Shown here in pieces: positions 1 through 64,000 of a DNA stretch of 64,000 nucleotides. The notes beneath the pieces are model-generated. The model ran no database searches. It had not been told where the DNA came from and saw only the letters and a list, made by a program, of their open reading frames with translations. The DNA is from Acidobacteriota bacterium. GTDB lineage: Bacteria; Acidobacteriota; Thermoanaerobaculia; Multivoradales; JBCCEF01. The position numbers and the translations under genes were made by a program. The stretch is taken from positions 17,364 to 81,363 of the forward strand of contig JBCCEF010000020.1 of assembly GCA_039030395.1 (NCBI GenBank), in the 5' to 3' direction. Position 1 is the first letter of the stretch, and each line of letters starts with the position of its first letter.

Positions 1-21
1 GACAAGGCGCGCCTGGATCGT

Positions 22-1761
22 TTGGCTGGGCTGTTTGGCGCCTCTTGCAAACTGCTCGAGTCGGTGGAGACAGAGGGTGATTCTGTGAGATCTCCGCCCT
101 TTCGCCGATCCCGATCGGTTGGCTCTCTGAGCCCTGAAGTAGAGCCTCTCGCTGGGCTGTATGCACATTTGACCGGTAGGACGTCCGCTCCGGCGGCCTC
201 CAGCCCGTCGATGAAGCCGGCCGTCTTGGTTGGATTCTTCCAGCACGCGACGCCGTCCTTCCTCCACCGGAGCTATCGAGATCTCGACGACAGCGCTCCC
301 GGCCTCCTGCTGGCGGAGGATGCCGAGGACCTTCGCCAGCAGATCTTGATTCGGTCGGCTGCCCTTTGCTTGAGCGGCTTCAATGAACCCTCCGATGCCG
401 CCATCTACGGCACCCTGCCGTTCGGCCGAGGGAGAGAGGAGGAGCAAGTTCTCGGCGGAAACGCGGAGCCAGCCGAGGTTCGAACTCTACTTGGGGGAGG
501 TGTCAATGTCCTGACCGTTGTCGCTCACGGTGACGGAGTCGACGCTTCACTCGGAGAGAAAAACACTCTCTGCCCCTACCCGCAGCGTCTGCGCGAGCTC
601 GGTGATCGCGAGGAGAGAAACGGCTGCCAGATCGAGAACTATTGTCACCGCTTGGAACTGCCGTACGACGAAGCGATCGGGGGAGAGGCGTTGCTTTCTC
701 CCGGTGACATCTCGGCGAAGGTACTGCTCTGGGCCTCCTGCCTCGGATTCCTTCCGGCGGGAACCGTGGTGGGCGCTGCCCATGGGCTGGGGCGCCGCTT
801 CCTGCAGAGCGACCGCATCGGAGCGGTGGTGACGGCGTGGCGAGTGCAGACCGTCGATCCTGTCTGGCTGGAATCGCTGGCCCGCCGCATCAATTCGGGG
901 GTCCCGGTCGGCCAAGCCTTGGCTCAGGCTCTGCGAGCGCGACCCGATCTCTCGGTCAACGGAGGCTACTGTCTTCTTGGAGATCCCGCTTTGCGAACAG
1001 GACGCCCCGGAGGCCCATCGGGGGCAGAAATCTTCGGTTCACGGCCGAAAATACGGGGAGCTATCGCAGCCGGTACCGGCAAAGATCCGAAGCCCGATGG
1101 CACTCCCTTCCTCATTCTCTGGTCTCAGGGTGACTTGGAGCAAGCCGATACTGCCGTGAGATCGCGCCTGCTCTACGAGATCGGCGAATATCGTCGGGCT
1201 CGGCAAGACGGCGGTGACCCGGAGCGGGGAGGCGACGCGCCGGGACCGCGCCTGCGGCAAGCAGCGATCGATCTTTGGTTCGGCCGAGGCCATCCGCTGG
1301 CCAGCGCCTACTGGCAAGAATTCGCCGCTACGGTTCCACTCGGCAACTTTCGGACCTGCCCGAGTTGCCGTCTTCCGGACAACCGGGTGTTCGCCGCCCG
1401 GGCGCGGTTCTCCGGCCGAGGAATCGCCGATCGGTTGGTGCTGAATTGCGCCGTGTGCGGCATTGTCACCGATGTTCCGGGGGGATTCGCCCTGGCGCTG
1501 CACCGAACAGAGACCGGCCTTCGATGGGTCGGCACCCGGCCGGCAAGGTGCTGGTCCGCTGGCGTTATCCTCAAGGCTCAACGGGTCGATCGCCGCCGCG
1601 CTCTGCCCTGGCCCGCCGACAGCGCGGGTCAACCCGATCGGGAGCTGAATTTGGTGCGCGTCGGGATGCGAGGCATCGTCGACGTGGGGGTATGCATGAT
1701 GGTGGAAAGCGAGGCCCTTTTTGCGTCGACCGTGGTTCGAATCACACCGCCGGACCTATAG
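22..1761 (+). CDS. hypothetical protein; possible clan-CD (caspase/gingipain/CHAT-like) cysteine peptidase with a C-terminal CxxC...CxxC zinc-ribbon-like motif. The frame is open back to position 1, so the 5' end may lie outside the window.
   Basis: This is a long ORF in a coding-like frame. A hydrophobic strand followed by His-Gly (VLTVVAHGDG) sits ~70 aa upstream of a hydrophobic strand followed by Cys (AKVLLWASCLGF), which matches the His/Cys dyad layout of clan CD peptidases. The motif CPSCRLPD...NCAVCGIV occurs near the C-terminus. The gene is convergent with the next gene, and their stop codons abut. Confidence 0.45.
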   Translation: MAGLFGASCKLLESVETEGDSVRSPPFRRSRSVGSLSPEVEPLAGLYAHLTGRTSAPAASSPSMKPAVLVGFFQHATPSFLHRSYRDLDDSAPGLLLAEDAEDLRQQILIRSAALCLSGFNEPSDAAIYGTLPFGRGREEEQVLGGNAEPAEVRTLLGGGVNVLTVVAHGDGVDASLGEKNTLCPYPQRLRELGDREERNGCQIENYCHRLELPYDEAIGGEALLSPGDISAKVLLWASCLGFLPAGTVVGAAHGLGRRFLQSDRIGAVVTAWRVQTVDPVWLESLARRINSGVPVGQALAQALRARPDLSVNGGYCLLGDPALRTGRPGGPSGAEIFGSRPKIRGAIAAGTGKDPKPDGTPFLILWSQGDLEQADTAVRSRLLYEIGEYRRARQDGGDPERGGDAPGPRLRQAAIDLWFGRGHPLASAYWQEFAATVPLGNFRTCPSCRLPDNRVFAARARFSGRGIADRLVLNCAVCGIVTDVPGGFALALHRTETGLRWVGTRPARCWSAGVILKAQRVDRRRALPWPADSAGQPDRELNLVRVGMRGIVDVGVCMMVESEALFASTVVRITPPDL

Positions 1762-3669
1762 AGATAAATCGTTGACGTTGTCGACCCCAAGGACCGCCGC
1801 GCACAACCGCGTCACGCCCAGGGCGAGTCCGACGCAAGGCGGTAGGCCGGCTTCGAGAATGCGAACGAAACTCTCGTCGTTCCGTTCGACCATCGGATGG
1901 CTGCGTGCGTGGTTCGCCAAGTCCTCCCGCACCCGCGAGGCGCTCAGCTCTTCGCGCACGATCTCGCCGCAGGTTTCGCCGTTCACCACCAGCCAGAACA
2001 GACTTGCTTCTTCTCCTGGCTGGGCCGACAGCGGACTCCGGTGCAGTGGGATGTCCGTCAGGACCACCATGCCGTCGAGCTGGCGTACCGCGCGCTTGGT
2101 CAGCGTCATCCTCCCCCGTTCGACCTCATCCGACTCCAGGCCCGCGGCTTCTAGAGCGTCCGCCACAGCTTCTCGGTCTTCCAGGTCGACGCCCAGGGTT
2201 TGATAACAGGCGTCCCGGGCGCTGACCTCGACGGCCTCCGGCAGGTCCGGCAAGAGGTTGCGGATCAGTCGCACGGCGAGGGCCGCCATGTCGTCCATCG
2301 AAGCGAGGGCGGCGTAGGCTTCGAGAAGGGTGAATTCCGGGCTGTGAGCGGCATCTCTTCCCTCGTTCCTGAAGCTCGGCCCGATCTCGAAGCATCGGGG
2401 GATCCCGCTGGCGATGGCCGCCTTCAGTCCCTTCTCGAAGGTCAGCCGGAGGTAGCCCCAGCGTTCGTCGGCCGCGACCCAGGTTCGAAAGGGCCGGGCT
2501 CGGCCACCGAAGAATCCTCGCTCCAGCACCGGGGTGGAGAGTTCGATGAAGCCGGCTTGCCGGAAGCCCGTGCGGAGGGTGGACAGAACCCCTGCCACGC
2601 CGTGGTTCAGGCGGTAGCGGTCGAAAAAGACCGGTGCCTCCTGGGGCGAAAGCTGGCAGGGTATGTGGCATAACATCTTGGTCACGAACACGGTCGGCGT
2701 GCCGGCCCGCGAGCGCTCCAGAGAGCCCTCGGTCACCAGGTAGTCGTGAATCCGAATCCGCTCGGTCCGAGCCTCTCCTGGAAGATTCGCCGGGAGTCCG
2801 ATCTGGAACCGCCGGCCGCCGGCCGCCAGATCGATGAAGGCGACGGTGCGGTGGCGCCGCAGGTGAACGACGCGACCCGCCACCACGGTCGAAGTCGATG
2901 TCGGATCCTCCAGCAGCTTCTCCGCGGCCTCCTCCGAAGGAAGGAGGTGCGGAGTGAAGGTCGCCGCCACCGGCTCGCTGTGGACGTCGGGAGGGAGGGC
3001 CGAGGAAGGTCGGGATGTAGCCCACTGCGGGTTCAGTTCCGGCAGAAACTCATGGACATCGCGGCGGCGGGGCGAGGCCGCCAAAAGCCGAACGGCCCAG
3101 TCGGTCAGGGCCTTTCGTCGATCGGGCGAGCAACCCTTCTGCGCCGCCATGCGGAGCCCGTGGCGGGCGGCGTAGAGCGGCAAGACGTTCGAGGAGGCAC
3201 CGTAGCCGGTGAGCAAGCCGGTCAACAGGTCGAAGGCCGATCGCCGCTTCTTGGGATGGTCGATCCACAGCAACTCCGCGGCCAGAGGGCCGAGGTCACC
3301 CTCCTTGACGCCTTCCCCCGCAGGGCTCAACGGCTTTCCTTCTCGCGCATCGGCGAACAGGCCCGGCAGGTCGGACTTGCCGTACCGGTAGACCGCTGGC
3401 TGTACACGGAGGCGCGACAGCCAAGCGGTCGAGAGTTGGAGAAGCGACCAGCGGTCTCCACCTTCGATCAACTCCTCCGGTAGAGAGAGCAGCAGGGCGG
3501 GCAATCCAGTCGGCCCGAGGGTCAGCCGATGCTCCTCGCCCTGCCGCAGTTCTTCACCCGTCTGGTGGAGGGTGCGCAACTGCCGCGCGAAGCTTCGGCC
3601 GAAGGCGTAGGGATCTTCCCCAGGATGTAAATGATCCATCATTATGTAGAGTAGCGGCAGAGCGTTCAT
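1756..3669 (-). CDS. divergent class IIb aminoacyl-tRNA synthetase paralogue (LysRS/AsnRS/AspRS-like) with a ~250-aa N-terminal extension of unknown fold
   Basis: An OB-fold anticodon-binding-like segment is present (VVAGRVVHLRRHRTVAFIDLAAGGRRFQIGL). Motif 1-like FIELSTPVLE, motif 2-like FEIGPSFRNEGRDAAHSPEFTLLEAYAA and motif 3-like GLPPCVGLALGVTRL are all present. The segment FWLVVNGETCGEIVREELS resembles the LysRS FElfi.g.E..n..sEl segment. The first ~250 residues match nothing I recognise. Confidence 0.8.
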   Translation of the reverse strand: MNALPLLYIMMDHLHPGEDPYAFGRSFARQLRTLHQTGEELRQGEEHRLTLGPTGLPALLLSLPEELIEGGDRWSLLQLSTAWLSRLRVQPAVYRYGKSDLPGLFADAREGKPLSPAGEGVKEGDLGPLAAELLWIDHPKKRRSAFDLLTGLLTGYGASSNVLPLYAARHGLRMAAQKGCSPDRRKALTDWAVRLLAASPRRRDVHEFLPELNPQWATSRPSSALPPDVHSEPVAATFTPHLLPSEEAAEKLLEDPTSTSTVVAGRVVHLRRHRTVAFIDLAAGGRRFQIGLPANLPGEARTERIRIHDYLVTEGSLERSRAGTPTVFVTKMLCHIPCQLSPQEAPVFFDRYRLNHGVAGVLSTLRTGFRQAGFIELSTPVLERGFFGGRARPFRTWVAADERWGYLRLTFEKGLKAAIASGIPRCFEIGPSFRNEGRDAAHSPEFTLLEAYAALASMDDMAALAVRLIRNLLPDLPEAVEVSARDACYQTLGVDLEDREAVADALEAAGLESDEVERGRMTLTKRAVRQLDGMVVLTDIPLHRSPLSAQPGEEASLFWLVVNGETCGEIVREELSASRVREDLANHARSHPMVERNDESFVRILEAGLPPCVGLALGVTRLCAAVLGVDNVNDLSL

Positions 3670-3866
3670 TCTGCCACGGGAGGGCCGGAGGGCTCACCCA
3701 GCCGGGTGTCCACAGCCATTCGGTGCAACCGGCCGACGACGGCAGGGTTCGGTCGCGGGCAGCGGTTGCGTAGACCGTTGGCGTTCAGGTAAATATATGC
3801 GCTGGTGCCCTTGCGTCATCTCACTGCGTCGCCGCGATCCCTTCTCTCTTTTCCCTCAGGAGCCGG

Positions 3867-5180
3867 ATGATTCCTCGACGCCCTTCCGATCTCGACGACC
3901 CCAAGCTCGAGGCCGAGACCGCCCATCCGATCGCGGGCGCGGAGGCCGTCTGGGCCAACGTGCCGGCGCTGCGGCGTGACTTCGGCCACCTTCCCGATGC
4001 GCCGACGACGACAGACGGCTGGCACACCTGGCTGGCCCGGCAGGGCGGACTGATCTCCGCCACCCAGGCGGCGCAGGAAGTGGCCAATACCCGGATCCCG
4101 ATCCGCGACGTGGCGGTGACCGTGTACCGCCTGCCGCGCGGCGGCCGCGCCTTCTCCGTTCCCCTGCGCTCCGTTGCCAGCGACTACGTGGATCCCATCG
4201 AAGGCGGCGGCCTGCTCAGCCTGAAGGCGGTCGGGGTCAAGCCGGGGGTGGTGCCCGAAGCCAACCTATTCAACTACAGCAACGGACTGCAGTGGTTGGA
4301 AGGGGTTCTGCACGAAGTTCTGATCCAGCGGGTGGTCGAGAAGGTGCTGCGGTACGCCGGCAGTTCGGTGAACTGTTTGCCGGTGTACGGAGCCCTCGAT
4401 GGCGGGTTCGCCGTTCGCGACAGCGAGGGCAATACCTGGCCGGCGGGGATTTTGGTTCGGCAGGCCCACCGCCGGCAGGTCAAGGGCTGGGACTTTCCGC
4501 TGCTCGGCAGCCCAGGCCAACAGCTGATGCTCGACACCGAGCTGGAACTCCGGCGCTACGGCATCACCTCGACTTCCGACAAGGGAACCTTCCAGCTCAA
4601 GCGGCACGCGGACGGGAGACTGGAGTTTCTCTGTGCCCACCTCGGGGGATTCGTTCCGGGAGACACTCCCGCGGGGGTTGCCCGCGGCCTGTGGGAGCGG
4701 TTCCGGACCTACGCCGAACCCGGTGAAGATTTCATTCGCTTCAAGGGGGTCGCCGTCCAGTTCACCCGCTTCGAGGAAGGGGTTGAACCACTGCTGCTCG
4801 ACTTCGGTGGCTTCCGCTTCTCCGACCGCTTCACCGGGCCGCTCCTCAGCTTGGTGCTCCAGCAGCCGAGCAACTGGGGCGGCACGATCAATCCGGATAG
4901 CGATGCCTATGTGCAGCCGGATCCGAATCGTGCTCTCGATCCTCGGTACTGGCGGGCGGAACCACTGGAGACGCTTTCGAAGAAGCACCTGGAAGGTGCT
5001 TTGGAGGCCCTGCCGGAGAGGCTGCCGGGGCCACCGGACGATGTGCCCTACTCGCCGGTGGAACATGTGGTCTGCCGCCTGGCCCAGGGATTCACCGGCG
5101 GCACCCTCGCAAGACAGGAAGTGGCCTCCGCCTTGGATCACCTCCTGGCGCTGACCACCGAGAGCCTGGAACGAGGCTAG
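3867..5180 (+). CDS. hypothetical protein (437 aa), member of the RiPP island; function unknown
   Basis: The ORF has coding-like composition and an AGGAG motif 4 nt upstream of the ATG. Its TAG stop overlaps the TAG stop of the convergent dehydratase gene in the palindrome CTAG (5177-5180). There are weak kinase-like hints only (SLKAVGVK, LLLDFGG). Confidence 0.6.
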   Translation: MIPRRPSDLDDPKLEAETAHPIAGAEAVWANVPALRRDFGHLPDAPTTTDGWHTWLARQGGLISATQAAQEVANTRIPIRDVAVTVYRLPRGGRAFSVPLRSVASDYVDPIEGGGLLSLKAVGVKPGVVPEANLFNYSNGLQWLEGVLHEVLIQRVVEKVLRYAGSSVNCLPVYGALDGGFAVRDSEGNTWPAGILVRQAHRRQVKGWDFPLLGSPGQQLMLDTELELRRYGITSTSDKGTFQLKRHADGRLEFLCAHLGGFVPGDTPAGVARGLWERFRTYAEPGEDFIRFKGVAVQFTRFEEGVEPLLLDFGGFRFSDRFTGPLLSLVLQQPSNWGGTINPDSDAYVQPDPNRALDPRYWRAEPLETLSKKHLEGALEALPERLPGPPDDVPYSPVEHVVCRLAQGFTGGTLARQEVASALDHLLALTTESLERG

Positions 5181-7888
5181 GCCCTCAGGCAGGACGAGTC
5201 CAACACCAGTTCCGTCGCCCAGCGTTCCCCCCGGGCGTCCATCGGAAAGGCCTCGGGAGTGGGCAGCATTTCCTCGAACTCCACCGGCCCGCCGGCCCGT
5301 TCGACGATGCCTGCCAGCAGTTCGAGGAAAGTTGGCGACCGCAGGTCGAGAAACTGTGGTTTGAAGGTCTGCTTGTCTCCAAAGATCACCCGCTCGATGA
5401 CGAAGACTCGCGCCGCGACGCCGTGAAGGCGTCGCCAGCGATCGAGGCCGACACGCGCCTGGGCGCCGGGTCGCTGCAGAATGTCGGCAAGCTCCGCCGC
5501 CGGCACCACCCAACGCCGGCGCGCCAGCACCAACCGGTCGAGAACCACCCGGTCGAGGTGCGTGACCTGGCCGTCGGTGCGCCGCGGTTGGGGTGGCGTG
5601 CGACTGCGGATCTCACCGGGCCCGAACTGCGCTAGGAAACCGATCAACGACGGCATGAAGGCGAGGGTGGCGGCGCCGAGATGGAGCGGCAACAGGCGCC
5701 AGCCCGCCGCATCGACTAGGACCGGCAGGGAATCGTCGAAGCGCACCCGCAGGGAGGCGAGTGGAATTCCCCGGTCCACCGCTACCGGCGGCGTTTCTCC
5801 CGGTAGCCATAGGGCACGTTCGGTCGGAACCTCGTGAACGTTGAGCGTGTCACCCTGGCTTGAATAAAGGTCGACGGGCTCCCCTCCCAGTGGATTCTGA
5901 CCCAGCCTCCGCAGGCCGGTCCCCGGGCCCATGCGGAAACCGTTGGCGATGCACCGACGGTCGGCCCGTTCCAGAATTGGCAGAAGGCGGCCGGGATAGC
6001 GGCTGGTGCCCTCGAAGACCCGATGGGCCATCCAGCGCCCGCCTTCGCCGCCGATTGGCTGGGCGAACAGGCATGGGCCGGACAGCGGGGTCACCCAGCC
6101 CGGCAGCTCGTCTAGCAGGGCCTCGAGGCCTCGGCGAGACATCACCGCCTCGCCGGCCGTGCCGGCGTCGCCCAGGCTCATTTCCGGGAGCGCACGCCAC
6201 AGTTTCCGGCGCTGTTTCTGGAGTTTGTCGAGGTCAGCCACAGCCAGTGGGTTGAAGCCGTGTCCATCGCTCGGGTCGGCCCCTTCTCCCAAGGTCCGAC
6301 GCACCGCGGGCCAGAGCGGTAGGGCGTGCTCGAAGAGGTCGAGGGCGGCCACCTCGTCGCGTTCCGGCCATTCGCGGCGGGCGATTTCCCGTAGGGTCAG
6401 CAGAATGTCGTAGCGGGGAGAGAGAAGGTCGAGAACGCGGAACCACGGTTCCACCTGACGCAGCAAGATCGTCGCGTCCTCCGCTCGCCCCAACACTGGC
6501 GTCGGCGCATCGGCGGCGGCGAGAGCGACGTCTTCGTAGGTCTCCGACCGCTTGTAGCGATGTAGTGTTGTCGTCGCCGGATAGCCCGCCGCGCGTCCGG
6601 CGACAAGCCAAGCCTCTTCGACGGCCCGGTCGATCGAGCGGGCGGCATCGACCGGCTCCTCACAGGTGGCGAAGGCCGATTCCGCCGCCAGCCAGGTGGC
6701 GAAGGCGTCTTTCCCCGGATCGCCCTCGACTCCGCCAAGCCAGTGGGCGATGCTCGATTCGAGGCGCGGTCCGGCGCTTGTCCAGGGTGCGGTGAGGACC
6801 AACACGCCCGCTGCAACCAGCCGGTCGAGGAGGCTCCGCGAGCGTTCTCGATCGCCGCCGAACTCTCCGCACAGCTTGTCCTCCAGATCTCCCAGCGTCG
6901 AGGCATCGGCAACTGGCTGACGCAGCCACTCGACGATCGTCGGATCGATGGTCACCGTCGCCGGCAGCCCGCCGATGCGGCGCAGGCGCAAGTTCTGATC
7001 TTCGCTCTTTGGAAGCCAGCGCACCGGTTTAATCAACCGGTGGCGGTCACCCTCCAGGTGGCGAAGGGAATCGTTGAGCTGAACGGGCCTTTGGCGCAGA
7101 ACCTCCGGTGACGCGAGCCACGCCGCCTCGATCTGCTCGACCAGGTAGCGCCGTACCCTCACCAGCGACCGCTCCTCCCACTCCCCCGGACACCCGACCA
7201 GCTGGATTCCCTCCGGAGAGTCCGGCCGAGCGCTGCCTCCGGCAGGCGGCGACCAGCCGGCGCGAGTCCAGCGGGTGAAGGTCGAGAAGGGCGAAAGCTT
7301 GAAGACGCCGCGGCTCCAGTAGCGCACCAGGCTGGCGCGGGCGCGTCGTGCTTTACGGCCGCGGCCCTGCAGCAGGGTCTTTCGCACCGCCGCCAGGCGC
7401 GAAGCCAGCGGTTGCGACGAGAGAGCCAGGGCGCGGCGAAAGGCAGGCTGATCGAGGGTGGAAACGAGAAAGGCGTCCTCGGCGCGCGAGCACTGGCGGT
7501 AGGTGGCATCGAGGTCGGAGTCGACCGCGTGGAGGTGCGTTGCCAGCGAGGCGAGCTGGCTGAGAGCACTGCGCGTCGAATCCGGCAGGACCTCCGACGG
7601 CATCTCCCGCCAGTCGCCGCCCGGGGGGCGACCGTTGAACAGGTCGCGCTTGAGCCGCAGCAAAGGGCTCCGGTGCTCCGGCGGCGCATTGCCCACGGCG
7701 ATGAAGAGTGCTTCGATCAGACCGGCACGCCGGGCATCGAGCTGCCGCACGAGATCTCGCCGCCTAGCCAGCAGCGGCTCGAGCCGTCGGCCGTCGAATG
7801 GGTCGGCGGGCGATGCCGACTGGCCGGCGATGCGTGCCGCCAGCAAAGGCGGCTGCTGAGACTCGTCCGTCGTCTCGATGTCCTTCAC
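5177..7888 (-). CDS. lanthipeptide/thiopeptide-type dehydratase, N-terminal (glutamylation, Lant_dehydr_N-like) protein of a split LanB; it could alternatively be a small-LanB/PEARL-type enzyme
   Basis: The protein is ~904 aa from GTG 7888. LanB N-domain hallmarks are present: LLRLKRDLFNGR, a SPFSTFT segment equivalent to the RxTPFGLF motif, GTSRYPGRLLP equivalent to G.SGRF, and a C-terminal KPQFLDLRSPTFLELL...GERWATELVLD end typical of the N-domain. No FF.RY..P.HLRLR elimination domain is present. The GTG start overlaps the upstream TGA (GTGA). The 185 codons upstream in the ORF-track entry are Arg/Pro-rich and overlap gene 7885-8934 in another frame. Confidence 0.85.
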   Translation of the reverse strand: MKDIETTDESQQPPLLAARIAGQSASPADPFDGRRLEPLLARRRDLVRQLDARRAGLIEALFIAVGNAPPEHRSPLLRLKRDLFNGRPPGGDWREMPSEVLPDSTRSALSQLASLATHLHAVDSDLDATYRQCSRAEDAFLVSTLDQPAFRRALALSSQPLASRLAAVRKTLLQGRGRKARRARASLVRYWSRGVFKLSPFSTFTRWTRAGWSPPAGGSARPDSPEGIQLVGCPGEWEERSLVRVRRYLVEQIEAAWLASPEVLRQRPVQLNDSLRHLEGDRHRLIKPVRWLPKSEDQNLRLRRIGGLPATVTIDPTIVEWLRQPVADASTLGDLEDKLCGEFGGDRERSRSLLDRLVAAGVLVLTAPWTSAGPRLESSIAHWLGGVEGDPGKDAFATWLAAESAFATCEEPVDAARSIDRAVEEAWLVAGRAAGYPATTTLHRYKRSETYEDVALAAADAPTPVLGRAEDATILLRQVEPWFRVLDLLSPRYDILLTLREIARREWPERDEVAALDLFEHALPLWPAVRRTLGEGADPSDGHGFNPLAVADLDKLQKQRRKLWRALPEMSLGDAGTAGEAVMSRRGLEALLDELPGWVTPLSGPCLFAQPIGGEGGRWMAHRVFEGTSRYPGRLLPILERADRRCIANGFRMGPGTGLRRLGQNPLGGEPVDLYSSQGDTLNVHEVPTERALWLPGETPPVAVDRGIPLASLRVRFDDSLPVLVDAAGWRLLPLHLGAATLAFMPSLIGFLAQFGPGEIRSRTPPQPRRTDGQVTHLDRVVLDRLVLARRRWVVPAAELADILQRPGAQARVGLDRWRRLHGVAARVFVIERVIFGDKQTFKPQFLDLRSPTFLELLAGIVERAGGPVEFEEMLPTPEAFPMDARGERWATELVLDSSCLRA

Positions 7889-8934
7889 GGAGGGGTGAGG
7901 TGGATCCTTTGGAAAGGTTCCAGGTTCTCGGCCGCGGCGCGGACGATGAGATGCAGCGCGAAGGCCTGATCGAGCCGTTTGAGGCCGATGAGGTTTGCAA
8001 AGCCGTGCAGAACCTTGATCAAGGGTGGAAAAAACGGCTGGGCGGCGAAGGGATCGAGCTGAATACCCGAGTCGTCGTAGCGGCCGTCGACGTGGCGAGC
8101 GATCCGCAGGAGGGTCGCGCCCCAGGGGGTATCCGGTACCGGCTCCCGCGGTCCCTCCACGGCGATCGATTCGCGCAGAACCTCGACGGCGCCGGCGTTG
8201 CGCGACGCCAACCGTTCGAGGTTCTCGATGTACTCCTGGCCCTGGTCTTCCTCTTTTCCTTCGCGCAGCAGCGGTGAACGGATCAACCAGTCGCGGTGGT
8301 ACGCGGCGTAGGCGGCGGTTTCCTGGGGGGAGAGGCCGAGCGCGTAGGCCGCCTGGATCATCGCCCGCCACATCAAGCGCTGGCGTCGCGGATGATCGAT
8401 CACCGCCCGCTGATCCGCCAGCTCGGAGAGAAACATCGAGCATCCCCGATCGAAGGCGCGCACCATCAGTCCGCGGTAGGCGGGGTCTTCCAGGTACGGT
8501 TCACCGCCGAAGGAGATCTTGGTCAAGCGGTAGTCGGTGAAGTCGAGGGACCGGTCCGGCGCCGGCTCGTCGCCAAAGTCCCTACCGTCGATCGGCGGCG
8601 ACTCCGACCGGGAGGGCCGGCGAGCCTCGTCGTCGGCCGGCGGCAGTCGGCCGAAGAACCCTTCGGTCAACGACAGCATCCGGGAGCGAATAGCGTCGAC
8701 CTCCGATTCTGGAAGGTGGATGCGAATCTTGAGGTGCTCGCCATTGCGGGCATAGCGCATAGCCCACAGTAGCGCCTCGTCGGGTAGAGCCTCGAGTTCG
8801 CTGCGCAGGGGCACCAAAACCTCGAGCGCTGCGGAGTCCAAGACGCTCGCGGCATAGAGATTGGCGGAAAGGTTGGGGTCGGTGGACGCGCCGCCTTCGC
8901 GAGTGCCTCTCGGAGGTTGCGCCGCCTCTACCAC
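7885..8934 (-). CDS. SpaB_C / Lant_dehydr_C-like protein, copy 1 (divergent), translationally coupled to the dehydratase N-domain gene
   Basis: It carries LLWAMRYARNGEHLKIRIHLPE, a divergent version of the W.F.RY.D.g.HLRLR signature of the LanB elimination / thiopeptide-type bacteriocin biosynthesis domain. The start is GTG, preceded by AAGGAGGAGA. There is a 4-nt GTGA overlap with 5177-7888. Confidence 0.7.
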   Translation of the reverse strand: MVEAAQPPRGTREGGASTDPNLSANLYAASVLDSAALEVLVPLRSELEALPDEALLWAMRYARNGEHLKIRIHLPESEVDAIRSRMLSLTEGFFGRLPPADDEARRPSRSESPPIDGRDFGDEPAPDRSLDFTDYRLTKISFGGEPYLEDPAYRGLMVRAFDRGCSMFLSELADQRAVIDHPRRQRLMWRAMIQAAYALGLSPQETAAYAAYHRDWLIRSPLLREGKEEDQGQEYIENLERLASRNAGAVEVLRESIAVEGPREPVPDTPWGATLLRIARHVDGRYDDSGIQLDPFAAQPFFPPLIKVLHGFANLIGLKRLDQAFALHLIVRAAAENLEPFQRIHLTPP

Positions 8935-9155
8935 GGCACTTCTCCTCCTTGGCTTCCCGGCCTACAGGGAGCATTGAAGTCGCCAAAAGAATATTTCTTC
9001 ATCGACTTGCTAGGTTATCAGGAGATTTTTTGATATGGTTGTATGGATAAATACAGAGGTCAGTAGTAAAACAACGCGTGTTCGGCTTCGTAGCCGACCG
9101 GTGTTCGCGAGCCGCGATAGCTGCTCATTCTCGAAATCGACTAAGGAGGTTGTTT
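8935..9155. promoter_or_regulatory. AT-rich divergent intergenic region between the SpaB_C/dehydratase operon (-) and the precursor operon (+); likely divergent promoters/operators
   Basis: This is the most A/T-rich stretch in the left part of the window (..aaaagaatatttcttcatcgacttgctaggttatcaggagattttttgatatggttgtatggataaatacag..). It contains TTGCTA/TTGATA-type hexamers and an imperfect inverted repeat AAGTCG-N-CGACTT. The exact -35/-10 elements could not be fixed by eye. Confidence 0.45.
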
Positions 9156-9308
9156 ATGTCAGATGACGTTAAGAAGGGCCTGGACAAACTGGAGAACGTC
9201 GACATCACCGAGATTTCGGACGAGGATCTCGAAGGAGTGTCCGGTGGCGCCGAGATCGACGAAGGCGACTGCGACTCGTGGTGGTGCTGTTCGAACACCA
9301 ACGCATAA
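9156..9308 (+). CDS. RiPP precursor peptide (50 aa): MSDDVKKGLDKLENVDITEISDEDLEGVSGG / AEIDEGDCDSWWCCSNTNA
   Basis: A perfect AAGGAGG sits 6 nt upstream of ATG 9156. The leader is acidic and ends in the double-Gly-type motif LEGVSGG. The C-terminal 19 aa contain 3 Cys and 3 Ser/Thr. The gene lies directly between dehydratase-family genes. The upstream 26 codons of ORF 9078-9308 lack an RBS and look non-coding. Confidence 0.85.
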   Translation: MSDDVKKGLDKLENVDITEISDEDLEGVSGGAEIDEGDCDSWWCCSNTNA

Positions 9309-9329
9309 GCTGATTGGACAACCCGCAAG

Positions 9330-9372
9330 CGGCCCGCCCGCGTCCTCGACGCTGCGCGGGCCGTTTCCTTTT
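9330..9372 (+). terminator. GC-rich stem-loop plus T-rich tail immediately after the precursor gene (candidate attenuator / partial terminator)
   Basis: cggcccgc (9330-9337) pairs with gcgggccg (9356-9363). An inner stem gcgtc/gacgc is present, and the structure is followed by TTTCCTTTT (9364-9372). It sits between the precursor gene and the next biosynthetic gene. Confidence 0.5.
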
Positions 9373-9432
9373 GCGGCGAATCTCCAACGGGCATCCTCCG
9401 CAGGCGCCAGTCCAAGGAGCCTTCCCTTCCCT

Positions 9433-10491
9433 ATGACCATCCGCAATGGTCTCGCCGCCGGACACTGGACCGGCCATCACCTCCACTACCATGGGGAGCA
9501 GGACCTGCTTCTCGCTTCCCTCCTGATCCCGATCCTCCACCGGTGGTTTGCCGCCGGTTCCCTCGAACGCTTTTTCTTTGTCCGCTATGCCCTCGGCGGA
9601 CCCCACATTCGGCTGCGCTGCCGCTGGCGGGATACGAACGCCGAAGGCCGCTTTCAGGACGAACTCACCCGCGTCGCCACCCGCTTCTTCGAGCGGCACC
9701 CCTCCGCCTCGAGCTGGTCGCCGGACACCATCCGGCAGCGCAACCGAGGCATTCTTGCGCACGATCCCAGTGAAGTGGACGACGTGGTCTATCCGGACCA
9801 CTACGTGCGGCAGGTGATTTTCGAACCGGAGACCGACCGCTACGGTGGCGAGGCGCTCGTCGCCGCCTCGCTGGAGGTCTTTTGCCTCTCGAGTCTAGCC
9901 GTCTGTGACGCCTTGGCCAGTGCGGAGTTCTCCCCGAAGGAATCGAAATACGCCCTCCAAGTACTCGCCGCTCAAGCGGTGGCGAGCGTCGAGGATACGC
10001 TCGACTTCAGCCGCTTGATGGAGAGCCTCGGTGAGCGAGCACGGCGGCGCTTTCCGGCGGCCCTCGACCAGGCGGACGAACGGTTCGCCCAGACGGGCCG
10101 GGCCTTCTCTCGCGGTCTTTACGGTCAGCTCCGTGGCCCAGCTTCCGACGCCGTGGACCGTCTCCAGGCGGGACTCCGGCTGTTGCGCCGGCAGTTGGGC
10201 GAGGTCGGCGATTCGGCATCGACGGTCCTGATGAGCCAGCTCCACATGACGGCGAATCGCCTTGGCCTGTCGAACCTCCGCGAAGTCTATCTGTTGCGGC
10301 TTCTCGAGTGCGCCGCGGGCCAGTGGCTGGAGGAGGATCTTGCCCTGCCGCCGACCTCCGGCCAGCCATCGGCGGGCGCTCCCGATTCGCTGGCTGAACT
10401 CGTCAACGGAGGACTCGACCGCTTCGCCTCGTCCGGTGACTCCAGTACACTTCAGCCGGTGGATTCTCGAGCACAGCGGAGGGGACCATGA
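9433..10491 (+). CDS. SpaB_C / Lant_dehydr_C-like protein, copy 2 (most canonical; likely the glutamate-elimination partner)
   Basis: It carries ERFFFVRYALGGPHIRLRCRW (compare NisB FFLRYTDPKPHIRLRIK) and FEPETDRYGGEAL (compare NisB YDQEVERYGG). The start is taken at ATG 9433; the upstream part of ORF 9163-10491 overlaps the precursor gene and is Arg/Pro-rich. The stop overlaps the next start (ATGA). Confidence 0.8.
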   Translation: MTIRNGLAAGHWTGHHLHYHGEQDLLLASLLIPILHRWFAAGSLERFFFVRYALGGPHIRLRCRWRDTNAEGRFQDELTRVATRFFERHPSASSWSPDTIRQRNRGILAHDPSEVDDVVYPDHYVRQVIFEPETDRYGGEALVAASLEVFCLSSLAVCDALASAEFSPKESKYALQVLAAQAVASVEDTLDFSRLMESLGERARRRFPAALDQADERFAQTGRAFSRGLYGQLRGPASDAVDRLQAGLRLLRRQLGEVGDSASTVLMSQLHMTANRLGLSNLREVYLLRLLECAAGQWLEEDLALPPTSGQPSAGAPDSLAELVNGGLDRFASSGDSSTLQPVDSRAQRRGP

Positions 10492-11723
10492 CAGGGTCGG
10501 TAGAGACCATCTTTACGGCTGAACGGTTGTTTTCTCCTCTCGGGCTCAGCACTTTTGTCGCCCAGTATTGGCAGTCGCAACACCTGCTGCTGCAGCGTGA
10601 TCACTCCTCTCACTACGGCGACCTGTTTCGCCTTCGAGACATCGACCGCTACCTGACGCTGGCGGCGGAAACAGGGCTGGGCAACATCTCCCTCATCCGG
10701 GACGGCAAGGTCACCCGAAAGTTGCGGCCAAGGGGACTCGACGTCCGACAGCTCTACTCCGCTCTAGGCAACGGCTCGACCCTTCTCTTCGAGCAGATCG
10801 ATCACCTCTGGATGCCGGTGCGTGAGCTGGCGGCGGACCTCGCTCGGTCACTCAGTGCGCGAGTGAAGGTCAACGTGTACCTGACGCCCCCGGGCCGCCA
10901 GGGCGCACCGATTCACCCGGACATTCAAGATGTTTTCGTCCTGCAGCTCGAAGGGGCCAAGGAATGGCACTTGTATGGCGAGTCCATGTACGAGCCGGTG
11001 GAGACCACCGAATACCTGACGGAACTCGGCTACAGAAGGCCGGTCATGCCGAAGGAACCCGAGGCCATGCCGCCGGTGACCCTCGAGCCCGGCGATCTGC
11101 TCTATATGCCGAGGGGCCTCCTCCACCGCGCCGTAGCCCCGGCGGATCGCCCGTCGCTCCACCTGACCGTGTGCGCAACGCCGATCTACTGGGTGGATTT
11201 CCTCAAGGTGGCCATTGAGGCTGCTTCGCTGGAGCGTCCGGAACTCGCCGCGGCTCTGCCTCCGGGATTCGAATGGGCCGGCGTCGACGCCACTCTGCAG
11301 GAAGCCTTCGAGAGCGCCGTCGATCTGGTGCGGCGGGGGACTTCCTTCGCTACCGTGGCTCAGGCTTTTGCTCAGCGGACCGAGAAGCTTCCCGGAGATG
11401 GCCATTTCCATACCCTCCTGCACCTCGAAGAGATCACCGCAGAGACCGTCCTTGAAGCTCGGACCGGCTCCCCCTGCGAGATTGTCCACCGGGGCGACAA
11501 GGTCGAACTGCGGTGCGGTTCCATCAAGCTCCAGGGACCCGCCGGTGTGGCACAGGCCTTCGAACGGATACGCGATCGGCCGCGGCTACGGGTGGCGGAG
11601 TTCTCCGAAGACTTGAGTGCAGAGGCGAAGGTTTCCCTCGCCCGGCGCCTGGTGTCCGAGGGACTGCTGCGGGTCGCCGGCCGTGCCGTCGCAACCGCTG
11701 AGGGCGCCGTGAAGACAGGGTAG
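10488..11723 (+). CDS. JmjC / cupin-4 (ribosomal-oxygenase-like) Fe(II)/2-oxoglutarate-dependent oxygenase
   Basis: The segment GAPIHPDIQDVFVLQLEGAKEWHLY contains the HxD facial-triad residues and the DVF.lQ.eG.K.W signature. PGDLLYMPRGLLHRAVA contains the distal His. There is an ATGA overlap with the upstream gene. The last codons and the stop lie inside the transposon's left inverted repeat. Confidence 0.8.
   Translation: MTGSVETIFTAERLFSPLGLSTFVAQYWQSQHLLLQRDHSSHYGDLFRLRDIDRYLTLAAETGLGNISLIRDGKVTRKLRPRGLDVRQLYSALGNGSTLLFEQIDHLWMPVRELAADLARSLSARVKVNVYLTPPGRQGAPIHPDIQDVFVLQLEGAKEWHLYGESMYEPVETTEYLTELGYRRPVMPKEPEAMPPVTLEPGDLLYMPRGLLHRAVAPADRPSLHLTVCATPIYWVDFLKVAIEAASLERPELAAALPPGFEWAGVDATLQEAFESAVDLVRRGTSFATVAQAFAQRTEKLPGDGHFHTLLHLEEITAETVLEARTGSPCEIVHRGDKVELRCGSIKLQGPAGVAQAFERIRDRPRLRVAEFSEDLSAEAKVSLARRLVSEGLLRVAGRAVATAEGAVKTG
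11712..11716. repeat. 5-bp target-site duplication AAGAC (left copy)
   Basis: An identical AAGAC directly abuts the outer end of both terminal inverted repeats (11712-11716 and 18260-18264). Confidence 0.85.
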
Positions 11724-11760
11724 CGGGCAGAAAGCTGCAACCGTATACGGTAGGGCGCTC
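11717..11760. repeat. Tn3-family left terminal inverted repeat (IR-L)
   Basis: The sequence is AGGGTAGCGGGCAGAAAGCTGCAACCGTATACGGTAGGGCGCTC. The reverse complement of 18216-18259 is AGGGTACCGGGCAGAAAGCTATAACCGAATACGGTAGGCCGCTC. Confidence 0.85.
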
Positions 11761-11973
11761 CCCCGAGCGGTCCGGGAAGTTCTTGGAGTCTTTTCGACGC
11801 GCCCAGGGTCCCTTTCTTGCCGGCCCTGGCGGGCTCCTTCTTTGCCGGGCGAAGTTGCTGAATTGGCTCGAATCATGCGACACATCGCGTTGGAGTAGTC
11901 TGATGACATGGGTGGTTAGTGCTATATTTCGCGGGAATTCTCTTGCTTAGGAAATTCGTGCCGGGATTGTCAC

Positions 11974-13572
11974 ATGTCGGTACTCAAGGCCCCGGTAGAC
12001 TGTCGAATGCCGCAAACCTCCAACGCTTCACGAGCCACAGTCGAAACTGCTTCGCCGCGTGGCAGCGCCCTGCTGTCGGTATTGCTTGTCATAAGCCTCG
12101 CGGGGATGGCGCCAGCTCTAGCGCAGGAAGCCGGTTGCCCGACCAACGTACCGGCGACTGTGATTCAGAGCCTCGAGAACGCCGAGATCCGCGCCCAGGC
12201 AGGGCAGGCGCCGAACTGGGCTCAGATAGGCGGTGACTACCAAAGGGCTCTTCGGCTGGTCCAGGCTCAGATTCGAGAGCACGAGAGCAAGCTGCGCCAA
12301 TACGAAGCCGGGATCGCGCAAGGTAACGGTGCGCAGTGGAGGAAGGCCGCCTCCCTGACGCGAGACGGTCTCAAACTCAACCGAGCCGCAGCCCAAGTCC
12401 TCGCCTGTCACGCTCGGCGGTCGCATGGAGGCGCCACAGGCGCCCCCGGCTCGAGGTCATCGCAAGAGACTCTCTTCGGCGAGACCGTCCGTCCGGTTGG
12501 CAGGGAGCCGAGGTCCCGAGGCTGGGGCCCCCGCCGCTCCCAAACCGACGATCTACCGCGGGCGGACCTGGGTGAGGCTTTCGACACAGCCCTGGATGAG
12601 CTGCTAGAGGGCCTCCTGGACTGGGAAAACGACCCAGGAGAAGAGACCGAATCAGGGGCCAACTCCGGTCCCGAAACCGGCTGTAAGGCTCAGGTCACTG
12701 CGCGACTCAAGACTGACAACACGGGACAAGTCTTCCTTGACGTTCGCGCCAGCTCTGATGAACCGAGTGCCAACGTCTCCTTTCAGCTTTCCAACCCAGG
12801 CCTCACAGAGCGGCCCTTCGGAGATCCGGTGTTCTTGGAAACCACCGAAGGGTTCGCCGAGCTGTCCATCCCACTGGCGCACGCCAGGCGCGATGCTGCG
12901 ACCGAGTCCTCCCCATGCAGCAATCTCGAAGAAGCCAGCCGGCAGCTTCGAGAGAACTGGACTCGGCTCTCAACCAAGTACGACGTTCTGGACACCTACC
13001 TGTCAGAGGTCAGCCGCTATCGCGAGGAGTTCTCAGAGACAGAGACATGGGTAGCTGTGGGCTATATCGCTCTCGCGTTTAAGCAGGTTGCCGAGACCCT
13101 GGAGGTGTACCTAATGGGTTCGAGCCTCAGCACCTGCGTCGGCGGCTTGGCGAACGCCACGATCTCCGAGATTGTCTCCCCGGCCTCCTGCCTCGCCGGC
13201 GGGAACTGCCTGTACGACTTCCTAAACAAGCACGCAAGTCTATGGCTGGAGGCAGCCTCCTGCACTGGATCACAGATCGCCGCGACCATCTCCGGCATCA
13301 AGGGTCGACTGGACTTTGTGATCAGCACCGCTGAGAACTACTCGCACCTGCAGGATATCAACGAGTTCAGGGACATCGTCCGCGGGAACATGCTTCGTCT
13401 CGAAGGCGAGCTAAGGAAGGGTGACGCCAAGCTGAAGCAGCTCGCGAACAGTCGCCGCGAGGTTGAAGAGGCGATACAAGCTCTCCACTCTTCGTGCCGA
13501 TCCTCGGCCCTTGAGGGGATCGCAGTGAAAGTCCTTTCCTGTCAAGTCAAGCTTCCGGAACCGCTCGGATAG
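11974..13572 (+). CDS. transposon passenger 1: secreted hypothetical protein (532 aa)
   Basis: The N-terminus is signal-peptide-like (ALLSVLLVISLAGMAPALAQEAG). Coiled-coil-like segments are present. GC content is lower than in the host flanks. No recognisable domain was found. Confidence 0.6.
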   Translation: MSVLKAPVDCRMPQTSNASRATVETASPRGSALLSVLLVISLAGMAPALAQEAGCPTNVPATVIQSLENAEIRAQAGQAPNWAQIGGDYQRALRLVQAQIREHESKLRQYEAGIAQGNGAQWRKAASLTRDGLKLNRAAAQVLACHARRSHGGATGAPGSRSSQETLFGETVRPVGREPRSRGWGPRRSQTDDLPRADLGEAFDTALDELLEGLLDWENDPGEETESGANSGPETGCKAQVTARLKTDNTGQVFLDVRASSDEPSANVSFQLSNPGLTERPFGDPVFLETTEGFAELSIPLAHARRDAATESSPCSNLEEASRQLRENWTRLSTKYDVLDTYLSEVSRYREEFSETETWVAVGYIALAFKQVAETLEVYLMGSSLSTCVGGLANATISEIVSPASCLAGGNCLYDFLNKHASLWLEAASCTGSQIAATISGIKGRLDFVISTAENYSHLQDINEFRDIVRGNMLRLEGELRKGDAKLKQLANSRREVEEAIQALHSSCRSSALEGIAVKVLSCQVKLPEPLG

Positions 13573-13671
13573 GAGGCCATGCGGTTCATCGAGCTTGTCT
13601 TGATGCGTCCCCGGTCTCGCCGCCTACCCGTTCCCATACAGCCAGGTAGAAACAACACTGGAGGAGCGCGC

Positions 13672-15162
13672 ATGTATACCATTACGAGACAATCGAACCT
13701 TCGGCCAGTCCTGGATCTCGCTCTTGCGGCGCTTCTGCTCGCTTTCTCCGCGACGTCGGCGCTCGCGGAGGATCCAATTGAGGCTCGATACCAAGGTGGC
13801 GACTACAGTGGTGCGATCGAGTTTGCCGAGAATCGCCTCAAAGAGGCCCCGGAGGATCTGCGTGCCCGCAAGCTGATGCTCGCTGCGCTGCTCAAGCTTG
13901 GGGATGCTCATTTCGCTCGGACGCTACTGGATGACCTGCCCAACGACCGTGCGCATGAGCGCTTCAAGCAAAGTGCAGAGAGAATCCTTGAGCGGTTTGA
14001 GGCTAGGGAGCTGGACGAGGCCAAGATCATCGCCGCTCTTGCGCACTTCCAGACCGACTCGGCAATAGACGTGATCCGTGAATCCCATTTTACGCAGCTG
14101 GAAAAGAAACTCCTAGAGTCGCAGATTCTGGCCCTTTCTGGGCGCTTTTCCGAGGCGCTTGGGGCCATCTCAGGCGCTGAGGTTTCGAGCTACTCGCAGA
14201 AGAAGCTTCTAGACGACCTCACATCGCGGACTCGGGAGAAGGCCCAGCGTTTTGAAGAGTTGTGGGACAGCGAGATTCGCTTTTTTGTAGATTCGCCAGA
14301 GTCGTCTGCCCACTGGGGCTACTGCACCAAGTCAATACCTAACTACACCCTCGAAGACTTCGTCAGAGTTGTTGACGATGTGGCACAGCTCGCACCCCTA
14401 GACGGCCGAGTGCTAGACCTTATCTTCTTGTCTTCGCTCTTCGTCACGGACGACTACGAGCCTGTGCGGAGACTGGGCGAGGCCATCTTGTCGGCGAAGG
14501 GTAGCCTAGGCTTTTGGGCGCACTCCAGAGACTTCCACTACCGATTGGTCGTTGACAGTCGACAGCGGACAGTGAGCATCCAAGAGCAGCGGCCAATCGA
14601 AACGAGCTTTCGGCAAAATTTGATGGGCACTGGATGCAAGAAATCGAAGCAGTCCTACGGGAATCCATTAAAGCCGTATCGGGTCTCGTTCGATGCAATC
14701 CGAAGTGTGGAGCAGCACAATGGCGGAAACAACAGCTTTGATGACAGTTTCATAGGCTTCAACGGCCAACACGAATCCGGTAACCTCAAGGTTGCCACGC
14801 TCGTCTTCTGGGAGTGGGGCCGAGCCGCGGAAAGTGCGGTCTACCGGAAGCTGGGGCGGTTCTTCGTGGACCTTTTTGGGGTCTCTGCTGCCAAACTGGT
14901 TCCGGAGCGCCAGGACCTGGGCTCTGGTGCCCTAGCGCTAGTGTTCGGAGCTGCCTACGGCCTTCAGGCCCTGAACCAGGGGACCTCCTTCGACATAGCG
15001 GCGTTTCAGCAGGACTTGATGGACGGCGCAAAGCTGCTGGAGGAAGCGAACGCCCAGAACCGGGAGCGGCGGATCGCCTGGATGCAGCACCTCAAGTCTG
15101 AGGAGATTCTCAGCATCGACGAGTCGCGATTCGAGTCCTTAGAAGACCTTCTCGGGAGCTAA
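13672..15162 (+). CDS. transposon passenger 2: secreted hypothetical protein with a TPR-like N-terminal region
   Basis: GGAGGA lies 6 nt upstream of ATG 13672. A signal peptide is present (LALAALLLAFSATSALAEDP). Helical-repeat-like sequence follows (EAPEDLRARKLMLAALLKLGDAHFAR). Confidence 0.6.
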   Translation: MYTITRQSNLRPVLDLALAALLLAFSATSALAEDPIEARYQGGDYSGAIEFAENRLKEAPEDLRARKLMLAALLKLGDAHFARTLLDDLPNDRAHERFKQSAERILERFEARELDEAKIIAALAHFQTDSAIDVIRESHFTQLEKKLLESQILALSGRFSEALGAISGAEVSSYSQKKLLDDLTSRTREKAQRFEELWDSEIRFFVDSPESSAHWGYCTKSIPNYTLEDFVRVVDDVAQLAPLDGRVLDLIFLSSLFVTDDYEPVRRLGEAILSAKGSLGFWAHSRDFHYRLVVDSRQRTVSIQEQRPIETSFRQNLMGTGCKKSKQSYGNPLKPYRVSFDAIRSVEQHNGGNNSFDDSFIGFNGQHESGNLKVATLVFWEWGRAAESAVYRKLGRFFVDLFGVSAAKLVPERQDLGSGALALVFGAAYGLQALNQGTSFDIAAFQQDLMDGAKLLEEANAQNRERRIAWMQHLKSEEILSIDESRFESLEDLLGS

Positions 15163-15433
15163 TACGATTTCGCAGACCGTAGAGAGAGCGAAGTCGAGGC
15201 CGCTCTCCGAGGCTCTGCACCAGTCCAGAGAGTCCGTGACGGGGTATGATTGCGCGGTACGATCGCAAAAGCGAAATCGACACCCCGCAACCGAGATGCC
15301 CAGCGACTCGCCAAGATCCTTCGGGACGGAGGCTACTCCTATGACCAGGCGAAGCATCTGGTCGCCGAGGCGCGACGCCTGGTCGGCCTGAAGCCGCCGC
15401 GTCGACGCAAAGGCAGCGTTGATCGCTTGACCC

Positions 15434-18217
15434 GTGAGGAAGGTTGCCGCGCCAGAAGCCGTTCGAGGTCGACGAAGACCTTCTGGCTCACGTCGCGGAC
15501 CAGCTGAACGTGCACCCGATGCGGCCGACCTGATCGCGCGGTACGCACTGCGACATCCGACGATTTCGGAACATGCCGAGCGGACGAGTCGTTACCTCGG
15601 CCTTCGCCCATTCGAATCCCGAGACCGCCGAGAGCTGCGTCTGTTCATCCGCAAGGAGGTCGAGCACCTCGAGCAGGTCTCTGGACTTCTTGCGGCGGCA
15701 GAAGGACACCTGCGCCGGCAGGGGCTCCTCTTACCGGCGGAATCCACCCTGTGCCGCGTCGTCGGCGAGGAGGGACGGGCCTTCCGCAAGAGTCTTTTCG
15801 AGAAGGTGGAGTCCACGATACCCCAGGCGGTCAAGGACGCCATCGACGGGCTTCTCATCGCGGAGCGGGATGAATCCGAAACCTCCGCGCTTCAGTCGAT
15901 CAAGGAACCACCCGGCTCGGCATCTCCTCGAGCGATCCTGGCAGAGAGGGACAAGCTCGATGCGATCCTCGCAACAGGGGCCATGGACGTCGATCTCTCT
16001 TGGGTTCGCGGCGCACTGCGCAAGTCCCTGTCCCATCGCGTCCGCCAGTCAAGCGCTCATCGCCTCCGCGAGCTCGTGCCCGGGCATCGCTATGCCGCGA
16101 TGCTGTGCTTCCTGCAGGAGGTCCACGGAGACACGATCGATCAGGTCGTTGATCTCCACGCGAAGGTGATGACTCAGACCTACCGTGGTACGAAGAACCG
16201 GCTCGACAAGGAGTACTCCCGGAATCGGAGATCGCTAGTGGCGAAGCTGTCGACGTTGGCGGCGGTGGGAGAGATCCTACTCGATCCCGAGCTACCGGAT
16301 CGGGATCTCCGCGGGGCAGTGTTCTCTCGCGTACTGCGCGAGGTTTTCGAGTCCCAGGTCAAAGAGACGCGCAGATGGCTGAGCGAGAAGAGCGACCTCT
16401 TCCCGAAGGTGGCCGCGCGCTACGCCTACTTCCGGCGGTTCTCGCGCCAGGTGCTCGAGCGCCTTCACCTGGAGCCTGAGGCGACCACGGATGCCAGCGA
16501 AACCCGCCAGTTGGTCGCTTCCGTGGATCTGCTCCGCCGACTCAACGCTGAACGGAAACGCTCGGTGCCGGAAGGAGCGCCGCCAGGCTTCGTCCCGAAG
16601 AGCGTACGCCCATTCCTCGAGGTCGATGGCTCGATCGATCGGGCAGCCTACGAGTGTGCGGTCCTGACCGCGATTCGAGACGAGGTCCGCAGCGGGAACA
16701 TCGCCGTCCGAGGCAGCAAGCGCTTCGGTCGCCTCGAGGATCTCTTCATGCCTCCGAGCGCATGGGAGATCGAGCGGTCCAGCTTATTCGAGAAGGCCGG
16801 CTTGCCTGCGCTCGGTCAGGCCGCAGCCGGGCACGTGTCCGGCCTGGTCGGGCAGTCCTACGATCGATTCCTGGACACGCTCCCTCGCAACGCCTTCGTC
16901 GAGGTCAACGCGGAGGCGGGCTGGAAACTCGGATCCGATCCGGCGGAGCAGATGGATGCCATTGCGGAGGAGAGGCTCGCTCGTTTGAACGGTTTCCTCG
17001 AGGAACACATGCGGCGGATCCGGTTGCCAGACCTGCTCATCGCGGTCGACAATGAGGTCCGTTTCTCGCGGTTCCTCTCGCGAGATCCAAGGCAACGTTC
17101 GCAAGAGAGCGTCTGCCAGGCTGTTGCTGCAGTGATGGCCTACGGCTGCAACCTTGGTCCCGAGACGATGGCCCGGCTCACGCCAGGCGTGAGCTACGCG
17201 CGGATCAAGCGGGTGGCTGACTGGAATCTCCCTGAAGAGGCACTGCGCGCAGCCTTGGCGCAGATCGTAAACGCGATCGGAGGGCTCTCGACGTCGAACG
17301 TTTGGGGCGAAGCCAAGACGGCGTCGAGTGACGGTCAGCGGTTCCTCTTCCCTCGGCGGTCCGCGCGGCGCACCTACAGTCACCGGATGGGGGACTATGC
17401 CCTGGAGTTCTACTCCTTCATCGCCGACCACTACGCCCCCTTCTTCTCCTTTCCGATCGAGTGTTCCGAGAGAGACGCCGCCTACGTCCTCGACGGCCTG
17501 CGCTACTACGAAGCCGATCTCGAGATCGACGAGCACTACGTCGACACCCACGGCCTCACGGAAGCCAACTTTGCCGGATTCGCGATGCTGGGCCTGCGCT
17601 TTGCGTCCCGGATCCGGGGACTGCGACGGCAGAGTCTCTACCACGCAGACAGGCAGCGGGATTACGGGGCACTCGCCGAGATGCTGCGGCCGCGGGACCG
17701 ACTCCTCCGGTTAGACTGGATCGCCGAGCAGTGGGATCGTATGGGGCAGTTCTTCTGCTCGATGGCGACCGGCCACGCGACTGCCTCTGTCTCCATGAAG
17801 CGCATCGTCGGCTTCGGGCCCAGGAACCGTCTCTACCGAGCGATCCGAGAGCTCGGCCGAGCCCTCAAGACAGTCTTCCTCCTCGACTACCTGAGCCAGC
17901 CGGACCTGCGGCGTCGGGTTCGCCGCGGCCTTCTGAAGTCCGAAGAGCTACACGCCTTGGCAAGAAGCGTGTTCTACGGGAAGCTCGGCAAGGCGGATTG
18001 GCGCGACTTCCGGCGGCAGATGTCAACCGCCAGCTGCCTCCTCCTGATTCTTGCTGCGATCATCTACTGGCAGATCCGCGAAATCGAGCGCGTGACCGCG
18101 GAAGCCGCGGACGACGTGCCCACTGACCTCCTCGTGCATGTCAGCCCGATCAGCTGGGAGAACGTCGTCCTCTATGGCGAGTACCGGCTGCGTCCGGAAC
18201 TCGTTGCACTCGGGTGA
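15434..18217 (+). CDS. tnpA: Tn3-family DDE transposase TnpA; the 5' end appears frameshifted/decayed, so this is probably a pseudogene
   Basis: The C-terminal two-thirds is typical Tn3 TnpA (SSDGQRFLFP...YSHRMGDYALEFYSF...EHYVDTHGLTEANFAGFAMLGLRF). The conserved N-terminal segment is split across two frames: VDEDLLAHVADQLNVHP in one frame stops at TGA 15531-15533, and APDAADLIARYALRHPTISEHAERTSRYLGLRPF continues in the long ORF frame. Confidence 0.85.
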   Translation: MRKVAAPEAVRGRRRPSGSRRGPAERAPDAADLIARYALRHPTISEHAERTSRYLGLRPFESRDRRELRLFIRKEVEHLEQVSGLLAAAEGHLRRQGLLLPAESTLCRVVGEEGRAFRKSLFEKVESTIPQAVKDAIDGLLIAERDESETSALQSIKEPPGSASPRAILAERDKLDAILATGAMDVDLSWVRGALRKSLSHRVRQSSAHRLRELVPGHRYAAMLCFLQEVHGDTIDQVVDLHAKVMTQTYRGTKNRLDKEYSRNRRSLVAKLSTLAAVGEILLDPELPDRDLRGAVFSRVLREVFESQVKETRRWLSEKSDLFPKVAARYAYFRRFSRQVLERLHLEPEATTDASETRQLVASVDLLRRLNAERKRSVPEGAPPGFVPKSVRPFLEVDGSIDRAAYECAVLTAIRDEVRSGNIAVRGSKRFGRLEDLFMPPSAWEIERSSLFEKAGLPALGQAAAGHVSGLVGQSYDRFLDTLPRNAFVEVNAEAGWKLGSDPAEQMDAIAEERLARLNGFLEEHMRRIRLPDLLIAVDNEVRFSRFLSRDPRQRSQESVCQAVAAVMAYGCNLGPETMARLTPGVSYARIKRVADWNLPEEALRAALAQIVNAIGGLSTSNVWGEAKTASSDGQRFLFPRRSARRTYSHRMGDYALEFYSFIADHYAPFFSFPIECSERDAAYVLDGLRYYEADLEIDEHYVDTHGLTEANFAGFAMLGLRFASRIRGLRRQSLYHADRQRDYGALAEMLRPRDRLLRLDWIAEQWDRMGQFFCSMATGHATASVSMKRIVGFGPRNRLYRAIRELGRALKTVFLLDYLSQPDLRRRVRRGLLKSEELHALARSVFYGKLGKADWRDFRRQMSTASCLLLILAAIIYWQIREIERVTAEAADDVPTDLLVHVSPISWENVVLYGEYRLRPELVALG

Positions 18218-18259
18218 GCGGCCTACCGTATTCGGTTATAGCTTTCTGCCCGGTACCCT
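18216..18259. repeat. Tn3-family right terminal inverted repeat (IR-R)
   Basis: See IR-L. It begins immediately after the tnpA stop (TGA 18215-18217). Confidence 0.85.
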
Positions 18260-18264
18260 AAGAC
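18260..18264. repeat. 5-bp target-site duplication AAGAC (right copy)
   Basis: It is identical to 11712-11716 and directly abuts IR-R. Confidence 0.85.
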
Positions 18265-18295
18265 CGGCGGCTCGAGCTAACCCGAAGGAATCCGG

Positions 18296-19222
18296 TCAGC
18301 CGGCGGCAACGTCGAGGGCTCGCTTCCAGCCGTAGAGGATGAGCGGGCGCTGGCGATGGATCGGCAGGGCGAGCTGCTTGAGGGTGACGTGGACCACTTC
18401 TCGCAGCAGGGCGGCACCGGTGTAGGGCGAGGTTTCCGAAGGACGATGCTCGCCCGGCGGAATGATCGCCAGCAGGCGCTCCAGGGCCGCCGCCGTCGGG
18501 CCCTCGCTTGAGGACTCGCTCTCCCAGGCGCGAGATAGGAGGTCCAGGTTTGCCGGTCCGAGGACTTCGGCTAGGCGGGCCGCCATGTCGTCTTCGGTCT
18601 GCATCCGGCGGATAATCGACGCGGCATGGTGGCGCCAGTAGACCGAGGGATGGCTCCAGGCCCGTCCGAGTACGGCCTCCAGCCGCGACAGCCAGGCGAC
18701 CGCCGCCGCCATCGCAGATGTACCCTCTCCTAGGGTTCGCAGAACGTCGTCCGCGAGGCGGTCGAAGATCCGCCAGGCTTCGTCCGGCCTCGAGGTCGCC
18801 CGCAGCAGGCGGAGCGGGTAACCGTCCGCTGGCTGCGCACACCACCGAACGGAATCGCGTTCGGCGAAGCCCTCCTCGGCATCGGTCACACAAAGGGATT
18901 TGCCGAGGCATTGGCGGTGCCGAAGGGCCAGTTCGTCCTCGCCGATCTCGCCGCTGGCGGGATGCTCGGACAGGTGGTGACGGATCGCTTCGCCGAGAGC
19001 CCGCCTCACCTCCCCAAGACGCCCCGGAGAGACGGTCAGGAGGAGAAACAGATGGGGGCCTCGGGCATCGAACCGGTCGAACCAGAAGTGGCTGATGGAT
19101 CCGGTCCGGCGCAGGTCGCGGATTGCCGGTACAAGGCCGTTCACCAGCAGAGCCGTCTGCTCCGGCAGGTGCCAGCGATAGACATTCCCGGCGAGGTGGG
19201 GTCCCGCTTCTATGGAGCTCAA
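18296..19222 (-). CDS. SpaB_C / Lant_dehydr_C-like protein, copy 3 (divergent)
   Basis: It carries SISHFWFDRFDARGPHLFLLLTV, a divergent W.F.R[YF]....GPHL.L.L signature located ~45 aa from the N-terminus, as in the other two copies. Before the Tn3 insertion this gene was convergent with the JmjC gene. Confidence 0.6.
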   Translation of the reverse strand: MSSIEAGPHLAGNVYRWHLPEQTALLVNGLVPAIRDLRRTGSISHFWFDRFDARGPHLFLLLTVSPGRLGEVRRALGEAIRHHLSEHPASGEIGEDELALRHRQCLGKSLCVTDAEEGFAERDSVRWCAQPADGYPLRLLRATSRPDEAWRIFDRLADDVLRTLGEGTSAMAAAVAWLSRLEAVLGRAWSHPSVYWRHHAASIIRRMQTEDDMAARLAEVLGPANLDLLSRAWESESSSEGPTAAALERLLAIIPPGEHRPSETSPYTGAALLREVVHVTLKQLALPIHRQRPLILYGWKRALDVAAG

Positions 19223-19238
19223 CGCAGGGAACGTCGGC

Positions 19239-19988
19239 TCAGGGGTAAGGGATCAAGATGTCGTCCAGCTCATAGAGCTGACGAGCCTTGCCGCAGAGAT
19301 ATTCCGCCCGCAGCCCATGCTTGAGGATGTGTTCCAGTGACCGGCGCTCCGGAATCGTCAGGCTCGGCAGAGAAAGCACATAGGAATCCAGCGTGGAGTA
19401 GTAGATGGGCTTGCCGCGACGGTCGATGAGCAACGGATCTCGGCCGGCGGCGAGGGCGCAGATCGTCCGGTAGAAGCTCTTGACGACCTCCCAACGGCGC
19501 TGCGCCCGGGCGATCCGCGCCTCCAGGAAAAAGAACTCCACCCCATGATGGGCCAAGGGCAAAAGGAAGGGGAGAAATCCGACGACCTCGCGCAGGCAGT
19601 CCCGCGCCCTCGAAACATCGTTCCAGGCCGCTTGATGTTGCCCCCTGAGAAACGATTCGTAGGCCGCAGCGGTGAAGTACCAGCGGCCCACTACTCCCGC
19701 CCAGTCGGGTCGCTCCTGCTCGAAAGTAGCCATGCCTTCTCGCGCCCGGGAGAGCGCCTCACCGGCTTCCGCCAGGCGACGGCCGTGCAGCAACTGAACC
19801 GCCTCGTCGACCGCCGCGCGCGCTTTCGCCGCATCGCTCTCGAGGTAGGCCTGAATCCACGAGTCGCCCTCCCGGCCACCCTTCATGACGAGGAATTCCC
19901 ACGGCGGAAAATCTTCCATGGTGAGCTTCCCGGTGTCCGGGGAAGGAGCCCACCGGACCGGTGCGTCGGTACTTGCTGCCACGCCCAT
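19239..19988 (-). CDS. hypothetical protein (249 aa), upstream partner of SpaB_C-like copy 3
   Basis: The ORF is coding-like and lies 16 nt from the downstream gene on the same strand. No recognisable motif was found. Confidence 0.5.
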   Translation of the reverse strand: MGVAASTDAPVRWAPSPDTGKLTMEDFPPWEFLVMKGGREGDSWIQAYLESDAAKARAAVDEAVQLLHGRRLAEAGEALSRAREGMATFEQERPDWAGVVGRWYFTAAAYESFLRGQHQAAWNDVSRARDCLREVVGFLPFLLPLAHHGVEFFFLEARIARAQRRWEVVKSFYRTICALAAGRDPLLIDRRGKPIYYSTLDSYVLSLPSLTIPERRSLEHILKHGLRAEYLCGKARQLYELDDILIPYP

Positions 19989-20155
19989 TTGAGTCGAAGA
20001 TTAGCACGGGCCATCGGTCCGCCACGCACCGACCTTCGGGGAGAAGCGACGCCCAACCCTTGCATAGACGGATCTGCATGGAAGACAATGGAGTGGCTAT
20101 CCGGTGATGCGGTACCCGTTTGTAGGATGAATTTTTCGATTGAAGGAGGTCTGCC

Positions 20156-21886
20156 ATGTCGTACCGGTTCTTCTCTACCTCCGTAGAAAATCTGAGACGC
20201 GAGGGCGAAAGGCGCGCGCGCCTCGCGGCGGTGGCGGCGCCCCTCGCATCGCGCGAACGCACCGGCCGCCCGGTCAGTCCTTTGCGTCGCCGGCTGGGTC
20301 GCGACTTCTTCACCCCCGCCGGCCAGCCGGCGACGGTGCCGTCGCCGCCGTCGGCCGGGGTGATCGCCTACTCGCGCCTTGCTTTCGGCCCGCGGCCCGG
20401 CGAGATCGATGCCTTCAACGCCCTCGCCGGGACCGACCCCGCCCGCCTTCAGGCCTGGGTCGACCAACAGCTCGATCCGGCGAGCCTCGACGACAGCCAC
20501 ATCGACAACCGCATCGCGGCCTCGGGCTTCACCACCCTCGGCAAGACCGTCACCCAGCTTTGGACGGAGCACGCCATCGCCCAGGACATCCCTTGGGACG
20601 AGGTGATCCGGCCGCTGCGCGAAACGGAACTGGTGACCTTCCTGCGTGCCATCTACAGCCGCCGGCAGCTATTCGAGGTGATGGTCGATTTCTGGCACAA
20701 CCACTTCAATGTCTACGCTCATGAATGGCCCTTCGCCCCGATGTGGGTGCACAGCGACCGGGACGCCATCCGCGCCCACGCCTTCGGCAACTTCCGCCAG
20801 ATGATCGAGGCGGTGGCGCGCACTCCGGCGATGCTCCATTACTTGGACAATGCCGAGAACTCCTTCGAGGACGCCAACGAGAACTACGCCCGCGAGCTGC
20901 TGGAGCTGCACGGCCTGGGGGCGGAGCACTACTTCGGCAACATCCCCCAGGGAGCGGTGCCGCGAGACGCACAGAACCGCCCCCGCGGCTTCGTCGAGGA
21001 CGACGTCGTCGCCGCCGCCCGTTGTTTGACCGGCTGGACGGTGAGTGACCGGAGTTGGGACCCGGAGATCGGCAATAGCGGCGAGTTCCTGTACTACGAC
21101 CCCTGGCACGACCACGACCCGAAACACCTTCTCGGGATCGACTTGCCGGGGAATCAGGCGCCGATGAAGGACGGTCACGATCTGTTCGATCTGATCGCCG
21201 GTCATCCGGGCACCGCCCGCCATGTAGCCGGCAAGATCGCTCGGCGGCTGCTCGGGGATGTCCCGCCGGCGTCGGTGGTGGATGCGGCGGCGGCGGTGTT
21301 CGCGGCGCAGATCAGTGCACCGGATCAGCTCGCCCAGGTGATCCGCACCATCGTGCTGTCGCCGGAGTTCCTTCAGACCTGGGGCGACAAGGTCAAGCGC
21401 CCCTTCGAGATCGCCGTCGGCGCTTTCCGGGCGACCACCGGCGACATTCCCTTTCTGCGCGGTGACGACGCCACCAACTGGTTCTACTGGGAGTACTACC
21501 AAACCGGCCAGCCGCTCTTCGGCTGGCATCCGCCGAACGGCTATCCGGACTTCAAGAGCGCCTGGAACACCACCGCTCCGCGGGTGATGAGCTGGCGCCT
21601 CGCCAACATGCTGATCCAGGTCAACGACGGCGAGAATGAATATTTCGAGTTCCTGAGCCAGATGCCTCCGGACGTGCGCTCGGCGGAAGCCATCGTCACC
21701 TTCTGGACGGAGCGCATGCTCGGCCGGCCGACGCCCCCTTCGGAACACACCAAGCTGGTCGAGTTCATGGCCCAGGGCCACAACCCGTCCTTCGACCTCC
21801 CCCTCGACACGGACGAGGGTACTCAGATTCGCCTGCGCGCCCTGATCGCGCTGATCCTGCAATCGCCTTCCTTTCTCTGGCGCTGA
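20156..21886 (+). CDS. DUF1800 family protein
   Basis: It carries FWHNHFNVYA, NENYARELLELHGLG and AMLHYLDN, which are characteristic DUF1800 motifs. A GAAGGAGG RBS is present. Confidence 0.8.
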   Translation: MSYRFFSTSVENLRREGERRARLAAVAAPLASRERTGRPVSPLRRRLGRDFFTPAGQPATVPSPPSAGVIAYSRLAFGPRPGEIDAFNALAGTDPARLQAWVDQQLDPASLDDSHIDNRIAASGFTTLGKTVTQLWTEHAIAQDIPWDEVIRPLRETELVTFLRAIYSRRQLFEVMVDFWHNHFNVYAHEWPFAPMWVHSDRDAIRAHAFGNFRQMIEAVARTPAMLHYLDNAENSFEDANENYARELLELHGLGAEHYFGNIPQGAVPRDAQNRPRGFVEDDVVAAARCLTGWTVSDRSWDPEIGNSGEFLYYDPWHDHDPKHLLGIDLPGNQAPMKDGHDLFDLIAGHPGTARHVAGKIARRLLGDVPPASVVDAAAAVFAAQISAPDQLAQVIRTIVLSPEFLQTWGDKVKRPFEIAVGAFRATTGDIPFLRGDDATNWFYWEYYQTGQPLFGWHPPNGYPDFKSAWNTTAPRVMSWRLANMLIQVNDGENEYFEFLSQMPPDVRSAEAIVTFWTERMLGRPTPPSEHTKLVEFMAQGHNPSFDLPLDTDEGTQIRLRALIALILQSPSFLWR

Positions 21887-21898
21887 GGAGTTTGAATC

Positions 21899-23251
21899 AT
21901 GTGCCATGACATCACGCGGCGCGGCTTTCTGGTGGGATGTTCGGCGGGCATCGCCGGCTTGGCCGGCTCCCGGTTCAATACCGTAGCCTTCGGGGATCCG
22001 GGGCTTAATCAAGAGATTCTGGTGGTCGTCTTCCTGCGCGGCGGGGTGGACGGCTTATCCCTGGTACCGCCCATCAGCGGTGCCGATCGAGGCCACTACC
22101 AGGCCGCCCGGCCGGGACTGCAGATCCCCACCACCGGCCCCGGCGCGGCGCTCGATCTCAACGGACAGTTCGGCCTCCACCCGGCCGCCGCTCCCCTCTT
22201 CGATCTCTACCAGGACAACCGCCTGGCAATCGTGCAGGCGATCGGCATGGCGGACGTGGTCAACAAATCCCACTTCGACGCCATGCAGTTCGTCGAGTTG
22301 GGTACCCCGGGATCCACCACCATCTCCACCGGTTGGCTGACCCGCCATCTCACGTCCGCCGGCAACCTGCCGGCGGACCCGGTGATGCCGTCGCTGGCGA
22401 TCGGCGATCTCCAGCCGGCTTCGCTCCTCGCCAGCCTCGACACGGTGAACGTCGCCAACCCGGACAACTTCAACGTAGACAACGGCCCCTGGCAGTGGCG
22501 CAATGCTCAGCGTACCGCCCTGCGGGCGATCTACCAGGAAGGGGGCACCTGGCTTCACGACGCCGGTCTCCAAGCGCTGGACGCGGTGGACATCATCAGC
22601 CTCAACGCCGGCGACGAGTACACCCCGGCAAACGGTGCCGTTTATCCGGACGGCGATTTCGGTGACCAGCTACGGGTGCTGGCGCAGATGGTCAAACTGG
22701 ACCTTGGCCTGCAGGTGGCCACCGTCGACTTCGGCGGATGGGATACGCACGATGGCCAGGGTGAGGGCTCGACCGGCTATCTGGCGGATCTCTTCACCGT
22801 CCTGTCGAGCGGTCTAGCGGCTTTCTACACGGATTTGGACGGCGCCGGCGCCGATCACTACACCCAGCGATTGACCGTGGTGGTGCAGAGTGAGTTCGGT
22901 CGCGAGCTGCTGGAGAACGCCGACGACGGCACCGAACACGGCTACGGTAATTTGATGCTGGTGTTGGGCGGCAACGTCAACGGCGGTCTGCACGGCAACT
23001 GGCCGGGCCTGGCGCCGGGCCAGCTAGTGGACGGTACGGATCTCGCCGTCACAACCGACTACCGCAGGGTGCTGTCGGAAATTCTCATCCGCCGCATGTG
23101 CAATCCGAGCATCGGCCAGATCTTCCCCGGCTACTCCGGCTACTCGCCCCTCGGCGTAGTGCAGGGACCGGATCTGCAGGTGGGAGAGACGATCTTCGAA
23201 GACGGTTTCGAGTCCGGCACCACCGCCGCCTGGTCCGCCAGCACCGGTTAG
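21899..23251 (+). CDS. DUF1501 family protein (sulfatase-like fold) with a Tat-type signal
   Basis: The N-terminus is TRRGFLVGCSAGIAGLAGS. It also carries VVVFLRGGVDGLS and DFGGWDTHDGQG. It is the usual partner of DUF1800. Confidence 0.8.
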   Translation: MCHDITRRGFLVGCSAGIAGLAGSRFNTVAFGDPGLNQEILVVVFLRGGVDGLSLVPPISGADRGHYQAARPGLQIPTTGPGAALDLNGQFGLHPAAAPLFDLYQDNRLAIVQAIGMADVVNKSHFDAMQFVELGTPGSTTISTGWLTRHLTSAGNLPADPVMPSLAIGDLQPASLLASLDTVNVANPDNFNVDNGPWQWRNAQRTALRAIYQEGGTWLHDAGLQALDAVDIISLNAGDEYTPANGAVYPDGDFGDQLRVLAQMVKLDLGLQVATVDFGGWDTHDGQGEGSTGYLADLFTVLSSGLAAFYTDLDGAGADHYTQRLTVVVQSEFGRELLENADDGTEHGYGNLMLVLGGNVNGGLHGNWPGLAPGQLVDGTDLAVTTDYRRVLSEILIRRMCNPSIGQIFPGYSGYSPLGVVQGPDLQVGETIFEDGFESGTTAAWSASTG

Positions 23252-23278
23252 CGATTCCTGTGACAGAGTGCCTCCGAG

Positions 23279-24805
23279 ATGACCCTTCGGAGGCACTCTG
23301 TCCTGAGCTCCCGGCGTGCCGGCATTCTGCTCCACCCCACGTCTCTGCCCGGTCCCTTCGGCATCGGCGATCTCGGTCCCAGCGCGCTGAGGTTTCTCTT
23401 TTGGCTCCGAGACGCTGGCCAGAGCGTGTGGCAGTTGCTCCCCCTCGGCCCCACAGGCCTTGGCAATTCCCCCTACGGCGCCCTCTCAGGCCTCGCCGGG
23501 AATCCGCTCTTGATCTCCCCGGACTGGCTCGAGTGGAATGATCTGCTGGAGCCTGAGGAAGTTACGGCGTGTCACTTCCACGGGGCGGTGGATTACGCCA
23601 GGGCGGGCGCCCTCAAGGACCGACTCCTGCGGCAGGCCCACGGCCGTTGGCTGAAGCTGGACCGGCAAGATTCCCGCCGGCTCCGGGTGGAGCGAGCGAT
23701 GGAAGAGCAGGGGCCGTGGCTGGAAGAATGGTGTCTGTTCGCGGCCCTGAAAGACAGCCTGGGCGGCCGGTCCTGGCTCGAATGGGACGGCGCTCTTCGA
23801 GATCGGGATCCCACAGCCCTCGCCGATGCCCGGCAGCGTCTTGCCGAGGAGATTTCATTCCACCGCACCTGCCAAGGTTTCTTCGCTCTGCAGTGGAACC
23901 GCCTACGCCGAGTAGCCAAAAGCCTCGGCATCACTCTGTTCGGCGACCTGCCGATCTACCCGGCCCTCGACAGCGTGGAGGTCTGGGCGAACCCACGGTT
24001 GTTCGACCTCGACGAGAAGGGCCGTCCCAGGGCCATCTCCGGCGTCCCGCCGGACGACTTTTCAGATGACGGTCAGCTCTGGGGTAGTCCGATCTACCGC
24101 TGGGAGCGACTGGCCGAGGAAGGCTATCGCTGGTGGACCGAGCGGGTCGAAGGCGCCCTACGGCGCGTCGACCTCCTGCGCCTCGACCATTTTCGCGGCT
24201 TCGAGGCCTACTGGGCGGTGCCAGCGGATGCCGACAGCGCGGCGGAGGGGGAATGGCGGCCGGGACCTGGGCGGGCATTGTTCGAGGCGCTGGCCGCCGA
24301 TCTCGGACACCTGCCCTTGGTCGCCGAGGATCTCGGGGTGATCACGCCGGAGGTCGAAGAACTCCGCGATAGCCTCGGCCTACCCGGTATGCGCGTACTC
24401 CAGTTCGCCTTCGACGAGCCTGAAAGCGTACACCTACCCCACGCCGCGCCGAAACGGTCCGTCGCCTACACGGGAACCCACGACAACGACACGTCGGAGG
24501 GATGGTTCGCCTCCCTGCCGGCGGAGCGACAACGAACCGTGCAGACCTACCTCCGGACCGAAGGCGGTGAGCCGATCGCCTGGGCGATGCTGCGGGCGAT
24601 CTACGCCTCTCCCGCCCGCCTCGCCATCGCTCCATTCCAGGACCTTCTAGAACTGGGCTCCGAGGCTCGAATCAACACTCCAGGCAAAGGTTCAGGAAAC
24701 TGGAGCTGGCGCCTCGCCGGACTCTATCCCTGGCGCGAAGCATCCGGGCCGCGGCTGCGGGCACTGACGGAAAGTGCTGGCCGTCTTGCGGCATTCGGCG
24801 GCTAA
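23279..24805 (+). CDS. malQ: 4-alpha-glucanotransferase (amylomaltase)
   Basis: It carries RRAGILLHPTSLPGPFGIGDLG, LRLDHFRGF, VAEDLGVITPEV and TGTHDNDT. Confidence 0.9.
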   Translation: MTLRRHSVLSSRRAGILLHPTSLPGPFGIGDLGPSALRFLFWLRDAGQSVWQLLPLGPTGLGNSPYGALSGLAGNPLLISPDWLEWNDLLEPEEVTACHFHGAVDYARAGALKDRLLRQAHGRWLKLDRQDSRRLRVERAMEEQGPWLEEWCLFAALKDSLGGRSWLEWDGALRDRDPTALADARQRLAEEISFHRTCQGFFALQWNRLRRVAKSLGITLFGDLPIYPALDSVEVWANPRLFDLDEKGRPRAISGVPPDDFSDDGQLWGSPIYRWERLAEEGYRWWTERVEGALRRVDLLRLDHFRGFEAYWAVPADADSAAEGEWRPGPGRALFEALAADLGHLPLVAEDLGVITPEVEELRDSLGLPGMRVLQFAFDEPESVHLPHAAPKRSVAYTGTHDNDTSEGWFASLPAERQRTVQTYLRTEGGEPIAWAMLRAIYASPARLAIAPFQDLLELGSEARINTPGKGSGNWSWRLAGLYPWREASGPRLRALTESAGRLAAFGG

Positions 24806-26961
24806 CCGCGCTGGAGCGCCGGCAGGTAGGCGTCGCGGGCGTAGTCGCTGACCATGCGGCCGCTCGAGAAACGCGGCGTAACGGTGGCGATGGAGCTGCG
24901 CACCCGCTCCGACCAGCGCTCCGAGGGGCCGTCTGCCGGCCGGTCATAGTACTCCTCGGCCACTTGTTCGAGGGTGTCGTAGAGGGACTCCGCGTCCAGG
25001 CGGTCGAGGTCTTCCTCGCTGCCGGAGCGCGGCTCGGCGCTGCCGATCGCCCAGCCGTTGGTGCCGTCGAAGCCCTCCGGCCACCAGCCGTCGAGGATCG
25101 ACAGGTTCGGCACGCCGTTCATCGCTGCCTTCTGGCCGCTGGTGCCGCTCGCCTCCATCGGGCGGCGCGGGGTGTTGAGCCACACATCCACGCCCTGCAC
25201 CATCATCTGGCCGATGCGCATGTCGTAGTCCTCCATGAAGAAGACTCGACCCTGGAAGTCCGGTGATTGGCTCAGCTCGAAGATCTGCCGAATCAAGTCC
25301 TGCCCCGGAATATCTGCCGGATGGGCCTTGCCGGCAAACAGCAGCATGGTGGGCTGCTCGCGGTGCCACAGGATTTGCTTCAGCCGGTCGAGGTCGCGAA
25401 ACACCAGCCGCGCTCGCTTGTAGGTGGCGAAACGCCGCGCGAAGCCGATCAGCAGGGCCGTCGGATCGAGCAGTTCCGAGACCGCTTCCAACTCTTGCGG
25501 CGAGCGCCCGTGGCGGGCGAACTGGTCGCGCCAGCGGGAGCGGGAAAAGCGCACCAGGCGCTCCTTTTGGGCCTGCCGGGCACTCCACAGCTCGCGGTCC
25601 GTCAGTTCCCGTAGCCGGGCGCTGGCGCCTTGCGGATCGATCAACAAATCCTCTCGCCATTCGGAGCCCAGGCGCCGTTCGAAAAGCGTCTTCATCTCGC
25701 GGCCGATCCAGGTGGAGGCGTGGACGCCGTTGGTGATCGGCTGGATATGCACCTCTTCGCCGTCCGGCACCCGGGTGAGATGGCGCCACATGTCATTGGT
25801 CACCTCGGCGTTGAGGCGGCTGACGGCGTTCGAAAAGGCGCTCGAGCGCAGTCCGAGGGCGGTCAAATTGAAGGCATCGTCGCCGGCTCGGCCGCTCGCG
25901 CCGAGGTCGAGAAGATCTTCGGTGCTCATCCCGAAGGTACCGGAGAACGGCACCAGGTAGCGCTGCGCCAGGTGGCGGTCGAAGGTTTCGTTGCCCGCCG
26001 GCACCGGCGTGTGGGTGGTAAACACCGTCTGCGCGGCGATCTGCCGCAGGGCATCGGAGAGGTTGCCCACCCCGGACTTCTCCACCTGGCGCAATCGCTC
26101 GAGTTGCAGCAGAGCGCAGTGTCCTTCGTTGATATGCCATATCGTCGCCTCGATGCCGAGGGCGGCCAGCGCCCGGGCGCCGCCGATGCCGAGGATCACC
26201 TCCTGCGCCAGGCGCATCTCGCGGCCGCGCACGTAGAGATTGTTGGTGATCGGCCGGAGGGCGGAAGGGTTGTCCGGCACGTCCGTATCGAGCAGGACCA
26301 AGGGCACCCGGCCGACCTGCGCCACCCACACCTGCACCGTCACTTCACGGTCCGCCAGGGGCACCTTGACCTGCACTTCCCGGCGAGTTTGGCCGATCGC
26401 CGGCCGCAGCGGCAGGCGGGTGAAGTCGTACTCCGGGTAGAAGTGCTGCTGGCGACCCTCCGGATCGATCGTCTGGCGGAAATAACCGCAGCGGTAGAGC
26501 AAACCCACCGCCACCAGCGGCAGGCCGAGATCGCTGGCGCTCTTGGTGTGGTCGCCGGACAGCACCCCCAAGCCGCCGGAATAGATCGCCAGGCTCTGGT
26601 GCAGGCCGTACTCCATCGAGAAATAGGCCACCGTCCGTCCCTCCGGCGCCCCACCCTGGCGCTCGAACCAGGTGTTCCCTTCGCGGTAGCGATCAAAGGC
26701 CTCTAGGGTGTCTCGGAAGTCGCTCATGAAGGAGTCGCTGTCGAGCAGCGCTTGCCAGTCCGAGGGCTTGACGTTGATCAGCATCTGCACCGGATTGCGG
26801 TACTGCTCCCAGGCCCAGCGATCGATGCGGGAGAACAAATTGTCCGCCTCCGGGCTCCAGGTCCACCACAGGTTGTAGGCCAGGTCGTAGAGCCTCGCCA
26901 CCTCGTCCGGCAATTCGATATCGGCGGTGGGCAGAGTGGGGATGGCGAGGTTCTTCGGCAT
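24802..26961 (-). CDS. glgP: alpha-glucan phosphorylase (GT35, TIGR02094-like)
   Basis: It carries LAYNLWWTWSPEA, GGLGVLSGDHTKSASDLGLPLVAVGLLY and EASGTSGQKAAMNG. Confidence 0.9.
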   Translation of the reverse strand: MPKNLAIPTLPTADIELPDEVARLYDLAYNLWWTWSPEADNLFSRIDRWAWEQYRNPVQMLINVKPSDWQALLDSDSFMSDFRDTLEAFDRYREGNTWFERQGGAPEGRTVAYFSMEYGLHQSLAIYSGGLGVLSGDHTKSASDLGLPLVAVGLLYRCGYFRQTIDPEGRQQHFYPEYDFTRLPLRPAIGQTRREVQVKVPLADREVTVQVWVAQVGRVPLVLLDTDVPDNPSALRPITNNLYVRGREMRLAQEVILGIGGARALAALGIEATIWHINEGHCALLQLERLRQVEKSGVGNLSDALRQIAAQTVFTTHTPVPAGNETFDRHLAQRYLVPFSGTFGMSTEDLLDLGASGRAGDDAFNLTALGLRSSAFSNAVSRLNAEVTNDMWRHLTRVPDGEEVHIQPITNGVHASTWIGREMKTLFERRLGSEWREDLLIDPQGASARLRELTDRELWSARQAQKERLVRFSRSRWRDQFARHGRSPQELEAVSELLDPTALLIGFARRFATYKRARLVFRDLDRLKQILWHREQPTMLLFAGKAHPADIPGQDLIRQIFELSQSPDFQGRVFFMEDYDMRIGQMMVQGVDVWLNTPRRPMEASGTSGQKAAMNGVPNLSILDGWWPEGFDGTNGWAIGSAEPRSGSEEDLDRLDAESLYDTLEQVAEEYYDRPADGPSERWSERVRSSIATVTPRFSSGRMVSDYARDAYLPALQRG

Positions 26962-27282
26962 GGCGGTACGGCTCCCGGAGTTGGATCTTCGGCTGGCGAA
27001 AAGGAACAGGAATCTGCAGACAGGTCGGCGAGAGCATATCGCTCAGCGCCACGATCCGCTACCGAAGAACACCCGCCGAAGGCCACCCGCCACCGCTCGG
27101 CGAAGACCGGCGAATGGGAGGTGAGGCCGCCCGGCTTGGGAGCCATTGAGCCGCAAATTCTTTACCTTTCACTCAAGCCTCACCGCGAGTAAACCTTTTC
27201 GCTGCGCTCTTCGTATCTTATGTACGTACTCATCTGCCGGCCGGAAAAGATGAAATCGGTATTCCGGCCCGGAATGGACATC

Positions 27283-27311
27283 GGTCGCCCCGAGCGGGCC
27301 TCGGGGCGACC
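27283..27311 (+). promoter_or_regulatory. perfect 12-bp GC-rich hairpin in the 5' leader of the large secreted protease gene
   Basis: ggtcgccccgag (27283-27294), loop cgggc, then ctcggggcgacc (27300-27311). It ends ~13 nt upstream of the AAAAAGGAG RBS. There is no T-tract. Confidence 0.4.
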
Positions 27312-27335
27312 ACCGAAAGCAAAAAGGAGATCTTC

Positions 27336-30300
27336 ATGAGTTTCCGCTCCTCGTTTTCTCCTCAATCCCCCTTTCTCCATCGAACTTATCCCGTACTGCT
27401 GATCCTCCTCTTGCTCAGCGGTGGCGCGGCCAATGCCGCCGTACCTTCTCCGCCGGGGGCGGAGTCGGATCTGGCGGCCCGTGCCACCGGTGAGCAACTT
27501 GGTCACCGGTTGGCGGTACCGATGCGGTCGACCCAGATCCCAGACGGTCCCCAGGCTGACGCGTGGAAGCGATTCGAGGAAGCCGTCGGCCTAAGCCGCG
27601 AGAGTGCCGAGCGTGCATTCTTCGACGAACGGACCGGCCGGCCGGAGATCGTCGAGCTGTCGGTGCCTTGGATCCCCGGCGCCGGCAATGACCTGGTGGC
27701 CGGTGCGCAGGTCGAGGGCCACGACACCCTCGCGACGCTGGAAGCCCTCGGCCGATCCTGGATCGACTCCTATTCCGACTTGGCGGGAATCACCTCAACG
27801 GAACTGGTGCTGGACGAAGCGGCGTCCCAGGGCGTCGGTCCCTTCACGGACTCCCAGGGCACGACCCGTCATCGCCTCTGGCACTTGGCCTTTGATTGGG
27901 CACCCCACGGCCTGCCGGTAGAAGGCGCGCGGGTGATCTTCCGCGTCAACCACGGCAATCTGGTGCACTGGGAGATGAAGAACATCACCAGCGCCCTCGA
28001 TGTCCCGCGAGCCGATATCCCGGCGCTGCTGGTCTCCTCGGCGGACACCCGCAAGGCCCTTCACAGCTACCTGGGAGGAGACCGCAAGGCCGATCTCGAA
28101 CTCCAGCCAGGAGATCTCAAGCTGATCGCCACCTCGCCGCAGAACAAGGTCGGTGCAGGAGCCCCGGTGTACGAGGGGACCTTCGGCCGTGGCATCGAAT
28201 ATCGGCTGGTCCGCGAACACTCCTTCAAGGTGCCTGGAGACAGCGAAGTTTGGGAGGGCTTGGTGGATGCCCGCACCGGTCAGGTGATCTCCTTCCGCGG
28301 CACCGCCGTCCACAACGTGGCCAAGGGCAAGGTGCGGCCCAACGGCAGCCTGACGACGGAAACCTCGATGGACTTTCCGCTGGTCGACTACCGCCGAAGC
28401 CCGGTTCTCTTCGCGGACGAGGACGGGCAGTTCACGTCCTCCGTTGCCAATCGCTCCTTCATGCAGGGCAAGGAGATCGAGATGGACGACGTCTGCGGCC
28501 CGATCGATTTCAGCACCCCGGTGGGTGATCTCGACTTCGGCGGCGCCGCCAACCCGTTCAGCAACGACTGCAACAGCACCGCCGGACCGACCGACGGCAA
28601 CACTTCGGCGAGCCGGACGAGCTACTTTTGGGCCAACGACATTCTCAAGCGGATCAAGGACTTCATCCCCGGATTCACCTGGCAGGCAGGGAGCGCCACC
28701 GGTCCCTTGACGATCGAAGTGAACCGCGACGAGGGCGTGTGCCTCGGCCAGTACTTCGAGGCGCCGGATCACAAGATCGAGATGAGCCGGGACGTTCCGC
28801 GCTGCAACAACGCCGGCGAGAACGTCACCCACATCTTGCACGAGGTGGGACACGCCATCGATTTCACGGACGGTTCTCACCCGGGGACCGACGGCGGCTC
28901 CGGTGAAGGCTACGCGGATATCGTGGCCTTCCTGCACACGGAGGACGCCTGCAACGGCCGCGGTGCCGCCTTCGCCGACGGCTGCGGCGCCTTCATGAAC
29001 TACACCTGCAGCGCCGGTTGCGACGGTTTCCGGGAGGCCGACTGGCAGCTTCACCAGCCGCCGGTGCCGCACACCCCCGAGACCAACCTGGCCTGTCAGA
29101 ACTGGGGTGGCGGCTGGATCGGCCCTTGCGGCAAGCTGCCGCACTGCGAGATGCCGCCGGCGGTGGAGTCGGTGTGGGACTTGATCCAGGAGTTCATCCT
29201 GGCCGGAGATCCTCAGTCGGTCGCTTTCGACCGGCTGGAAGACCTCTTCTACTCCACCCGCCCGACGGCGGGTTCGATGTTCACCTGTAGCTTCGCCCAG
29301 ACGACCCGCGAGGGCGGCGCCATCGCCGGTTCGCTCTACCACAGCTTCCGGGCCTACGACGACTGCGACGGTGATCCGTCGAACGGCACGCCCAATGCCG
29401 AGGCCATCTTCACGGCTCTGTCGCGGCACGAGATCGCCGTTGGAACGGCGAGCGATCCGGCCAATCAGGACAACGACTGCTCGGCCTCGGTCACGGTCAC
29501 CGAGCCGGCGTCCGGCGATCATTGGACGATCGGCAACGGCCGCTTCATTCGCTGGACGACGGACGGCGTGGCGGGCAATGTGCGCATCGCCCTGTCGCGC
29601 AACGGCGGCGCCTTCCAGACGCTGTTTGCCAACACCCCCAACGACGGGGTCCAGAGTTGGCTGGTCACCGGTCCCGTCGCCGATACGGCGGTGGTCCGGG
29701 TTTCGAGCGTGGCGGACCCGGGGGTGTTCGACGACAGCGAAGCCTTCTCGATCACCGTGGCGGGCTTTGTCATCGACTCGACCGGCGACGCCGGTGACGC
29801 CAATTTGAAGGACAACGCTTGTGCTACGGCGGGTTCCGTTTGCACCCTGCGCGCCGCCATCGAGCAGGCCAACGCCTCCATCGGACAGCAGCGCCTGACC
29901 TTCGCCCTGCCCGGCGGCAACACCTTCCAGCCGGCCTCACCGCTGCCGACCGTCACCGATCCGATCCATATCGACGGCAACACCCAGACCCCGCAAGGGG
30001 TGGTCGAGATCGACGGCAGCAGCGCCGGAGCGTCCGTTGACGGACTGCTGGTGACGGCCGGCGGCTCGGAGATCGGCGGCTTGGTGATCAACCGCTTCGA
30101 CGGCAACGGCATCCACCTGAGCGGGGGTAGCGGCAACATCATCGAGCGCAACCGCATCGGCACCGATCAAAGCGGACTGCTGGATCGGGGCAACACCCTG
30201 GCCGGAGTGCAGGTCAGCAACTCCGCGGACAACATCATCGGCGCCCTGCGGCCGGGCGGCGGCAACGTGCTGTCGGGCAACCGCTTCGGCCTGCGGCTGA

Positions 30301-30980
30301 CCGGCTCCGGCTCCTCCGGCAACCTCATCTTCGGCAACACCATCGGCTTGTCCGTATACAACCAGGGACCCCTCGGAAACGATCGGCACGGCATTGTGAT
30401 CGTCAACGGAGCGAGCCGAAACGTGATCAACGACGGCGTGCCCCGCGGGGTGATCATTCGCGACATGACGGCGAACTTCATCGCCCACAACGGCCGCGAC
30501 GGCATCTCCGTTCTTGGCGGTACCCGCAACGACATCTACGCCAACCGGATTTTCGACAACGGCGGTCTCGGCATCGACCTGTCGAACGACGGCGTGACCC
30601 CAAACGACGCCGGCGACGGCGACAGCGGGCCGAACAACCTGCAGAACTTCCCGGTAATCCTGAATGTCGATGTACAGGCCACCAAGACGGTGATCACGGG
30701 AACGCTGGATCTCGGCTTTGGCTTCGATCAGTCCTTCCTGATCGACGTCTACGCCAACACCGCCTGCGATCCGTCGGGCCATGGCGAGGGGGAGCGGCAC
30801 TACAAGCCCTTCACCTTGACCACCCAGCCTAATGGCGACTGGACCGTCGAGGTGCTGACCCTCTTCCAACCCGGTGAGGCGGTCACCGCCACCGCGACCC
30901 GGTTGGAGTCCACGTCGGAATTCTCGGCCTGCTTCACGGTGCCCACGCCGCCGACGCAGCCGGGGCCCGCGGACTCCTAG
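27336..30980 (+). CDS. large secreted protein: thermolysin/fungalysin-like gluzincin metalloprotease region plus C-terminal right-handed parallel beta-helix repeats
   Basis: A signal peptide is present (LLILLLLSGGAANA). The HExxH motif HILHEVGHAIDF is followed ~20 aa later by GSGEGYADIVAF, which would supply the Glu third zinc ligand. The CTLRAAIEQANA motif and repeated GN..G/NRIG.D segments are typical of PbH1 beta-helix proteins. Confidence 0.75.
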   Translation: MSFRSSFSPQSPFLHRTYPVLLILLLLSGGAANAAVPSPPGAESDLAARATGEQLGHRLAVPMRSTQIPDGPQADAWKRFEEAVGLSRESAERAFFDERTGRPEIVELSVPWIPGAGNDLVAGAQVEGHDTLATLEALGRSWIDSYSDLAGITSTELVLDEAASQGVGPFTDSQGTTRHRLWHLAFDWAPHGLPVEGARVIFRVNHGNLVHWEMKNITSALDVPRADIPALLVSSADTRKALHSYLGGDRKADLELQPGDLKLIATSPQNKVGAGAPVYEGTFGRGIEYRLVREHSFKVPGDSEVWEGLVDARTGQVISFRGTAVHNVAKGKVRPNGSLTTETSMDFPLVDYRRSPVLFADEDGQFTSSVANRSFMQGKEIEMDDVCGPIDFSTPVGDLDFGGAANPFSNDCNSTAGPTDGNTSASRTSYFWANDILKRIKDFIPGFTWQAGSATGPLTIEVNRDEGVCLGQYFEAPDHKIEMSRDVPRCNNAGENVTHILHEVGHAIDFTDGSHPGTDGGSGEGYADIVAFLHTEDACNGRGAAFADGCGAFMNYTCSAGCDGFREADWQLHQPPVPHTPETNLACQNWGGGWIGPCGKLPHCEMPPAVESVWDLIQEFILAGDPQSVAFDRLEDLFYSTRPTAGSMFTCSFAQTTREGGAIAGSLYHSFRAYDDCDGDPSNGTPNAEAIFTALSRHEIAVGTASDPANQDNDCSASVTVTEPASGDHWTIGNGRFIRWTTDGVAGNVRIALSRNGGAFQTLFANTPNDGVQSWLVTGPVADTAVVRVSSVADPGVFDDSEAFSITVAGFVIDSTGDAGDANLKDNACATAGSVCTLRAAIEQANASIGQQRLTFALPGGNTFQPASPLPTVTDPIHIDGNTQTPQGVVEIDGSSAGASVDGLLVTAGGSEIGGLVINRFDGNGIHLSGGSGNIIERNRIGTDQSGLLDRGNTLAGVQVSNSADNIIGALRPGGGNVLSGNRFGLRLTGSGSSGNLIFGNTIGLSVYNQGPLGNDRHGIVIVNGASRNVINDGVPRGVIIRDMTANFIAHNGRDGISVLGGTRNDIYANRIFDNGGLGIDLSNDGVTPNDAGDGDSGPNNLQNFPVILNVDVQATKTVITGTLDLGFGFDQSFLIDVYANTACDPSGHGEGERHYKPFTLTTQPNGDWTVEVLTLFQPGEAVTATATRLESTSEFSACFTVPTPPTQPGPADS

Positions 30981-30997
30981 TCCTGTCGAGGAGTTCC

Positions 30998-31038
30998 CTT
31001 CCCGAATCCGAGGCCCGAATGGCTTCGGGTTCGGGAAG
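30998..31038 (+). terminator. long (17-bp, one G-U) hairpin directly after the protease gene; candidate intrinsic terminator without a U-tract
   Basis: cttcccgaa-t-ccgaggcc-cgaat-ggcttcgg-g-ttcgggaag. Confidence 0.45.
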
Positions 31039-31229
31039 CTTCGTGACAAGGATGACCAAATGTTTCTCTCGTCGAAGAACCAGAAGGTTCCGGGCTTCTA
31101 GCTCTGTCGTTGACCAGCTGTCATACGCCGCGCTACATTGCCTGCATTACTACGTAGTTGACAGTTCTCCTGACTCTCGATCGGCGCTGTTTCTCGACTT
31201 TTCGCGCCGCCGACGGGGAGGCCTTTCGC

Positions 31230-31712
31230 CTAGTGCTGGACCTGCCCTGAGGGGTATTGAGGATCTCGATCCGCCAGCCACAGAACCAAACGATCGAAGG
31301 AATCCGGCCATCCCCGGTGAGCGTCGCGCGAGGCGGAATCGCCGAAGTGGCTGTGTCTGAGCACCACCCGCGTACCGTCGCCCTCCCGTTCGAAGGTGAG
31401 TTCGACCATCGTCTCCCCCCGCTGGAGAGGACCCTCGACCCACTCCCAGCTATAGGACAAGCGGGTCGGCGGTGAGACCTCCCGGAAGCGACCGACGTGC
31501 GCGTAGCGCGAGCCGTCCGGCGCCCTCAGGGCCACCCGGTAGCTCTCCCCCACCCTCGCCGGGAAGGTCAGTTCTTCGATCACAAAACCGTTCGGCCCCC
31601 ACCATTGCTGGAGCAGGGCCGGGTCCGTAAAGGCCTCGAACACGCGTTCGATCGGTGCCGCGAACCAGCGATCGAGTTCGAGGGCGAGGCCGGGCGGGCG
31701 GAGAGCGGTCAA
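31230..31712 (-). CDS. SRPBCC superfamily protein, AHSA1 (Aha1-like) domain
   Basis: It carries VFEAFTDPALLQQWWGPNGF and YSWEW, which are typical AHSA1 family motifs. It overlaps the upstream ArsR gene by 4 nt. Confidence 0.8.
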   Translation of the reverse strand: MTALRPPGLALELDRWFAAPIERVFEAFTDPALLQQWWGPNGFVIEELTFPARVGESYRVALRAPDGSRYAHVGRFREVSPPTRLSYSWEWVEGPLQRGETMVELTFEREGDGTRVVLRHSHFGDSASRDAHRGWPDSFDRLVLWLADRDPQYPSGQVQH

Positions 31713-32056
31713 TTCTCCGTTCCTCCGCGCCTCTCCCGATCGAGCAGCGCTTCCAGGGCGTCCAGTTGCTCAGACCACAGATGGCGCATCTCTTCCAGCC
31801 AGCCGAGCCCCTCCCATAGCGGACGCGGAGTGAGCCGGTTGCGGCGGTGGCGGCCGTCGCGGGTGCGCTCCACCAGCCCGGCACGCTCCAACACCGTCAG
31901 ATGCTTGGTCATGGTCGACGGAGCGAGGGAAAAAGGCAGCGAGAGCTGGCCCACTGTTGCCTCTCCTTTCGCCAGTTCGCGAAGTATTCCCCGACGTGTC
32001 GGATCCGAAAGGGCTTGGAATAGCGAGTCCAAATGCTGTGAATGAGAGGTTTGCAT
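31709..32056 (-). CDS. ArsR/SmtB family transcriptional regulator
   Basis: It carries LFQALSDPTRRGILRELAKGEATVGQL...STMTKHLTVLERAGLV, a winged HTH. The start is taken at ATG 32056 rather than the longer ORF-track start. Confidence 0.85.
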   Translation of the reverse strand: MQTSHSQHLDSLFQALSDPTRRGILRELAKGEATVGQLSLPFSLAPSTMTKHLTVLERAGLVERTRDGRHRRNRLTPRPLWEGLGWLEEMRHLWSEQLDALEALLDRERRGGTEN

Positions 32057-32252
32057 GTCCACCAGCGTAGCATGACGGGCGCGCTGAGACACAAATAGCG
32101 GGAGTCGTCTAGAAAAATTTGATTCGCCTATTGGCGAAACCATTGAACTCTCTGTGCGTACAAATTGGCATGACCGGGAGTCCGCACCGAAGTCCATGCG
32201 CCGGCTTCGGTGCCCTCCGAGAAACCTTCAACCCTTCGCGAAAGGATGAGTC

Positions 32253-33638
32253 ATGCATCGCAAAAACAGTCTGGGAACAGTGCTTCTGGTGATCGCAGCG
32301 TGGACCTGGTCCACCGGCCTGTTGGGGATCGAGAGTGAGCGGATCCCGACGACCCCAAGCTCTCAGCCTTTTTTCGCCGCGCCGGTCGATTTGGGCGCCT
32401 ACGGGTTCACCGAAGAAGAGTTCATCGTTCGTGGTTCCACCAATGTCTACGAATACGGCCCACTGGGTAAGGTGCGGGTGCAGACCGCCGACGTTCCCTA
32501 CGAGAGCCGCATCCTGGTGAGGCGGCCGAGGCGCGGGCACTTCAACGGCGTCGTGCTGTTGGAATTGTTGAATCCGACGGCCGGCCACGACATCGACTTC
32601 GAGTGGCACTACAACCGGGAGATGCTCCTGCGTCAGGGGTATGCGTGGGTCGGCGCCACCATCAAAGACGTCGCCATCGACTATCTCCGCAACTGGGATC
32701 CGGATCGCTACTCGACCCTCCACATGGTGGACAACGGCCTTGCCTACGGATTCACTACCCAGCTCGGCGCCCTCCTGCGCGACCTCGGCAATCCTGACAA
32801 TCCCCTGGCCCGCTATCCGGTGGAAGTGTTGATCGGCACCGGTTACTCCCAAACCGCCGATTACCTGACCACCTTTGCCAACGAGTTCCACGAAACGTCT
32901 CTCCTACCGGACGGTCGGCACACCTTCGACGGCTATCTCAACGCCGGCGGCAATGGCGCCGCCCGGGGAATCAACAGTTCGGATCCCATTCGCTACTTCG
33001 ACGAGCGCCGCTATCGCCGGGTGGATGCGCCGCTGATCCAGGTGCAATCGGAGAGCGAGGTGGCGATCTTCTTCTATTCGAGCGTCAACACCCGGCAGCC
33101 GGATTCGGAGACCTTCCGGCTGTACGAAATCGCCGGCGGTTCCCACGCCGACGGCGAGGGCCTGAGGCGCACCGGCGAGGTGGTCTCACGGGACATCGGT
33201 GGACCGGTGCTACCGCCGTGCGGTGAACCCCTGAGCCCACTGTCCATCGGGCCGGTGCATCGCGCGAGCCTGACCAACCTGGTGCGCTGGATCCGCTACG
33301 GCGTCGCGCCGCCGCCGGGCCGCTGGCTCGAGACCGACGCCGCCGGCAACGTGATCCGCGATGAGAACGGCAATGTACGTGGCGGCCTTCGGGTGCCGAC
33401 CCTCGAGGTGCCCCTGGGGACCTACGAACCGGGCAACCTGGGGCCGCTACCGTGTCCGGTGGCTGGTGCGCACTTCCGGTTCGATGAGGAGACTCTGGAT
33501 GAGCTCTACCCCACCCACCGGAGCTACGTCCGGCAGGTCACCCGCTCCGCCTTCCGCTCCGCTCTGCGCGGCGATCTGCGCTGGGACGACGCCCTACGCT
33601 ACGCCCTCGAAGCCGCCCGCTCGGATGTCGGTCGCTAG
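32253..33638 (+). CDS. secreted hypothetical protein (possible alpha/beta-hydrolase-like)
   Basis: An N-terminal signal-like segment is present (LGTVLLVIAAWTWSTGLLG). Composition is coding-like throughout. The family was not recognised with confidence. Confidence 0.6.
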   Translation: MHRKNSLGTVLLVIAAWTWSTGLLGIESERIPTTPSSQPFFAAPVDLGAYGFTEEEFIVRGSTNVYEYGPLGKVRVQTADVPYESRILVRRPRRGHFNGVVLLELLNPTAGHDIDFEWHYNREMLLRQGYAWVGATIKDVAIDYLRNWDPDRYSTLHMVDNGLAYGFTTQLGALLRDLGNPDNPLARYPVEVLIGTGYSQTADYLTTFANEFHETSLLPDGRHTFDGYLNAGGNGAARGINSSDPIRYFDERRYRRVDAPLIQVQSESEVAIFFYSSVNTRQPDSETFRLYEIAGGSHADGEGLRRTGEVVSRDIGGPVLPPCGEPLSPLSIGPVHRASLTNLVRWIRYGVAPPPGRWLETDAAGNVIRDENGNVRGGLRVPTLEVPLGTYEPGNLGPLPCPVAGAHFRFDEETLDELYPTHRSYVRQVTRSAFRSALRGDLRWDDALRYALEAARSDVGR

Positions 33639-34081
33639 GCCGTCCGCCTAGGCCAGCGGCGAGTCCACCGGCGCTCTGCGAGTTCGCCCACGGCAGCGCT
33701 TGCCCTCGAGGCAGGCGCGCCGGTACGAGCCGCCCAGATCAGCCACGGGCGGCCGTTTTGGGTTCTCCGAAAGGCTAGTTCAATCCGAGCCGGCGGAGGT
33801 AGGCCTCCTCGGTGTCGTCTGAGACTGTCGAAGGCGACGACGAGACAGTCGTCCACGAACGGCAGCCACCCACAGCAGCCTCCGACGAGGAGTAGCGTGC
33901 ACGCTGCAATCGAAACGCCGGAGCGGGCGGTTGGGAGGTCGGTCGCCATCATGCGGGGCCTTTCTGCTTGGACAATCACCAGATTCGGCCTCAACTCGAT
34001 GGTTGGTTGGGCGTGCTCGTCAGTGAACGTCCAAGTTCCCCATTCGAGCACGATTTCTCCAGACCGTTCAGAGAAAGGCAT
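33635..34081 (-). CDS. hypothetical small protein (uncertain)
   Basis: The ORF sits in a locally lower-GC patch and has one hydrophobic segment (VSIAACTLLLVGGCCGWLPFV). The C-terminal third is Arg/Ala-rich and may be non-coding. Confidence 0.3.
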   Translation of the reverse strand: MPFSERSGEIVLEWGTWTFTDEHAQPTIELRPNLVIVQAERPRMMATDLPTARSGVSIAACTLLLVGGCCGWLPFVDDCLVVAFDSLRRHRGGLPPPARIELAFRRTQNGRPWLIWAARTGAPASRASAAVGELAERRWTRRWPRRTA

Positions 34082-34173
34082 TCTCGCAGATGGCCTGCAG
34101 GGTGGGTGCGCCATCGGCCAGGATCATGCTGGGTCCATGGTCCCAGCAACCTTCGAAGATCCGGCGGAACCGC

Positions 34174-34827
34174 CTAGCCCGCGACGGGATCGGCGAGGCC
34201 GAACTCGGCCAGCCGGGTGCGCGATGCCCAGCGGTCGACGCGCCAGCGCTTCGGCCGTCGGTTGCTGACGTTGCCTCCGTGGACCACCTGCAGAAGGTGC
34301 GGTCCCCGGATCCAATGGATTCCGGGCAGGCGCGCCAGATGCTTGTGGTCGACGGCGTAGGGGTTGGCGCCCCGGCGGAATGCCGCCAGAGGCGCCGGTT
34401 CTCGGCGCCGGTAGTGTTGGAGGTGACCGCTGGCGAGGTCGAGGCGCAGGGAGCGGCCGGTGATGCTGGCGGGAGCGGCCGCCGGCGCGCGATGTACCGC
34501 GTCGAACCAGTCCGGGTGGACGGCATCGTCGGAGTCCAGACGGGTGACGGTCTGCTCCACGCTTCCGGTCCAGCCACCGCGCCAGTCGTCCTGCTCCACC
34601 ACCTCCGCCCAGGGAAGATCGGACACCCGCTCCGCCACGGCTCCGGCGACTTCGCGGCCGCACAGTAGCTTGACGGGAATTCCGAGCCTCGCCACGGACG
34701 GTACGAAGAACCGACGGAACAGCCCGTGGCGCTCCGCCAGCCAGTCCGGATCGCGAAAGGCCGAGGCCGTGTTTCCCTCCGGCCGGGGCACGGCGAAGCG
34801 GGTGACGATGACGTGACTCACGGCCAC
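34174..34827 (-). CDS. putative glycosyltransferase (rhamnosyl-transferase-like, PF11316-type)
   Basis: The N-terminus is HVIVTRFAVPRP... and the motif RLDSDDAVHPDWF occurs in the middle, resembling the putative rhamnosyl transferase family. Recognition is from memory only. Confidence 0.5.
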   Translation of the reverse strand: MAVSHVIVTRFAVPRPEGNTASAFRDPDWLAERHGLFRRFFVPSVARLGIPVKLLCGREVAGAVAERVSDLPWAEVVEQDDWRGGWTGSVEQTVTRLDSDDAVHPDWFDAVHRAPAAAPASITGRSLRLDLASGHLQHYRRREPAPLAAFRRGANPYAVDHKHLARLPGIHWIRGPHLLQVVHGGNVSNRRPKRWRVDRWASRTRLAEFGLADPVAG

Positions 34828-34976
34828 ACCCGCCGGCCGCGGGGCGCATTGCCAAGGCGCTCCGAGGGACTTTCGAGAAGCGACAGGCCGGTCAACGGAG
34901 GGCGCCGGCGGTAGCCATGGAGGTGCGCCGTGGAGTCATGAGAGTCCCGAGGCTGGGAGAGGTCCGGGCGTTGGAA

Positions 34977-35051
34977 TGGAGGCGACGGTCGGAATCGAAC
35001 CGACGAATGAGGGTTTTGCAGACCCTTGCCTTACCACTTGGCTACGTCGCC
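34977..35051 (-). tRNA. tRNA-Cys (GCA), CCA encoded
   Basis: The reverse complement is ggcgacg-ta-gcc-aagtggtaa-ggc-a-agggt-ctGCAaa-accct-cattc-gtcgg-ttcgatt-ccgac-cgtcgcc-t-cca. This is a full cloverleaf. Confidence 0.95.
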
Positions 35052-35167
35052 CCGGGGTGCTGCGCTGCCGAAAACGGCCTCGGAAGCCCTGAGAACGCGA
35101 AGGCCGCTCACGTGAGCGGCCTTCCCGGCTGGGAGAACCCCTCACGGGGCTTCAGTCAGCATTCTAT

Positions 35168-35242
35168 TGGAGCGGGAAACGGGATTCGAACCCGCGACCC
35201 CAACCTTGGCAAGGTTGTGCTCTACCACTGAGCTATTCCCGC
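35168..35242 (-). tRNA. tRNA-Gly (GCC), CCA encoded
   Basis: The reverse complement is gcgggaa-ta-gctc-agtggta-gagc-a-caacc-ttGCCaa-ggttg-gggtc-gcggg-ttcgaat-cccgt-ttcccgc-t-cca. Confidence 0.95.
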
Positions 35243-35313
35243 TCGGGGTGCAAAGGATAGCTAGGCCCTTGGCCACTGTCAAGGGCACTTCCCGGGTCTG
35301 TCTTTCGCCCCTC

Positions 35314-35724
35314 TCAGTGCCTCTCGTCCAGCTCGAAAGCACCACGAATCAGGTGGATACGCCAAACCGCGGATCCGCCTTCGAGCACTCGGTCCAAAGC
35401 CAGCACGTCGAATCGGCACGGGCCCTCCCAAGGGTGCCGACGCAGCCACCGTTCGGCCTCGCGCACGAGCTTTCGCCGCTTGGTCAGGGTGACCGCCGCG
35501 GCAGCGGTGCCGAAGCTCGGGCCGGACCGTGCCTTGATCTCCACGAAACACAGCACTCCGGCCTCTACCGCCACCAGATCGACCTCCCCGGAGCGGGAGG
35601 CTACGTTGCTGCGGAGGATGCGAAACCCGTTCCGCACCAGCCACCGCCGAGCCTCCCGCTCCGCCAATCTGCCGCGGGAGGCGGTGTCGAGGAGTCCACG
35701 AAACCGCTCCAGTCGAATCGCCAT
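35314..35724 (-). CDS. YraN family endonuclease (UPF0102)
   Basis: It carries GRLAEREARRWLVRNGFRILRSN..SRSGEVDLVAVEAGVLCFVEIKARS. Confidence 0.85.
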   Translation of the reverse strand: MAIRLERFRGLLDTASRGRLAEREARRWLVRNGFRILRSNVASRSGEVDLVAVEAGVLCFVEIKARSGPSFGTAAAAVTLTKRRKLVREAERWLRRHPWEGPCRFDVLALDRVLEGGSAVWRIHLIRGAFELDERH

Positions 35725-35970
35725 CGATCCTCCTTTCCCCTCTGAGAACGCAAGAAGCGCCGACCGCCGCTCGCAGGACCGGCGCGGCGAAGGCGATCGG
35801 GCATCGACTCATGCACCTGATACGATCCCGAGGCAAGCAAAGACTTCATAGGATGTGCAACTCACGATGCTCGCACTTCATGGCAGCGTGTTGTCCCCAG
35901 GAGCCCCGCTTCTGCTGAGCGGCTCAGGGCGCTATGGCTCGAGGCGCTACATAGGCCTCGGCGGTGCGCG

Positions 35971-36567
35971 ATGAGCAGCGCGTCGACCGGCATAACGGCT
36001 CTGCTTCATGCCTGCGACGGCGCCGCTGGCCGCGAGGCCTTCGACCGGTTGATGCCCGCGGTGCTGACAGAGCTCCGGCAGATCGCACGGCGTCAGCTCT
36101 GCGGAGAACGCAGAGGAATCTCCCTATCGCCCACCGCTCTGGTCAGCGAGCTGTATCTGCGTTGGTGCCGCCAGACGGCGCCTCGCTGGCGGGATCGTGG
36201 TCAGTTCTTCGCCGTCGCGGCGGCTCAGATCCGTCGTATCCTGGTCGATCATGCGCGCTGGAAACGGGCCGCAAAGCGTGGCCCGGAAGGATCACGGGGC
36301 CCGTTTCCAGAAGAGGCGAAAGGTCCAGCCCTTCGCCCGGCGCAGGACGGATTGGCCGACTCTCTCGACCTCCAACGCGCCCTCGCCAAGCTCGAAGGCC
36401 TCGATCCGGAGCTCCGGCGCCTAGTCGATCTGCGCTTCTTCCTCGGCTTCTCGGCGGCGGAAACGGCGAAGGCGATGGCAATTTCGGAGCGAACCGTAAT
36501 GCGTCGCTGGGCGTGGGCGAGGGCGTGGCTGGTCCGGGAGCTGGGCCGCCCGTCGCCGCCGTCATGA
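35971..36567 (+). CDS. ECF-type RNA polymerase sigma factor (TIGR02999 / Sigma70_ECF family)
   Basis: It carries ITALLHA..., LSPTALVSELYLRW...WRDRGQFFAVAAAQIRRILVDHARWKRAAKRG, and a C-terminal HTH with SERTVMRRWAWARAWL. Confidence 0.9.
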   Translation: MSSASTGITALLHACDGAAGREAFDRLMPAVLTELRQIARRQLCGERRGISLSPTALVSELYLRWCRQTAPRWRDRGQFFAVAAAQIRRILVDHARWKRAAKRGPEGSRGPFPEEAKGPALRPAQDGLADSLDLQRALAKLEGLDPELRRLVDLRFFLGFSAAETAKAMAISERTVMRRWAWARAWLVRELGRPSPPS

Positions 36568-39185
36568 CGGCGACAACGTGGCGCCGCGCGCGGCGGATCT
36601 TCGAGGCTTCCCTGGATCGGCCCACCGCCGTGCGGTCCCGCTTCGTGGAACAGGCGGCCGGAGGCGACCGCGCTCTCCATGCCGATGTCCGCGAGCTGTT
36701 GAGAGCCCATCGCGCGGCGGAGGGTCGGTTGCCTGAGCCATGGCCCTCCCGCGGCTCGCCGGAGGCTCCTCCCCTCGCCGCCGGCGATCGGGTCGGCGCC
36801 TATTCGGTGGTGCGCGAACTCGGCCGGGGCGGAATGGGCTGGGTGTTCCTGGCGGAACGCGCCGATCAGGCCTTTCAGAAACTCGTCGCCATCAAGCTGG
36901 TGAGCCCGGGAGCGATCCTCCCCGAAGTGTTCGACCACCTGCTCGAAGAGCGCCACATCCTGGCGCAGCTCGAACATCCGAATGTAGCCCGTCTGCTCGA
37001 CGGAGGCAGCACCGAAAACGGCCTCCCCTACCTGGTGATGGAGTATGTGGCGGGTATCCCGATCGACCGCTTTTGCCGCGACTGGAACCTGCCGATCGAG
37101 GCTCGTATTGGGCTATTTCGGCAGGTTTGCGAAGCGGTCCACTTTGCCCACCAGAACCTGATCATCCACCGCGATATCAAGCCCGGCAACATCCTGGTGA
37201 CCAGCACCGGCACGGCCAAGCTGCTCGACTTTGGCCTCGCCCGCTGGACCCGCCGACAGCCGATCGAAGCGCCGCGCCGCGCCCTGCGTCCCCTGACGCC
37301 GGAGTACGCCAGCCCGGAGCAGCTTCGCGGCGAGCCATTGAGTACCGCCACGGACATCTTTTCCCTCGGCGTGTTGCTCTACGAACTTTTGACCGACCGC
37401 CGCCTGTTCCGCGGCGAGAGCAGTTCCCATGGCCTGGTGAAGTACCTCTCCAGAGGGACTCCGATCCAGCCCAGCGTCGCCTTGGACCCGCCCTCGCCCG
37501 CCGCCGGATCCAGGGACGGGCCGCAAGGCCTATCGAACCGTCTTCTCAGCCGGCGCCTGGCCGGGGACCTCGATCACATTGTCCTGTGCGCTCTCCAAGA
37601 GAAGCCGGCGGAGCGCTACCCTTCGGTTCAGCGCCTGTCGGACGATCTCCAGCGCCATCTCGACCACCTCCCGGTGTCGGCCCGCGGCCACACTGCCGTC
37701 TACCGCAGCGTGAAGTTCATTCGGCGGCACAAGGCTCTCGTTGCCATCGTCGGAATCGCCGTCCTGGTGTTGTCCTTCTCCACCGGTCTCTTGGCGGTGC
37801 AGCAACGGCGGCTGGTGGCGGAACGCGACGTTTCACAGGCCGCTCTGACGCGGGCGGAAACGGTCGAACGATTCACCGTTGAGCTGTTTACCGAGGCCGA
37901 TCCTGCGATGGCCGGGTCGAGCTATTTCCGCCTGCGCGAAGGAATGCTCGATGCGGGAGTCCGGCGGATCCGTTCGGAACTCGCCTCGCAGCCGGAGGTG
38001 CGGGCGTCCTTGATGACCCAGATCGGAGCGGCCTACGGACGGATGGGCCTGTTCGACAAAGCCCTGCCCCTGCTGCGGGACGCCCATGCGCTGAGGATCG
38101 CGGTGTTGCCGGAGGGACATCCGGACCTCGCCGAGAGTCAGCTTGAACTCGGTAGCCTGTGGGCGGACCAAAGCCGCTTCGCCAAAGCCGATCTGATGTT
38201 GCGCCGTGCTCTGAAATGGACCGTTCGCGCCTCCGGCCCAGAGTCTCCTGAGGTTGCCGACTGCCTCCACGAACTGGCCCAATTGACCCGCGATCGCGGC
38301 GACCGGGCGGCTGCCGAGCCGATGCTCCGCAGGGCTCTTGAGCTACGCCGGCGGTGGCTCGGCGATGATCATCCCAAGGTGGCGGAGAGCCTGCGGGGCT
38401 TGGGCGACTGGGCGTGGGACGAAAGCGACGGATCCGCCGCCGAGGGCTACTGGAAGGAAGCCCTGGAGATCAACCGCAAGAGCCTTGGACCCCATCATCC
38501 GAGTGTCGCCGCCGGTCTCGCTGACCTCGCCTATGCGGCCTCGCTACGCGGTGATCAGGAAGAATCCGAGGTGCTCTTTCTCGAGGGCCTGGAGCTGGGG
38601 CGAGAGGTCTTCGGAGAGAACCACTCCCAGCTCGCGCGCATCCTCTACGGTCTCGCATGGATCGATCAACACCGCGGCCATCTCGCAACCGCCGAAGAGC
38701 GCTATCGCCAGGTCCTCGCCATGAATCGCAGTCTGTTCGACGGGGATCATGTCCACATCGCCGGCAGCCTCAATGCCCTGGCCCGGGTGCACCAAGCGCA
38801 GGGGCGTTTCGCACTGGCGGAGTCGATGTTTCAGGAAGCTCTGGCGATGAATCAGCGCCTGGTCGGTGACGATCATGGGCACATCGCGATCACCCTTCTC
38901 TTTCTCGCCGAGCTGTACTCCGCCCAGGGCGAGTGGCAGAAAGCCGAGCCCTTGCTCCAGCGAGCCCTGCCGATGGCTCGGCGGGCTTTCGTCGAGGACC
39001 ACCGCATGGTGGCTCGGTTGGAGTACCGGCTGGCGGAAGTGTGGGTCGAATCCGGCAGAGTCGCCGACGCCGAACTCCTTGCGCGCCGGGCCATCGCCTC
39101 TTTGGAAAAGGCTTTCCCGCCACAAGCCCCGAGCCTCCTCGAAGCCCGCCGGATCCTCGAGCGCTGCATCCAGGCGTCCGCCTGA
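36564..39185 (+). CDS. Ser/Thr protein kinase with one TM segment and C-terminal TPR repeats
   Basis: The ATG overlaps the sigma-factor stop (ATGA). Kinase motifs present are GRGGMGWVFLA, VAIK, HRDIKPGNILV, DFGLA and YASPEQ. A TM segment follows (ALVAIVGIAVLVLSFSTGLLAV). It is followed by many TPR-like repeats (LA.LY..QG....AE.L..RAL). Confidence 0.9.
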   Translation: MTATTWRRARRIFEASLDRPTAVRSRFVEQAAGGDRALHADVRELLRAHRAAEGRLPEPWPSRGSPEAPPLAAGDRVGAYSVVRELGRGGMGWVFLAERADQAFQKLVAIKLVSPGAILPEVFDHLLEERHILAQLEHPNVARLLDGGSTENGLPYLVMEYVAGIPIDRFCRDWNLPIEARIGLFRQVCEAVHFAHQNLIIHRDIKPGNILVTSTGTAKLLDFGLARWTRRQPIEAPRRALRPLTPEYASPEQLRGEPLSTATDIFSLGVLLYELLTDRRLFRGESSSHGLVKYLSRGTPIQPSVALDPPSPAAGSRDGPQGLSNRLLSRRLAGDLDHIVLCALQEKPAERYPSVQRLSDDLQRHLDHLPVSARGHTAVYRSVKFIRRHKALVAIVGIAVLVLSFSTGLLAVQQRRLVAERDVSQAALTRAETVERFTVELFTEADPAMAGSSYFRLREGMLDAGVRRIRSELASQPEVRASLMTQIGAAYGRMGLFDKALPLLRDAHALRIAVLPEGHPDLAESQLELGSLWADQSRFAKADLMLRRALKWTVRASGPESPEVADCLHELAQLTRDRGDRAAAEPMLRRALELRRRWLGDDHPKVAESLRGLGDWAWDESDGSAAEGYWKEALEINRKSLGPHHPSVAAGLADLAYAASLRGDQEESEVLFLEGLELGREVFGENHSQLARILYGLAWIDQHRGHLATAEERYRQVLAMNRSLFDGDHVHIAGSLNALARVHQAQGRFALAESMFQEALAMNQRLVGDDHGHIAITLLFLAELYSAQGEWQKAEPLLQRALPMARRAFVEDHRMVARLEYRLAEVWVESGRVADAELLARRAIASLEKAFPPQAPSLLEARRILERCIQASA

Positions 39186-39387
39186 CTGCCTTCAGACGGT
39201 TTGAGTCGCCTGCAAGGGCCCTTCCGAAAGGCCGGGCAGTGACCCCTGTCATAGCTCGCCGAGTTCTCGCGCTCTTACCGGTGACGACTCGACGGCTTCG
39301 CGGTGTTTCGTCGGTCCACCGACGGAGTTCCGGCCGGGCCGTCAGGAGAGCTCTCGCAACGAGACCGACGCGACTGGAGAGATTGTG

Positions 39388-39702
39388 ATGAAAAGGACCG
39401 TAGCGCTGGTATTCGCCATCCTGATGTGCTTCGCCTTCACCGGCATCGCCTCCGCGGAACCCGCCGACGACGCTGTGGATCACAAGACCGAGACCTTTAT
39501 CGAAGAGCTCAATCTGAACCCCGACGGCGCCGGCGAGCGGGCGCGGGAAAAGTCGAAGGAGCATCAGAGCTTCGTTTGCCTGTGCGCGGTGAGCTGCTGG
39601 CCGGAACCGCACATCTGGTGCCGCTTTGAGTGGTGTGTCGGCGGTGGTGGTTGCTGTTCCCAGTGCTACTGGGAAAACTGCATCAACAACTGCAGCAGTT
39701 AG
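39388..39702 (+). CDS. secreted Cys/Trp-rich small protein (signal peptide + acidic pro-region + 10-Cys C-terminal module)
   Basis: The sequence is MKRTVALVFAILMCFAFTGIASA / EPADD...KEHQS / FVCLCAVSCWPEPHIWCRFEWCVGGGGCCSQCYWENCINNCSS. A GGAGAG motif lies upstream. A GTG at 39385 is an alternative start. Confidence 0.7.
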   Translation: MKRTVALVFAILMCFAFTGIASAEPADDAVDHKTETFIEELNLNPDGAGERAREKSKEHQSFVCLCAVSCWPEPHIWCRFEWCVGGGGCCSQCYWENCINNCSS

Positions 39703-39711
39703 TGCTCCCCT

Positions 39712-39737
39712 GGGCACGCCCTTTTCGGGGCGTGCCC
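39712..39737. terminator. perfect 10-bp GC hairpin between convergent genes (candidate bidirectional terminator)
   Basis: gggcacgccc-ttttcg-gggcgtgccc. It lies 10 nt after the Cys-rich peptide stop and 20 nt after the stop of the convergent lipoprotein gene. Confidence 0.55.
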
Positions 39738-39756
39738 GCCTGGCTGTCTTCAGATC

Positions 39757-40344
39757 CTACAGAGTGACCTGCACCGAGCCGCCCAGCCAGGAAATTCCGC
39801 CGAGAGTTCCCGCCGGCGAGAAGGTTTGATTGCGGGAAAAGGCGAAACCGCCGCTGCCGCTGGCCTTGGCCTGGAAGGTCAGGCGCACCAGCGCGCCGGT
39901 TCCGGACACGCCGGATACACCGCCGAGGCGGGTGAAGCCGACCACGACCTGGCCGGCGGACACCTCGTTGACCTGGAGGGTGGTGGGAGTTCCGCCGCTT
40001 TGGCTGAGAAAGGGCTGTTCCGACGAGTTGACGAGGTCGAACAGTTGCGAGGGAAACTGCAGATCGAAGGCGACACCGTAAAGATCCGTCACGCCGGTGG
40101 CGGTGACGTCCAAGGTCAGGGTCGTCGCGTTCTGCCCCACCTGAACCATGGAGATGGTCACGCCGCCGCCGGTGGCCGGAGTGAAGACGATGCCCTGCGG
40201 CGGCGGTGGCGGCGGCGCCGTCGGACCTCCTCCTCCGCCGCCGCCGCCGCAGCCCGGTAGGAGCAGCAAAAGCACGACGAGAAGAAACGATCCGAGAGCC
40301 GGCTCGGGGCGGGCGACGAACGGCGTCCAGCGGGAGACGCTCAT
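39757..40344 (-). CDS. lipoprotein with a poly-Gly/Pro linker and a cohesin-like domain
   Basis: A lipobox is present (LLLLPGC), followed by GGGGGGGGPTAPPPPPPQ. The segment DLYGVAFDLQFP...ALVRLTFQA resembles cohesin-type beta-sandwich domains. There is an ATGA overlap with def. Confidence 0.65.
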   Translation of the reverse strand: MSVSRWTPFVARPEPALGSFLLVVLLLLLPGCGGGGGGGGPTAPPPPPPQGIVFTPATGGGVTISMVQVGQNATTLTLDVTATGVTDLYGVAFDLQFPSQLFDLVNSSEQPFLSQSGGTPTTLQVNEVSAGQVVVGFTRLGGVSGVSGTGALVRLTFQAKASGSGGFAFSRNQTFSPAGTLGGISWLGGSVQVTL

Positions 40345-40868
40345 GCGGTGACTTTATCCTGTTCGAGGCTGCGCAGCAGTTTCTTGAGCTGGCGGCGCAT
40401 GCGTTCACGGCGCAGCCCCCGCAGATGATCGACGAACAAGATGCCGTCGAGATGATCCACCTCGTGGCTGATCGCCCGGGCCGTCCACTCTTCCGCTTCC
40501 ATGGTGTGGGCATTGCCCTGGAGATCCTGGTAGTCGACCTGGATCACCGCCGGCCGGCGGACTTTGTCCGTCAACTCCGGAATCGAGAGACAGCCTTCGA
40601 GTTCCGATGTCTCACCGCGCGGGTTGCTGATCCGCGGATTGACCAGGATCTTGAGCTGGTCCGGCTCTTCGCCGACGGAAACGTCCACCACCGCCAACCG
40701 CTTCGCAATCCCCACCTGGGGCGCCGCAAGGCCGATCCCAGGCGCTGCGTACATGGTTTCCACCATGTCTTCGGCCAACCGCTCCAGCTCTCCGTCGAAG
40801 ATCGTCACCTCCTCGCAGGTCTGGCGCAGGATGGGATCGGGGATGCTGCGAATGGGTCGTCGAGCCAT
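40341..40868 (-). CDS. def: peptide deformylase
   Basis: It carries GIGLAAPQVG, EGCLSIPE and HEVDHLDG. Confidence 0.95.
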   Translation of the reverse strand: MARRPIRSIPDPILRQTCEEVTIFDGELERLAEDMVETMYAAPGIGLAAPQVGIAKRLAVVDVSVGEEPDQLKILVNPRISNPRGETSELEGCLSIPELTDKVRRPAVIQVDYQDLQGNAHTMEAEEWTARAISHEVDHLDGILFVDHLRGLRRERMRRQLKKLLRSLEQDKVTA

Positions 40869-40923
40869 GGTGCGGTGCTCACCGAAAGGTGTGGCGTGGG
40901 CAATGCAAACGTAGGGCGATGCT

Positions 40924-41799
40924 CTACCCGCTCTGCTCCATCGAGTCTACCAATTTCTGGAGTTGCCGGTCATGATCCTGGGCGCGCAGCAGGGCGATCA
41001 GTCCCCGCGGATCGGAGTTGCCCCGCATCGCCCGCTCCAGGCCCTCGCGGTCCAAGCGAACGACCACCGCCTTCTCCTTGACGATCAGATCGCAGGGCCA
41101 GGGCTCCTGCTCCAGGAGCGCCCTCTCGCCGATGAGGTCCTGCGAGCTGAAGGAGCGCAGCGCAGCTCGCGATCCCCGGTAGGTCGCCTCGACAACACCG
41201 CTCACCACCCAGTAGAGCTCGGCCTGGTTCTGCCCCGCCCGCACCAGCGGCCGGCCGGTGGAAATGCGCAGGATCTCGCAGGCCGCGAACAGGCGCTCCA
41301 GTTCCTCGCCGCTCAACCGCATGATCAGGTCGCTGGTCATGATCTTCTTCCACAGGCGGGGGAGCTGCAGAATCCAGGTTTCGGCGGTGGTCGCCGGCAT
41401 GCGTCCCTCGCGCAAACCCTTAGCCACCGCCAACCGTTTGTGATCCAGCTTGCGCGCCAGTCGGTAGAGTTCGATCTTGCGAGCGAGATTCTGGTCCAGC
41501 GGTGCACTTTTGAGGGCGCGGGAGAGCACCGCCAAGCCCTTGTCGTATTGCCCTTCCTGGGCGTATTCGTCAGCCACCAGGGAGTACGACGCCACGGCGA
41601 GATCCAACTTTCGGAGGGCGGCCAGAACCTCTGCCAGCTTGAGATGGGCATGGAGATCGTGCGGGTGAGAGCGAACCCTGGCCTGTAGGCGATCCTCCGC
41701 CTCTTCGTACCGCTCGAGAACGATCAGATCGTCGACGGTGAGAGATTCGGCCGGCCCATCTTTCGAGCCTCCTCCCTTGAACAGCCCCTTGAAGACCAC
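40924..41799 (-). CDS. TPR-like / cyclic-nucleotide-binding domain protein
   Basis: The N-terminal part is helical-repeat-like (LKLAEVLAALRKLDLAVASYSLVADEYAQEGQYDKGLAVLSRALK). The C-terminal part has a cNMP-binding-like fold (LVRAGQNQAELYWVVSGVVEA...DLIGERALL). Confidence 0.7.
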   Translation of the reverse strand: MVFKGLFKGGGSKDGPAESLTVDDLIVLERYEEAEDRLQARVRSHPHDLHAHLKLAEVLAALRKLDLAVASYSLVADEYAQEGQYDKGLAVLSRALKSAPLDQNLARKIELYRLARKLDHKRLAVAKGLREGRMPATTAETWILQLPRLWKKIMTSDLIMRLSGEELERLFAACEILRISTGRPLVRAGQNQAELYWVVSGVVEATYRGSRAALRSFSSQDLIGERALLEQEPWPCDLIVKEKAVVVRLDREGLERAMRGNSDPRGLIALLRAQDHDRQLQKLVDSMEQSG

Positions 41800-42070
41800 A
41801 GAAAAACTCCCACAGATCCTTCAACCCCAGTTGCCTCGGCGATCCTCCCCCACCGAAGCGCGCTCTATGGCCCCGCAACAGAGGACGGGACCGCTCTCGG
41901 AAGGGGACGAATCCACCTCGGGAGAAGGGGCAGTATAGCGCGTGGACAGGGCTTTTCGGGTATCGAAAGGAGGTGGCCCGGATCTTGAAGTGAAGAAGTA
42001 GCGCCCGCCGGTCCGCAGCAAACGCCGAACCGATTGCGGGTAGGATTCAATCAGACAGGAGGACCGCTCC

Positions 42071-44509
42071 ATGAACAGCAAATACCGCCTCATCGCCCTT
42101 CTCGTCGCCTTCGCCCTGCCGGCCGTGGGTGTCGCTCAGGACAACGGTGGCTGGACGACCGAAGAGAATCGAGACTCCGCCTACTCTACCGGTGACGATC
42201 TGGCCGACATCCCCGGCTACGACGGTACCTACAGCTACCTGCGGACTCTCGATGGATCGGCGACCCTGATTCCCGAGGAAGAAGAGGAGCGTTCTCAGGC
42301 GGAGATCAACCAGCCGGTACTGCGCGGAGACCGCCTATGGACCTCTCCCCGCTCGCGAGCTGAAGTCCTCCTGTCGGACGGCAATCTGCTGCGTCTGGAC
42401 GGCGACACGGAGGCCGTCTTCGACCGTCTCGCCTACTCGCCGGACACCGAAGATCGGGTCACCGAAGTCACCTTGCGCTTCGGCAATCTACAGTGGGTGG
42501 TGGTCGATGGTTCGATCGGCGATCACCTGCCGCGCCTGTTCACTCCCAACGCGGAAGTTCTGCTCAACGACTTCGGCTCCTACCGGGTGACCACCGAGGG
42601 CGGCGACTGGACCTCCGTGGTGGTGCGCGAGGGCGAGGCGGAAATCGTGACCGAGCGTGGCCGAATTCTGGTGCGCGACGGAGAAGAGGCCCTGGTGGAG
42701 GGCGCTGCCCGGCCGGACGCCCGCATCCGCACCGCCAGCGCCTACGACTCTCTCGAACGCTGGGGTGAGCATCTCGATACGGCCGAGGGCAGCGAGTACG
42801 TGGACGAGTCCTTGCGCTATGCCGCTGCGCCGCTCGACGACCATGGCGACTGGATCGAAGCCGACGGCCAACGGGCCTGGCGTCCGCGGGTGGGCAGCGA
42901 CTGGCGTCCGTACTGGCAGGGACGATGGCAGTCCACCCGCCTCGGCTTGACCTGGATCTCCTATGAACGCTGGGGCTGGGTGCCGTATCACTACGGCTCC
43001 TGGAGCCGGCACCACCACTATGGCTGGATCTGGTATCCGGGCTATCGCTTCGCTCCGGCTTGGGTGTACTGGCACTTCGGCGACCGCCACACGGCCTGGG
43101 TGCCGGTGGGCTACTACACCCGCCACTATCGCGGCCACCGGGCCTTCCGCCACGGCATCTACGGCTGGGCCGGCGGTGATTGGCACTACTACCGGGACTG
43201 GATCTTCTGCACCAACTCTTACTTCGGGTCGCGCTACCAGCGGCGCCATCACTACGACGGCTACGACTTTCAGCGGCACGTCGGCCACCGCGACATCCCG
43301 CGCGGCATCGTCACCACGGACACCCGCCACCTGCACCGCAAGCGGCTGCGGGATCCCGGCGCGGCGATCCGGGTGTTGCGCGACGGACCCAGGCGCAACG
43401 GCCGCGGGATCAACGTCAACGCGCAGTTGCCGGACATCACGCCCTTCGTGGCGCGGCGGGACGAGCTACCCGACGACGTGAAACAGCGCATCGTCGTGGA
43501 CGAGCGCCGCGGCCGCCGGCTGGCCGGCACGCCCCTCGCCCCCGGCTTGGCGGACACCGGCCCGCGGCTGGCGGACCATCCCGGCCGCCGCGCCGTCAAG
43601 CCCGGCGGACCGCGCACCGGCCTACCGCGCACCGGCGGCGCGCAACCGGACTCTCCGCGCGCCGTCTCGGTGGGGGTGACGGATCATCCAACGTCGGCCC
43701 GCGGTGTCAAGCCGCGGGTGACGAGGCCGGGGGCCGAGGGACCTCGCACCGTCAAGCCACGGACTGTCCGGCCGCCGGCCGAGCCTCGCGCCGACGGACC
43801 TTCCGTCCAGCGACCGAGGACGGTCAAGCCCCGCGCCGCCACCCCGCGCACCGGCACCGTCGACCGGCCGAGGACCGTCAAGCCCCGCGCTGCGACGCCG
43901 CGGGTCCAGAGCCCCCGGGCGGATCGGCCGCGCGCGACCAAACCGCGTGTCAGCACGCCCCGAACGGGTGCGCCGCGGGCGGCCACACCCCGCTCGGTCA
44001 ACCCTCGACCGCGAACGCAGAAGCCGCAGGTCCGGCAGCCGAGAGCGGCCACACCGTCGCCGGTGAAACCGCGCGCCGCCCAACCTCGCGCGGAGCGTCC
44101 CAAGGTGACCCCACGGTCGGCGTCGCGCACCCAGCCGGACCGTCCGCGGGCCAGCGCTCCGGTCAAAAAGGCGCCAACGTACCGGGCTCCTGCGGCGCCG
44201 CGCGTGCAGCCGCGCAAGCCGCAGGCTCGGTCGGCTCCCCGCACCTCGCCGCCGGTGAAGCGTTCGGCTCCGCGGGCTAGCGCGCCGCGGGCTAGCGCGC
44301 CCCGGACGAGTACTCCCCGAGCTAGCGCTCCGCGCAGTGCGCCGCGCAGCGCGCCCCGGGCTAGCACGCCCCGAGGCCAAGCACCTCGCGCTTCGGCCCC
44401 GCGGGGCGGAGGCGGCTCGAAGGCTCGTGCGTCGAGCGGCTCGTCTTCCAAGAAGGTACCGGCGCGGTCCGGCTCGAAGAGCCGGCCGCGCAGCAAGCCG
44501 CGCAACTGA
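42071..44509 (+). CDS. secreted FecR-like domain protein with a Trp/Tyr-rich central module and a ~330-aa basic Pro/Arg/Ala repeat tail
   Basis: A signal peptide is present (LIALLVAFALPAVGVAQD). A FecR-like segment follows (LRGDRLWTSPRSRAEVLLSDGNLLRLDGDTEAVF). The W/Y-rich block is YGWIWYPGYRFAPAWVYWHF. The tail is made of K/R-P-R-x-x-x-P-R units. Confidence 0.75.
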   Translation: MNSKYRLIALLVAFALPAVGVAQDNGGWTTEENRDSAYSTGDDLADIPGYDGTYSYLRTLDGSATLIPEEEEERSQAEINQPVLRGDRLWTSPRSRAEVLLSDGNLLRLDGDTEAVFDRLAYSPDTEDRVTEVTLRFGNLQWVVVDGSIGDHLPRLFTPNAEVLLNDFGSYRVTTEGGDWTSVVVREGEAEIVTERGRILVRDGEEALVEGAARPDARIRTASAYDSLERWGEHLDTAEGSEYVDESLRYAAAPLDDHGDWIEADGQRAWRPRVGSDWRPYWQGRWQSTRLGLTWISYERWGWVPYHYGSWSRHHHYGWIWYPGYRFAPAWVYWHFGDRHTAWVPVGYYTRHYRGHRAFRHGIYGWAGGDWHYYRDWIFCTNSYFGSRYQRRHHYDGYDFQRHVGHRDIPRGIVTTDTRHLHRKRLRDPGAAIRVLRDGPRRNGRGINVNAQLPDITPFVARRDELPDDVKQRIVVDERRGRRLAGTPLAPGLADTGPRLADHPGRRAVKPGGPRTGLPRTGGAQPDSPRAVSVGVTDHPTSARGVKPRVTRPGAEGPRTVKPRTVRPPAEPRADGPSVQRPRTVKPRAATPRTGTVDRPRTVKPRAATPRVQSPRADRPRATKPRVSTPRTGAPRAATPRSVNPRPRTQKPQVRQPRAATPSPVKPRAAQPRAERPKVTPRSASRTQPDRPRASAPVKKAPTYRAPAAPRVQPRKPQARSAPRTSPPVKRSAPRASAPRASAPRTSTPRASAPRSAPRSAPRASTPRGQAPRASAPRGGGGSKARASSGSSSKKVPARSGSKSRPRSKPRN
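43510..44509 (+). repeat. in-frame degenerate tandem repeats encoding (P-R-x-x-x-[KA]-P-R)n
   Basis: The peptide RPRTVKPRAATPR is encoded twice within ~50 nt (about 43810 and 43861). The run APRASAPRASAPRTSTPRASAPRSAPRSAPRASTPRGQAPRASAPR is encoded at about 44270-44410. Confidence 0.7.
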
Positions 44510-44612
44510 GCCATCGGACAATCCGCTGGGTCCTATCGCGACGGAAATGCACGGTGCGATAGGACCGGCCACTCCCTAAGCACGTGCGGGTCGAGCTACA
44601 ATCCGCAGCGGC

Positions 44613-44876
44613 ATGAATTCCAATGCGTTTTACCTCGTCTTCTTCATGATCTACTGCGCCGAGGCCGGGATCTTCCTGCTCTTGGCGCCCTGGAACGCCG
44701 TGTGGGACCGCACCGTGGTGCAGCTCGCCTACCCCACCCTGCAAGATCTCTTTCTGGCGCCGACCTTTCGCGGCGCCGTCAGCGGATTCGGAGCGATTCA
44801 TCTCGTGTGGGTGGCCCACGACCTCGCTCGCCTTTTCGACCGCCGCCGCCGGATGCGGGCGATGCGCGAGTCTTGA
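44613..44876 (+). CDS. small membrane protein (87 aa)
   Basis: Two hydrophobic segments are present (FYLVFFMIYCAEAGIFLLLAPW and GAVSGFGAIHLVWVAHDL). The stop overlaps the probable TTG start of the next gene. Confidence 0.5.
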   Translation: MNSNAFYLVFFMIYCAEAGIFLLLAPWNAVWDRTVVQLAYPTLQDLFLAPTFRGAVSGFGAIHLVWVAHDLARLFDRRRRMRAMRES

Positions 44877-45484
44877 CCCCCCGCCTGCTGGCCATCAGCG
44901 ATCGCCGAAGGCTGGATGGGCGATCTTGGCAGGACTGGATCGCTGATCTCGCAAGGTCCGGTGTCGAGGGTCTCCAGATTCGGGAGAAGGATCTCGACGA
45001 CCGAGGGATCCTGGCGTTGGCCGAAAGCGCCCGCCGCAGCAACCTCGGACTGTGGATCAACGGGCGGGCGGACATCGCCTGGATCGCCGCGGCGGAGGGA
45101 GTGCACCTGCCGGTTCGTGGCGTATCGGCGGCGGCCCTCCGAGAGCGCTTCGGAGAGGGCCTCTCCCTCGGTTGCTCGACCCACGACCTGCGGGAGGTCG
45201 AGGCCGCCCGCGATGCGGGCGCCGACTTCGTCACCTTCGGACCGGTTTTCTCCACTCCCGGCAAGGGTGAGTCCACGGGCCTCGACGGCCTGGCGGCCGC
45301 CGTCGAATTGGGCCTACCGGTCCTTGCCCTCGGCGGCGTGATGCCAGAAAGGCTGGACGAGGTCCGAGCGACCGGGGCGCACGGAGTGGCCGGCATCCGG
45401 GTATTCCATGATCGAGCAGCCTTGAGCCGGCTGGTAGAGGCCTGGAAGAGGCTGGCATCGGATGGATCAGACCGACCAGCCTAG
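44873..45484 (+). CDS. thiE: thiamine-phosphate synthase family protein
   Basis: It carries LQIREKDL, WINGRADIAWIAAAEGVHLP, LGCSTHDLREVEAA...GADFVTFGPVFSTPGK and LPVLALGG. The start is uncertain (TTG 44873 in a TTGA overlap); the longer ORF-track N-terminus is Arg/Pro-rich. Confidence 0.7.
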   Translation: MTPRLLAISDRRRLDGRSWQDWIADLARSGVEGLQIREKDLDDRGILALAESARRSNLGLWINGRADIAWIAAAEGVHLPVRGVSAAALRERFGEGLSLGCSTHDLREVEAARDAGADFVTFGPVFSTPGKGESTGLDGLAAAVELGLPVLALGGVMPERLDEVRATGAHGVAGIRVFHDRAALSRLVEAWKRLASDGSDRPA

Positions 45485-45585
45485 CGTCGTCCCCTGCGAC
45501 CGAGGCCCCTAACTAGGAACGGCAACAGGGCGGCTGAAACCATCGGCCGAAGGCCCTTCTCAGCAACCTGCTAGCATCCCCGGCC

Positions 45586-46071
45586 ATGGAAGGACTGCGC
45601 CGCAAAATCCCGTTCTTGGCCATCACCCTGTTGGTTGTCGCCCTCGATCGCTGGACCAAGAAGTGGATCGAAGGTGATTTCACCCTCGGCGAATCCCGCG
45701 AGGTGATCGCCGGCTTCTTCGACCTGGTCTACCGCAAGAACACCGGCGCCGCCTTCGGCCTCTTTGCGCGTCCCGAAGCCGGCGAAACGTCGTGGTTGTT
45801 GATCGCGATCGGAATGCTGGCGCTGGTCGCCGTGGCCGTCTACTTTGTGGTGGCCTCGCCTGAGGCGACGGCTCTCCTCACGGCCCTCGCGCTGGTCCTG
45901 GGTGGTGCCATCGGCAACCTGATCGACCGCCTGGCGCAGGGAGCCGTGACGGATTTCCTGGAGTTCTACGTCGGCACCTACTATTGGCCGGCTTTCAATG
46001 TGGCGGACAGCGCGATCACCGTCGGCATTGTGCTGTTGGCAATCGATTCCTTCCGTTCTCGTGACCAGTAA
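45586..46071 (+). CDS. lspA: lipoprotein signal peptidase II
   Basis: It carries DRWTKKW, FFDLVYRKNTGAAFG, GGAIGNLIDRL..GAVTDFL and WPAFNVADSAI. Confidence 0.95.
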   Translation: MEGLRRKIPFLAITLLVVALDRWTKKWIEGDFTLGESREVIAGFFDLVYRKNTGAAFGLFARPEAGETSWLLIAIGMLALVAVAVYFVVASPEATALLTALALVLGGAIGNLIDRLAQGAVTDFLEFYVGTYYWPAFNVADSAITVGIVLLAIDSFRSRDQ

Positions 46072-47026
46072 CGAGCGGCGCTGGAGGGTGCCGGAAGGCG
46101 CCGCCGGCGATCGCCTGGACCGCCACGCGGCGGCCGAACTCGACGAAAGCCGCAACCGCGTCCAGCGCTGGATCTCCGAAGGGCGCCTGACCCTCGACGC
46201 CCGAACGGTCCGACCCTCTCATCCTCTGCAGGGCGGCGAGGTGCTGCACCTGACCAGGCCGCAGCCGGTGGATTCGCGGGTGCGGCCGGAAGCCGGCGAT
46301 CTCGCCCTGCTGTTCGAAGACGAGCACCTGGTGGTGCTCGACAAACCCGCCGGCCAAATCGTGCATCCGGGAGCCGGTCATGCCTCCGGCACCCTCGCCA
46401 ACCTGCTGCTCGATCGGTATCCGGAGATGGCCGGGGTCGGCGGCGAGGGCCGGCCCGGCATCGTGCATCGGCTGGATCGCGACACCAGCGGCGTGATGGT
46501 GGTGGCCAAGACCCAGGCGGCCTATCGCGGGCTGACGGACGATTTCGCTGGCCGACGGGTGGACAAGCACTACTTGGCGGTGGTCTACGGCGATCCCGGG
46601 CCAAAAGGCGAGATCTCCGCCCCGATCCGCCGGCACCGGACAAGGCGCAAGGAGATGGCCGTCGGCCCGGGCGGCCGGCCGGCCCGCACCCTCTACCGCA
46701 CCTTGTCGACGGCGGAAGGGGTGTCGCTGCTCAAGATTCGGTTGGAAACCGGCCGCACCCACCAGATTCGCGTGCACTTCAAGTACGCGGGCCATCCGCT
46801 GGTCGGCGACCCGGTCTACGGGGAGAACCGCTGGCGCGGTCTCAGCCGCCCCCGACGGCGCCACCTCGCCACCTTCCCGCGACCGGCACTCCACGCCCGA
46901 ACCCTCGCCTTTTCGCACCCGGTCACGGACGCTCGGCAGGTGTACACGGCTCCCCTACCGGACGACTTCATCAAGCTATGGGAAGGCTGGACCGGCGGCC
47001 CAATGCCGGACGATGCTGCGAGCTAG
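46061..47026 (+). CDS. rluD: RluA-family 23S rRNA pseudouridine synthase (RluD-like)
   Basis: An S4-like N-terminus is present (RLDRHAAAEL..SRNRVQRWISEGRLTLD). It also carries HRLDRDTSGVMVVAK and TGRTHQIRVH. A GTG start at 46061 overlaps the end of lspA. Confidence 0.9.
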   Translation: MTSNERRWRVPEGAAGDRLDRHAAAELDESRNRVQRWISEGRLTLDARTVRPSHPLQGGEVLHLTRPQPVDSRVRPEAGDLALLFEDEHLVVLDKPAGQIVHPGAGHASGTLANLLLDRYPEMAGVGGEGRPGIVHRLDRDTSGVMVVAKTQAAYRGLTDDFAGRRVDKHYLAVVYGDPGPKGEISAPIRRHRTRRKEMAVGPGGRPARTLYRTLSTAEGVSLLKIRLETGRTHQIRVHFKYAGHPLVGDPVYGENRWRGLSRPRRRHLATFPRPALHARTLAFSHPVTDARQVYTAPLPDDFIKLWEGWTGGPMPDDAAS

Positions 47027-47040
47027 GACGCAGGCTCGTT

Positions 47041-48156
47041 CTACGTCAGTAGCTCGGGCAAGGACTGAAACGGACGGCCTTGAGATTCCGCCACCGGCAG
47101 GCAGGTGATGTGGCCGCGGAAGGTGTTCACCCCTTCGGCGAGTCCCGGATCGCTCTCGATGGAGGCTTCGACGCCGCGCGTCGCGAGGGCGCGGGCATAG
47201 GGCAAGGTGGCGTTGTTCAGCGCGATGGTGGAGGTGCGGGGCACCGCGCCGGGCATGTTGGCGACGCAGTAGTGCACCACGCCATCGACTTCGAACACCG
47301 GATCCGAGTGGGTGGTCGGATGGGTGGTTTCAAAGCATCCGCCCTGGTCGACGGCGACGTCCACCACCACGGATCCTCTCTTCATCAGCGAGAGCATCTG
47401 GCGGGTCACCAGCTTGGGGGCCGCCCGGCCGGGGATCAGTACCGCGCCGATCAGGAGATCCGCCCGGCCGAGGGCGGACATCAGATTATGCGGGTTGCTC
47501 GCCAGGGTGGTGACGTCGCCGCGGAAGATGTTGTCGAGGAAGCGGGCTCGGTCGAGGCTGGCTTCGAGCACCGTCACCCGCGCGCCCAGGCCCAAGGCCA
47601 TCTTGGCGGCATTCAGACCGACGATGCCGCCGCCGATGATCACCACGTCACCGGGCGGCACGCCGGGCACACCGGGCAGCAGGGTGCCGCGGCCGCCGTA
47701 AGGCTTCTGCAGAAAGCTCGCCCCGGCCAGAACGGACATGCGGCCGGCGACCTCGGACATCGGGGTCAAGAGCGGCAGGCCGCCGCTGCGGTCGGTAATG
47801 GTCTCGTAAGCGATGCCCGTAACCCTGCCCTCGAGAAGGGCATCGGTCAGTTCCGGCAGCGGCGCGAGGTGGAGGTAGGTGAAGAGGATCTGCTCCCGCT
47901 GCATGCGATCGTACTCTTCGGCTACCGGCTCCTTGACTTTGATGATCATCTCCGACCGGGACCACACCTCTTCCGCCGAAGCCACCATCGTGCCGCCGGC
48001 TTCGATGTACTCCTGGTCCTCGAAGCCGCTGCCGTTCCCGGCTCCCACCTGCACCATCACGTCGTGGCCGTCCTCGACCAGCGCGTGAACTCCCGCCGGA
48101 ATCATTCCGACGCGGTACTCGTGATCCTTGATCTCTGTCGGTATCCCGATCTTCAA
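47041..48156 (-). CDS. ald: alanine dehydrogenase
   Basis: It begins [23 protein letters not shown] and carries [22 protein letters not shown] (Rossmann fold). The start is TTG, in a TTGA overlap with the bactofilin stop. Confidence 0.95.
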
Positions 48157-48647
48157 GACGCTCTCCCTTTCGCCGTGGACTCCCCCGCCGCGGCGCCGGC
48201 CTGAGTCCCCATCTCCACACTTCCTTTGAAGAAGGCACCCTCCGAAATGATCACCCGCGGCGCCGCCAGGTCGCCTTCGACCTTGCCGGAGGCGAGGACC
48301 TCCACCCGTTCGAGGCCGGACACGTTGCCTTTGACCTGGCCGGCCACCTGCACCGAACGGGCCGAGACGTTGCCTTGCACTTGACCGCTGGCGCCGACCA
48401 GCACTTCCGCGTCGACTTGGATTTCTCCCTTCAGGGTGCCTTCCACCTGCACCCGAGTGCCGCCCCCGATCTCGCCGGAGATCCGGGTTCCCGGCGCGAT
48501 CAGGGTGATTGCCGAAGGGCTGTGGGCGGCCGGGCCGGTCGCTGTCCGCCGGCTAGCGGACGAATTCTCGGTTGAGCGGCTGGCCGGCTTCGCCGGAGGC
48601 GTGGTCTCTCTAGGGGATGGATCCTGGTCGCGGCGGAAGATCGACAT
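48153..48647 (-). CDS. bactofilin family cytoskeletal protein
   Basis: A repetitive beta-helix segment is present ([56 protein letters not shown]...GKVEGDL), with a disordered N-terminus. Confidence 0.85.
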
Positions 48648-48811
48648 CGAAAGGCCCTTTCACCTCAGGCCACAGGCAGCATCTAGAAGAGGCCTGCGGG
48701 CGGAGGTTTCCGTTGACTGGAGTCTGTTGATTCGGGGAGTCCGTAAGCTCGGCCTAATGGTTCCGGGACGGCAAAGGGTAAGCCCTGTTCTGCGTCGTCT
48801 CGATCGGTTGC

Positions 48812-48887
48812 TGGAGCGGGCAACGGGACTCGAACCCGCGACATCAAGCTTGGGAAGCTTGCACTCTACCAACTGAGTTATGCCCGC
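48812..48887 (-). tRNA. tRNA-Gly (CCC), CCA encoded
   Basis: The reverse complement is gcgggca-ta-actc-agttggta-gagt-g-caagc-ttCCCaa-gcttg-atgtc-gcggg-ttcgagt-cccgt-tgcccgc-t-cca. Confidence 0.95.
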
Positions 48888-49013
48888 ATGGAAACCGTTC
48901 AGCTCGAGCAATCTAGCGGATGCCGAGGCGGATGGTCAAGGAGCCAAAAGGTCGCGAATTGCATCTCATCGCCGCGCCGGCCCCGGCCCGCGGGCTGCTA
49001 TACTGATGGCGTC

Positions 49014-49343
49014 ATGGATGCCTCCGGAAAGACCCCAGCGAAAAACCACAGCGCCAAGGATCACGGCGGCGAATCGGCCACCCCCGAAGCCTCGGAGGAG
49101 CCGCTCTACTTCTTTCCGGACCGCGAGGTGATGGAAGAGGAGTTGCGGGCGATCCTGGAGGAGGGGCCGGAGGATCAGCGTGCCTGGGCCATTTCCCACC
49201 TTCTGCGCTACGCCCAGTGGGACGACATCTGGACGTATGTCACCCGCGACGAGGTGCGCGAGATTTTCGCTACCCTCGACCTGCCGGAAAGCCTCAGCCA
49301 GGCCTGGGGTCGGATGCTCAAGATCGAAGCGCCGGTCGGATAG
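49014..49343 (+). CDS. small acidic hypothetical protein (109 aa)
   Basis: The ORF is coding-like from ATG 49014 (…EEPLYFFPDREVMEEELRAILEEGPEDQRAWAISHLLRYAQWDDIW…). The upstream part of the ORF-track entry overlaps the tRNA. Confidence 0.5.
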   Translation: MDASGKTPAKNHSAKDHGGESATPEASEEPLYFFPDREVMEEELRAILEEGPEDQRAWAISHLLRYAQWDDIWTYVTRDEVREIFATLDLPESLSQAWGRMLKIEAPVG

Positions 49344-49464
49344 CGGACCGGCATTCCCCGGCCGGAAGGGGCCGCCACTCCGCCCACCTTGATGGTCGAC
49401 TTCGTTGGATAGGTGCGGTGGTGAGGTCGTGTGCCATCAACCCCAGCGGACGGAGCGCTCCTCT

Positions 49465-52400
49465 TCAAAGTACGCCCAATGATTCGCCGACCTGCGCTCC
49501 TGCCTTCGTCTCCGGATTCCCTGAGCGCCGACCGCCGAGGGCTCTGCGCAGATCTTCGAAGATCATTTGAGACAACGGCAGCACCACCAGGGTGATGGCG
49601 GTGGCTGCGAGGATGCCATAGGCGATGGAAACCGCCGCCGGGATGAGGTACTGGGCGTGCTCCGACGTTTCTAAGATGAGCGGCGCCAGGCCGGCGAAGG
49701 TGGTAACGGACGTCAGGCAGATCGCCCGCAAGCGATCGCTTCCAGCGCTCAGCCAGGCATCGAGGTCCTTCTGGCCCGCCCTGCGTTTCGCGTTGAAGGT
49801 GGCAACGAGCAGCAGGCTGTCGTTGACCACGATGCCGGAAAGCGCCAGCAGTCCGAAGAACGAGAGAATGCTCATCGGCAAGCCGTGCAACCAATGGCCG
49901 AAGATGGCGCCCAGGACCCCGAAGGGGATGACCGCCATGATCAGGATGGGTTGGGAATACGATCGAAGGGGGATCGCGATCAGGGCGAAGATGGCCGCCA
50001 AGGCCAGCAGCAGCGTCCAGGCGATGGAAGCACTGGTTTCGGCGATCTCCGCCAACTCCCCGCGCTGCTCGATGGTGAGGCCCGGGAAACGACGCCGCAG
50101 GTCGGGCAGCAACGCCTCCTCAAGGGAAACCATGGCCGCCTCCGGTGACGTGCGGTCTCGGTCGACGAAGGCGTCCAGAATGCCGACCCGCTGGCCGTCG
50201 ACTCGAGTGATCTCGGGCGGCGCCGGTCGGTGGTGGGCATCCGCCACCAGAGAGAGTGGCACGGCCTCACCGGAAGGCAATCGAATGCGGCTCTGGGTGA
50301 GGTCCTGTGCATCCCGACGGTCCGTCGCCGGGTAGCGCACGCGGACGCGGACTTCTTCGTTGCCGCGCTGGAAACGCTGCACTTCGTAGCCGAGGAAGGC
50401 GCGCTGCAGTTGGTCCGAGAGCTCCGCGGTGCGGAGCCCGAGGGCTCGCCCTTGTGGGGTGAGCTCGAGGCTCAGCTCGGAGCGTCCAGGGGCCAGGTTG
50501 TCCCGCAGATCCTGCACGCCGGGCGTGGCCTGCAGATGGTCGACGATCGCCAGGTGTGCCGCGCGTAGGGACGCCTCGTCCGGCGCGCTGATTTCCAGGC
50601 TGATCGGAGGAAACGCGTCGAAGGCCGCGGAAAAGATGATGGTCTTGGCGCCTTCGAGGGCACCGGTCTCGGTACGCCAAGCGTCGGCGACTTCCTTCGG
50701 CGTGACGCCGAGCTTTCCTGCCGAGAGCTCCACCAGAACTTCTCCACTACGGTCGCCGGTCATATGGGTCTGCACAGCCGCCAGCAGGTTCTCGACACCG
50801 CCCTCGCGACCCAAGCGCTGCGCCACACGCTCGAGCGAGCGCTCAAGGTGTGTGAGGTTCCTTGCGGTGAGCCCATGACCGGCGGTCTCCTCCATGGTGA
50901 GGGTTGCGGTGACCAACTCACCGGGGATGTCCGGAAAGAAGGTCGACCGCACGAATCCCGCCGCCACCAAGCCTAGGGATCCGGCGGTGACGAGCAGGAT
51001 GATCAGGAGGCTGAGGTATCGCCGCCGCAAGGCCCGGGAGAGCAAGGCCCGATACCCGTCGCCAAGGCGGTCGAAGAAGCGGCTGACCGCGCGCTGCAAT
51101 GCGGCGAACAAGCGCCCGGGGGCAGAACGCGGCGGGTCACCCAGCCGCAGATGCGCCAGATGGGCCGGCAGGACGAACTTCGATTCTACGACCGAAAAGA
51201 GCAAGCATCCCGCCGTCACCAGAGCGAACTGGGTGAAGACGAGGCCGAAGTCGCCCTTCACCAGACCGAGCACCGAGAAGGCTGCAACGGTCGTCAGCAC
51301 GCCGAAAATGGTGGGTACCGCCACTTTGTGGACACCACGCACGGCGCTCGCCAGAGAGTTGCCCTCTCGTAGCTTGTAGGTGTGGATGCTCTCGCCCACC
51401 ACCACAGCGTCGTCCACCACGATTCCGAGGGCGACGATCATGCCGAAGGTGGTGAGGTCGTTCAGGGAAAGGCCGAAGCCGCGCATCACCAGGAAAGCTC
51501 CGCCGAACGCCACCGGCAGCCCCATGGCTACCCAGAACGCGATGCGCCGATCGAGCGTCAGCGCGAGCACCGCAAAGACCAGCGCCATGCCGACGAGGGC
51601 ATTGCCTCGAAGCAGGCCAATGCGGGAAGAAATCTGCTCGCTGCGGTCATGCCAGGTGTCGAGGTCGACACCTCGTGGCAGGCGGCCGCTCTCATACCAG
51701 CGCTCGATCACCTCGTGGACGGCTTGGCTCACACGGTCGGTGCTGGTGGCCGCATCCTTGAAGACCTGCAGGCCGATCGAAGGCTGGCCGTCAAAGCGCA
51801 TGAAACGCCTCGGCGCATCCCCGTAGGAGGCGCTCACCGTCGCGATGTCGCCGACGGTCAAGAGGCTGCCGTCGGCATGCGTGCGGACCATCAATCGGGC
51901 CACCTCGCCGGCCCAGTTGGCACGGCGCGCCGCGCGCAGACTGAGGTCACCCTCAGGGCTCCTCAGCCTACCGCTCAGGTCGATGAGTGACTCCCGGTCG
52001 ATGGCTGTCGCCATGTCCTCGAGAGTCAGGCCGTACTCGGCGAGGGAATCATCGTCGACCTCCACGTGCACTTCCGGAGAGAGGTTGCCGACGCGATCCA
52101 CCCGGTCGATGTCGGGATGGGCCAGAAGGTCCCGCCACAGATCATGGGCGATGCGCTCGAGCACCCCATGGTCGACCTCGCCGGAGACCTGTGCCCGAAT
52201 CACCCGGTCGTCGGTCCGCTGCTTCTCGAGGATCGGCCGCTCGGCGCGGAGCGGCAAGTTCGGTACGGCGTCGACCCGGGCCTTGACGTCGGCGAGTAGG
52301 AGGTCGAGATCCACACCCGAAGCCTTCTCGATGGTCATCGTGACGCCGTCGGCCCGGGCCACGGAAGAGATTCTCTGGATACCCGGTGTGCCACGCAGGC

Positions 52401-52719
52401 TCCGCTCCAACGGCAAGACCACACCCTCCTCGGAGACCTCCGGGGCGCCACTCGGAAAGCCCACCTCGATGGTGATCAGGTGGGGGGGAAACCCGGGGAA
52501 GGACTCTCGCGGAAGACCCTGGGCGCTGGCGAAGCCCAGCGCGATCACGAGGGCCATGAGCAGGTTTGCGGCCACCGGATTGCCCGTGAACCAGGCGATG
52601 GCACCTCGCGGTCCCACGGTTTTGGACCGGTCTTCTGAGGACATCGCTGACGCGGCCTTCTGCGTCGCGGAATCTTCTGTGGTGGAACGCCCTTCGTGGG
52701 CGCCGTCACGGTGCGACAT
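49465..52719 (-). CDS. RND efflux transporter, inner-membrane permease (AcrB/CzcA superfamily)
   Basis: The protein is ~1080 aa with the 12-TM RND architecture. The N-terminus is AIAWFTGNPVAANLLMALVIALG. Large periplasmic loops are present, and the two halves are duplicated. An alternative start lies near 52644. Confidence 0.9.
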   Translation of the reverse strand: MSHRDGAHEGRSTTEDSATQKAASAMSSEDRSKTVGPRGAIAWFTGNPVAANLLMALVIALGFASAQGLPRESFPGFPPHLITIEVGFPSGAPEVSEEGVVLPLERSLRGTPGIQRISSVARADGVTMTIEKASGVDLDLLLADVKARVDAVPNLPLRAERPILEKQRTDDRVIRAQVSGEVDHGVLERIAHDLWRDLLAHPDIDRVDRVGNLSPEVHVEVDDDSLAEYGLTLEDMATAIDRESLIDLSGRLRSPEGDLSLRAARRANWAGEVARLMVRTHADGSLLTVGDIATVSASYGDAPRRFMRFDGQPSIGLQVFKDAATSTDRVSQAVHEVIERWYESGRLPRGVDLDTWHDRSEQISSRIGLLRGNALVGMALVFAVLALTLDRRIAFWVAMGLPVAFGGAFLVMRGFGLSLNDLTTFGMIVALGIVVDDAVVVGESIHTYKLREGNSLASAVRGVHKVAVPTIFGVLTTVAAFSVLGLVKGDFGLVFTQFALVTAGCLLFSVVESKFVLPAHLAHLRLGDPPRSAPGRLFAALQRAVSRFFDRLGDGYRALLSRALRRRYLSLLIILLVTAGSLGLVAAGFVRSTFFPDIPGELVTATLTMEETAGHGLTARNLTHLERSLERVAQRLGREGGVENLLAAVQTHMTGDRSGEVLVELSAGKLGVTPKEVADAWRTETGALEGAKTIIFSAAFDAFPPISLEISAPDEASLRAAHLAIVDHLQATPGVQDLRDNLAPGRSELSLELTPQGRALGLRTAELSDQLQRAFLGYEVQRFQRGNEEVRVRVRYPATDRRDAQDLTQSRIRLPSGEAVPLSLVADAHHRPAPPEITRVDGQRVGILDAFVDRDRTSPEAAMVSLEEALLPDLRRRFPGLTIEQRGELAEIAETSASIAWTLLLALAAIFALIAIPLRSYSQPILIMAVIPFGVLGAIFGHWLHGLPMSILSFFGLLALSGIVVNDSLLLVATFNAKRRAGQKDLDAWLSAGSDRLRAICLTSVTTFAGLAPLILETSEHAQYLIPAAVSIAYGILAATAITLVVLPLSQMIFEDLRRALGGRRSGNPETKAGAQVGESLGVL

Positions 52720-53881
52720 TGGCGATCTCTTTCGTCACCGGCAGACCCGGCAGGTAGGACGCCATCGGGTGGGCAACCACGTCGAGGGTGTCTTTTTCCA
52801 TCGCCTCGGGCGCCGGCACCAGGATGCGCCCATCCGCTGCCGGTTGGGGATCGACCGCCGCCTTGGCCAGTAGCCCTGCGGTATCCACGAACCAGAGTTC
52901 GTTTTGGTCGGTGACCACATGGGCAGGCAGGTCGAGAACCCCGGGAAGCTCTCGCCCCAGAAGGAAGGCCCGCACGAACGTGCCCGGGTAGAGGGGAGGA
53001 TCCTGCTCGAGCGGATTGGAAACCGTGACCACGAGGGCCCGCTGGCGGGTTTCGGTGACCACGTGGCGCTCGATGCGACTCACCTGACCCCGCCAACGGC
53101 TCGGCTGTCGTCCGCCCGTTGTGAGGTCCACGGGCCAACGCTGCCCGATCAGCTCCGCCGCCGGCGGCAGGAGTGCCCAGTCGGCGGGCGTGAGAGGCAA
53201 ACGCAATTCTGCGCTATCCGAGCTGTCGAGCTCGATCAGTTCGGTCCCCGGCTGTACGTAGCTGCCCAACGGCGCCAATCGGCGCACCACCGCGGCGTCG
53301 AACGGGGCTCGGATCGCGGTGCGGGAGAGATTCCGTTCCGCTTCGAGCAATGCCGCCTCGGCGGCCTGCACTGCGAGCTCGGCCGAGCGTTTCTGGGGTA
53401 CCCGCAGCAGAAAGCGCGAGGGGTCTCCAGGCGCTTCGATACGCCGCCAGTCGGCTACCGCCTGGCGCGCCCGGAGATCCTCTTCCTCTACCAGCAGCCT
53501 TGCCTCTTCGAGGTCAGCCCGCGCGCTGGCCACCGCCTCGAGGTAGCGGGACTCATCGAGGGTCATCAACACATCGCCTTTGCCGACGCGGCGGCCTGAA
53601 TGCGCCCGCTCGGAGACCGAGACCAGGGTCCCCGCCACCTCGGCTGAGACCACCGTGCGGAAGCGAGCGTGGACCTCACCGCGGGCGTGGATCTCGGGAC
53701 GGGCCGAGGAACGGCGTGCGGGGAGCACGGTCACCGTCGGGGAGGAAAGAACCGGTGCGGCCGCGGAATCGGCGGCCGGACTGAGGGTCTCGCCGATGGC
53801 GGGGCGAGTCGCCACCAGCCGGAGCAGGATGACGACGGCGATGATCGCAAGGAGGACCAGGAGAACCATTGTCTTCCTCAT
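52706..53881 (-). CDS. RND efflux periplasmic adaptor (membrane fusion protein, HlyD/AcrA family)
   Basis: An N-terminal TM segment is followed by a coiled-coil hairpin (LEAVASARADLEEARLLVEEEDLRARQAVADW) and beta-barrel segments. It overlaps both neighbouring genes. Confidence 0.85.
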   Translation of the reverse strand: MRKTMVLLVLLAIIAVVILLRLVATRPAIGETLSPAADSAAAPVLSSPTVTVLPARRSSARPEIHARGEVHARFRTVVSAEVAGTLVSVSERAHSGRRVGKGDVLMTLDESRYLEAVASARADLEEARLLVEEEDLRARQAVADWRRIEAPGDPSRFLLRVPQKRSAELAVQAAEAALLEAERNLSRTAIRAPFDAAVVRRLAPLGSYVQPGTELIELDSSDSAELRLPLTPADWALLPPAAELIGQRWPVDLTTGGRQPSRWRGQVSRIERHVVTETRQRALVVTVSNPLEQDPPLYPGTFVRAFLLGRELPGVLDLPAHVVTDQNELWFVDTAGLLAKAAVDPQPAADGRILVPAPEAMEKDTLDVVAHPMASYLPGLPVTKEIANVAP

Positions 53882-55230
53882 TCGACGGCCTCCAGGCCGA
53901 GGGCCAGCCCGAGCTCGATGCGGTTGCGGAGCAGGTCGAAGCGAGCCTCGAGCAGTCGCAGCTCCGAATCAAAGGCCGTGCGTTGGGCGGCCAACAGGTC
54001 GAGGATGTCGGCGAGTCCGCGGACGAACTGGCCTTCGAAGCTGCTGCGACTCCGCTCGGCGTGCTCCATAGCGGTTTCGAGGTGGGGGATCCGGTGGGTG
54101 AGGGCGTACTCGGTGCCGAGGGCCTCCTCCACCTCCACCACCGCGGCCAGCAGGACGCCGCGATAGGCGATGACCGCCGCCTGCGCCCGCAACTGGGCCG
54201 CTTGGAACTCGGCGTTGAGAGCCCGCCGGTCGAGCAGGGGTGCCAGCAGGTTGCCGAGCACGGACCACACCGGATCGGATTTGAGGACATCGCCAGGCCG
54301 CGGAGCGCTCAGGTCGAGGCCGGCACCGAGGCGAAAGCTCGGCAGCAGGGTCTTTCGCGCCACCTGCACCGCCACGCCCTCTGCCTCCAGTCGGGCGAGG
54401 GCAGCGGCGACATCCGGGCGGGTCGACAAGACTTCGGCAGGCATGGGAGCCGGTGGCCGACCCACCTCGGGCAGCCGCTGCGGTAGCTGCCCAGGCTCCA
54501 GGCCGAGATCGCCGAGCAGCAGACTGAGGTCTCGATCTGCACTTCGAACGGCTTCCTCCAGCCGTTCGATCTCGGCCTCGGAAGCCGCCAGCTCGGATCG
54601 GGAGGCGTCCCAGTCCGTGACCGCGCCGAGACCGGAGCGGTAGCGCTCCCGCACCGCCTCGAGGGTGGATTCGAGCGAGGCGGCGCGGCGCCGCTCGACC
54701 TCGAGCTGACGGCTGCGCAGCACCCTCGAGAGGCCCGCTTGCAGGGTGCGCGCGGCCAGCGAATTGCGCGCTGATCGCAGATCCTCTTCGAGAGCTCGGT
54801 GCCGCATCTCGGCTTCGCTCACCTGGTTCGCCAGGCGGCCCCAGACGTCGACCTCCCAGCTCAGGGTGACGCCGAGGGCCGTGCTGGACGAAGCGGAGCG
54901 GGCGACGGCGCTGTTGCCTCGCGACTGAGACAAGGCGGTCTCGATCTCGGGAAGTCGACGGGACCGTGTCACGTCGAGGAGCACGCCGGACTCCCGCAGC
55001 CGAAGGCTGGTCTCGGTCAGGTCGGGGTTTCCTGCCAGGGCGCGCTGCACGAGAGCGCCGAGACGCGGAGCCTCCACCAGCCCTGCCAGGGAAGAGATCG
55101 TCTCGCCGGTTTCGGGAGGCTCGCGAGTCCAGGTATCTCGCAATTCCGATTCTGCGTCCAACGGCCGAAGCTCGACGGTGGAAACGCACCCCATGGTGAG
55201 CAGGGGCACGAAGAGGAGCCGCCACATCAA
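53878..55230 (-). CDS. outer-membrane efflux protein (TolC/OMF family)
   Basis: Two repeats of the OEP pattern are present (NPDL..., LDVTRSRRLPEI, LSWEVDVWGRL). There is a 4-nt overlap with the MFP gene. Confidence 0.85.
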   Translation of the reverse strand: MMWRLLFVPLLTMGCVSTVELRPLDAESELRDTWTREPPETGETISSLAGLVEAPRLGALVQRALAGNPDLTETSLRLRESGVLLDVTRSRRLPEIETALSQSRGNSAVARSASSSTALGVTLSWEVDVWGRLANQVSEAEMRHRALEEDLRSARNSLAARTLQAGLSRVLRSRQLEVERRRAASLESTLEAVRERYRSGLGAVTDWDASRSELAASEAEIERLEEAVRSADRDLSLLLGDLGLEPGQLPQRLPEVGRPPAPMPAEVLSTRPDVAAALARLEAEGVAVQVARKTLLPSFRLGAGLDLSAPRPGDVLKSDPVWSVLGNLLAPLLDRRALNAEFQAAQLRAQAAVIAYRGVLLAAVVEVEEALGTEYALTHRIPHLETAMEHAERSRSSFEGQFVRGLADILDLLAAQRTAFDSELRLLEARFDLLRNRIELGLALGLEAVE

Positions 55231-56102
55231 AACGACAACTTCAGTTGGAACTTGCCTCCCGCCGCGGGTTCCAAGTCGTGGGTGCTGAGCAGAATGCCCT
55301 CACTGTCGTGGATCTTCAACTCCCCTTCGAGGCCATAGGTCGGTCCGATCTCAAGAGATAAGCGGTCCCGGATTCGGACCTCGTAGGTCAGTCCGACGTC
55401 GAACTGAATGAACTCGGAATACCCCGCGGAAACCACTGGGCTGTCATCTGCTAAGCGCGTTACGAAGGTCGTGGCGCCCACCCCGAGACCGAGAGAGGAA
55501 CGAGGCGAGAAACGGTAGCGCAGACTGGTTTCAGGAATGCCCAGGCTGGCGGTGAAGCCTTTCTCTGCCTGGCCCCGGTAGGTGAGGCCGATGGCGGGAA
55601 AGGCCTCGAACTCCACATCGACCGCCGAATGCCAGGAATAGCCGACGCCGAACAGAAAACTCCACTCCGAGGAACGGTTCCAGATCACCGCCGCAAGGGC
55701 GTCGGCGAAATGGGAGTCGGTCGACTCCTCCTCGAAGCCGAGACCGGCACCTACGGACGTCAGCAAGAAAAACCGGTCGTTGATCGGTCGAGTGGAGGTG
55801 TGCCGCAAACTGACTCTTTTCATCTGCTCCCAGGGCACCGGAGCGCCGTTCGCGAAACTGAGGTCTTCCGCCTCGCTCCAGGTGAAGTCGTGGACCGAGG
55901 CCGAGAGGGTGAAGTCGAAGAAGCCTAGGGAAACCTCGGCGGACTGAAGATCCACAGTGGCGAGGCTGTCGGTGAATTCGAGGTCGGCAAACGAGGTCAG
56001 GTTGAGATCAAAAGAGGCGCTGGGCTTGTCGGCGTGCACCGAGCCGGCGCAGAGGATGGACATGGCGAAGACGACAGGGGTGAGGTGTTTAATGTTTTTC
56101 AT
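55227..56102 (-). CDS. putative outer-membrane beta-barrel protein, first gene of the efflux operon
   Basis: A signal peptide is present (MKNIKHLTPVVFAMSILCAGSVHA). The sequence has alternating amphipathic strands and a C-terminal ...FQLKLSF ending in Phe, which is an OMP beta-signal. Confidence 0.55.
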   Translation of the reverse strand: MKNIKHLTPVVFAMSILCAGSVHADKPSASFDLNLTSFADLEFTDSLATVDLQSAEVSLGFFDFTLSASVHDFTWSEAEDLSFANGAPVPWEQMKRVSLRHTSTRPINDRFFLLTSVGAGLGFEEESTDSHFADALAAVIWNRSSEWSFLFGVGYSWHSAVDVEFEAFPAIGLTYRGQAEKGFTASLGIPETSLRYRFSPRSSLGLGVGATTFVTRLADDSPVVSAGYSEFIQFDVGLTYEVRIRDRLSLEIGPTYGLEGELKIHDSEGILLSTHDLEPAAGGKFQLKLSF

Positions 56103-56207
56103 GCCGACAGGCTAGGGGCGGAACCTTGCTTCCACCTTGTGGCGATGTTGCGATTTGGCAAGAAAGGTCTAGAAATCGCGCGCCGAGGGTCGACCGTCGG
56201 CCACGAC

Positions 56208-57542
56208 TCAGGCTGGGAAGCGGACTTCCACGCGTGTACCGCCCGCATCCGGGCGCAAAACGCGCACTTCGCCGCCGTGGGCGGAGACCGCTGACTTCAC
56301 GTAGGAGAGTCCCAAACCGTGGCCCGACCTCTGGCGAGAGGAATCGGCGCGGAAGAAGCGTTCGAAAATGCGAGGGATGTCCGCTTCGGAAATGCCGGGC
56401 CCCGAGTCCTCCACGAACAAGACCACGGCTTTGGCGTTGTGCTCCGAGCCGAGGCGAATGGAACCGCCGTGGGGCGTGAACTTCACGGCGTTGTCGAGTA
56501 GGTTGGCCAGCGTTCGCTGCAGCATGGTGCGCTCCGCCTCGATCCACGGGGTTTCGGTGGCGGTGAGTTGGAGAGAGAGATCCTTGGCCTCCGCCGCCTC
56601 GGAGTACAGCTCCATGATCTCGCGCATCAGCGCTCGCGGATCCACAGGCTCCCTGACCAACTGATCGGTGCCGGAGTCGAGCCGGACGATTTCGAGCATG
56701 GTCTCTACGACGGCCTCGAGCCGGGTTGTTTCTTGGATCGCCCGCTCCGCCAGGCCGTGGAGGACCTCCGGCGAAGGCTCGCCGCGCAGTGCGACTTCGG
56801 CGGCTCCGCGAATCCGAGTCAGCGGGCTACGCAGGTCGTGGGCCACGTTCACCGTCACGAACTTGAGGTCGGTGATCAGCACATCGATCTTGTCGAGCAT
56901 CCGGTTGATGGTGCCGGTGAGCTCCTGGACCTCCACCACGTGCTGGCGTTCCGGTACGCGCGCCTTGAGGGAACCGTCCAGGATCTCCTCGGCGGTGCGG
57001 GTGACCTGTTTGACGCCAGCCATTGCGCTTCGCACCATCCACCAACTGAGACCGGCGGCGACAACGGCCAGCGACAGGAGCCCCCAGCGCCAATGGTGGG
57101 CGAGCTGCTCGAAGAGGTCGCTGTTCTCATCGAGCAACACACCAGCTTGGATTAGCGCACCGTCCTCGAATCGGCGGCTGACGACACGCAGGGTGGTGCC
57201 CGGGGCGATCTCGATGGTGTCGACCCGTCGTTGGCCCGGCACCAGGGCCCACCCCAAGGCTTCGGCGCGCGCCAGATCGCGGCCTTCCTGGACCACGAGG
57301 GTGCCCTGGGGTGCGAAGAGACGAAAGTAGAATTTGTCGGCGCTAAAATCGCCGCTGCCGTAGGTCTCGAGCGCCTGTTGATAGGTGGCGTCTGCCTCCA
57401 CCATCTGCTCCATAATCTGCTGAATTCCCTGCTCGAGACTTCTCCGCATCGCGAGACCCATGACGTGAAAGACGAGCACGTGGAGAGCCACGGTGAGTCC
57501 GATGTACGCGATGACGAGACGTCCTTGGAGGGTGCGGATCAT
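56208..57542 (-). CDS. sensor histidine kinase (HAMP-HisKA-HATPase_c)
   Basis: It carries FVTVNVAHDLRSPLT (H-box), LLDNAVKFTP (N-box), DSGPGI and GHGLGLSYV (G-boxes). Two TM segments flank a periplasmic domain. Confidence 0.9.
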   Translation of the reverse strand: MIRTLQGRLVIAYIGLTVALHVLVFHVMGLAMRRSLEQGIQQIMEQMVEADATYQQALETYGSGDFSADKFYFRLFAPQGTLVVQEGRDLARAEALGWALVPGQRRVDTIEIAPGTTLRVVSRRFEDGALIQAGVLLDENSDLFEQLAHHWRWGLLSLAVVAAGLSWWMVRSAMAGVKQVTRTAEEILDGSLKARVPERQHVVEVQELTGTINRMLDKIDVLITDLKFVTVNVAHDLRSPLTRIRGAAEVALRGEPSPEVLHGLAERAIQETTRLEAVVETMLEIVRLDSGTDQLVREPVDPRALMREIMELYSEAAEAKDLSLQLTATETPWIEAERTMLQRTLANLLDNAVKFTPHGGSIRLGSEHNAKAVVLFVEDSGPGISEADIPRIFERFFRADSSRQRSGHGLGLSYVKSAVSAHGGEVRVLRPDAGGTRVEVRFPA

Positions 57543-58268
57543 TTAGCTCGACGCTTCATGATCGGGCCCTGGACCGTCCCCGGCCTCGAATCGATAGCCC
57601 AAGCCGCGCACGGTGCGGATCAGCTCCCGGGGGGTATGGACCGCCAACTTCGAGCGCAGCCTCGAGATCTTCGCTTCCACCACATTGGTCTGAGGATCGA
57701 AGTCATAGCCCCAAACGTGGTCGAGGATCATCGTCTTGGACACGACCCGGCCTCGGTTTCGCATCAGGTAGCCGATCAGCCTGAATTCTGCTGGCTGCAG
57801 GTCGACCTGTTCGCTACCCACGAAGAGCAGGTGTCGTTCTTTGTCCAACGTCACCTCGCCCACGTGAAGCAGCGGGGATGTGTCGAGACGGTTCGACCGC
57901 CGGACCAGCGCCTCGATGCGGGCGATCAGCTCAGCGAAGGCAAAGGGCTTGGTCAGGTAGTCGTCGCCACCGGCCCGGAGGCCTCGCACGCGGTCGTCCA
58001 ACTCGCCCTTGGCGCTGAGCACCAGGACCGGGGTCTCGATGTTCTCCCGACGCAGCCGCTGCACTACCGACAGGCCATCCGTGCTCGGCAGCATGATGTC
58101 CATGACAATCAAGTCGAAGGTGGCATCCCGAGCCGCCCAATACCCGAGATCACCATCCGTGGCGGTATCGACCGTGAAGCCTTCCTGCTGTAGACCCCGA
58201 CTGATGAACTCCCGAGTCGCTTCGTCGTCTTCAACCACCAGCACGCGCAGCACAGGCACTCTCCTCAT
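57543..58268 (-). CDS. OmpR-family response regulator
   Basis: It carries VLVVEDD, DLIVMDIMLP and a winged-helix output domain (EFRLIGYLMRNRGRVVSKTMILDHVWGYDFDPQTNVVEAKISRLRSKL). The start is taken at ATG 58268. Confidence 0.9.
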   Translation of the reverse strand: MRRVPVLRVLVVEDDEATREFISRGLQQEGFTVDTATDGDLGYWAARDATFDLIVMDIMLPSTDGLSVVQRLRRENIETPVLVLSAKGELDDRVRGLRAGGDDYLTKPFAFAELIARIEALVRRSNRLDTSPLLHVGEVTLDKERHLLFVGSEQVDLQPAEFRLIGYLMRNRGRVVSKTMILDHVWGYDFDPQTNVVEAKISRLRSKLAVHTPRELIRTVRGLGYRFEAGDGPGPDHEASS

Positions 58269-58407
58269 TGGGTCTCGGGGGGACGGGCTGCGGTCGGGAG
58301 TCACGGCCTCAGCCTTCACGGCCTCAGCCGCAGCAGCTAGGAGCAGTGTAAGTCCATTACTTTGCCCTTACCTTGTTGGAAGGTTACCAATTGGCAAGCT
58401 GGGCCGG

Positions 58408-59181
58408 TCATAGGTTGGTGGTTCTTCGCTGCGGCGGGCCCGCGGATGTGTCGTCTTCGGATCTGTCTGCCTGCGCTGACGATTCGGTACTGGCTCGGCT
58501 CGGGACCGACAGGGACACCAAGCGCCCGATCAGAACCGCTAGGAATAGCTGGCCGACCACCGCCTCGACCACCACCAGCATCTGCGCGAACTCACTCTCG
58601 GGTGTGATGTCGCCATACCCGAGGGTGGTCAGCGTGACGAAGCTGAAGTACATCGCGTGGTGAAGATCCTCGCCGAACCCTTCTGGGCCAAGGCCCCGGA
58701 AGGAGCCCGGCGCCAGTGCCTCGACGAAGCCGTAGATCAGCGCAAAGATAAAGCCCACCACAAGGTAGACGGCGACCGCACCTCGCAGCCGATGTGCGTT
58801 GACATCTCCTGGCCGGAAGACCTCGCGCAAGAGCTGCCAGCAGACAAAAGCCATGAAGAGGATCGAGACCGCCAGGTTGGCGAGGTCCAAGGCCTTGGCG
58901 CCCGGAAGATCTTCGAGCCATGAAAGGGCGATCGAGAGGCAGGCCAGGGCGATCGCGAAACGCCGCCAGCCAACCGACAAGCCGCCGATCAACGCGCCGG
59001 CCATGAACACCAGCGAGAAAGCGAAGGAAATGAAAGCACCGGTTCTGCCCGACAGTTCGACAACGGGAAGGATGACGAACGCCAGCAAGCACAAGGCAAC
59101 GAGGAATACCGTCAGGCTGGCGTCCTGATAGGTCTCCAGGCGCCGCTCGAAGCGATGAATCAGCGATTGGTCGGGTTTCAT
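58408..59181 (-). CDS. potassium channel family protein (pore-loop cation channel)
   Basis: The selectivity filter TLTTLGYGDITP is preceded and followed by TM helices. Confidence 0.85.
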   Translation of the reverse strand: MKPDQSLIHRFERRLETYQDASLTVFLVALCLLAFVILPVVELSGRTGAFISFAFSLVFMAGALIGGLSVGWRRFAIALACLSIALSWLEDLPGAKALDLANLAVSILFMAFVCWQLLREVFRPGDVNAHRLRGAVAVYLVVGFIFALIYGFVEALAPGSFRGLGPEGFGEDLHHAMYFSFVTLTTLGYGDITPESEFAQMLVVVEAVVGQLFLAVLIGRLVSLSVPSRASTESSAQADRSEDDTSAGPPQRRTTNL

Positions 59182-59232
59182 GGATCCCCCTTGGCTCAAG
59201 CGAAGTCGAACCGCGCCCAACCCCCCGAGACG

Positions 59233-60258
59233 CTAGTCCCCCATCAGCAGGTCGCCCAGCGGGCCGAGGGCCGAACCCTCGCCTTTGCCCCGCTTGCCGA
59301 GGCCCGGTGCGGCGGAGAGAACTCGCCCGGCCAGGCGGCTGAAGGGCAGCGACTGGAGCCAGACGTTGCCGGGGCCGGTGAGAGTGGCGTAGAACAAGCC
59401 TTCCCCGCCGAAAATCGCCGTCTTGATTCCCCTCACCATCTGGATGTCGTAGTTGACGGTCTGTTCGAAGGCCACCAGGCAGCCCGTGTCCACCCGCAGC
59501 GTCTCGCCGGCGGCGAGCTGCCGACCGAGGATCGCGCCGCCGGCGTGAACGAAGGCCAGGCCCTGGCCTTCCAGCTTCTGGAGAATGAAGCCTTCGCCAC
59601 CGAACAGGCCAGCGCCGAGCTTGCGGTTGAGCGCGATACCGACGGAGATACCCTTGGCGGCGCACAGGAAGGCATCCTTCTGGCAGAGGATGGTGCCGCC
59701 GTGCTGGCGCAGGTCGAGGGGTACGATGCTGCCCGGATAGGGTGAGGCGAAGGCGACCTTCTTGCGCCCCTGCTGGACGTTGGCGAACACCGTCATGAAC
59801 AGGGACTCACCGGTCAACACCCGCTTGCCGGCCCCCATCAGCTTGCCCATCAGGCCGCCGCTGTCGCTCGCTGCGGAGCCGTCACCAAAGATGGTTTCCA
59901 TCTCGATGCCGGCGTCCATGTACATGAAGGCGCCGGCTTCGGCGATGCACGCTTCCTGCGGGTCGAGGGTGATCTCGACGTACTGCATCTCCTCGCCCAT
60001 GATCTCGTAGTCGATCTCGTGGGCGCCCCCGGCGGCGGCCGGCGGCGGGGCGGGCGGCGTGACGGCCGTCGGCGCGCCGCCAAAGGCGGTGGCGAACTCT
60101 GGCCGTGTATCGATCCCTACCCAGTTCGCCATCCCCTGGGTGAAGACGTGGGCGGAACGATCGAAATGGCCCTGCCGGATGCCTTCAATGACCTGCTCCG
60201 CACTCATCGGACCTTGCTGTTGTCCCGCTACCGACACGTACCAAACCGCTTCGCTCAT
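59233..60258 (-). CDS. GYF_2 (DUF4339) domain fused to an AIM24/TIGR00266 (DUF124) family domain
   Basis: The N-terminus is [27 protein letters not shown]...ANWVGI. A Pro/Ala linker follows. The remainder is [25 protein letters not shown]...[13 protein letters not shown], which is typical of AIM24. Confidence 0.75.
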
Positions 60259-60334
60259 CGCATGCTCCTCGTTGATTGGATTCTGTGGATTCGGATGACT
60301 GAAAGATTCGCCGACCGCTCTCTGGAGGGGTCCT

Positions 60335-61231
60335 CTACCGCTCTACGAAGCGCACCTCGAAAAGCTTCGGCCAGTGTTTGCCGGTGAGGAAGAAGCGGTC
60401 CGAACCGGGCCGGTGGGCGATGCCGTTGAGCACTTCGGCGTGCGCCCGTTCGGAGGCGGAGAGCAGGCCCGCGGCGTCGATCACCCGCCGGACGCGACCG
60501 CTCGCCGGATCGATCGCCACCAGAATCTCCCTGCCGTAGACGTTGGCGTAGACCTCGCCCTCCACGCACTCCAGCTCGTTCAGGTTGCCGACGGGCGCGC
60601 CGTGAAGGGTGACCGCCACGGTGCCGAGGAGATCGAAGGTCGCCGGATCGCGAAAGCTCAACAGATCGGAACCGTCGCTCATCACCAGACGCTCACCGTC
60701 GAAACACAGGCCCCAACCTTCGCCGCGATAGCGCAGCGGCTCCAGCGCCTCGAAGTTGCCCGCATCGTAGACCAGGGCCAGGCCGGCCTGCCAGGTGAGC
60801 TGGATCAACCGCTCCCCCACCCTCGTCACACCCTCGGCGAAGAGGTCCGGGTCCACCACCACCTCTCGGCGAATCTCGCCGGTTTCGAGGTCTACGCGGC
60901 GCAGGCGCGATTTGCCGTATTGGCCTGTCGACTCGAGGAGGGCACCGTCGTGCCATTCGAGGCCTTGGGTGTAGGCCGTCGGATCGTGCGGAAAGGCGCG
61001 CAGCACTTCGACGGTGTACTCCTTGACCGCCGGACGGCCCATCGCAGGTTCGGCACCGGCGGATTCCCCGGCGGAGAGAGCCGGCACCGAGGAACCTACC
61101 GGGCCTGAGGTCGAGGGACCGCCGGCCACCTCACCGCAGGCCGCCAACGCCAACATCAAGAGGCCCGCGGCGAGGTGTCCAGGGAGTGGACTAGGTCGCA
61201 CGACCCTTCGAACCGCCGGCAAGCCGGGCAA
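60335..61231 (-). CDS. glutaminyl-peptide cyclotransferase (beta-propeller, plant/bacterial type), lipoprotein
   Basis: A lipobox is present (LLMLALAAC). It carries [27 protein letters not shown] and [13 protein letters not shown]. The start is uncertain because it overlaps the end of the OPT gene. Confidence 0.8.
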
Positions 61232-63128
61232 AAAAGAGGATCAGGCCGATGAACAGGACCCCGGCGAGCCATGGCGCGGCGGCGCCGGCCCACTCGGTGC
61301 CAACGCTCCACACGGGCTGCTGGCGGGCCACCGCCCAGCCGGCCATGGCGGCCATCCCAACTCCCATCAAGCCTTCGCCACCGACCAGGCCGGAGCCGAA
61401 GAGAATGCCGCCCTGGCGGTCCTCTTCGGAGGCTCCACGGCGTTCCGTGATGTAGCGCAGGAGGCCACCGAGGAACACCGGCACCATGGTCGCGACCGGC
61501 AAATAAACGCCCACGGCGAAGGGCAAACTTGGGATCTTCAGCATCTCCGCCGCCAGGGCGATCAGTACGCCGATGCCGACCAGCCCCCAGGGTAGATTCT
61601 GCTCGAGTACCCCGTCGATCACCAGCTTCATCAGGGTCGCCTGGGGCGCCGCCAGTTCCTCGGTGCCAAAGCCGAAGGCGTTGCCGAGCATCATCACCGT
61701 CAGGCAGACGAAAAAGGCCGAGGTGAGCACGCCCAGCAGCTCGCCGCTCTGCTGCACCCGCGGTGTGGCCCCGAGAATGAAACCGGTCTTCAGGTCCTGC
61801 GAGGTATCGCCGGCGATGGAGGCGGCGATGGCCACCACCGCGCCGACGGTAAGGGCCGCCATCTTGCCGGCATCGTCGGTCCATCCGAGCAGCAGGAAGA
61901 TGCTGGCAGTGCCCAGGAGGGTCGCGATGGTCATGCCGCTGGTCGGATTGGAGGTCACCCCCACGAGGCCGACGATGCGCGACGATACGGTAACGAAGAA
62001 GAAGGCGAAGATCACCACCAGCAGGGCCGCCACGGCGCGCGGCCCGAGGCCGTCGATGGCGCCGAAGGCCTGCGGCACGAAGGTCAGCATCAAGGCGATG
62101 GCGCCGAGGCCGATGCCGACAGTGCGGAGCGACAGGTCGCGGGCCGTCCGGGGGATGGCGACGGCTCCGTCGCCGCCGGCATCAAGGCGCTTCCGGAGCT
62201 GCTTGGCGCCCACCTTGAAGCTCTCGATCATGGTGGGGATGCTGCGGATCAGGGTGATGATGCCCGCCGTCGCCACCGCTCCGGCGCCGATGTAGCGCAC
62301 GTAGCGGGTCCAGATTTGACCCGGAGACATTTCGGCGATGGTCTTGACGGTCTCCGGATAGAGCGGCAGGGCCCGCCCTTCGCCCCAGTAGGCGATGGCC
62401 GGGATGATCACCAGCCAGGCGAGGAGGCCGCCACCGACCATCACCGCCGCCACCCGCACGCCGAGGATGTAGCCCACCCCGAGCAGCGCCGCCGAGATCT
62501 CGGTACCGATCTGGCCTTTCTTCAAGAACGGGATGTGCACTTCGACGTCGTCCGGCACGATCTTCATCCAACCGGTCACCGCCTTGAACAGGGCACCGAC
62601 GCCCAGGCCGAGGAAGACGTTCCTGGCCTTCGCACCGCCCCGCTCCGTCGCCATCAGCACCTCGGCGCAGGCGGTCCCTTCCGGATAGGGCAGCTTGCCG
62701 TGCTCGCGCTCGATCAGGAAGGCCCGCAGGGGAATCATGAACAGCACGCCGATCAAGCCGCCGGCGAGGCCGAGCAGGGTCATCTGGAGGAGGGTGGGAT
62801 CGAGCCCCCAGAGAAATAGAGCGGGCAGGGTGAAGATCACCCCGCTGGCCACCGAGCTCGACGCCGAGCCAACGGTCTGCGACAGGTTGGCCTCCAGCAA
62901 GCTGGTGCGCACGCCGGCGGTGGCGAGAGCCCGAAAGGCCGCCACGGTCACCACCGCCACGGGAATCGAGGTGGAGATGGTCAAGCCCACTTTGAGGCCG
63001 AGGTAGGCGTTGGCGGCGCCGAACAGCACGCCGAAGAGAATGCCCGCGCCGATCGCCTTGAAGGTCAGCTCGGCGGGGCTCTCGGTCGCCGGAATGTAGG
63101 GCTTGAAGTTCTTCCGATCGTCGCTCAC
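61191..63128 (-). CDS. OPT-family oligopeptide transporter
   Basis: The N-terminus is FKPYIPATESPAELTFKAIGAGILFGVLFGAANAYLGLKVGLTISTSIP. The protein is a ~645-aa polytopic membrane protein. Confidence 0.9.
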   Translation of the reverse strand: MSDDRKNFKPYIPATESPAELTFKAIGAGILFGVLFGAANAYLGLKVGLTISTSIPVAVVTVAAFRALATAGVRTSLLEANLSQTVGSASSSVASGVIFTLPALFLWGLDPTLLQMTLLGLAGGLIGVLFMIPLRAFLIEREHGKLPYPEGTACAEVLMATERGGAKARNVFLGLGVGALFKAVTGWMKIVPDDVEVHIPFLKKGQIGTEISAALLGVGYILGVRVAAVMVGGGLLAWLVIIPAIAYWGEGRALPLYPETVKTIAEMSPGQIWTRYVRYIGAGAVATAGIITLIRSIPTMIESFKVGAKQLRKRLDAGGDGAVAIPRTARDLSLRTVGIGLGAIALMLTFVPQAFGAIDGLGPRAVAALLVVIFAFFFVTVSSRIVGLVGVTSNPTSGMTIATLLGTASIFLLLGWTDDAGKMAALTVGAVVAIAASIAGDTSQDLKTGFILGATPRVQQSGELLGVLTSAFFVCLTVMMLGNAFGFGTEELAAPQATLMKLVIDGVLEQNLPWGLVGIGVLIALAAEMLKIPSLPFAVGVYLPVATMVPVFLGGLLRYITERRGASEEDRQGGILFGSGLVGGEGLMGVGMAAMAGWAVARQQPVWSVGTEWAGAAAPWLAGVLFIGLILFFARLAGGSKGRAT

Positions 63129-63134
63129 GGCGGG

Positions 63135-64000
63135 CTACTCCCCAGCCTCGGACTCACCGTCATCGGTGTCGTCGGCTCCATCGCTCTCGTCGGCCATCTG
63201 CGGCCACTCAATGTCGTGCGCCGGCGGCTCTCCGCCGGGTCCCTTGAGGTAATGATCGAACCAGCGCATCATGCGGCGGTTGTAGTCCATGCGCGCCGCC
63301 GCCTTGCGGTTGCCGTGGCCCTCGCCGGGGTACCAGATCAGCCGCACCGGCGTTTTGCCCACCAGCTTCAGGTAGCGGTACAGGATGAGGGACTGGCTGG
63401 GGTGAACCCGCGGATCCTCCTCGCCGTGCAGGATGAGAATCGGCGTACGCGCCTGCTCGACGTAGGTGACGGGGCTGCGTTCCATCATGAAGTCCCACTT
63501 CTCCCACGGCCAGCGCCGGGCGTGCACCAAGTACTCCTCATTGGGAATGTCGGTGGTTCCGGACTTGGCGATCTTGGCGCTGATGCCGACGAACATCACG
63601 CTGGCGGCAAAGCGTTCGGTGAAGTAGGTGGCACCCCAGGCGGAGGCGTAGCCGCCGTAGGAGCCGCCGGTGATTCCGACCTTGTCCTGATCCACCAAGC
63701 CGATCTCGATCAGGTGGTCGACGGCGTCGATCAGGTCCTCGAACTCCGCCCCCGCCGGATCCGCCTGGCTGACCTTCGAGAACTCCACGCCGCGGCCGGT
63801 GCTGCCCCGGTAGTTGGTGTAGAAGACGGCGTAACCCTGGGCGGCGGCGAGCTGCCCCGGCGCGTTGTAGCTGGTGAGCCAGCCGTTCCGGTGGTGCGAC
63901 TCGGGACCGCCGTGAACGGTCAGGATGAGCGGATAGCGGGTTCCCTCCTGTTCGTCGAGAGGGCGGATCAAAAGGCCTTCGATCTTCATTCCGTCGCGCG
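63135..64000 (-). CDS. S9 family serine peptidase (prolyl oligopeptidase/dipeptidyl aminopeptidase type), C-terminal catalytic domain only; the gene continues past the window edge
   Basis: It carries GGSYGGYAS (nucleophile elbow) and ILHGEEDPRV...GEGH (Asp/His of the triad). The reading frame is open to position 64000. Confidence 0.85.
   Translation of the reverse strand, partial: RDGMKIEGLLIRPLDEQEGTRYPLILTVHGGPESHHRNGWLTSYNAPGQLAAAQGYAVFYTNYRGSTGRGVEFSKVSQADPAGAEFEDLIDAVDHLIEIGLVDQDKVGITGGSYGGYASAWGATYFTERFAASVMFVGISAKIAKSGTTDIPNEEYLVHARRWPWEKWDFMMERSPVTYVEQARTPILILHGEEDPRVHPSQSLILYRYLKLVGKTPVRLIWYPGEGHGNRKAAARMDYNRRMMRWFDHYLKGPGGEPPAHDIEWPQMADESDGADDTDDGESEAGE

Follow-up and report, generated by a model that had tools for sequence, protein, structure and literature searches.

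The 64,000-nucleotide stretch of Acidobacteriota DNA analysed here (the window) carries one member of a RiPP cluster family that is so far uncharacterised and that recurs about 20 times in uncultured soil-type bacteria. Its conserved core spans 5177-11723 and 18296-19988. It consists of a Lant_dehydr_N protein (LanB-N), three SpaB_C paralogues (C1, C2 and C3), a helical protein, a JmjC oxygenase and one precursor. The product is probably a compact ring-shaped peptide, made in a manner related to the pyritides and thiopeptides. The cluster is a good lead for genome mining, and its chemistry is a proposal from sequence. A preliminary description of this DNA had reported a tRNA-dependent (LanB-type) RiPP cluster in which a ROX-type oxygenase accompanies three separate SpaB_C paralogues. 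The domain matches uphold this, and the ORFs it called are confirmed along with their domains. It had also suggested an undescribed RiPP subclass. The arrangement of three SpaB_C paralogues with a helical partner has indeed not been described before, but it is not unique to this locus. It belongs to a family of about 20 loci, and its precursor parallels those of the pyritides.

The related loci come from MAGs of Acidobacteriota and Gemmatimonadota, with identities of roughly 25-43%. LanB-N, C1, C2, C3, the helical protein and the precursor are each matched in most of the roughly 20 loci that are complete enough to judge. From left to right the genes of the region run + - + - - + + +, then the transposon, then - -. 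Third-position GC of 0.69-0.81 favours the called frames over overlapping alternatives. The tight packing by 4-nt overlaps that had been claimed is real in two places. C1 is translationally coupled to LanB-N (GTGA at 7885-7888, same strand), and C2 to the JmjC gene (ATGA at 10488-10491, same strand). At 1756-1761 and 5177-5180 the overlap arises from the stop codons of convergent genes and implies no translational coupling. The intergenic region 8935-9155, read off the sequence and assigned to neither strand, is AT-rich and lies between the divergent C1/LanB-N pair and the precursor operon. No sigma-70 consensus match was found in it, so it is only presumed to carry promoters for both.

LanB-N (5177-7888, minus strand; 903 aa from a GTG start) matches Pfam Lant_dehydr_N at 2.5e-15 and has no fused elimination domain, as first described. 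Its family profile matches the solved structures of TbtB (6EC7, 1e-45) and GodF (9JHQ, 8e-23), with TbtB the nearest solved relative. Full-length relatives at 27-36% identity are found in about 22 loci. LanB-N is best predicted as a stand-alone glutamylation-type protein of the thiopeptide/TbtB type. With C2 it would supply both halves of a split LanB, a stand-alone glutamylation protein and a stand-alone glutamyl lyase. This also gives the cluster the LanB-type tRNA-dependent dehydratase expected of a class I lanthipeptide.

The three SpaB_C paralogues do not appear to be equivalent to one another. C2 (9433-10491, plus strand) matches Lant_dehydr_C at 4.7e-34 and TIGR03891 at 3e-27. Its PHIRLR and E-x-x-R-Y-G-G motifs align with R784/R786 and E823/R826 of NisB, and its conserved His lies within HMTANRLG. 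Every NisB lyase residue that could be aligned is kept (roles of these residues from PMC9486935). The C2 profile also matches TbtD and PbtD. C2 adjoins every LanB-N whose locus is complete, even in the minimal loci L013 and L020. We argue that C2 is the likely canonical glutamyl lyase of the split LanB. The elimination partner had first been sought in C1, the SpaB_C gene adjoining LanB-N, but the residue mapping favours C2.

C1 (7885-8934, minus strand) is divergent. It matches Lant_dehydr_C at only 0.0032, under the gathering score, and is tied to the C2 family by hhalign (probability 98.8%). Thus of the three proteins that had been called Lant_dehydr_C-like, C2 and C3 pass the Pfam threshold and C1 qualifies by profile homology only. 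C1 keeps the equivalents of NisB R786 and His, and has Lys at R784 and Ser at both E823 and R826. In these residues it appears intermediate between C2 and C3. In most related loci its gene immediately precedes LanB-N.

C3 (18296-19222, minus strand) passes the Lant_dehydr_C gathering score at 6.5e-8. Its top model is NF045556 (TbtD_PbtD), at 5e-9 and 36 bits, far under the 325-bit equivalog cut-off; the same model ranks first in 14 of 14 family members. The C3 profile matches PbtD at 5e-6 and TbtD at 1e-3, in the N-terminal 90 or so residues. Both glutamate-binding Arg are gone (GPHLFLLL, compare GPHLELW in PbtD), and the E/R motif is absent. The loss of these residues as in PbtD suggests that C3 is not a lyase. 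We regard it as a pyridine-synthase-like protein and a candidate macrocyclase. A syn-lyase would have Lys in place of a Tyr (PMC9486935); C1 keeps the Tyr and C3 has Phe.

The helical protein (19239-19988, minus strand; about 226 aa from a probable start at 19919) appears to be a conserved partner of C3. It is found in 12 of the 13 related loci with C3, the exception being L006, and its homologues are present in 14 related loci at 1-4 copies each. No Pfam family scores over threshold, in keeping with its first description as an unknown protein. Only designed helical-repeat and TPR-like chains are matched, and weakly.

The precursor gene (9156-9308, plus strand) encodes 50 aa. An AAGGAGG ribosome-binding site precedes it and its product has homologues among the precursors of related loci, which bears out the earlier call. 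The leader (...ISDEDLEGVSGG) is followed by the spacer AEIDEGDCD and the core S-W-W-C-C-S-N-T-N-A. After the gene RNA folding gives a hairpin at 9322-9376 on the plus strand (-45.3 kcal/mol, z = -3.5), and then there is a U-rich tract. A simple terminator scan did not call this hairpin, which is possibly an attenuating terminator. A conserved double glycine closes the leader, as VSGG in the window. In the pyritide precursor MroA1 (...LSVGG, 8 aa, S-G-W-L-G-S) dehydration takes place at Ser1 and Ser6, and the pyridine is made by MroD. The window mirrors this layout, with VSGG, 9 aa and S-W-W-C-C-S against SVGG, 8 aa and S-G-W-L-G-S. It has what a pyritide precursor calls for: two Ser a few residues apart after the leader, and no azole genes.

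Core and gene content vary together across the family, in a sample of few, phylogenetically related loci. The presence of C3 tracks a second Ser or Thr in the core. The six C3-bearing Trp-core loci have S-x4-S in five cases and S-x4-T in one (L005). L016 and L018 are Trp-core loci without C3 and the helical protein, and each has a single Ser. LanC is confined to sister loci whose core has an extra C-S-x-C-S tail. All eight Trp-core loci, the window and seven relatives, are without LanC, and five of the seven relatives have the JmjC gene. In L005 there is also a gene for a flavin Trp halogenase (1e-138), a sign that the core Trp is a target of tailoring.

The oxygenase (10488-11723, plus strand) matches JmjC_2 at 2.5e-22, with 79 bits against a cut-off of 22, and its profile matches NO66/MINA53 at 1e-38. 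The iron triad HxD...H is present (IHPD...H in the alignment), and there is a C-terminal winged-helix-like tail. These matches agree with the earlier JmjC/cupin-4 call and argue for a ROX-type JmjC Fe(II)/2-oxoglutarate oxygenase. Its orthologues have 30-43% identity. In L005, L006 and L019 they follow C2 immediately, as in the window, and in the clusters of L018, L020 and L024 they have other positions. The ribosomal oxygenases NO66, MINA53 and YcfD (JmjC_2/Cupin_4) are alike in profile, iron triad and winged-helix-like C-terminal region. Unlike them, this gene sits in a RiPP operon, coupled to a glutamyl lyase gene, so its substrate is presumably the precursor peptide. Bacterial PF08007 homologues have been noted in RiPP-like contexts, with no function given (PMC12710340).

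The 64-kb window yielded no LanC, YcaO or radical SAM gene (between 20 and 64 kb the scan covered the larger ORFs), just as reported at first. LANC_like has no match among the scanned window proteins, and a family LanC used as tblastn query has no match in the window. The seven Trp-core relatives also have no LanC (within the flanking 10 kb on either side for most, and within an 8-kb contig for L016), so the window edge does not account for its absence. No YcaO, cyclodehydratase or dehydrogenase gene is present in the window or among the mapped or annotated genes of related loci. The cluster thus lacks the azole-forming genes of a thiopeptide, and thiazoles are not expected. The annotated parts of the family revealed no conserved leader protease, which fits loss of the leader during cyclisation.

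We tentatively read the conserved core as a thiopeptide/pyritide-type split-LanB cluster, a reading whose probability we put a little short of even. It is also the best-fitting model, dehydration followed by cyclisation by a SpaB_C paralogue having been one of two proposed originally. In the first step LanB-N, which is TbtB-like, would glutamylate both core Ser of S-W-W-C-C-S using Glu-tRNA(Glu). C2 would then eliminate the glutamate to leave two dehydroalanines. Third, C3 and its helical partner of about 226 aa would close a small macrocycle across S-x4-S, most likely by a pyritide-like [4+2] reaction that would expel the leader too. Fourth, the ROX-type oxygenase would hydroxylate or otherwise oxidise a core residue. 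Among the core residues it is Trp that tracks the LanC-less, mostly JmjC-bearing subfamily. Fifth, C1 would have an accessory or catalytic role, coupled as it is to LanB-N. The sequences themselves show the homologies, the conserved residues, the way genes and cores vary together across the family, and the anatomy of the transposon; we infer all of this chemistry, and steps three to five especially.

The pyritides (MroA/MroB/MroC/MroD of Micromonospora rosaria) are built from the same parts, a LanB protein, a lyase and a further SpaB_C-fold protein, all separate. Neither they nor the window cluster have YcaO genes, and no dedicated leader protease has been found in either. Both precursors have an xSGG leader end, a spacer of 8-9 residues, an S-x4-S core start and Trp at position 3, a likeness of precursor layout and gene descriptions rather than one of Mro enzymes aligned with the window proteins. 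The window differs in adding a third SpaB_C protein (C1), the helical partner and the JmjC oxygenase. It also has a Cys-Cys pair among the macrocycle residues and a conserved Cys upstream of the first Ser. The C-terminal tripeptide needed by MroB and MroD is not conserved in the window family, and the hosts are Acidobacteriota/Gemmatimonadota rather than Actinomycetota. Thiopeptides of the thiomuracin/GE2270 type (TbtB/TbtC/TbtD) share the TbtB-like LanB-N and the TbtD/PbtD matches of C2 and C3. The sister-locus cores, S-C-x-x-C-C-S-C-S-x-C-S, resemble that of thiomuracin, which we take to be ...I-C-C-S-C-S. The azole genes of the thiopeptides are replaced by LanC in the sister loci and by JmjC in the window.

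It must be noted that parts of the family do not fit a pyridine. To our knowledge the known pyridine synthases use two dehydroalanines, and L005 has Thr rather than Ser at the second position. A Cys lies directly before the second Ser in nearly all cores, and pyritide chemistry leaves it unexplained. The Trp-core loci with C3 conserve another Cys, 1 or 2 residues ahead of the first Ser. Expulsion of the leader would discard it, which argues that this Cys matters for something else.

These residues would make sense in a lanthipeptide formed without LanC, an alternative that we consider doubtful, though it deserves real weight. LanB-N and C2 would make dehydroalanines and the core Cys would add to them, giving a compact set of reverse and forward lanthionine rings and no pyridine. 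Ring closure would be spontaneous or due to C1 and/or C3 with the helical protein, and the leader would be cut at GG by a protease/exporter encoded elsewhere. The cores are rich in Cys (three in the window, with two Ser and one Thr), and the L005 Thr suits methyllanthionine better than pyridine. Many lanthipeptides have a double glycine at the leader end, and the sister loci carry a genuine LanC. Lanthionine formation without LanC is documented for class V systems (PMC11186320). Class I lanthipeptide systems with a split LanB or an extra lyase (pinensin, SapT SptBa/SptBb, CoiSA/OlvSA) resemble the window in their split dehydratase, more than one SpaB_C protein, double-glycine-type leader and Ser/Cys-containing core. 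They differ in that the window and its seven relatives have no LanC, the gene that a class I lanthipeptide cluster encodes, and in that C1 and C3 do not have the syn-lyase signature. C3 and the helical protein occur in LanC-bearing and LanC-less loci alike, and therefore are not simply a LanC substitute. We know of no thioether cyclase with the SpaB_C fold. A single neighbouring ABC transporter was examined, and it showed no C39 (double-glycine peptidase) domain.

Somewhat less probable, and in our view unlikely, is that C1 and/or C3 (with the helical partner) catalyse neither glutamate elimination nor any known pyridine synthesis. For example, a Cys/Trp ring may be closed on dehydroalanine, with the JmjC oxygenase forming an oxidised or cross-linked Trp. 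If true, this would be a new RiPP scaffold and a third activity of the SpaB_C fold. Still less likely is that a LysRS paralogue encoded to the left of LanB-N aminoacylates the peptide or an intermediate.

One can also imagine a decaying cluster, a remnant, in a region visited by transposons, that no longer has LanC, exporters, regulators or a product. A Tn3-family transposon does occupy 11717-18259 (plus strand), between the JmjC gene and C3 and outside the pathway. It has tnpA at 15434-18217 (DDE_Tnp_Tn3, 7e-106), passenger genes at 11974-13572 and 13579-15162, 51-nt terminal inverted repeats that are 88% complementary, and a lower G+C of 0.60-0.61. The MacB/ABC exporters, adenylate-cyclase-type regulators and a family of about 335 aa that lie beside the relatives are missing from the window, and the lack of exporters and regulators also weighs against the pyritide-type reading. 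We argue that decay is nevertheless improbable. No core ORF is truncated, codon bias is normal in all of them, and the catalytic residues are kept. The 5-bp target duplication AAGAC (11712-11716 and 18260-18264) is intact, which points to a recent insertion. The insertion alters only the last four JmjC codons, in a tail that varies among homologues; the original end was ...AVKTGGSS with its stop at 18278-18280. The insertion is thus recent and left every cluster ORF essentially intact. The LanC-less state is common to seven other loci.

The other original model had LanB-N appending an amino acid from aminoacyl-tRNA to the peptide C-terminus as PEARLs do, supplied by the LysRS paralogue. LanB-N does resemble the PEARLs (TglB, ammosamide enzymes) in having no fused elimination domain, and a LysRS-like gene whose product has intact class II motifs is 1.5 kb away. 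This scenario is very improbable, and the comparative data appear to refute it, if weakly. The C2 lyase is co-conserved with every LanB-N in complete loci, and the nearest solved relative of LanB-N is a dehydratase. Precursor C-termini vary in length and sequence across the family, and it is the internal S...C-C-S motif that is conserved. The aaRS paralogue is missing from all related loci, its sole close relative is in a non-RiPP context, and its gene is on a separate transcription unit, divergently and convergently arranged. PEARL pathways typically include oxidative tailoring and release enzymes, and no such genes were recognised in the window cluster. The aaRS-fed framing and the model built on it are unsupported because the left-hand genes are absent from relatives, C2 accompanies LanB-N in every locus whose sequence covers that region, and the C-termini are unconserved.

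The left-hand genes had been counted as members of the island. We argue that the LysRS paralogue, the 437-aa protein and the clan-CD-fold protein are better seen as neighbours than as demonstrated members. None has a homologue in any of the roughly 20 related loci, and their rare relatives sit in unrelated, non-LanB contexts. The LysRS-like gene (1756-3669, minus strand) is probably not part of the RiPP cluster. Its product matches tRNA-synt_2 at 5e-32 (residues 361-635). Residues 262-332 weakly resemble an OB fold, scoring 17 bits where the cut-off is 27, and the N-terminus of about 250 aa is unmatched. The description of a class-IIb aaRS paralogue with a novel N-terminus therefore stands. 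LysRS is its best model at 132-147 bits, against cut-offs of 428-468, which suggests a paralogue and not the housekeeping LysRS. One close relative was found among 5.8 billion proteins, in a P450/DCD/methyltransferase context in Kitasatospora. The 437-aa protein (3867-5180, plus strand) has no Pfam or NCBIfam match, as its first listing as unknown would imply. Its AlphaFold model is unusable (pLDDT 43), and of its three relatives two have a visible context, both non-RiPP. It was considered as a LanC and rejected (hhalign against the family LanC profile, probability 2%). The remaining frame (22-1761, plus strand) stays open as far as window position 1, and its gene may therefore begin outside the window. 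It had been called a possible clan-CD peptidase, and this still looks right. The AlphaFold model (pLDDT 84.8) finds RgpB by Foldseek at 2.5e-6 (probability 1.00, TM 0.31/0.40), followed by MALT1 and separase. Across 41 sequences Cys240 is invariant and His169 nearly so. The model thus suggests a gingipain/caspase-like fold with a conserved His/Cys dyad and a putative peptidase. A 4-Cys module and a beta-sandwich make up the C-terminal part, and the 540 homologues of this protein occur in varied secondary-metabolite contexts.

We class the cluster with split-LanB RiPP systems of the pyritide/thiopeptide type. It is a good lead for experimental work but no surprise in kind. Every open reading frame claimed in the preliminary description is present at its position. 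The called frames have a third-position G+C of 0.69-0.81, which favours them over long overlapping alternative frames. The strands had been left unstated. In order, the genes are 22-1761 (+), an aaRS paralogue (1756-3669, -), a 437-aa protein (3867-5180, +), LanB-N (5177-7888, -), C1 (7885-8934, -), the precursor (9156-9308, +), C2 (9433-10491, +), the JmjC gene (10488-11723, +), a transposon, C3 (18296-19222, -) and a helical protein of ~226 aa (19239-19988, -). Genes were said to be joined by 4-nt overlaps or abutting stops. Two overlaps are between same-strand genes: GTGA is the stop of C1 and the start of LanB-N, and ATGA is the stop of C2 and the start of the JmjC gene. The other two are convergent stop codons. 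LanB-N does match Lant_dehydr_N (2.5e-15) and the supposed oxygenase matches JmjC_2 (2.5e-22). Three Lant_dehydr_C-like proteins were also proposed. Domain models recover C2 (Lant_dehydr_C 4.7e-34, TIGR03891 3e-27) and C3 (Lant_dehydr_C 6.5e-8). C1 itself reaches 0.0032, which is below the gathering score, but its family matches the C2 family with an hhalign probability of 98.8%. LanC, YcaO and radical SAM, reported as absent, were not found among the larger ORFs of the 64-kb window. Genes in the 20-64 kb region include those for DUF1800/DUF1501 proteins, glycogen genes, a kinase and an RND efflux system.

The precursor, MSDDVKKGLDKLENVDITEISDEDLEGVSGGAEIDEGDCDSWWCCSNTNA, is preceded by an AAGGAGG site. 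Directly 3' of its stop is a very stable hairpin (9322-9376, -45 kcal/mol, z = -3.5) followed by GUUUCCUUUU, and this could set the ratio of precursor to enzyme transcripts. Simple promoter and terminator scans around the precursor called nothing. A tRNA-Cys(GCA) and a tRNA-Gly(GCC) lie close together at 34977-35242, with a tRNA-Gly(CCC) further on at 48812-48887. Neither tRNA-Glu nor tRNA-Lys is found near the cluster.

Searched against 5.8 billion proteins, LanB-N returned only three relatives (29-34% identity), and their loci already have a common layout. A profile scan in which a single genome represented each GTDB species gave ~22 loci with full-length matches at 27-36% identity. Their hosts are all MAGs, from the Acidobacteriota (Thermoanaerobaculia, Holophagales, Terriglobia) or the Gemmatimonadota (Longimicrobiaceae). 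When the neighbourhoods were compared by BLAST mapping, as the preliminary description had suggested, LanB-N, C1, C2, C3, the helical protein and the precursor were each matched in most loci. There are two architectures. The first runs LanC, C1, LanB-N, precursor(s), helical protein (one to four copies), C3, C2, and its cores resemble D-S-C-x-x-C-C-S-C-S-x-C-S. The second has no LanC and its cores contain Trp: CSVWCCSNESV, CSVWCCTNVAAV (locus L005), FCSIWCCSG..., AAEACSWDDCSNS..., WCSWRRCSNA..., GSGWCCDAAQ, DWSLWCCNNNN... and, in the window, which belongs to this type, ...DCDSWWCCSNTNA. LanC is absent from all eight Trp-core loci (the window and seven relatives, viewed over 10 kb on each side for most and over an 8-kb contig for L016), and the cores of the ten LanC loci are all free of Trp. 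This implies that the missing LanC is a property of the subfamily and not an artefact of the window edge. LanC tracks the extra C-S-x-C-S tail of the core. The Trp-core state coincides with the loss of LanC and, in most such loci, with the gain of JmjC. The JmjC gene directly follows C2 in L005, L006 and L019, as it does in the window, and sits elsewhere in the cluster in L018 and L024. LanC has thus been exchanged for a ribosomal-oxygenase-type JmjC in step with the core, a Cys/Ser tail versus Trp. We argue that this swap offers testable rules for pairing enzymes with residues. A full-text literature search did not find a description of this gene set. Class I clusters with extra stand-alone elimination-domain homologues, which might do other chemistry, have been reported (PMC7268733), as have bacterial PF08007 JmjC proteins in RiPP-like contexts (PMC12710340).

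LanB-N is nearest to TbtB, the dehydratase for thiomuracin (1e-45), and to GodF from the goadsporin pathway (8e-23). PDB searches with single C1, C2 and C3 sequences gave nothing, and family profiles were needed. These were aligned to solved structures and to one another, with residue roles taken from work on NisB and CoiSA (PMC9486935). C2 has the motifs ...GGPHIRLR..., ...E-T-D-R-Y-G-G... and ...QLHMTANRLG..., and keeps the equivalents of NisB R784, R786, E823 and R826. Its conserved His is the presumed equivalent of H961, in a segment not aligned to NisB directly. C2 also accompanies every LanB-N that has a complete locus, L013 and L020 with their minimal gene sets among them. We take C2 to be the glutamyl lyase. 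C3 has the motif ...RGPHLFLLL..., with both arginines gone and the E/R motif absent; PbtD has ...RGPHLELW.... In the PDB, C3 is matched best by two pyridine synthases, PbtD (5e-6) and TbtD (1e-3), over the N-terminal part only. NF045556 (TbtD_PbtD) is the top NCBIfam model for 14 of 14 C3 members, again an N-terminal match and far below the equivalog threshold. C1, which is directly upstream of LanB-N in most loci, keeps the His and an Arg at the R786 position, but R784 is replaced by Lys, and E823 and R826 are each replaced by Ser. C1 and C3 were rejected as syn-glutamyl lyases because the Lys-for-Tyr signature is absent from both. The profile of the helical protein has weak matches in the PDB to designed repeat proteins only. 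The SpaB_C fold has two known activities, glutamate elimination and the formation of pyridines in thiopeptides and pyritides. Here two phyla retain three distinct paralogues next to one another, along with a new partner protein, so the family lets diversification of the fold be studied as a natural experiment.

The precursor supplies another line of reasoning. In pyritide biosynthesis the split LanB pair MroB/MroC dehydrates Ser1 and Ser6 of MroA1 (...DEELAALSVGG-LGNTEVGA-S-G-W-L-G-S-W-V-I). MroD, which has the SpaB_C fold, then builds a 14-membered pyridine macrocycle and the leader is expelled as a carboxamide (PMC9247985). The window precursor reads ...DEDLEGVSGG-AEIDEGDCD-S-W-W-C-C-S-N-T-N-A. 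It shares with MroA1 the leader end, the S-x4-S spacing and a Trp as third core residue, and its spacer is of similar length. Six Trp-core loci have C3, and S-x4-S is found in five of these and S-x4-T in L005. The Trp-core loci L016 and L018, which have neither C3 nor the helical protein, have a single Ser. This implies that C3 tracks the second dehydratable residue. No leader protease is conserved in the annotated parts of the related loci, which fits loss of the leader during cyclisation.

We infer all of the chemistry of the pathway from these homologies and co-variations. LanB-N would glutamylate both core serines using Glu-tRNA(Glu), and C2 would remove the glutamate by elimination, leaving two dehydroalanines. 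C3 together with the helical protein would close a macrocycle across S-x4-S, most likely in a [4+2] reaction. The JmjC enzyme would oxidise one residue of the core, probably Trp. We would expect very small, rigid macrocycles rich in Cys and Trp as products. Macrocycle libraries have already been built with pyritide enzymes, so related enzymes able to accept Cys and Trp would be of use. To our knowledge the phyla that host these clusters have almost no characterised natural products.

Pyritide-like chemistry is a tentative reading, to which we give slightly less than an even chance. Its weak points are the Thr at the second position in L005, the weak matches of C3 to pyridine synthases, the small number of independent loci, and two cysteines. 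Trp-core loci with C3 share a conserved Cys just ahead of the first Ser, though leader expulsion would discard it. Nearly all cores have a Cys immediately before the second Ser, for which pyritide chemistry gives no explanation. A LanC-independent lanthipeptide, where these cysteines form thioethers, is the main rival. We consider it less likely, at somewhat under one chance in three. A PEARL-like extension fed by the aaRS paralogue was also put forward, but the unfused LanB-N and the nearby aaRS gene are the only points in its favour, and a dedicated aaRS is unsupported since its homologue is missing from all related loci.

L005, from a Thermoanaerobaculaceae genome, encodes a flavin-dependent tryptophan halogenase (8301-9899, PF04820, 1e-138) between C3 and LanB-N. 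Its place beside a Trp-bearing core suggests a halogenated Trp in that product. The divergent relative L020, from Candidatus Multivoradales, has a long repeat-like core (12653-12922, ...TCNTS...VCNTT...SCNTS...ACHTS...). Its JmjC homologue (13073-14257) has lost the HxD iron ligands, with TYTC replacing HPD.

The transposon is a Tn3-family element (11717-18259, DDE_Tnp_Tn3 transposase 7e-106) with terminal inverted repeats of 51 nt that are 88% complementary and a 5-bp AAGAC duplication on both sides. It is inserted in the last codons of the JmjC gene, whose frame now ends ...AVKTG. Before insertion it ended ...AVKTGGSS, and the stop codon then used (18278-18280) lies 15 bp from that of the convergent C3 gene. 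The C-terminal tail is variable among JmjC homologues, so the insertion disables no cluster gene. The two passenger genes, 11974-13572 (532 aa, no family match) and 13579-15162 (527 aa, TPR-containing), are part of the transposon and not of the pathway. No resolvase was recognised in the element, a plasmid search with it gave no near match, and defence-system models matched neither the passengers nor the unknown proteins.

The aaRS paralogue, the 437-aa protein and the 22-1761 protein have a homologue in none of the related loci. The novel N-terminus claimed for the aaRS paralogue agrees with the domain matches: tRNA-synt_2 matches residues 361-635 (5e-32), a weak OB fold precedes it, and ~250 N-terminal residues are unmatched. 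LysRS models match best, far below their cut-offs. Its single close relative in the protein collection is in Kitasatospora sp. NPDC059795 (L001). The operon around that gene (7120-13181) encodes a P450, two dCTP-deaminase-like proteins, a 216-aa unknown protein, a methyltransferase and an AAA_33 kinase, and looks like a small-molecule pathway, possibly nucleoside-type, that uses an aaRS-like enzyme. The 437-aa protein has three relatives, two with visible context, one beside iron-uptake/PRTase genes and one inside a carbamoyltransferase/aminotransferase/glycosyltransferase cluster. It has the size of a LanC, but a cryptic LanC is rejected by the lack of BLAST similarity, an hhalign probability of 2%, a mixed alpha/beta predicted secondary structure and the non-RiPP surroundings of its relatives. 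Its AlphaFold model (pLDDT 43) is too poor for a fold search. The guess that 22-1761 is a clan-CD protein is supported at the fold level, since its AlphaFold model (pLDDT 85) matches gingipain RgpB, MALT1 and separase, and Cys240 is invariant and His169 near-invariant. Its family (homologues P0026-P0174) has ~540 members of ~620 aa with an invariant 4-Cys module, a C-terminal beta-sandwich and no Pfam model. Among them, P0141 is a fusion with a class I/II aminotransferase. Relatives of 22-1761 are found in varied secondary-metabolite settings, such as PqqD with NTP_transf_5, a combination of APH, HopA1 and radical SAM, or genes of an aminocyclitol-like kind. A co-travelling module of the three proteins was rejected, as none co-occurs with another in the loci L001 or L042-L044. 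They may be tailoring genes that only this locus has, or may belong to a different cluster extending leftward beyond the window.

Three kinds of neighbour recur beside the related clusters and are absent from the window. MacB-type (805 aa) and ABC_membrane transporters are common. Large proteins with a double zinc ribbon, an AAA_16 ATPase and TPRs flank eight clusters (L019 2982-6308, L005 19123-22563, L018 2294-5536 and five further loci). An adenylate/guanylate cyclase domain is present in those of L005 and L019; the L018 one shows none. These proteins may regulate the adjoining clusters. The third is an uncharacterised ~335-aa family in 12 loci (alignment A10; L018 7141-8199 and 13323-14312, L019 1991-2968, L021 2049-3083, L006 6146-7156, L016 486-1547 and others), with no meaningful match in Pfam or the PDB. 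Its genes are usually directly 3' of small GG-leader peptide genes, whose peptide tails are Trp-first and Gly-rich (e.g. DWGDGTGTLPPGSGG, WSGDDDGGTGG). This family and the GG-leader peptides may be a second, undescribed peptide-modifying system.

Follow-up and report, generated by a model that had tools for sequence, protein, structure and literature searches.

A LysRS-derived paralogue, plausibly dedicated to a biosynthetic pathway, beside a RiPP cluster in an Acidobacteriota genome

EpmA (also PoxA or GenX), the EF-P beta-lysine ligase, is a LysRS paralogue that acts outside translation. Resistant copies of aminoacyl-tRNA synthetases (aaRS) are well known in biosynthetic clusters, e.g., AcmD and SbzA. 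AaRS-like transferases are encoded alongside extra aaRS in the biosynthetic clusters of ascamycin (AcmF/AcmD) and SB-203208 (SbzA), and LanB and PEARL enzymes consume aminoacyl-tRNA (aa-tRNA) (PMC12945691). Our literature searches found no PEARL or LanB cluster with its own LysRS paralogue.

We analysed a stretch of 64,000 nucleotides from an Acidobacteriota bacterium (hereafter the window), in which a gene encoding a LysRS-like protein is located 1.5 kb from a RiPP cluster that includes precursor, LanB-N, SpaB_C and JmjC genes. The features of this region are the following:

1756..3669, minus strand: gene of the LysRS-derived paralogue, 637 aa (dead-kinase remnant, linker, OB fold and class IIb core)
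1..1761, plus strand: convergent ORF, ≥586 aa, continuing past the left window edge, no family match
3792..3819, minus strand: sigma-70-like promoter match (weak evidence), about 120 bp upstream of the aaRS-like ATG
3867..5180, plus strand: divergent ORF, 437 aa, no family detected
5177..7888, minus strand: protein with a LanB N-terminal (glutamylation-type) domain (Lant_dehydr_N, 55.5 bits)
9156..9308, plus strand: candidate RiPP precursor, 50 aa, with an AAGGAGG ribosome-binding site
10488..11723, plus strand: JmjC-type oxygenase (Pfam)

The aaRS-like ORF is intact from ATG to TAG and has a codon composition (GC3 0.78) similar to that of its neighbours. A sequence-only reading of this DNA had described the gene as wedged stop-to-stop between two island genes; this holds at the 3′ end, where its CTA (1756-1758) adjoins the TAG (1759-1761) of the convergent ORF, but not at the 5′ end, where the neighbour is divergent and a 197-bp spacer lies between the two genes. 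The sigma-70-like promoter match is the sole one in the first 12 kb, for 0.8 expected by chance. In the RiPP cluster, the SpaB_C gene lies upstream of the LanB-N gene and its TGA overlaps the likely GTG start of the latter, and the candidate precursor reads MSDD...GG followed by AEIDEGDCDSWWCCSNTNA. The window also contains a Tn3 transposase gene (15434..18217), and no second LysRS is present elsewhere in its 64 kb.

The gene product had been read as a non-housekeeping class IIb paralogue of the LysRS type with a recognisable OB fold and class II motifs, and our analyses bear this out. The Pfam domain tRNA-synt_2 matches residues 361-635 (E 5.1e-32), motifs 1-3 could be located, Foldseek matched LysRS structures at ~1e-27 and the AF2 model (pLDDT 83.8) has the LysRS fold. 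At the level of the NCBIfam equivalog models for LysRS, the protein falls more than 300 bits short (147.3 bits vs a cut-off of 468 for NF001756, 132.2 vs 427.6 for TIGR00499), so that it cannot be a housekeeping class II LysRS; the pair of Mg-binding acids is also missing (W559, T566). The best canonical hits are just 27-30% identical to it. An exhaustive search at E<1e-30 yielded 34 cluster representatives; the N-terminal extension is also present in the best of them, and the closest relative (P0017) aligns over residues 24-636. The NJ tree sets this clade (P0017-P0056 and P0002) apart from LysRS and LysX. The window protein groups with it in the tree and shares its helical N-terminal region, the Trp at the position of LysU E414 and the Asp/Glu at that of N424. 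On balance, we assign the protein to an uncharacterised clade of enzymes that derive from LysRS and belong to secondary metabolism. The conservation counts given below refer to 33 family members that are 22-35% identical. All segments of the protein are encoded on the minus strand:

3025..3669, minus strand: mostly helical N-terminal domain, residues 1-215 (hhalign, family alignment, pLDDT ~80-90)
3355..3393, minus strand: former kinase catalytic loop, residues 93-105, VYRYGKSDLPGLF, aligned with V.IHGDFHPWNIF of long members
2896..3024, minus strand: linker, residues 216-258 (low confidence; pLDDT <50 at residues 217-240)
2662..2895, minus strand: OB-fold anticodon-binding domain, residues 259-336 (Pfam, relative P0017, AF2 model)
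2803..2877, minus strand: class IIb anticodon triad segment, residues 265-289, GRVVHLRRHRTVAFIDLAAGGRRFQ, with R271, F278 and Q289
1756..2640, minus strand: class IIb catalytic core with motifs 1-3, residues 344-637 (Pfam, PDB LysRS hits)
2314..2373, minus strand: motif 2, FRNEGRDAAHSPEFTLLEAY (alignment to LysU)
1948..2001, minus strand: rewired metal-site segment, LFWLVVNGETCGEIVREE (alignment to LysRS and family)
1804..1842, minus strand: motif 3, PPCVGLALGVTRL, in which R621 corresponds to LysU R480 (alignment)

The N-terminal 250 aa had been said to contain no known domain. They indeed gave no match with Pfam and NCBIfam profiles, PF01636 included, but the region is common to the relatives and homologous to a kinase: hhalign places the match in the C-terminal half of an APH-type domain (probability 98.2%, E 4.6e-14). 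Longer family members hold a fuller APH-type domain, with PF01636 above the cut-off in P0019 and P0029, whereas the window protein has no kinase N-lobe and has lost the catalytic Asp and Asn of the kinase loop, which reads YGKSDLPG instead of H-G-D-x-x-x-x-N. The missing N-lobe and the lost catalytic loop rule out a functional APH/kinase-like phosphotransferase (PF01636), and the N-terminus is a degenerate C-lobe from an APH-type kinase, not a new domain. The sequence TFTPHLLPSE in the linker is also present in P0017. The OB fold is matched weakly by Pfam in the window protein (17 bits vs a cut-off of 27) and clearly in P0017 (40 bits), and OB strands are seen at residues 261-336 in the AF2 model of the window protein. 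R271, F278 and Q289 have the 7/11 spacing of the class IIb triad that reads the anticodon base U35, a role assigned from AspRS and LysRS complexes; these residues are conserved in 33/33 (R), 33/33 (F) and 31/33 (Q) family members.

The FRNEG element of motif 2 is kept at residues 433-437 and is followed by HSPEF..LLEAY, the G.alGv.RL element is kept as GVTRL at residues 618-622, and the LRLTFEKGLK segment, reported as degenerate, is found at residues 407-416 with its Glu still in place. In motif 2, R434, E436, H442, F446, E450 and Y452 align with R262, E264, H270, F274, E278 and Y280 of LysU. The equivalents of E240, R262 and E278 are each present in 33/33 family members, that of Y280 in 32/33 and that of R480 in 30/33. 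The window protein has the U35 triad, the class II motifs 1-3 and the lysine-binding Glu/Glu/Tyr of housekeeping LysRS, and its amino-acid pocket appears lysine-like, not glutamate-like, if the contacts with lysine, adenine and phosphates are those of the LysU and AspRS structures. The metal site is rewired. W559 stands in place of LysU E414 and T566 at the position of E421, which we take to be the first and second Mg-binding Glu; the canonical sequences aligned with the protein carry E/D and E, respectively. Three residues beyond the second metal position, E569 occupies the place of LysU N424 and corresponds to a family-invariant acid, and E573 and E574 occupy LysU positions 428 and 429. Of the 33 family members, 31 have Trp at the E414 position and all have Asp or Glu at the N424 position; the E421 position is variable. 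Of 24 positions that are near-invariant in the family, the window protein keeps about 20; A616 departs from an otherwise conserved position, and L557 replaces an Arg present in 32/33 relatives, a change unique to this copy. Given this Arg-to-Leu change and T566 in the second metal position, the copy in the window may be impaired.

We are inclined, somewhat more than not, to regard the protein as a lysyl-transfer enzyme that is linked to tRNA(Lys) and dedicated to a pathway, and as neither a housekeeping nor a resistance copy. The OB domain with its conserved U35 triad suggests that the enzyme would still bind tRNA(Lys), and the core, which keeps residues for the alpha- and epsilon-amino groups of lysine, the adenine ring and the alpha- and gamma-phosphates, would bind a lysyl/adenine-nucleotide ligand. 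The enzyme may transfer lysyl, or a lysine-like group, as one step of a pathway. It could charge tRNA(Lys) and leave the next step to an aa-tRNA-dependent transferase or, in the manner of AcmF and SbzA, lysylate an intermediate of the pathway that sits in the former ATP site, with Lys-tRNA(Lys) or Lys-AMP as the donor; from sequence, these two options appear indistinguishable. As a counterpoint to the lysyl-transfer reading, the motif 3 Arg is kept together with the Arg, Glu and His of motif 2, a pattern also compatible with conventional activation by ATP.

Comparison of about 33 loci of relatives points to a common type of neighbourhood. Genes encoding SAM methyltransferases, MccF-like S66 peptidases, AsnA-like cores, P450, DCD and YcgG-like proteins are recurrent, as are GNAT (Acetyltransf_3) genes next to family members. 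Genuine LysRS genes are present in 13 loci (class I in 11, class II in 2) and pass the equivalog cut-offs where tested (515-560 bits in L033 and L105). Given the methyltransferase, the nucleotide-type enzymes, the MccF/MccE-like immunity and the separate LysRS, the product at the family level would be a lysine-containing, LysRS-directed compound of the aminoacyl-nucleotide type. The earlier idea that an aaRS is the product's target fits the family-level evidence, but not yet this window: the typical clade neighbourhood (methyltransferase plus LysRS, S66, AsnA-like core or DCD/YcgG/P450) is unmatched here, and tblastn found none of the recurrent partner types in the 64 kb, of which just 1.7 kb extend leftwards from the gene. 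Of the window neighbours, the JmjC gene alone has homologues near relatives, at 34-36% identity in three Kitasatospora loci (L003, L007, L014). Since the relatives are located in antibiotic-like clusters with a genuine LysRS and immunity-type genes, the copy beside a lanthipeptide-type cluster is an exception.

The gene had also been proposed to supply aa-tRNA for a PEARL-like step. A tRNA charged with lysine or modified lysine (e.g., JmjC-hydroxylated) would then serve the PEARL-like LanB-N protein, which would add the residue to the 9156..9308 precursor. Proximity to the RiPP genes, the use of aa-tRNA by LanB and PEARL enzymes, the conserved anticodon triad and the JmjC homologues near relatives are consistent with this role, and other aa-tRNA-dependent transferases adjoin some relatives (aat, Leu/Phe-tRNA transferase, in L002, L016 and L103). 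Comparative support for it is nil, however, as LanB homologues are found in none of the ~33 loci (L001-L105 and Pfam-annotated contexts). Moreover, the aaRS-like gene is a separate transcription unit with an unrelated ORF between it and the LanB-N gene, the SpaB_C elimination-type proteins make a Glu-tRNA-dependent split dehydratase a better fit than PEARL, and the pocket is of the lysine type. We therefore find this supply role doubtful, although some service of the gene to a LanB enzyme is possible. An equally tentative, two-part proposal is that the window copy is a LysRS-derived RiPP enzyme giving (oxygenase-modified) lysine via tRNA(Lys), with either the divergent LanB-type enzyme or the precursor itself as the recipient, and, separately, that the clade marks unrecognised, widespread LysRS-targeting lysyl-nucleotide antibiotics. 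If true, a synthetase paralogue would for the first time belong to a LanB/PEARL-type cluster, and the family-level reading would imply that class I or class II LysRS genes are interchangeable as resistance or supply genes.

That the gene is a stray or decaying copy, which arrived horizontally without its pathway near Tn3-type mobile DNA and is now non-functional or a mere ligand binder, seems unlikely to us. The absence of every family partner from the window, the unusual L557, T566 and A616, the Tn3 transposase and an IS4 fragment that adjoins the gene of the closest relative would fit such a history, but the 637 codons are intact with host-like codon bias, most near-invariant positions are kept, and partners may lie left of the window. 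Direct aminoacylation of the peptide, another of the earlier proposals, has a precedent in EpmA/PoxA, which activates lysine or beta-lysine for attachment to a side chain without tRNA, and among the family models that of EpmA ranks second by score. This score is nevertheless far below the cut-off (94.5 bits vs 286.9, TIGR00462), which together with the OB domain rules out EpmA/PoxA membership; an EpmA-like modification of a peptide or protein fits poorly with a clade whose anticodon triad is invariant, and we consider it very unlikely. Least probable is the last of the earlier proposals, a self-resistance LysRS, i.e., a drug-insensitive synthetase sustaining translation while the cluster product inhibits the housekeeping enzyme. 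Resistant aaRS copies are familiar from other clusters, but here the equivalog models are missed, the canonical Mg-binding glutamates are lacking and, in relatives' clusters, a separate genuine LysRS that passes these models fills that slot.

Among described systems, class II LysRS (LysS/LysU) resembles the window protein most, as the source of its best structural and sequence matches, with the same OB domain, class IIb core, motifs 1-3, lysine-binding Glu/Glu/Tyr and motif 2 and motif 3 arginines. The window protein differs from it by a core ~30 residues shorter, the Trp in place of the first Mg-binding Glu and a second one that is not conserved in the clade, which adds the kinase remnant and is encoded in biosynthetic clusters. 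LysX, an actinomycete MprF-LysRS fusion that gave the top BLAST-level hits, also has a LysRS module fused for non-translational use of Lys-tRNA, but its LysRS part is canonical, with both metal-binding acids in the alignment, and its fusion partner is a membrane MprF domain; membership is ruled out, with no PF09924 or PF16995 match and an N-terminus aligning to the APH-type domain. EpmA is likewise a LysRS paralogue outside translation, but it lacks an anticodon-binding domain, and its substrate is a tRNA-mimicking protein. The S66 peptidases and Acetyltransf_3 GNAT near family members recall the microcin C immunity set (MccF and MccE type), from which they differ by having no MccB/ThiF-type adenylyltransferase or heptapeptide precursor; the S66 proteins of relatives score under the LdcA cut-off, and this window has no S66 or GNAT gene. 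The likeness to PEARL/LanB systems lies in the neighbouring LanB-N protein, of an aa-tRNA-consuming family, whereas no relative of the aaRS-like protein is linked to a LanB gene. AcmF, AcmD and SbzA have AlaRS or IleRS ancestry, unlike the present LysRS-derived clade, and the window copy has no accompanying LysRS. They nevertheless share with it the cluster-embedded aaRS paralogue, to which relatives' clusters add a genuine aaRS of the same specificity, and plausibly also an acceptor bound in the adenylate site of the predicted enzyme.

The aaRS-like gene (1756..3669, minus strand) is an intact ORF of 637 codons running from ATG to TAG, with a GC3 of 0.78, as is usual for the adjoining genes. 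Residues 361-635 of its product correspond to the class II D/K/N core (Pfam, E = 5.1e-32), and the OB fold, at residues 262-332, falls below the Pfam threshold. Among NCBIfam models, those of LysRS rank top (147 and 132 bits versus curated cut-offs of 468 and 427.6), followed by the EpmA model (94 bits versus a cut-off of 287), and the AspRS and AsnRS models score less than 40 bits. LysRS was also the match returned by both the PDB sequence search and the fold search. The Pfam core, the NCBIfam ranking and the PDB matches thus bear out the sequence-only reading of a LysRS-like class IIb protein, and the motifs cited in that reading were all found in their places. The gene had also been described as wedged stop-to-stop between two others. 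This holds at positions 1756-1761, where two stop codons abut, and not at the 5′ end, which is divergent from the next ORF at a distance of 197 bp. The 64-kb window contains no second aaRS-like gene and no second LysRS.

A word-indexed search with the full query returned a single closer relative plus LysX proteins, and word-based searches with the full protein, the N-terminus alone or a family profile all missed the family, which was recovered only by an exhaustive search (34 cluster representatives at E <1e-30, mostly of 570-660 aa). The best relatives match over the full length of the query (residues 24-636 for P0017, 22-632 for P0023). Placement in a phylogeny had been proposed from the sequence alone; in a neighbour-joining tree of the core, a rough distance-based analysis only, the family branches as a clade of its own, distinct from both LysRS and LysX, with P0023, P0017, P0019 and P0029 nearest to the query. 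This clade is spread over actinomycetes, Phycisphaerae, Bacillota and candidate-phylum bacteria; cultivable hosts of such clusters include Kitasatospora sp. NBC_01300 and Sulfobacillus harzensis DSM 109850. A scan of genome or metagenome contigs detected no close relatives of the query alone, and a plasmid search gave a single, unannotated match in Kitasatospora. The protein SCO3397 (PMC3123327) is a LysX and falls outside the family. The exhaustive search also recovered other fusions of LysRS-like cores (P0038, P0040 and P0042), with either an N-terminal YqcI/YcgG-like domain (a weak match), an N-terminal AdoMet decarboxylase domain or a C-terminal S66 peptidase.

Residue roles and numbering in the active site follow the LysU and AspRS structures, and conservation was counted over 33 family members that are just 22-35% identical. 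The OB triad R271, F278 and Q289 is kept in 33, 33 and 31 of the 33 members, respectively, and its 7/11 spacing is that of the U35-reading residues in class IIb enzymes. The lysine-binding equivalents E412 (33/33), E450 (33/33) and Y452 (32/33) are likewise conserved, as are the motif 2 Arg (33/33) and Glu (32/33), an adenine-stacking Phe or Tyr (33/33) and the motif 3 Arg (30/33). The first Mg-binding Glu of LysRS is replaced by Trp in 31 of 33 members, and the second position is Glu in just 13 of 33 and Thr in the query; three residues further on, all 33 have Asp or Glu. The canonical LysRS and the LysX sequences in this alignment keep both Mg-binding acids. Residue 557 is Leu in the query only, at a position where Arg is otherwise kept in 32/33. 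We read this pattern as a family whose members would still bind tRNA, lysine and an adenine nucleotide, and whose metal and phosphate chemistry would have changed.

The N-terminal extension, taken as novel in the sequence-only reading, gave no match by word-indexed search. Five longer family members (760-803 aa) carry the motif IHGDFHPWN...TG.LHT..G..EDD, and two of them score above the Pfam cut-off for APH. A profile-profile comparison between these kinase-type regions and the short N-termini indicated homology (probability 98.2%, E = 4.6e-14, 183 columns), which contradicts the claim of novelty. Because of this match, and because VYRYGKSDLPGLF of the query falls on the kinase catalytic loop and the kinase N-lobe is absent from the alignment, the extension is a decayed kinase C-lobe and no new domain. 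An AF2 model built with the family alignment (pLDDT 83.8) has an N-domain made of helices, followed by a disordered linker (217-240), the OB barrel and the core; the single-sequence model was unusable (pLDDT 38).

About 33 family loci were gathered for neighbourhood comparison. Actinomycete loci share an operon of a P450, a DCD, a second DCD, a YqcI/YcgG-like gene and the aaRS-like gene, with one or two methyltransferases and an AAA_33 kinase. A class I LysRS (362 bits on PF01921, passing TIGR00467) is added in 11 loci; in three Streptomyces loci (L008, L012 and L013, about 12950..14500) its slot is occupied by an Orn/DAP-decarboxylase-type PLP enzyme, a further lysine link. The query's nearest members adjoin an S66/MccF-like peptidase, an AsnA-like class II core, a methyltransferase and a P450 or PhyH oxygenase, as well as an MccE-type GNAT in loci L002 and L016. 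A Leu/Phe-tRNA protein transferase above the equivalog cut-off is present in L002, L016 and L103. Locus L022, from a candidate-phylum MAG, brings together a class I LysRS, an S66 peptidase, an AsnA-like core, a methyltransferase and the aaRS-like gene. Genuine class II LysRS are encoded in L033 and L105 (549-560 bits versus a cut-off of 468). The one in L033 (3838..5520), which passes equivalog cut-offs, aligns Met and Gln with the canonical Arg and Glu (LysU 412 and 414) and may be a drug-insensitive variant. Adjoining the Phycisphaerales cluster of L010, a 494-aa protein without Pfam match and an HNH-domain protein (5420..8255, minus strand) probably form an unrelated, defence-type pair. No tRNA gene occurs in the family clusters or near the aaRS-like gene of the window. 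Since two structurally unrelated classes of LysRS recur beside the paralogue, together with MccF/MccE-type genes, these clusters fit the predicted production of, and resistance to, a LysRS-directed aminoacyl-nucleotide-like compound.

None of the relatives' partner genes is present in the 64 kb of the window, of which just 1.7 kb lies left of the aaRS-like gene. To its right is a genuine RiPP cluster, with the following features in and beyond it:

9156..9308, plus strand: candidate RiPP precursor of 50 aa, with AAGGAGG upstream, a perfect Shine-Dalgarno
7885..7888, minus strand: GTGA overlap in which the LanB N-domain gene (start GTG) meets the SpaB_C-like gene upstream of it (stop TGA)
15434..18217, plus strand: Tn3-family transposase, which splits the region
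18296..19252 and 19239..20000, minus strand: third Lant_dehydr_C/SpaB_C gene and 253-aa ORF without family match, beyond the transposase
34977..35242 and 48812..48887, minus strand: tRNA-Cys(GCA), tRNA-Gly(GCC) and tRNA-Gly(CCC), none with a U35 anticodon and none close to the cluster

The precursor reads MSDDVKKGLDKLENVDITEISDEDLEGVSGG followed by AEIDEGDCDSWWCCSNTNA, with the split marked between them, and a GC-rich hairpin lies 3′ of its stop codon. Downstream of it lie genes for a SpaB_C protein and a JmjC oxygenase. Because the precursor and the beginning of the long ORF 9163..10491 overlap in different frames, the SpaB_C gene probably starts at ATG 9433. The other strand carries the SpaB_C-like gene and then the gene for a divergent LanB N-domain protein; their overlap suggests translational coupling, and the GTG start makes the 1088-aa ORF call about 185 codons too long. 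The third SpaB_C gene and the 253-aa ORF may have been displaced from the cluster. The JmjC link was rejected as proof of cluster membership: near relatives, JmjC homologues occur in only three related Kitasatospora loci, some 4 kb beyond the conserved operon. The aaRS-like gene forms its own transcription unit, separated from the LanB N-domain gene by the 437-aa ORF 3867..5180. Neither this ORF nor ORF 1..1761 matched Pfam, NCBIfam, PADLOC, PDB sequences, the relatives' neighbours or, by hhalign, the kinase profile. ORF 1..1761 (plus strand), which runs off the left window edge, has a possible caspase/CHAT-like His/Cys dyad in VVAHGDG...LLWASCLG, as well as CxxC...CxxC at its C-terminus.

On present sequence evidence, we lean slightly towards the aaRS-like protein being a pathway-dedicated, tRNA(Lys)-linked lysyl-transfer enzyme. 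Low LysRS scores, the changed metal site and the presence of a separate LysRS in relatives make a housekeeping LysRS very unlikely, and equally so the self-resistance copy suggested in the sequence-only reading. Direct, tRNA-free aminoacylation of the peptide in the manner of EpmA, suggested there too, fits poorly with an anticodon triad invariant in the family. The remaining proposal, a supplier of aminoacyl-tRNA for a PEARL/LanB enzyme next door, has in its favour only the adjoining LanB-type cluster and the aminoacyl-tRNA-using transferases that some relatives adjoin. Both the presence of SpaB_C genes and the lysine type of the pocket favour an ordinary Glu-tRNA-dependent dehydratase next door, and the comparison lent no support, homologues of the window LanB or SpaB_C genes being present in none of the about 33 loci; we consider this role improbable. 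That the gene is a stranded copy is a real possibility.

To our knowledge, few aaRS paralogues work outside translation, and every one of them, among them EpmA, AcmF, SbzA and the MetRS-like hydrazine synthetases, has led to new chemistry. Their presence in biosynthetic clusters is already known. Searchable papers contained nothing relevant on LysRS-like enzymes in clusters or on LanB clusters with their own aaRS, and a clade derived from LysRS that combines a kinase remnant, a rewired metal site and such a neighbourhood is undescribed in that literature. The clade joins descent from LysRS and predicted retention of tRNA anticodon reading to this rewired site. The genuine LysRS of either class and the MccF/MccE-type genes lead to the testable prediction that the products are LysRS-directed aminoacyl-nucleotide-like antibiotics, and the copy in the window, adjoining a LanB-type RiPP cluster, offers a test case for re-use of such enzymes in peptide tailoring. 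For the relatives' clusters that combine a genuine LysRS with the LysRS-like paralogue, the known precedent is ascamycin, in which AcmD is an extra AlaRS and AcmF an AlaRS-like transferase using Ala-tRNA (PMC12945691).

Follow-up and report, generated by a model that had tools for sequence, protein, structure and literature searches.

Judging by its gene content, the window, that is the whole stretch of 64,000 nucleotides analysed, carries a split-LanB RiPP cluster that belongs to an undescribed family (Table 1). Copies 1 and 3 of its three SpaB_C paralogs form separate, strongly conserved subfamilies with differing active-site residues. The trio recurs in soil bacteria together with a conserved Cys-Ser…Cys-Ser peptide motif, and this points to enzyme chemistry so far undescribed and not to redundancy. 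In the account that we tentatively prefer, at a little under an even chance, one glutamylation enzyme would work with three paralogs that divide the labour, copy 3 being a macrocyclase that acts after dehydration.

Pfam scanning found one Lant_dehydr_N protein in the window beside the three proteins of the PF14028 fold, while LanC and YcaO were absent from the ORFs scanned (Pfam/HMM). The initial annotation, made from the letters alone, had described three such paralogs with a single LanB N-domain; the three reading frames lie at the positions it gave, the strings quoted from them are present, and the census, profile and structural comparisons below bear it out. It had also considered three copies to exceed the described families. 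In our literature search no description of this three-SpaB_C cluster family was found, nor of any family in which one N-domain goes with three PF14028 proteins of distinct function.

Table 1. Features of the cluster, with positions in the window
Feature	Position	Strand	Basis
p437, probably an accessory gene	3867..5180	+	Co-occurrence with JmjC gene in L001
LanB-N, predicted split-LanB glutamylation (glutamyl-tRNA-dependent) enzyme, 903 aa	5177..7888	-	Pfam, family profile
Copy 1, divergent SpaB_C paralog, 349 aa	7885..8934	-	PF14028, hhalign, AF2, Foldseek
Precursor peptide gene, 50 aa	9156..9308	+	ORF, Shine-Dalgarno, leader and core motif
Hairpin 3' of precursor gene	9323..9377	+	Fold energy
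Copy 2, predicted canonical glutamyl lyase (elimination protein), 352 aa	9433..10491	+	PF14028, TIGR03891
JmjC-type oxygenase, putative accessory tailoring enzyme	10488..11723	+	Pfam JmjC_2
Tn3-family transposon between JmjC gene and copy 3	11717..18259	.	Inverted repeats, target duplication, transposase
Copy 3, SpaB_C paralog without lyase residues, 308 aa	18296..19222	-	PF14028, AF2, Foldseek
p249, family-specific conserved protein	19239..19988	-	Own HMM across related loci

Precursor peptide and related loci

The precursor consists of a leader of the double-glycine type, MSDDVKKGLDKLENVDITEISDEDLEGVSGG, and a core, AEIDEGDCDSWWCCSNTNA; a Shine-Dalgarno sequence, AAGGAGG, precedes its ATG by 6 nt. 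The GC-rich hairpin behind the gene is followed by a U-rich stretch (-37.7 kcal/mol, z -3.4, matched by 0 of 200 shuffles) and resembles a terminator or an attenuator. The precursors of related loci share both the leader type and the core motif, which there reads C-[S/T]-x3-C-[S/T].

The whole module (copy 1, LanB-N, precursor, the 249-residue protein, copy 3 and copy 2) is found in about 15-20 soil metagenome or MAG loci from Thermoanaerobaculia and Longimicrobiaceae, with its gene order kept across two phyla. The three copies occur together with LanB-N in 14 of the 19 loci having enough flank. Because copy 1 or copy 3 served as the bait in retrieving these loci, the co-occurrence statistics are biased as well as small. 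The motif tracks the presence of copy 3: it occurs in 15 loci containing copy 3 and is missing from three subclusters in which copy 2 is found, alone or along with copy 1, and copy 3 is not (Fisher p 0.009, relatedness of loci ignored). L007 and L046 have copy 3 and only a variant, C-T-x5-C-S/T.

Of 29 related loci, 13 (about 45%) have a LanC gene beside the trio. This argues against the divergent copies being plain replacements for LanC, and the proposal of the initial annotation that they explain the absence of LanC is not supported in that form. Cysteines outside the motif are more numerous in LanC-positive loci (mean 2.2 versus 0.6, Mann-Whitney p 0.006), which fits a LanC that builds extra rings while the motif is processed otherwise.

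Glutamylation enzyme and canonical lyase

LanB-N matches Lant_dehydr_N with E 2.5e-15, and in the PDB its family profile finds TbtB (6ec7) at E 3.3e-60 and a split-LanB protein of goadsporin (9jhq) at 5e-33; by these matches it is shown to be TbtB-like. Copy 2 matches PF14028 (E 4.7e-34) and TIGR03891 (3e-27), and its profile finds MadB, MibB and NisB. Its residues Arg60, Arg62 and Arg136 correspond to NisB Arg784, Arg786 and Arg826 in the profile alignment, and His271 probably corresponds to His961, by way of the MibB alignment. The roles of the NisB residues are taken from PMC9011353. In a census of these positions, covering 61 orthologs of copy 1, 23 of copy 2 and 24 of copy 3, the four copy 2 residues are invariant in 21-23 orthologs; the alignments show in copy 2 the complete residue set of a NisB-type lyase.

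The PEARLs, homologs of LanB-N that attach amino acids delivered by aminoacyl-tRNA, also have a stand-alone LanB N-type enzyme. However, the complete lyase copy 2 is conserved here together with LanB-N, which argues for glutamylation followed by elimination. A divergent LysRS-like gene lies near the cluster in the window, a further likeness to PEARLs, but it is conserved in none of the related loci.

Divergent paralogs

The GTG start of LanB-N overlaps the stop of copy 1 (GTGA), a coupling noted initially and read directly here, and copy 1 lies immediately 5' of LanB-N in most related loci. Copy 1 falls under the gathering cut-off of PF14028 (E 0.0032, 18.1 bits), and its SpaB_C membership is therefore assigned from a full-length profile-profile comparison with the copy 2 family (hhalign probability 97.9%, E 3.8e-13) and from an AlphaFold model (pLDDT 86.9) whose top Foldseek matches in the PDB are all SpaB_C proteins: TbtD, PbtD, TsrL, MadB, MibB and NisB. 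His67, Lys69, Arg71 and His73 are kept in 59 of 59 orthologs and His310 in 53 of 55; the YHRDW motif and Lys307 are also invariant. The position of Arg826 is Ser, Thr or Val and basic in none. The family HMM gives 34 bits for a thiopeptide lyase and 9.5 bits for a pyridine synthase, and TIGR03891 is matched by 10 of 11 family members. Since the Lys/Arg pair and the His are invariant and the HMM favours the lyase, copy 1 may still be a lyase.

Copy 3 scores over the gathering cut-off of PF14028 (E 6.5e-8, 33.5 bits), and its AF2 model (pLDDT 92.6) matches the same SpaB_C set as copy 1, with TbtD and PbtD at the top. Phe59, Leu61 and Gly134 stand where the three lyase arginines would be, while His278 is kept. 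Throughout the 24 orthologs the positions of Arg784 and Arg786 hold Phe and Leu/Val and that of Arg826 holds Gly/Asp, none being basic; His278 is present in 21 of 22 and Arg54 in 24 of 24. With the Arg pair replaced by Phe/Leu, copy 3 would be unable to hold a glutamyl ester, and a non-elimination role is well supported by these residues. The initial annotation had predicted such a role for both divergent copies, which stands for copy 3 and is put in doubt for copy 1. It had also stated that its view would fail if copies 1 and 3 lay outside PF14028 or if catalytic residues were identical in all three; all three belong to PF14028, and one copy is canonical while the other two diverge in exactly those catalytic residues that it had proposed for checking. 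The copy 3 family stands apart as a discrete group: a search of 1.84 billion proteins gives 144 representatives at E<=1e-30. Cys105 is found in 28 and Cys111 in 31 of 36 members, and conservation over these 36 reveals no obvious thiol-activating metal site.

It is conceivable, though quite unlikely, that all three copies are glutamyl lyases differing in site or stereo selectivity, the two-lyase logic of CoiB/CoiSA being extended to three around one glutamylation enzyme. SptBb and CoiSA-ED are active without the NisB His and Arg826 (PMC9011353, PMC9890492), and copy 1 retains its basic pair and His. Moreover, in L003 and L005 the second motif Ser is C-terminal; as SptBb performed no elimination at a Thr in that position (PMC9890492), a specialised lyase can be imagined. 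However, neither of the two residues that bind glutamyl carboxylate is present in copy 3, and even SptBb keeps these (PMC9011353); the motif residues are mostly Ser, for which E/Z stereochemistry is irrelevant; and copy 1 has Tyr61 where the SptBb-type Lys would be expected, a position taken from residue spacing and not from alignment.

Copies 1 and/or 3 could also be non-catalytic scaffolds that bind leader or core, or subunits that keep LanB-N, copy 2 and the peptide assembled. TbtD uses its SpaB_C fold to bind its leader peptide (title of PDB 5wa4), the classical catalytic arginines are gone, translation of copy 1 and LanB-N is coupled, and the likeness of copy 3 to pyridine synthases lies mostly in its N-terminal third. 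This reading is nevertheless doubtful, as the polar residues kept invariant along what was the active-site strand and helices outnumber those that a binding scaffold usually needs: His67, Lys69, Arg71, His73, Asp116, Asp119, YHRDW, Asp294, Lys307, His310 and His328 in copy 1, and Asp52, Arg54, His57, Asp114, Arg274, His278 and Gln283 in copy 3.

Proposed division of labour

The roles proposed for the three copies are read from their residue patterns and from the genes around them. LanB-N would glutamylate Ser/Thr of the core, and copy 2 would then eliminate glutamate to give Dha/Dhb. Copy 1 may be a second, non-canonical lyase-like subunit on LanB-N, with another site or stereo selectivity or a part in substrate handling, as its translational coupling and its retained Lys/Arg pair and His suggest. 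Copy 3, which retains the His presumed to act as acid/base at C-alpha, would macrocyclise the Cys-Dha-x3-Cys-Dha motif. The favoured chemistry is LanC-independent thioether (lanthionine) formation, the microscopic reverse of elimination, although the 13 of 29 loci where LanC co-occurs could strictly do without a further thioether cyclase. Alternatively, a non-aromatising aza-[4+2] reaction might join both Dha, the Ser-x4-Ser spacing being that of pyritide A1. There is precedent for two lyases per cluster in CoiSA/SptBb (PMC9011353, PMC9486935) and for a lyase with a lyase-derived cyclase (PMC9247985).

A further reading develops the pyridine-synthase idea of the initial annotation: copy 3, as an aza-[4+2] cyclase like TbtD, MroD or TsrL, would turn the two Dha of the motif into a 14-membered pyridine or dehydropiperidine macrocycle, with copy 2 as MroC/TbtC and LanB-N as MroB/TbtB. 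We consider it unlikely. The motif spacing is identical to Ser1/Ser6 of MroA1 (PMC9247985), the second motif Ser is preceded by Cys as in thiopeptides, and TbtB is nearest to LanB-N. PbtD is the sole PDB match of the copy 3 family profile (E 1.7e-5, N-terminal region), and 31 of 36 family members have NF045556 as their best NCBIfam match, though far under cut-off. TbtD, PbtD and a Streptomyces homolog share the RGPH motif of copy 3 and likewise lack the glutamate-binding Arg. However, copy 3 itself scores 35.7 bits against the NF045556 cut-off of 325, over only the N-terminal ~90 residues, and its HMM rates lyase and pyridine synthase equally (24.6 and 22.1 bits). The Foldseek preference for TbtD/PbtD does not discriminate, because copy 1 has it too. 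Aromatisation by a pyridine synthase needs a Tyr (TbtD Y319, PMC12018205), which is missing from copy 3 in both possible alignments. In addition, the double-Gly leader and the C39-peptidase exporters adjoining 7 related clusters imply that the leader is attached at export, which would exclude a leader-ejecting reaction but not a non-aromatising one. Thr replaces motif Ser in L007, L046 and L050, and the conserved Cys ahead of the first Ser is left unexplained. The evidence on a pyridine-synthase role of copy 3 is thus mixed, and the defining features of that family are missing.

Comparison with known systems

The thiopeptide and pyritide systems (TbtB/TbtC/TbtD, MroB/MroC/MroD) also have a split LanB, with TbtB matching LanB-N at E 3e-60, and in them a canonical lyase that stands alone is accompanied by a SpaB_C paralog that derives from a lyase and is devoid of the glutamate-binding Arg; MroA1 has the same two-Ser spacing. 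They have two SpaB_C proteins and not three. The present cluster differs in lacking YcaO and azole-forming genes, in its double-Gly leader and the PCAT exporters of its relatives, in the conserved motif Cys, in the LanC of about 45% of relatives and in the extra 249-residue protein; copy 3 differs by the missing Tyr and the low pyridine-synthase score.

The coi/spt systems (CoiSA-ED, SptBb) likewise have more than one PF14028 protein per glutamylation domain, and the extra copy is non-basic at the Arg826 position, as is copy 1. However, SptBb-type lyases lack the His and have a conserved Lys, whereas copy 1 keeps His and has Tyr. These systems are actinobacterial, always contain LanC, have two paralogs and offer no counterpart of copy 3. 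With NisB/NisC, MibB and MadB the cluster shares a predicted glutamyl-tRNA-dependent dehydration, the full NisB lyase residue set in copy 2, a core rich in Ser/Thr and Cys and, in many relatives, LanC and a C39 exporter. Unlike canonical class I lanthipeptide clusters it has a split LanB with a divergent C-type gene ahead of the N-domain gene, no LanC in the window and in about half of the relatives, two additional SpaB_C subfamilies and p249.

Transposon and accessory genes

The transposon seen before copy 3 in the initial annotation proves to be a genuine member of the Tn3 family. Its inverted repeats are 51 nt long (11717-11767 and 18209-18259, 88% complementary), and it has a perfect 5-bp target duplication, AAGAC, at 11712-11716 and 18260-18264, a transposase at 15434-18217 (DDE_Tnp_Tn3, E 7e-106) and two cargo ORFs (11974-15162); GC drops to 0.60-0.61 across it. 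Copy 3 is split from the rest of the cluster solely by this element, and L001 has the uninterrupted order.

The transposon and the sub-threshold Pfam score of copy 1 could suggest that the extra copies are decaying, functionless duplicates, which is very improbable. Both ORFs are intact, their AF2 models are confident (pLDDT 87 and 93 for copies 1 and 3), their 61 and 24 orthologs keep invariant residues, and the gene order is conserved in two phyla. The insertion is intergenic and clips just the last three JmjC codons, which it replaces (pre-insertion frame reconstructed). The conservation data effectively refute decay.

The JmjC oxygenase (JmjC_2, E 2.5e-22) has orthologs in L001, L011, L028 and L046. 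The p249 protein has no match in Pfam or the PDB; its own HMM finds it in most related loci, whereas L011 and L028 lack it, and in L003 and L005 copy 2 carries it as a C-terminal fusion. The p437 protein, without a match in Pfam, NCBIfam or the PDB, is 36% identical to the product of a 452-aa gene of L001 and also occurs in L050.

Three SpaB_C paralogs and one glutamylation enzyme

The RiPP cluster contains three open reading frames of the SpaB_C type (PF14028), designated copies 1, 2 and 3. All three were confirmed at the coordinates, and with the sequence strings, quoted in the initial annotation. Its observation of three paralogs beside one N-domain protein is right. LanB-N, a TbtB-like split-LanB glutamylation enzyme, is the sole Lant_dehydr_N protein found.

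Features of the cluster and its surroundings (window positions)
Feature	Position	Strand	Description
Left-edge ORF	22-1761	+	579 aa
LysRS-like gene	1756-3669	-	637 aa
p437 gene	3867-5180	+	437 aa
LanB-N	5177-7888	-	GTG start
Copy 1	7885-8934	-	PF14028 E 0.0032, 18.1 bits, below cut-off
Precursor gene	9156-9308		50 aa, upstream of copy 2; AAGGAGG ribosome-binding site
Hairpin	9323-9377		-37.7 kcal/mol, z -3.4
Copy 2	9433-10491	+	PF14028 E 4.7e-34, 119 bits, above cut-off
JmjC oxygenase gene	10488-11723
Tn3-family transposon	11717-18259		GC 0.60-0.61
Inverted repeats	11717-11767 and 18209-18259		51 nt each
Transposon cargo ORFs	11974-13572 and 13579-15162		hydrophobic N-terminal stretches
Copy 3	18296-19222	-	PF14028 E 6.5e-8, 33.5 bits, above cut-off

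The gathering cut-off of PF14028 is 24.4 bits. The family profiles of copies 1 and 2 align over their full length in hhalign (97.9%, E 3.8e-13), and profile-profile alignment of copy 3 gave 97.6% with copy 2 and 92% with copy 1. Confident AlphaFold models were obtained for copy 1 (pLDDT 86.9) and copy 3 (pLDDT 92.6), and all their significant Foldseek matches in the PDB are SpaB_C proteins (TbtD, PbtD, TsrL, MadB, MibB and NisB). The profile alignment to copy 2 and the exclusively SpaB_C structural matches argue firmly that copy 1 is a true SpaB_C homolog despite its sub-threshold Pfam score. The higher Foldseek ranking of TbtD and PbtD than of NisB was rejected as a discriminator, because the order is the same for copies 1 and 3. 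In sequence searches of the PDB, the single sequence of copy 2 gave no match and family profiles were required; the family profile of copy 1 gave no match either.

LanB-N starts at a GTG that overlaps the TGA at the end of copy 1, and its family profile finds TbtB, the split LanB of the thiomuracin pathway, with E 3.3e-60. The activities of a class I lanthipeptide cluster can be assigned as glutamylation to LanB-N and elimination to copy 2, and a core with Ser/Thr and Cys is present. The LanC of such clusters was not found among the window ORFs scanned.

Catalytic residues

In the NisB-type lyase the carboxylate of the glutamyl group is bound by two Arg residues, another Arg acidifies the alpha-proton, and a His serves as the base (PMC9011353). 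The NisB numbering was taken from the alignment, where 'PHIRLR' contains Arg784 and Arg786 and 'ERYGG' contains Arg826. NisB was unaligned over the His961 region, and 'LHMT.NRL' was taken as the presumed equivalent via the MibB alignment.

Residues at the NisB elimination positions, and scores of the family HMMs against the reference proteins of L016
Family	Orthologs	Arg784	Arg786	Arg826	His961 (presumed)	Lyase (bits)	Pyridine synthase (bits)
Copy 1	61	K69 (59/59)	R71 (59/59)	Ser/Thr/Val/Ala/Pro (basic in 0/59)	H310 (53/55)	34	9.5
Copy 2	23	R60	R62	R136	H271	83	34
Copy 3	24	Phe (mostly)	Leu/Val	Gly/Asp	H278 (21/22)	24.6	22.1

Copy 2 has the residue set of a NisB-type (anti) lyase, with the four positions kept in every complete ortholog, and is predicted to be the working lyase of the cluster. 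Copy 1 lacks the full set, its Arg826 position being non-basic, and retains K69/R71 and H310. In copy 3 the three Arg residues are gone; the window protein has F59, L61 and G134 in their place and only H278 is retained. Judging from its residues, copy 3 can hardly be expected to bind a glutamyl ester.

Both divergent families have invariant residues of their own. These are H67, H73, D116, D119, a YHRDW motif, D294, K307 and H328 in copy 1, while D52, R54, D114, R274 and Q283 are the new invariants of copy 3. No single catalytic set is therefore common to the three paralogs, and strong constraint acts on each of the divergent ones. The comparison with the NisB elimination residues bears out the description of one canonical and two divergent copies, whose catalytic residues are not identical. 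The further proposal, that the divergent copies differ in function, gains strong support for copy 3, where the lyase Arg residues are lost, and less for copy 1, where the basic pair and the His are kept. A Zn site in copy 3, composed of His102, Cys105, Cys111 and Asp114, was considered and rejected, as Cys105 occurs in 28 and Cys111 in 31 of 36 members.

Related loci

Searches seeded with copies 1 and 3 gave about 65 related loci from soil metagenomes and MAGs (Thermoanaerobaculia/Acidobacteriota and Longimicrobiaceae), which were annotated with family HMMs built in this analysis. Copies 1-3 and LanB-N are found together in 14 of the 19 loci having enough flank. The module recurs in the order (LanC)-copy 1-LanB-N-precursor-p249-copy 3-copy 2, and the gene for copy 1 immediately precedes LanB-N in most loci. 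Copy 3 belongs to a discrete family: a search of 1.84 billion proteins gave 144 representatives at E<=1e-30. Of the 29 loci having upstream sequence, 13 carry LanC. Since the trio is so frequently located beside LanC, the earlier idea that the divergent copies explain the absence of LanC is unsupported as stated.

The 249-residue cluster protein p249 matched no sequence in Pfam, NCBIfam or the PDB. It is fused to the C-terminus of copy 2 in two loci (L003, 15459-17150; L005, 14961-16664), and these fusions suggest that p249 and the canonical lyase may act together. Three tandem p249 genes occur in L012 and in L019. Two loci, L023 and L054, have copy 1 and p249 without an HMM-detectable LanB-N within about 10 kb; an 851-residue ORF upstream in L054 might be a very divergent N-domain. 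At positions 6500-9900 of L008, a 36-residue stub of copy 1 and a split LanB-N adjoin a copy 3 that is intact and a precursor with the motif; next come GFA, a phosphodiesterase, two radical SAM genes, TldD/PmbA, LanC and a second LanB-N. The locus is either a decaying or a hybrid cluster.

Precursor and core motif

The window precursor consists of MSDDVKKGLDKLENVDITEISDEDLEGVSGG, followed by the core AEIDEGDCDSWWCCSNTNA. Related precursors have a conserved double-Gly leader and the core motif C-[S/T]-x3-C-[S/T], the sequence in the window being C-D-S-W-W-C-C-S. The motif was found in 15 loci containing copy 3, and a C-T-x5-C-S/T variant in two loci with copy 3 and LanC. It is absent from three subclusters that have copy 2, with or without copy 1, but lack copy 3. 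The association of the motif with copy 3 has a Fisher p of 0.009, from small numbers and uncorrected for relatedness. Cys residues outside the motif are commoner in LanC-positive loci (p 0.006). Exporters of the C39-peptidase ABC type adjoin at least seven clusters.

The Thermoanaerobaculia MAG contig DASYJD010000071 (L013) has two adjacent subclusters. In the first, LanB-N, copy 2 and a pair of p249 genes are accompanied by precursors of another type (…TCTCSNCPTFTCP…); the second contains the full trio and a motif-bearing precursor. In the window, the precursor gene and copy 2 are separated by a strong GC-rich hairpin with a U-rich stretch after it, a possible attenuator setting the ratio of precursor to enzyme.

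Comparison with lyases and pyridine synthases

The SpaB_C fold is known to have been recruited twice, for pyridine synthases and for syn-lyases, and thiostrepton-type clusters carry extra LanB-like genes. The reference proteins were the TbtC-like lyase and the TbtD-like pyridine synthase of L016, a thiomuracin-type cluster on a Streptomyces plasmid; a TbtD fragment used as query in a large protein search gave no match. In NCBIfam, the lyase-type model TIGR03891 is hit by 10 of 11 members of the copy 1 family. The pyridine-synthase model NF045556 is matched by 31 of 36 copy 3 members, all weakly and over the N-terminal third only; the window copy 3 scores 35.7 bits, against an equivalog cut-off of 325, over its N-terminal 90 residues. 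The lean of copy 1 towards the lyases agrees with the family-HMM scoring of the L016 proteins.

The SptBb and CoiSA (syn) lyases keep the Arg pair, have no catalytic His, and carry Leu at the Arg826 position and a conserved Lys for a NisB Tyr (PMC9011353). Copy 1 is similar to them in its basic pair and its non-basic Arg826 position, but differs in keeping His310. Its Tyr61 is at the position expected for the SptBb-type Lys, as placed by residue spacing (K92/L142 versus Y776/R826). Two lyases for one glutamylation domain occur in the coi and spt clusters (PMC9011353, PMC9486935, PMC9890492). The sequence of copy 1 suggests a second lyase-like protein, of a non-canonical kind, that would partner LanB-N.

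For copy 3, the only PDB match of the family profile by sequence was PbtD. The catalytic Tyr319 of TbtD is required for aromatisation (PMC12018205). This Tyr is missing in copy 3, where the two possible alignments place either a His or the Ile/Val two residues before it. No YcaO or azole-forming enzyme had a Pfam match among the window ORFs scanned, which distinguishes the cluster from thiopeptide BGCs.

Proposed role of copy 3

Copy 3 most likely acts on the core motif after dehydration, and formation of a thioether at the motif is favoured. All four motif residues are conserved, Thr is tolerated in place of Ser, the leader is apparently still attached until export, and LanC correlates with Cys outside the motif. 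In addition, the retained His would suit C-alpha protonation in a Michael addition, the elimination reversed. Copy 3 could possibly be a non-aromatising aza-[4+2] cyclase instead. This option is kept because the ring serines of the pyritide A1 precursor MroA1 are Ser1 and Ser6 (PMC9247985), and the equal Ser-x4-Ser spacing is conserved in the motif, with Thr for Ser in three loci.

A wider proposal, which we advance tentatively and consider rather unlikely as a whole, is that copy 3 represents a new class, either a LanC-independent, metal-free thioether cyclase or a non-aromatising aza-cyclase, and copy 1 a third type of glutamyl lyase. Copy 3 would then use the glutamyl-lyase fold in reverse, converting the conserved Cys-Dha-x3-Cys-Dha heptapeptide into a compact bicyclic unit, and copy 1 would be a lyase dedicated to LanB-N.

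No account of this cluster family was found in the literature on pyritides, split LanB, glutamyl lyases and PF14028. The split-LanB theme is known; the two undescribed SpaB_C subfamilies and the conserved core motif are new. These subfamilies have their own active-site constellations, share one cluster with a canonical lyase and are tied to a Cys-Ser…Cys-Ser motif. Should they catalyse reactions other than those of the known members, they would provide a peptide macrocyclisation enzyme and a compact ring scaffold, both new, and a defined set of about 150 orthologs to mine in under-explored soil phyla (Acidobacteriota and Gemmatimonadota). The size of the system, five or six genes and a 50-residue precursor, suits direct heterologous reconstitution.

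Transposon insertion and neighbouring genes

Between the JmjC gene and copy 3 lies a Tn3-family transposon, which shows all three features tested: terminal inverted repeats, a perfect 5-bp target duplication (AAGAC) and a DDE_Tnp_Tn3 transposase. Its GC content is lower than that of the surroundings. The insertion substituted the final three codons of the JmjC gene, and with the element removed the stops of copy 3 and of the restored JmjC gene are about 15 bp apart. The metagenome contig L001 has the same genes without the transposon. The window cluster is contiguous apart from this insertion. One cargo ORF has a weak TPR match and the other has no Pfam match.

The first ORF, at the left edge of the window, matched nothing in Pfam or NCBIfam, and the related loci contain no homolog. 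The adjacent gene codes for a class II LysRS-like paralog that is divergent and extended by about 250 residues at its N-terminus. Against a LysRS model with a cut-off of 468 bits it reaches 147 bits; the best LysRS in the PDB matches it with 105 bits. It is two genes away from the aminoacyl-tRNA-dependent enzyme, and none of the related loci has it. The gene suggested a PEARL or another unusual use of aminoacyl-tRNA, but this was rejected, because relatives lack the gene and the canonical lyase is conserved.

The p437 family (window; L001, 15485-16843; L050) comprises proteins of 437-452 residues and accompanies JmjC in L001. No sequence in Pfam, NCBIfam or the PDB matched it; by eye, an 'LKxxGxxP' stretch is reminiscent of SelO/kinase-like proteins.
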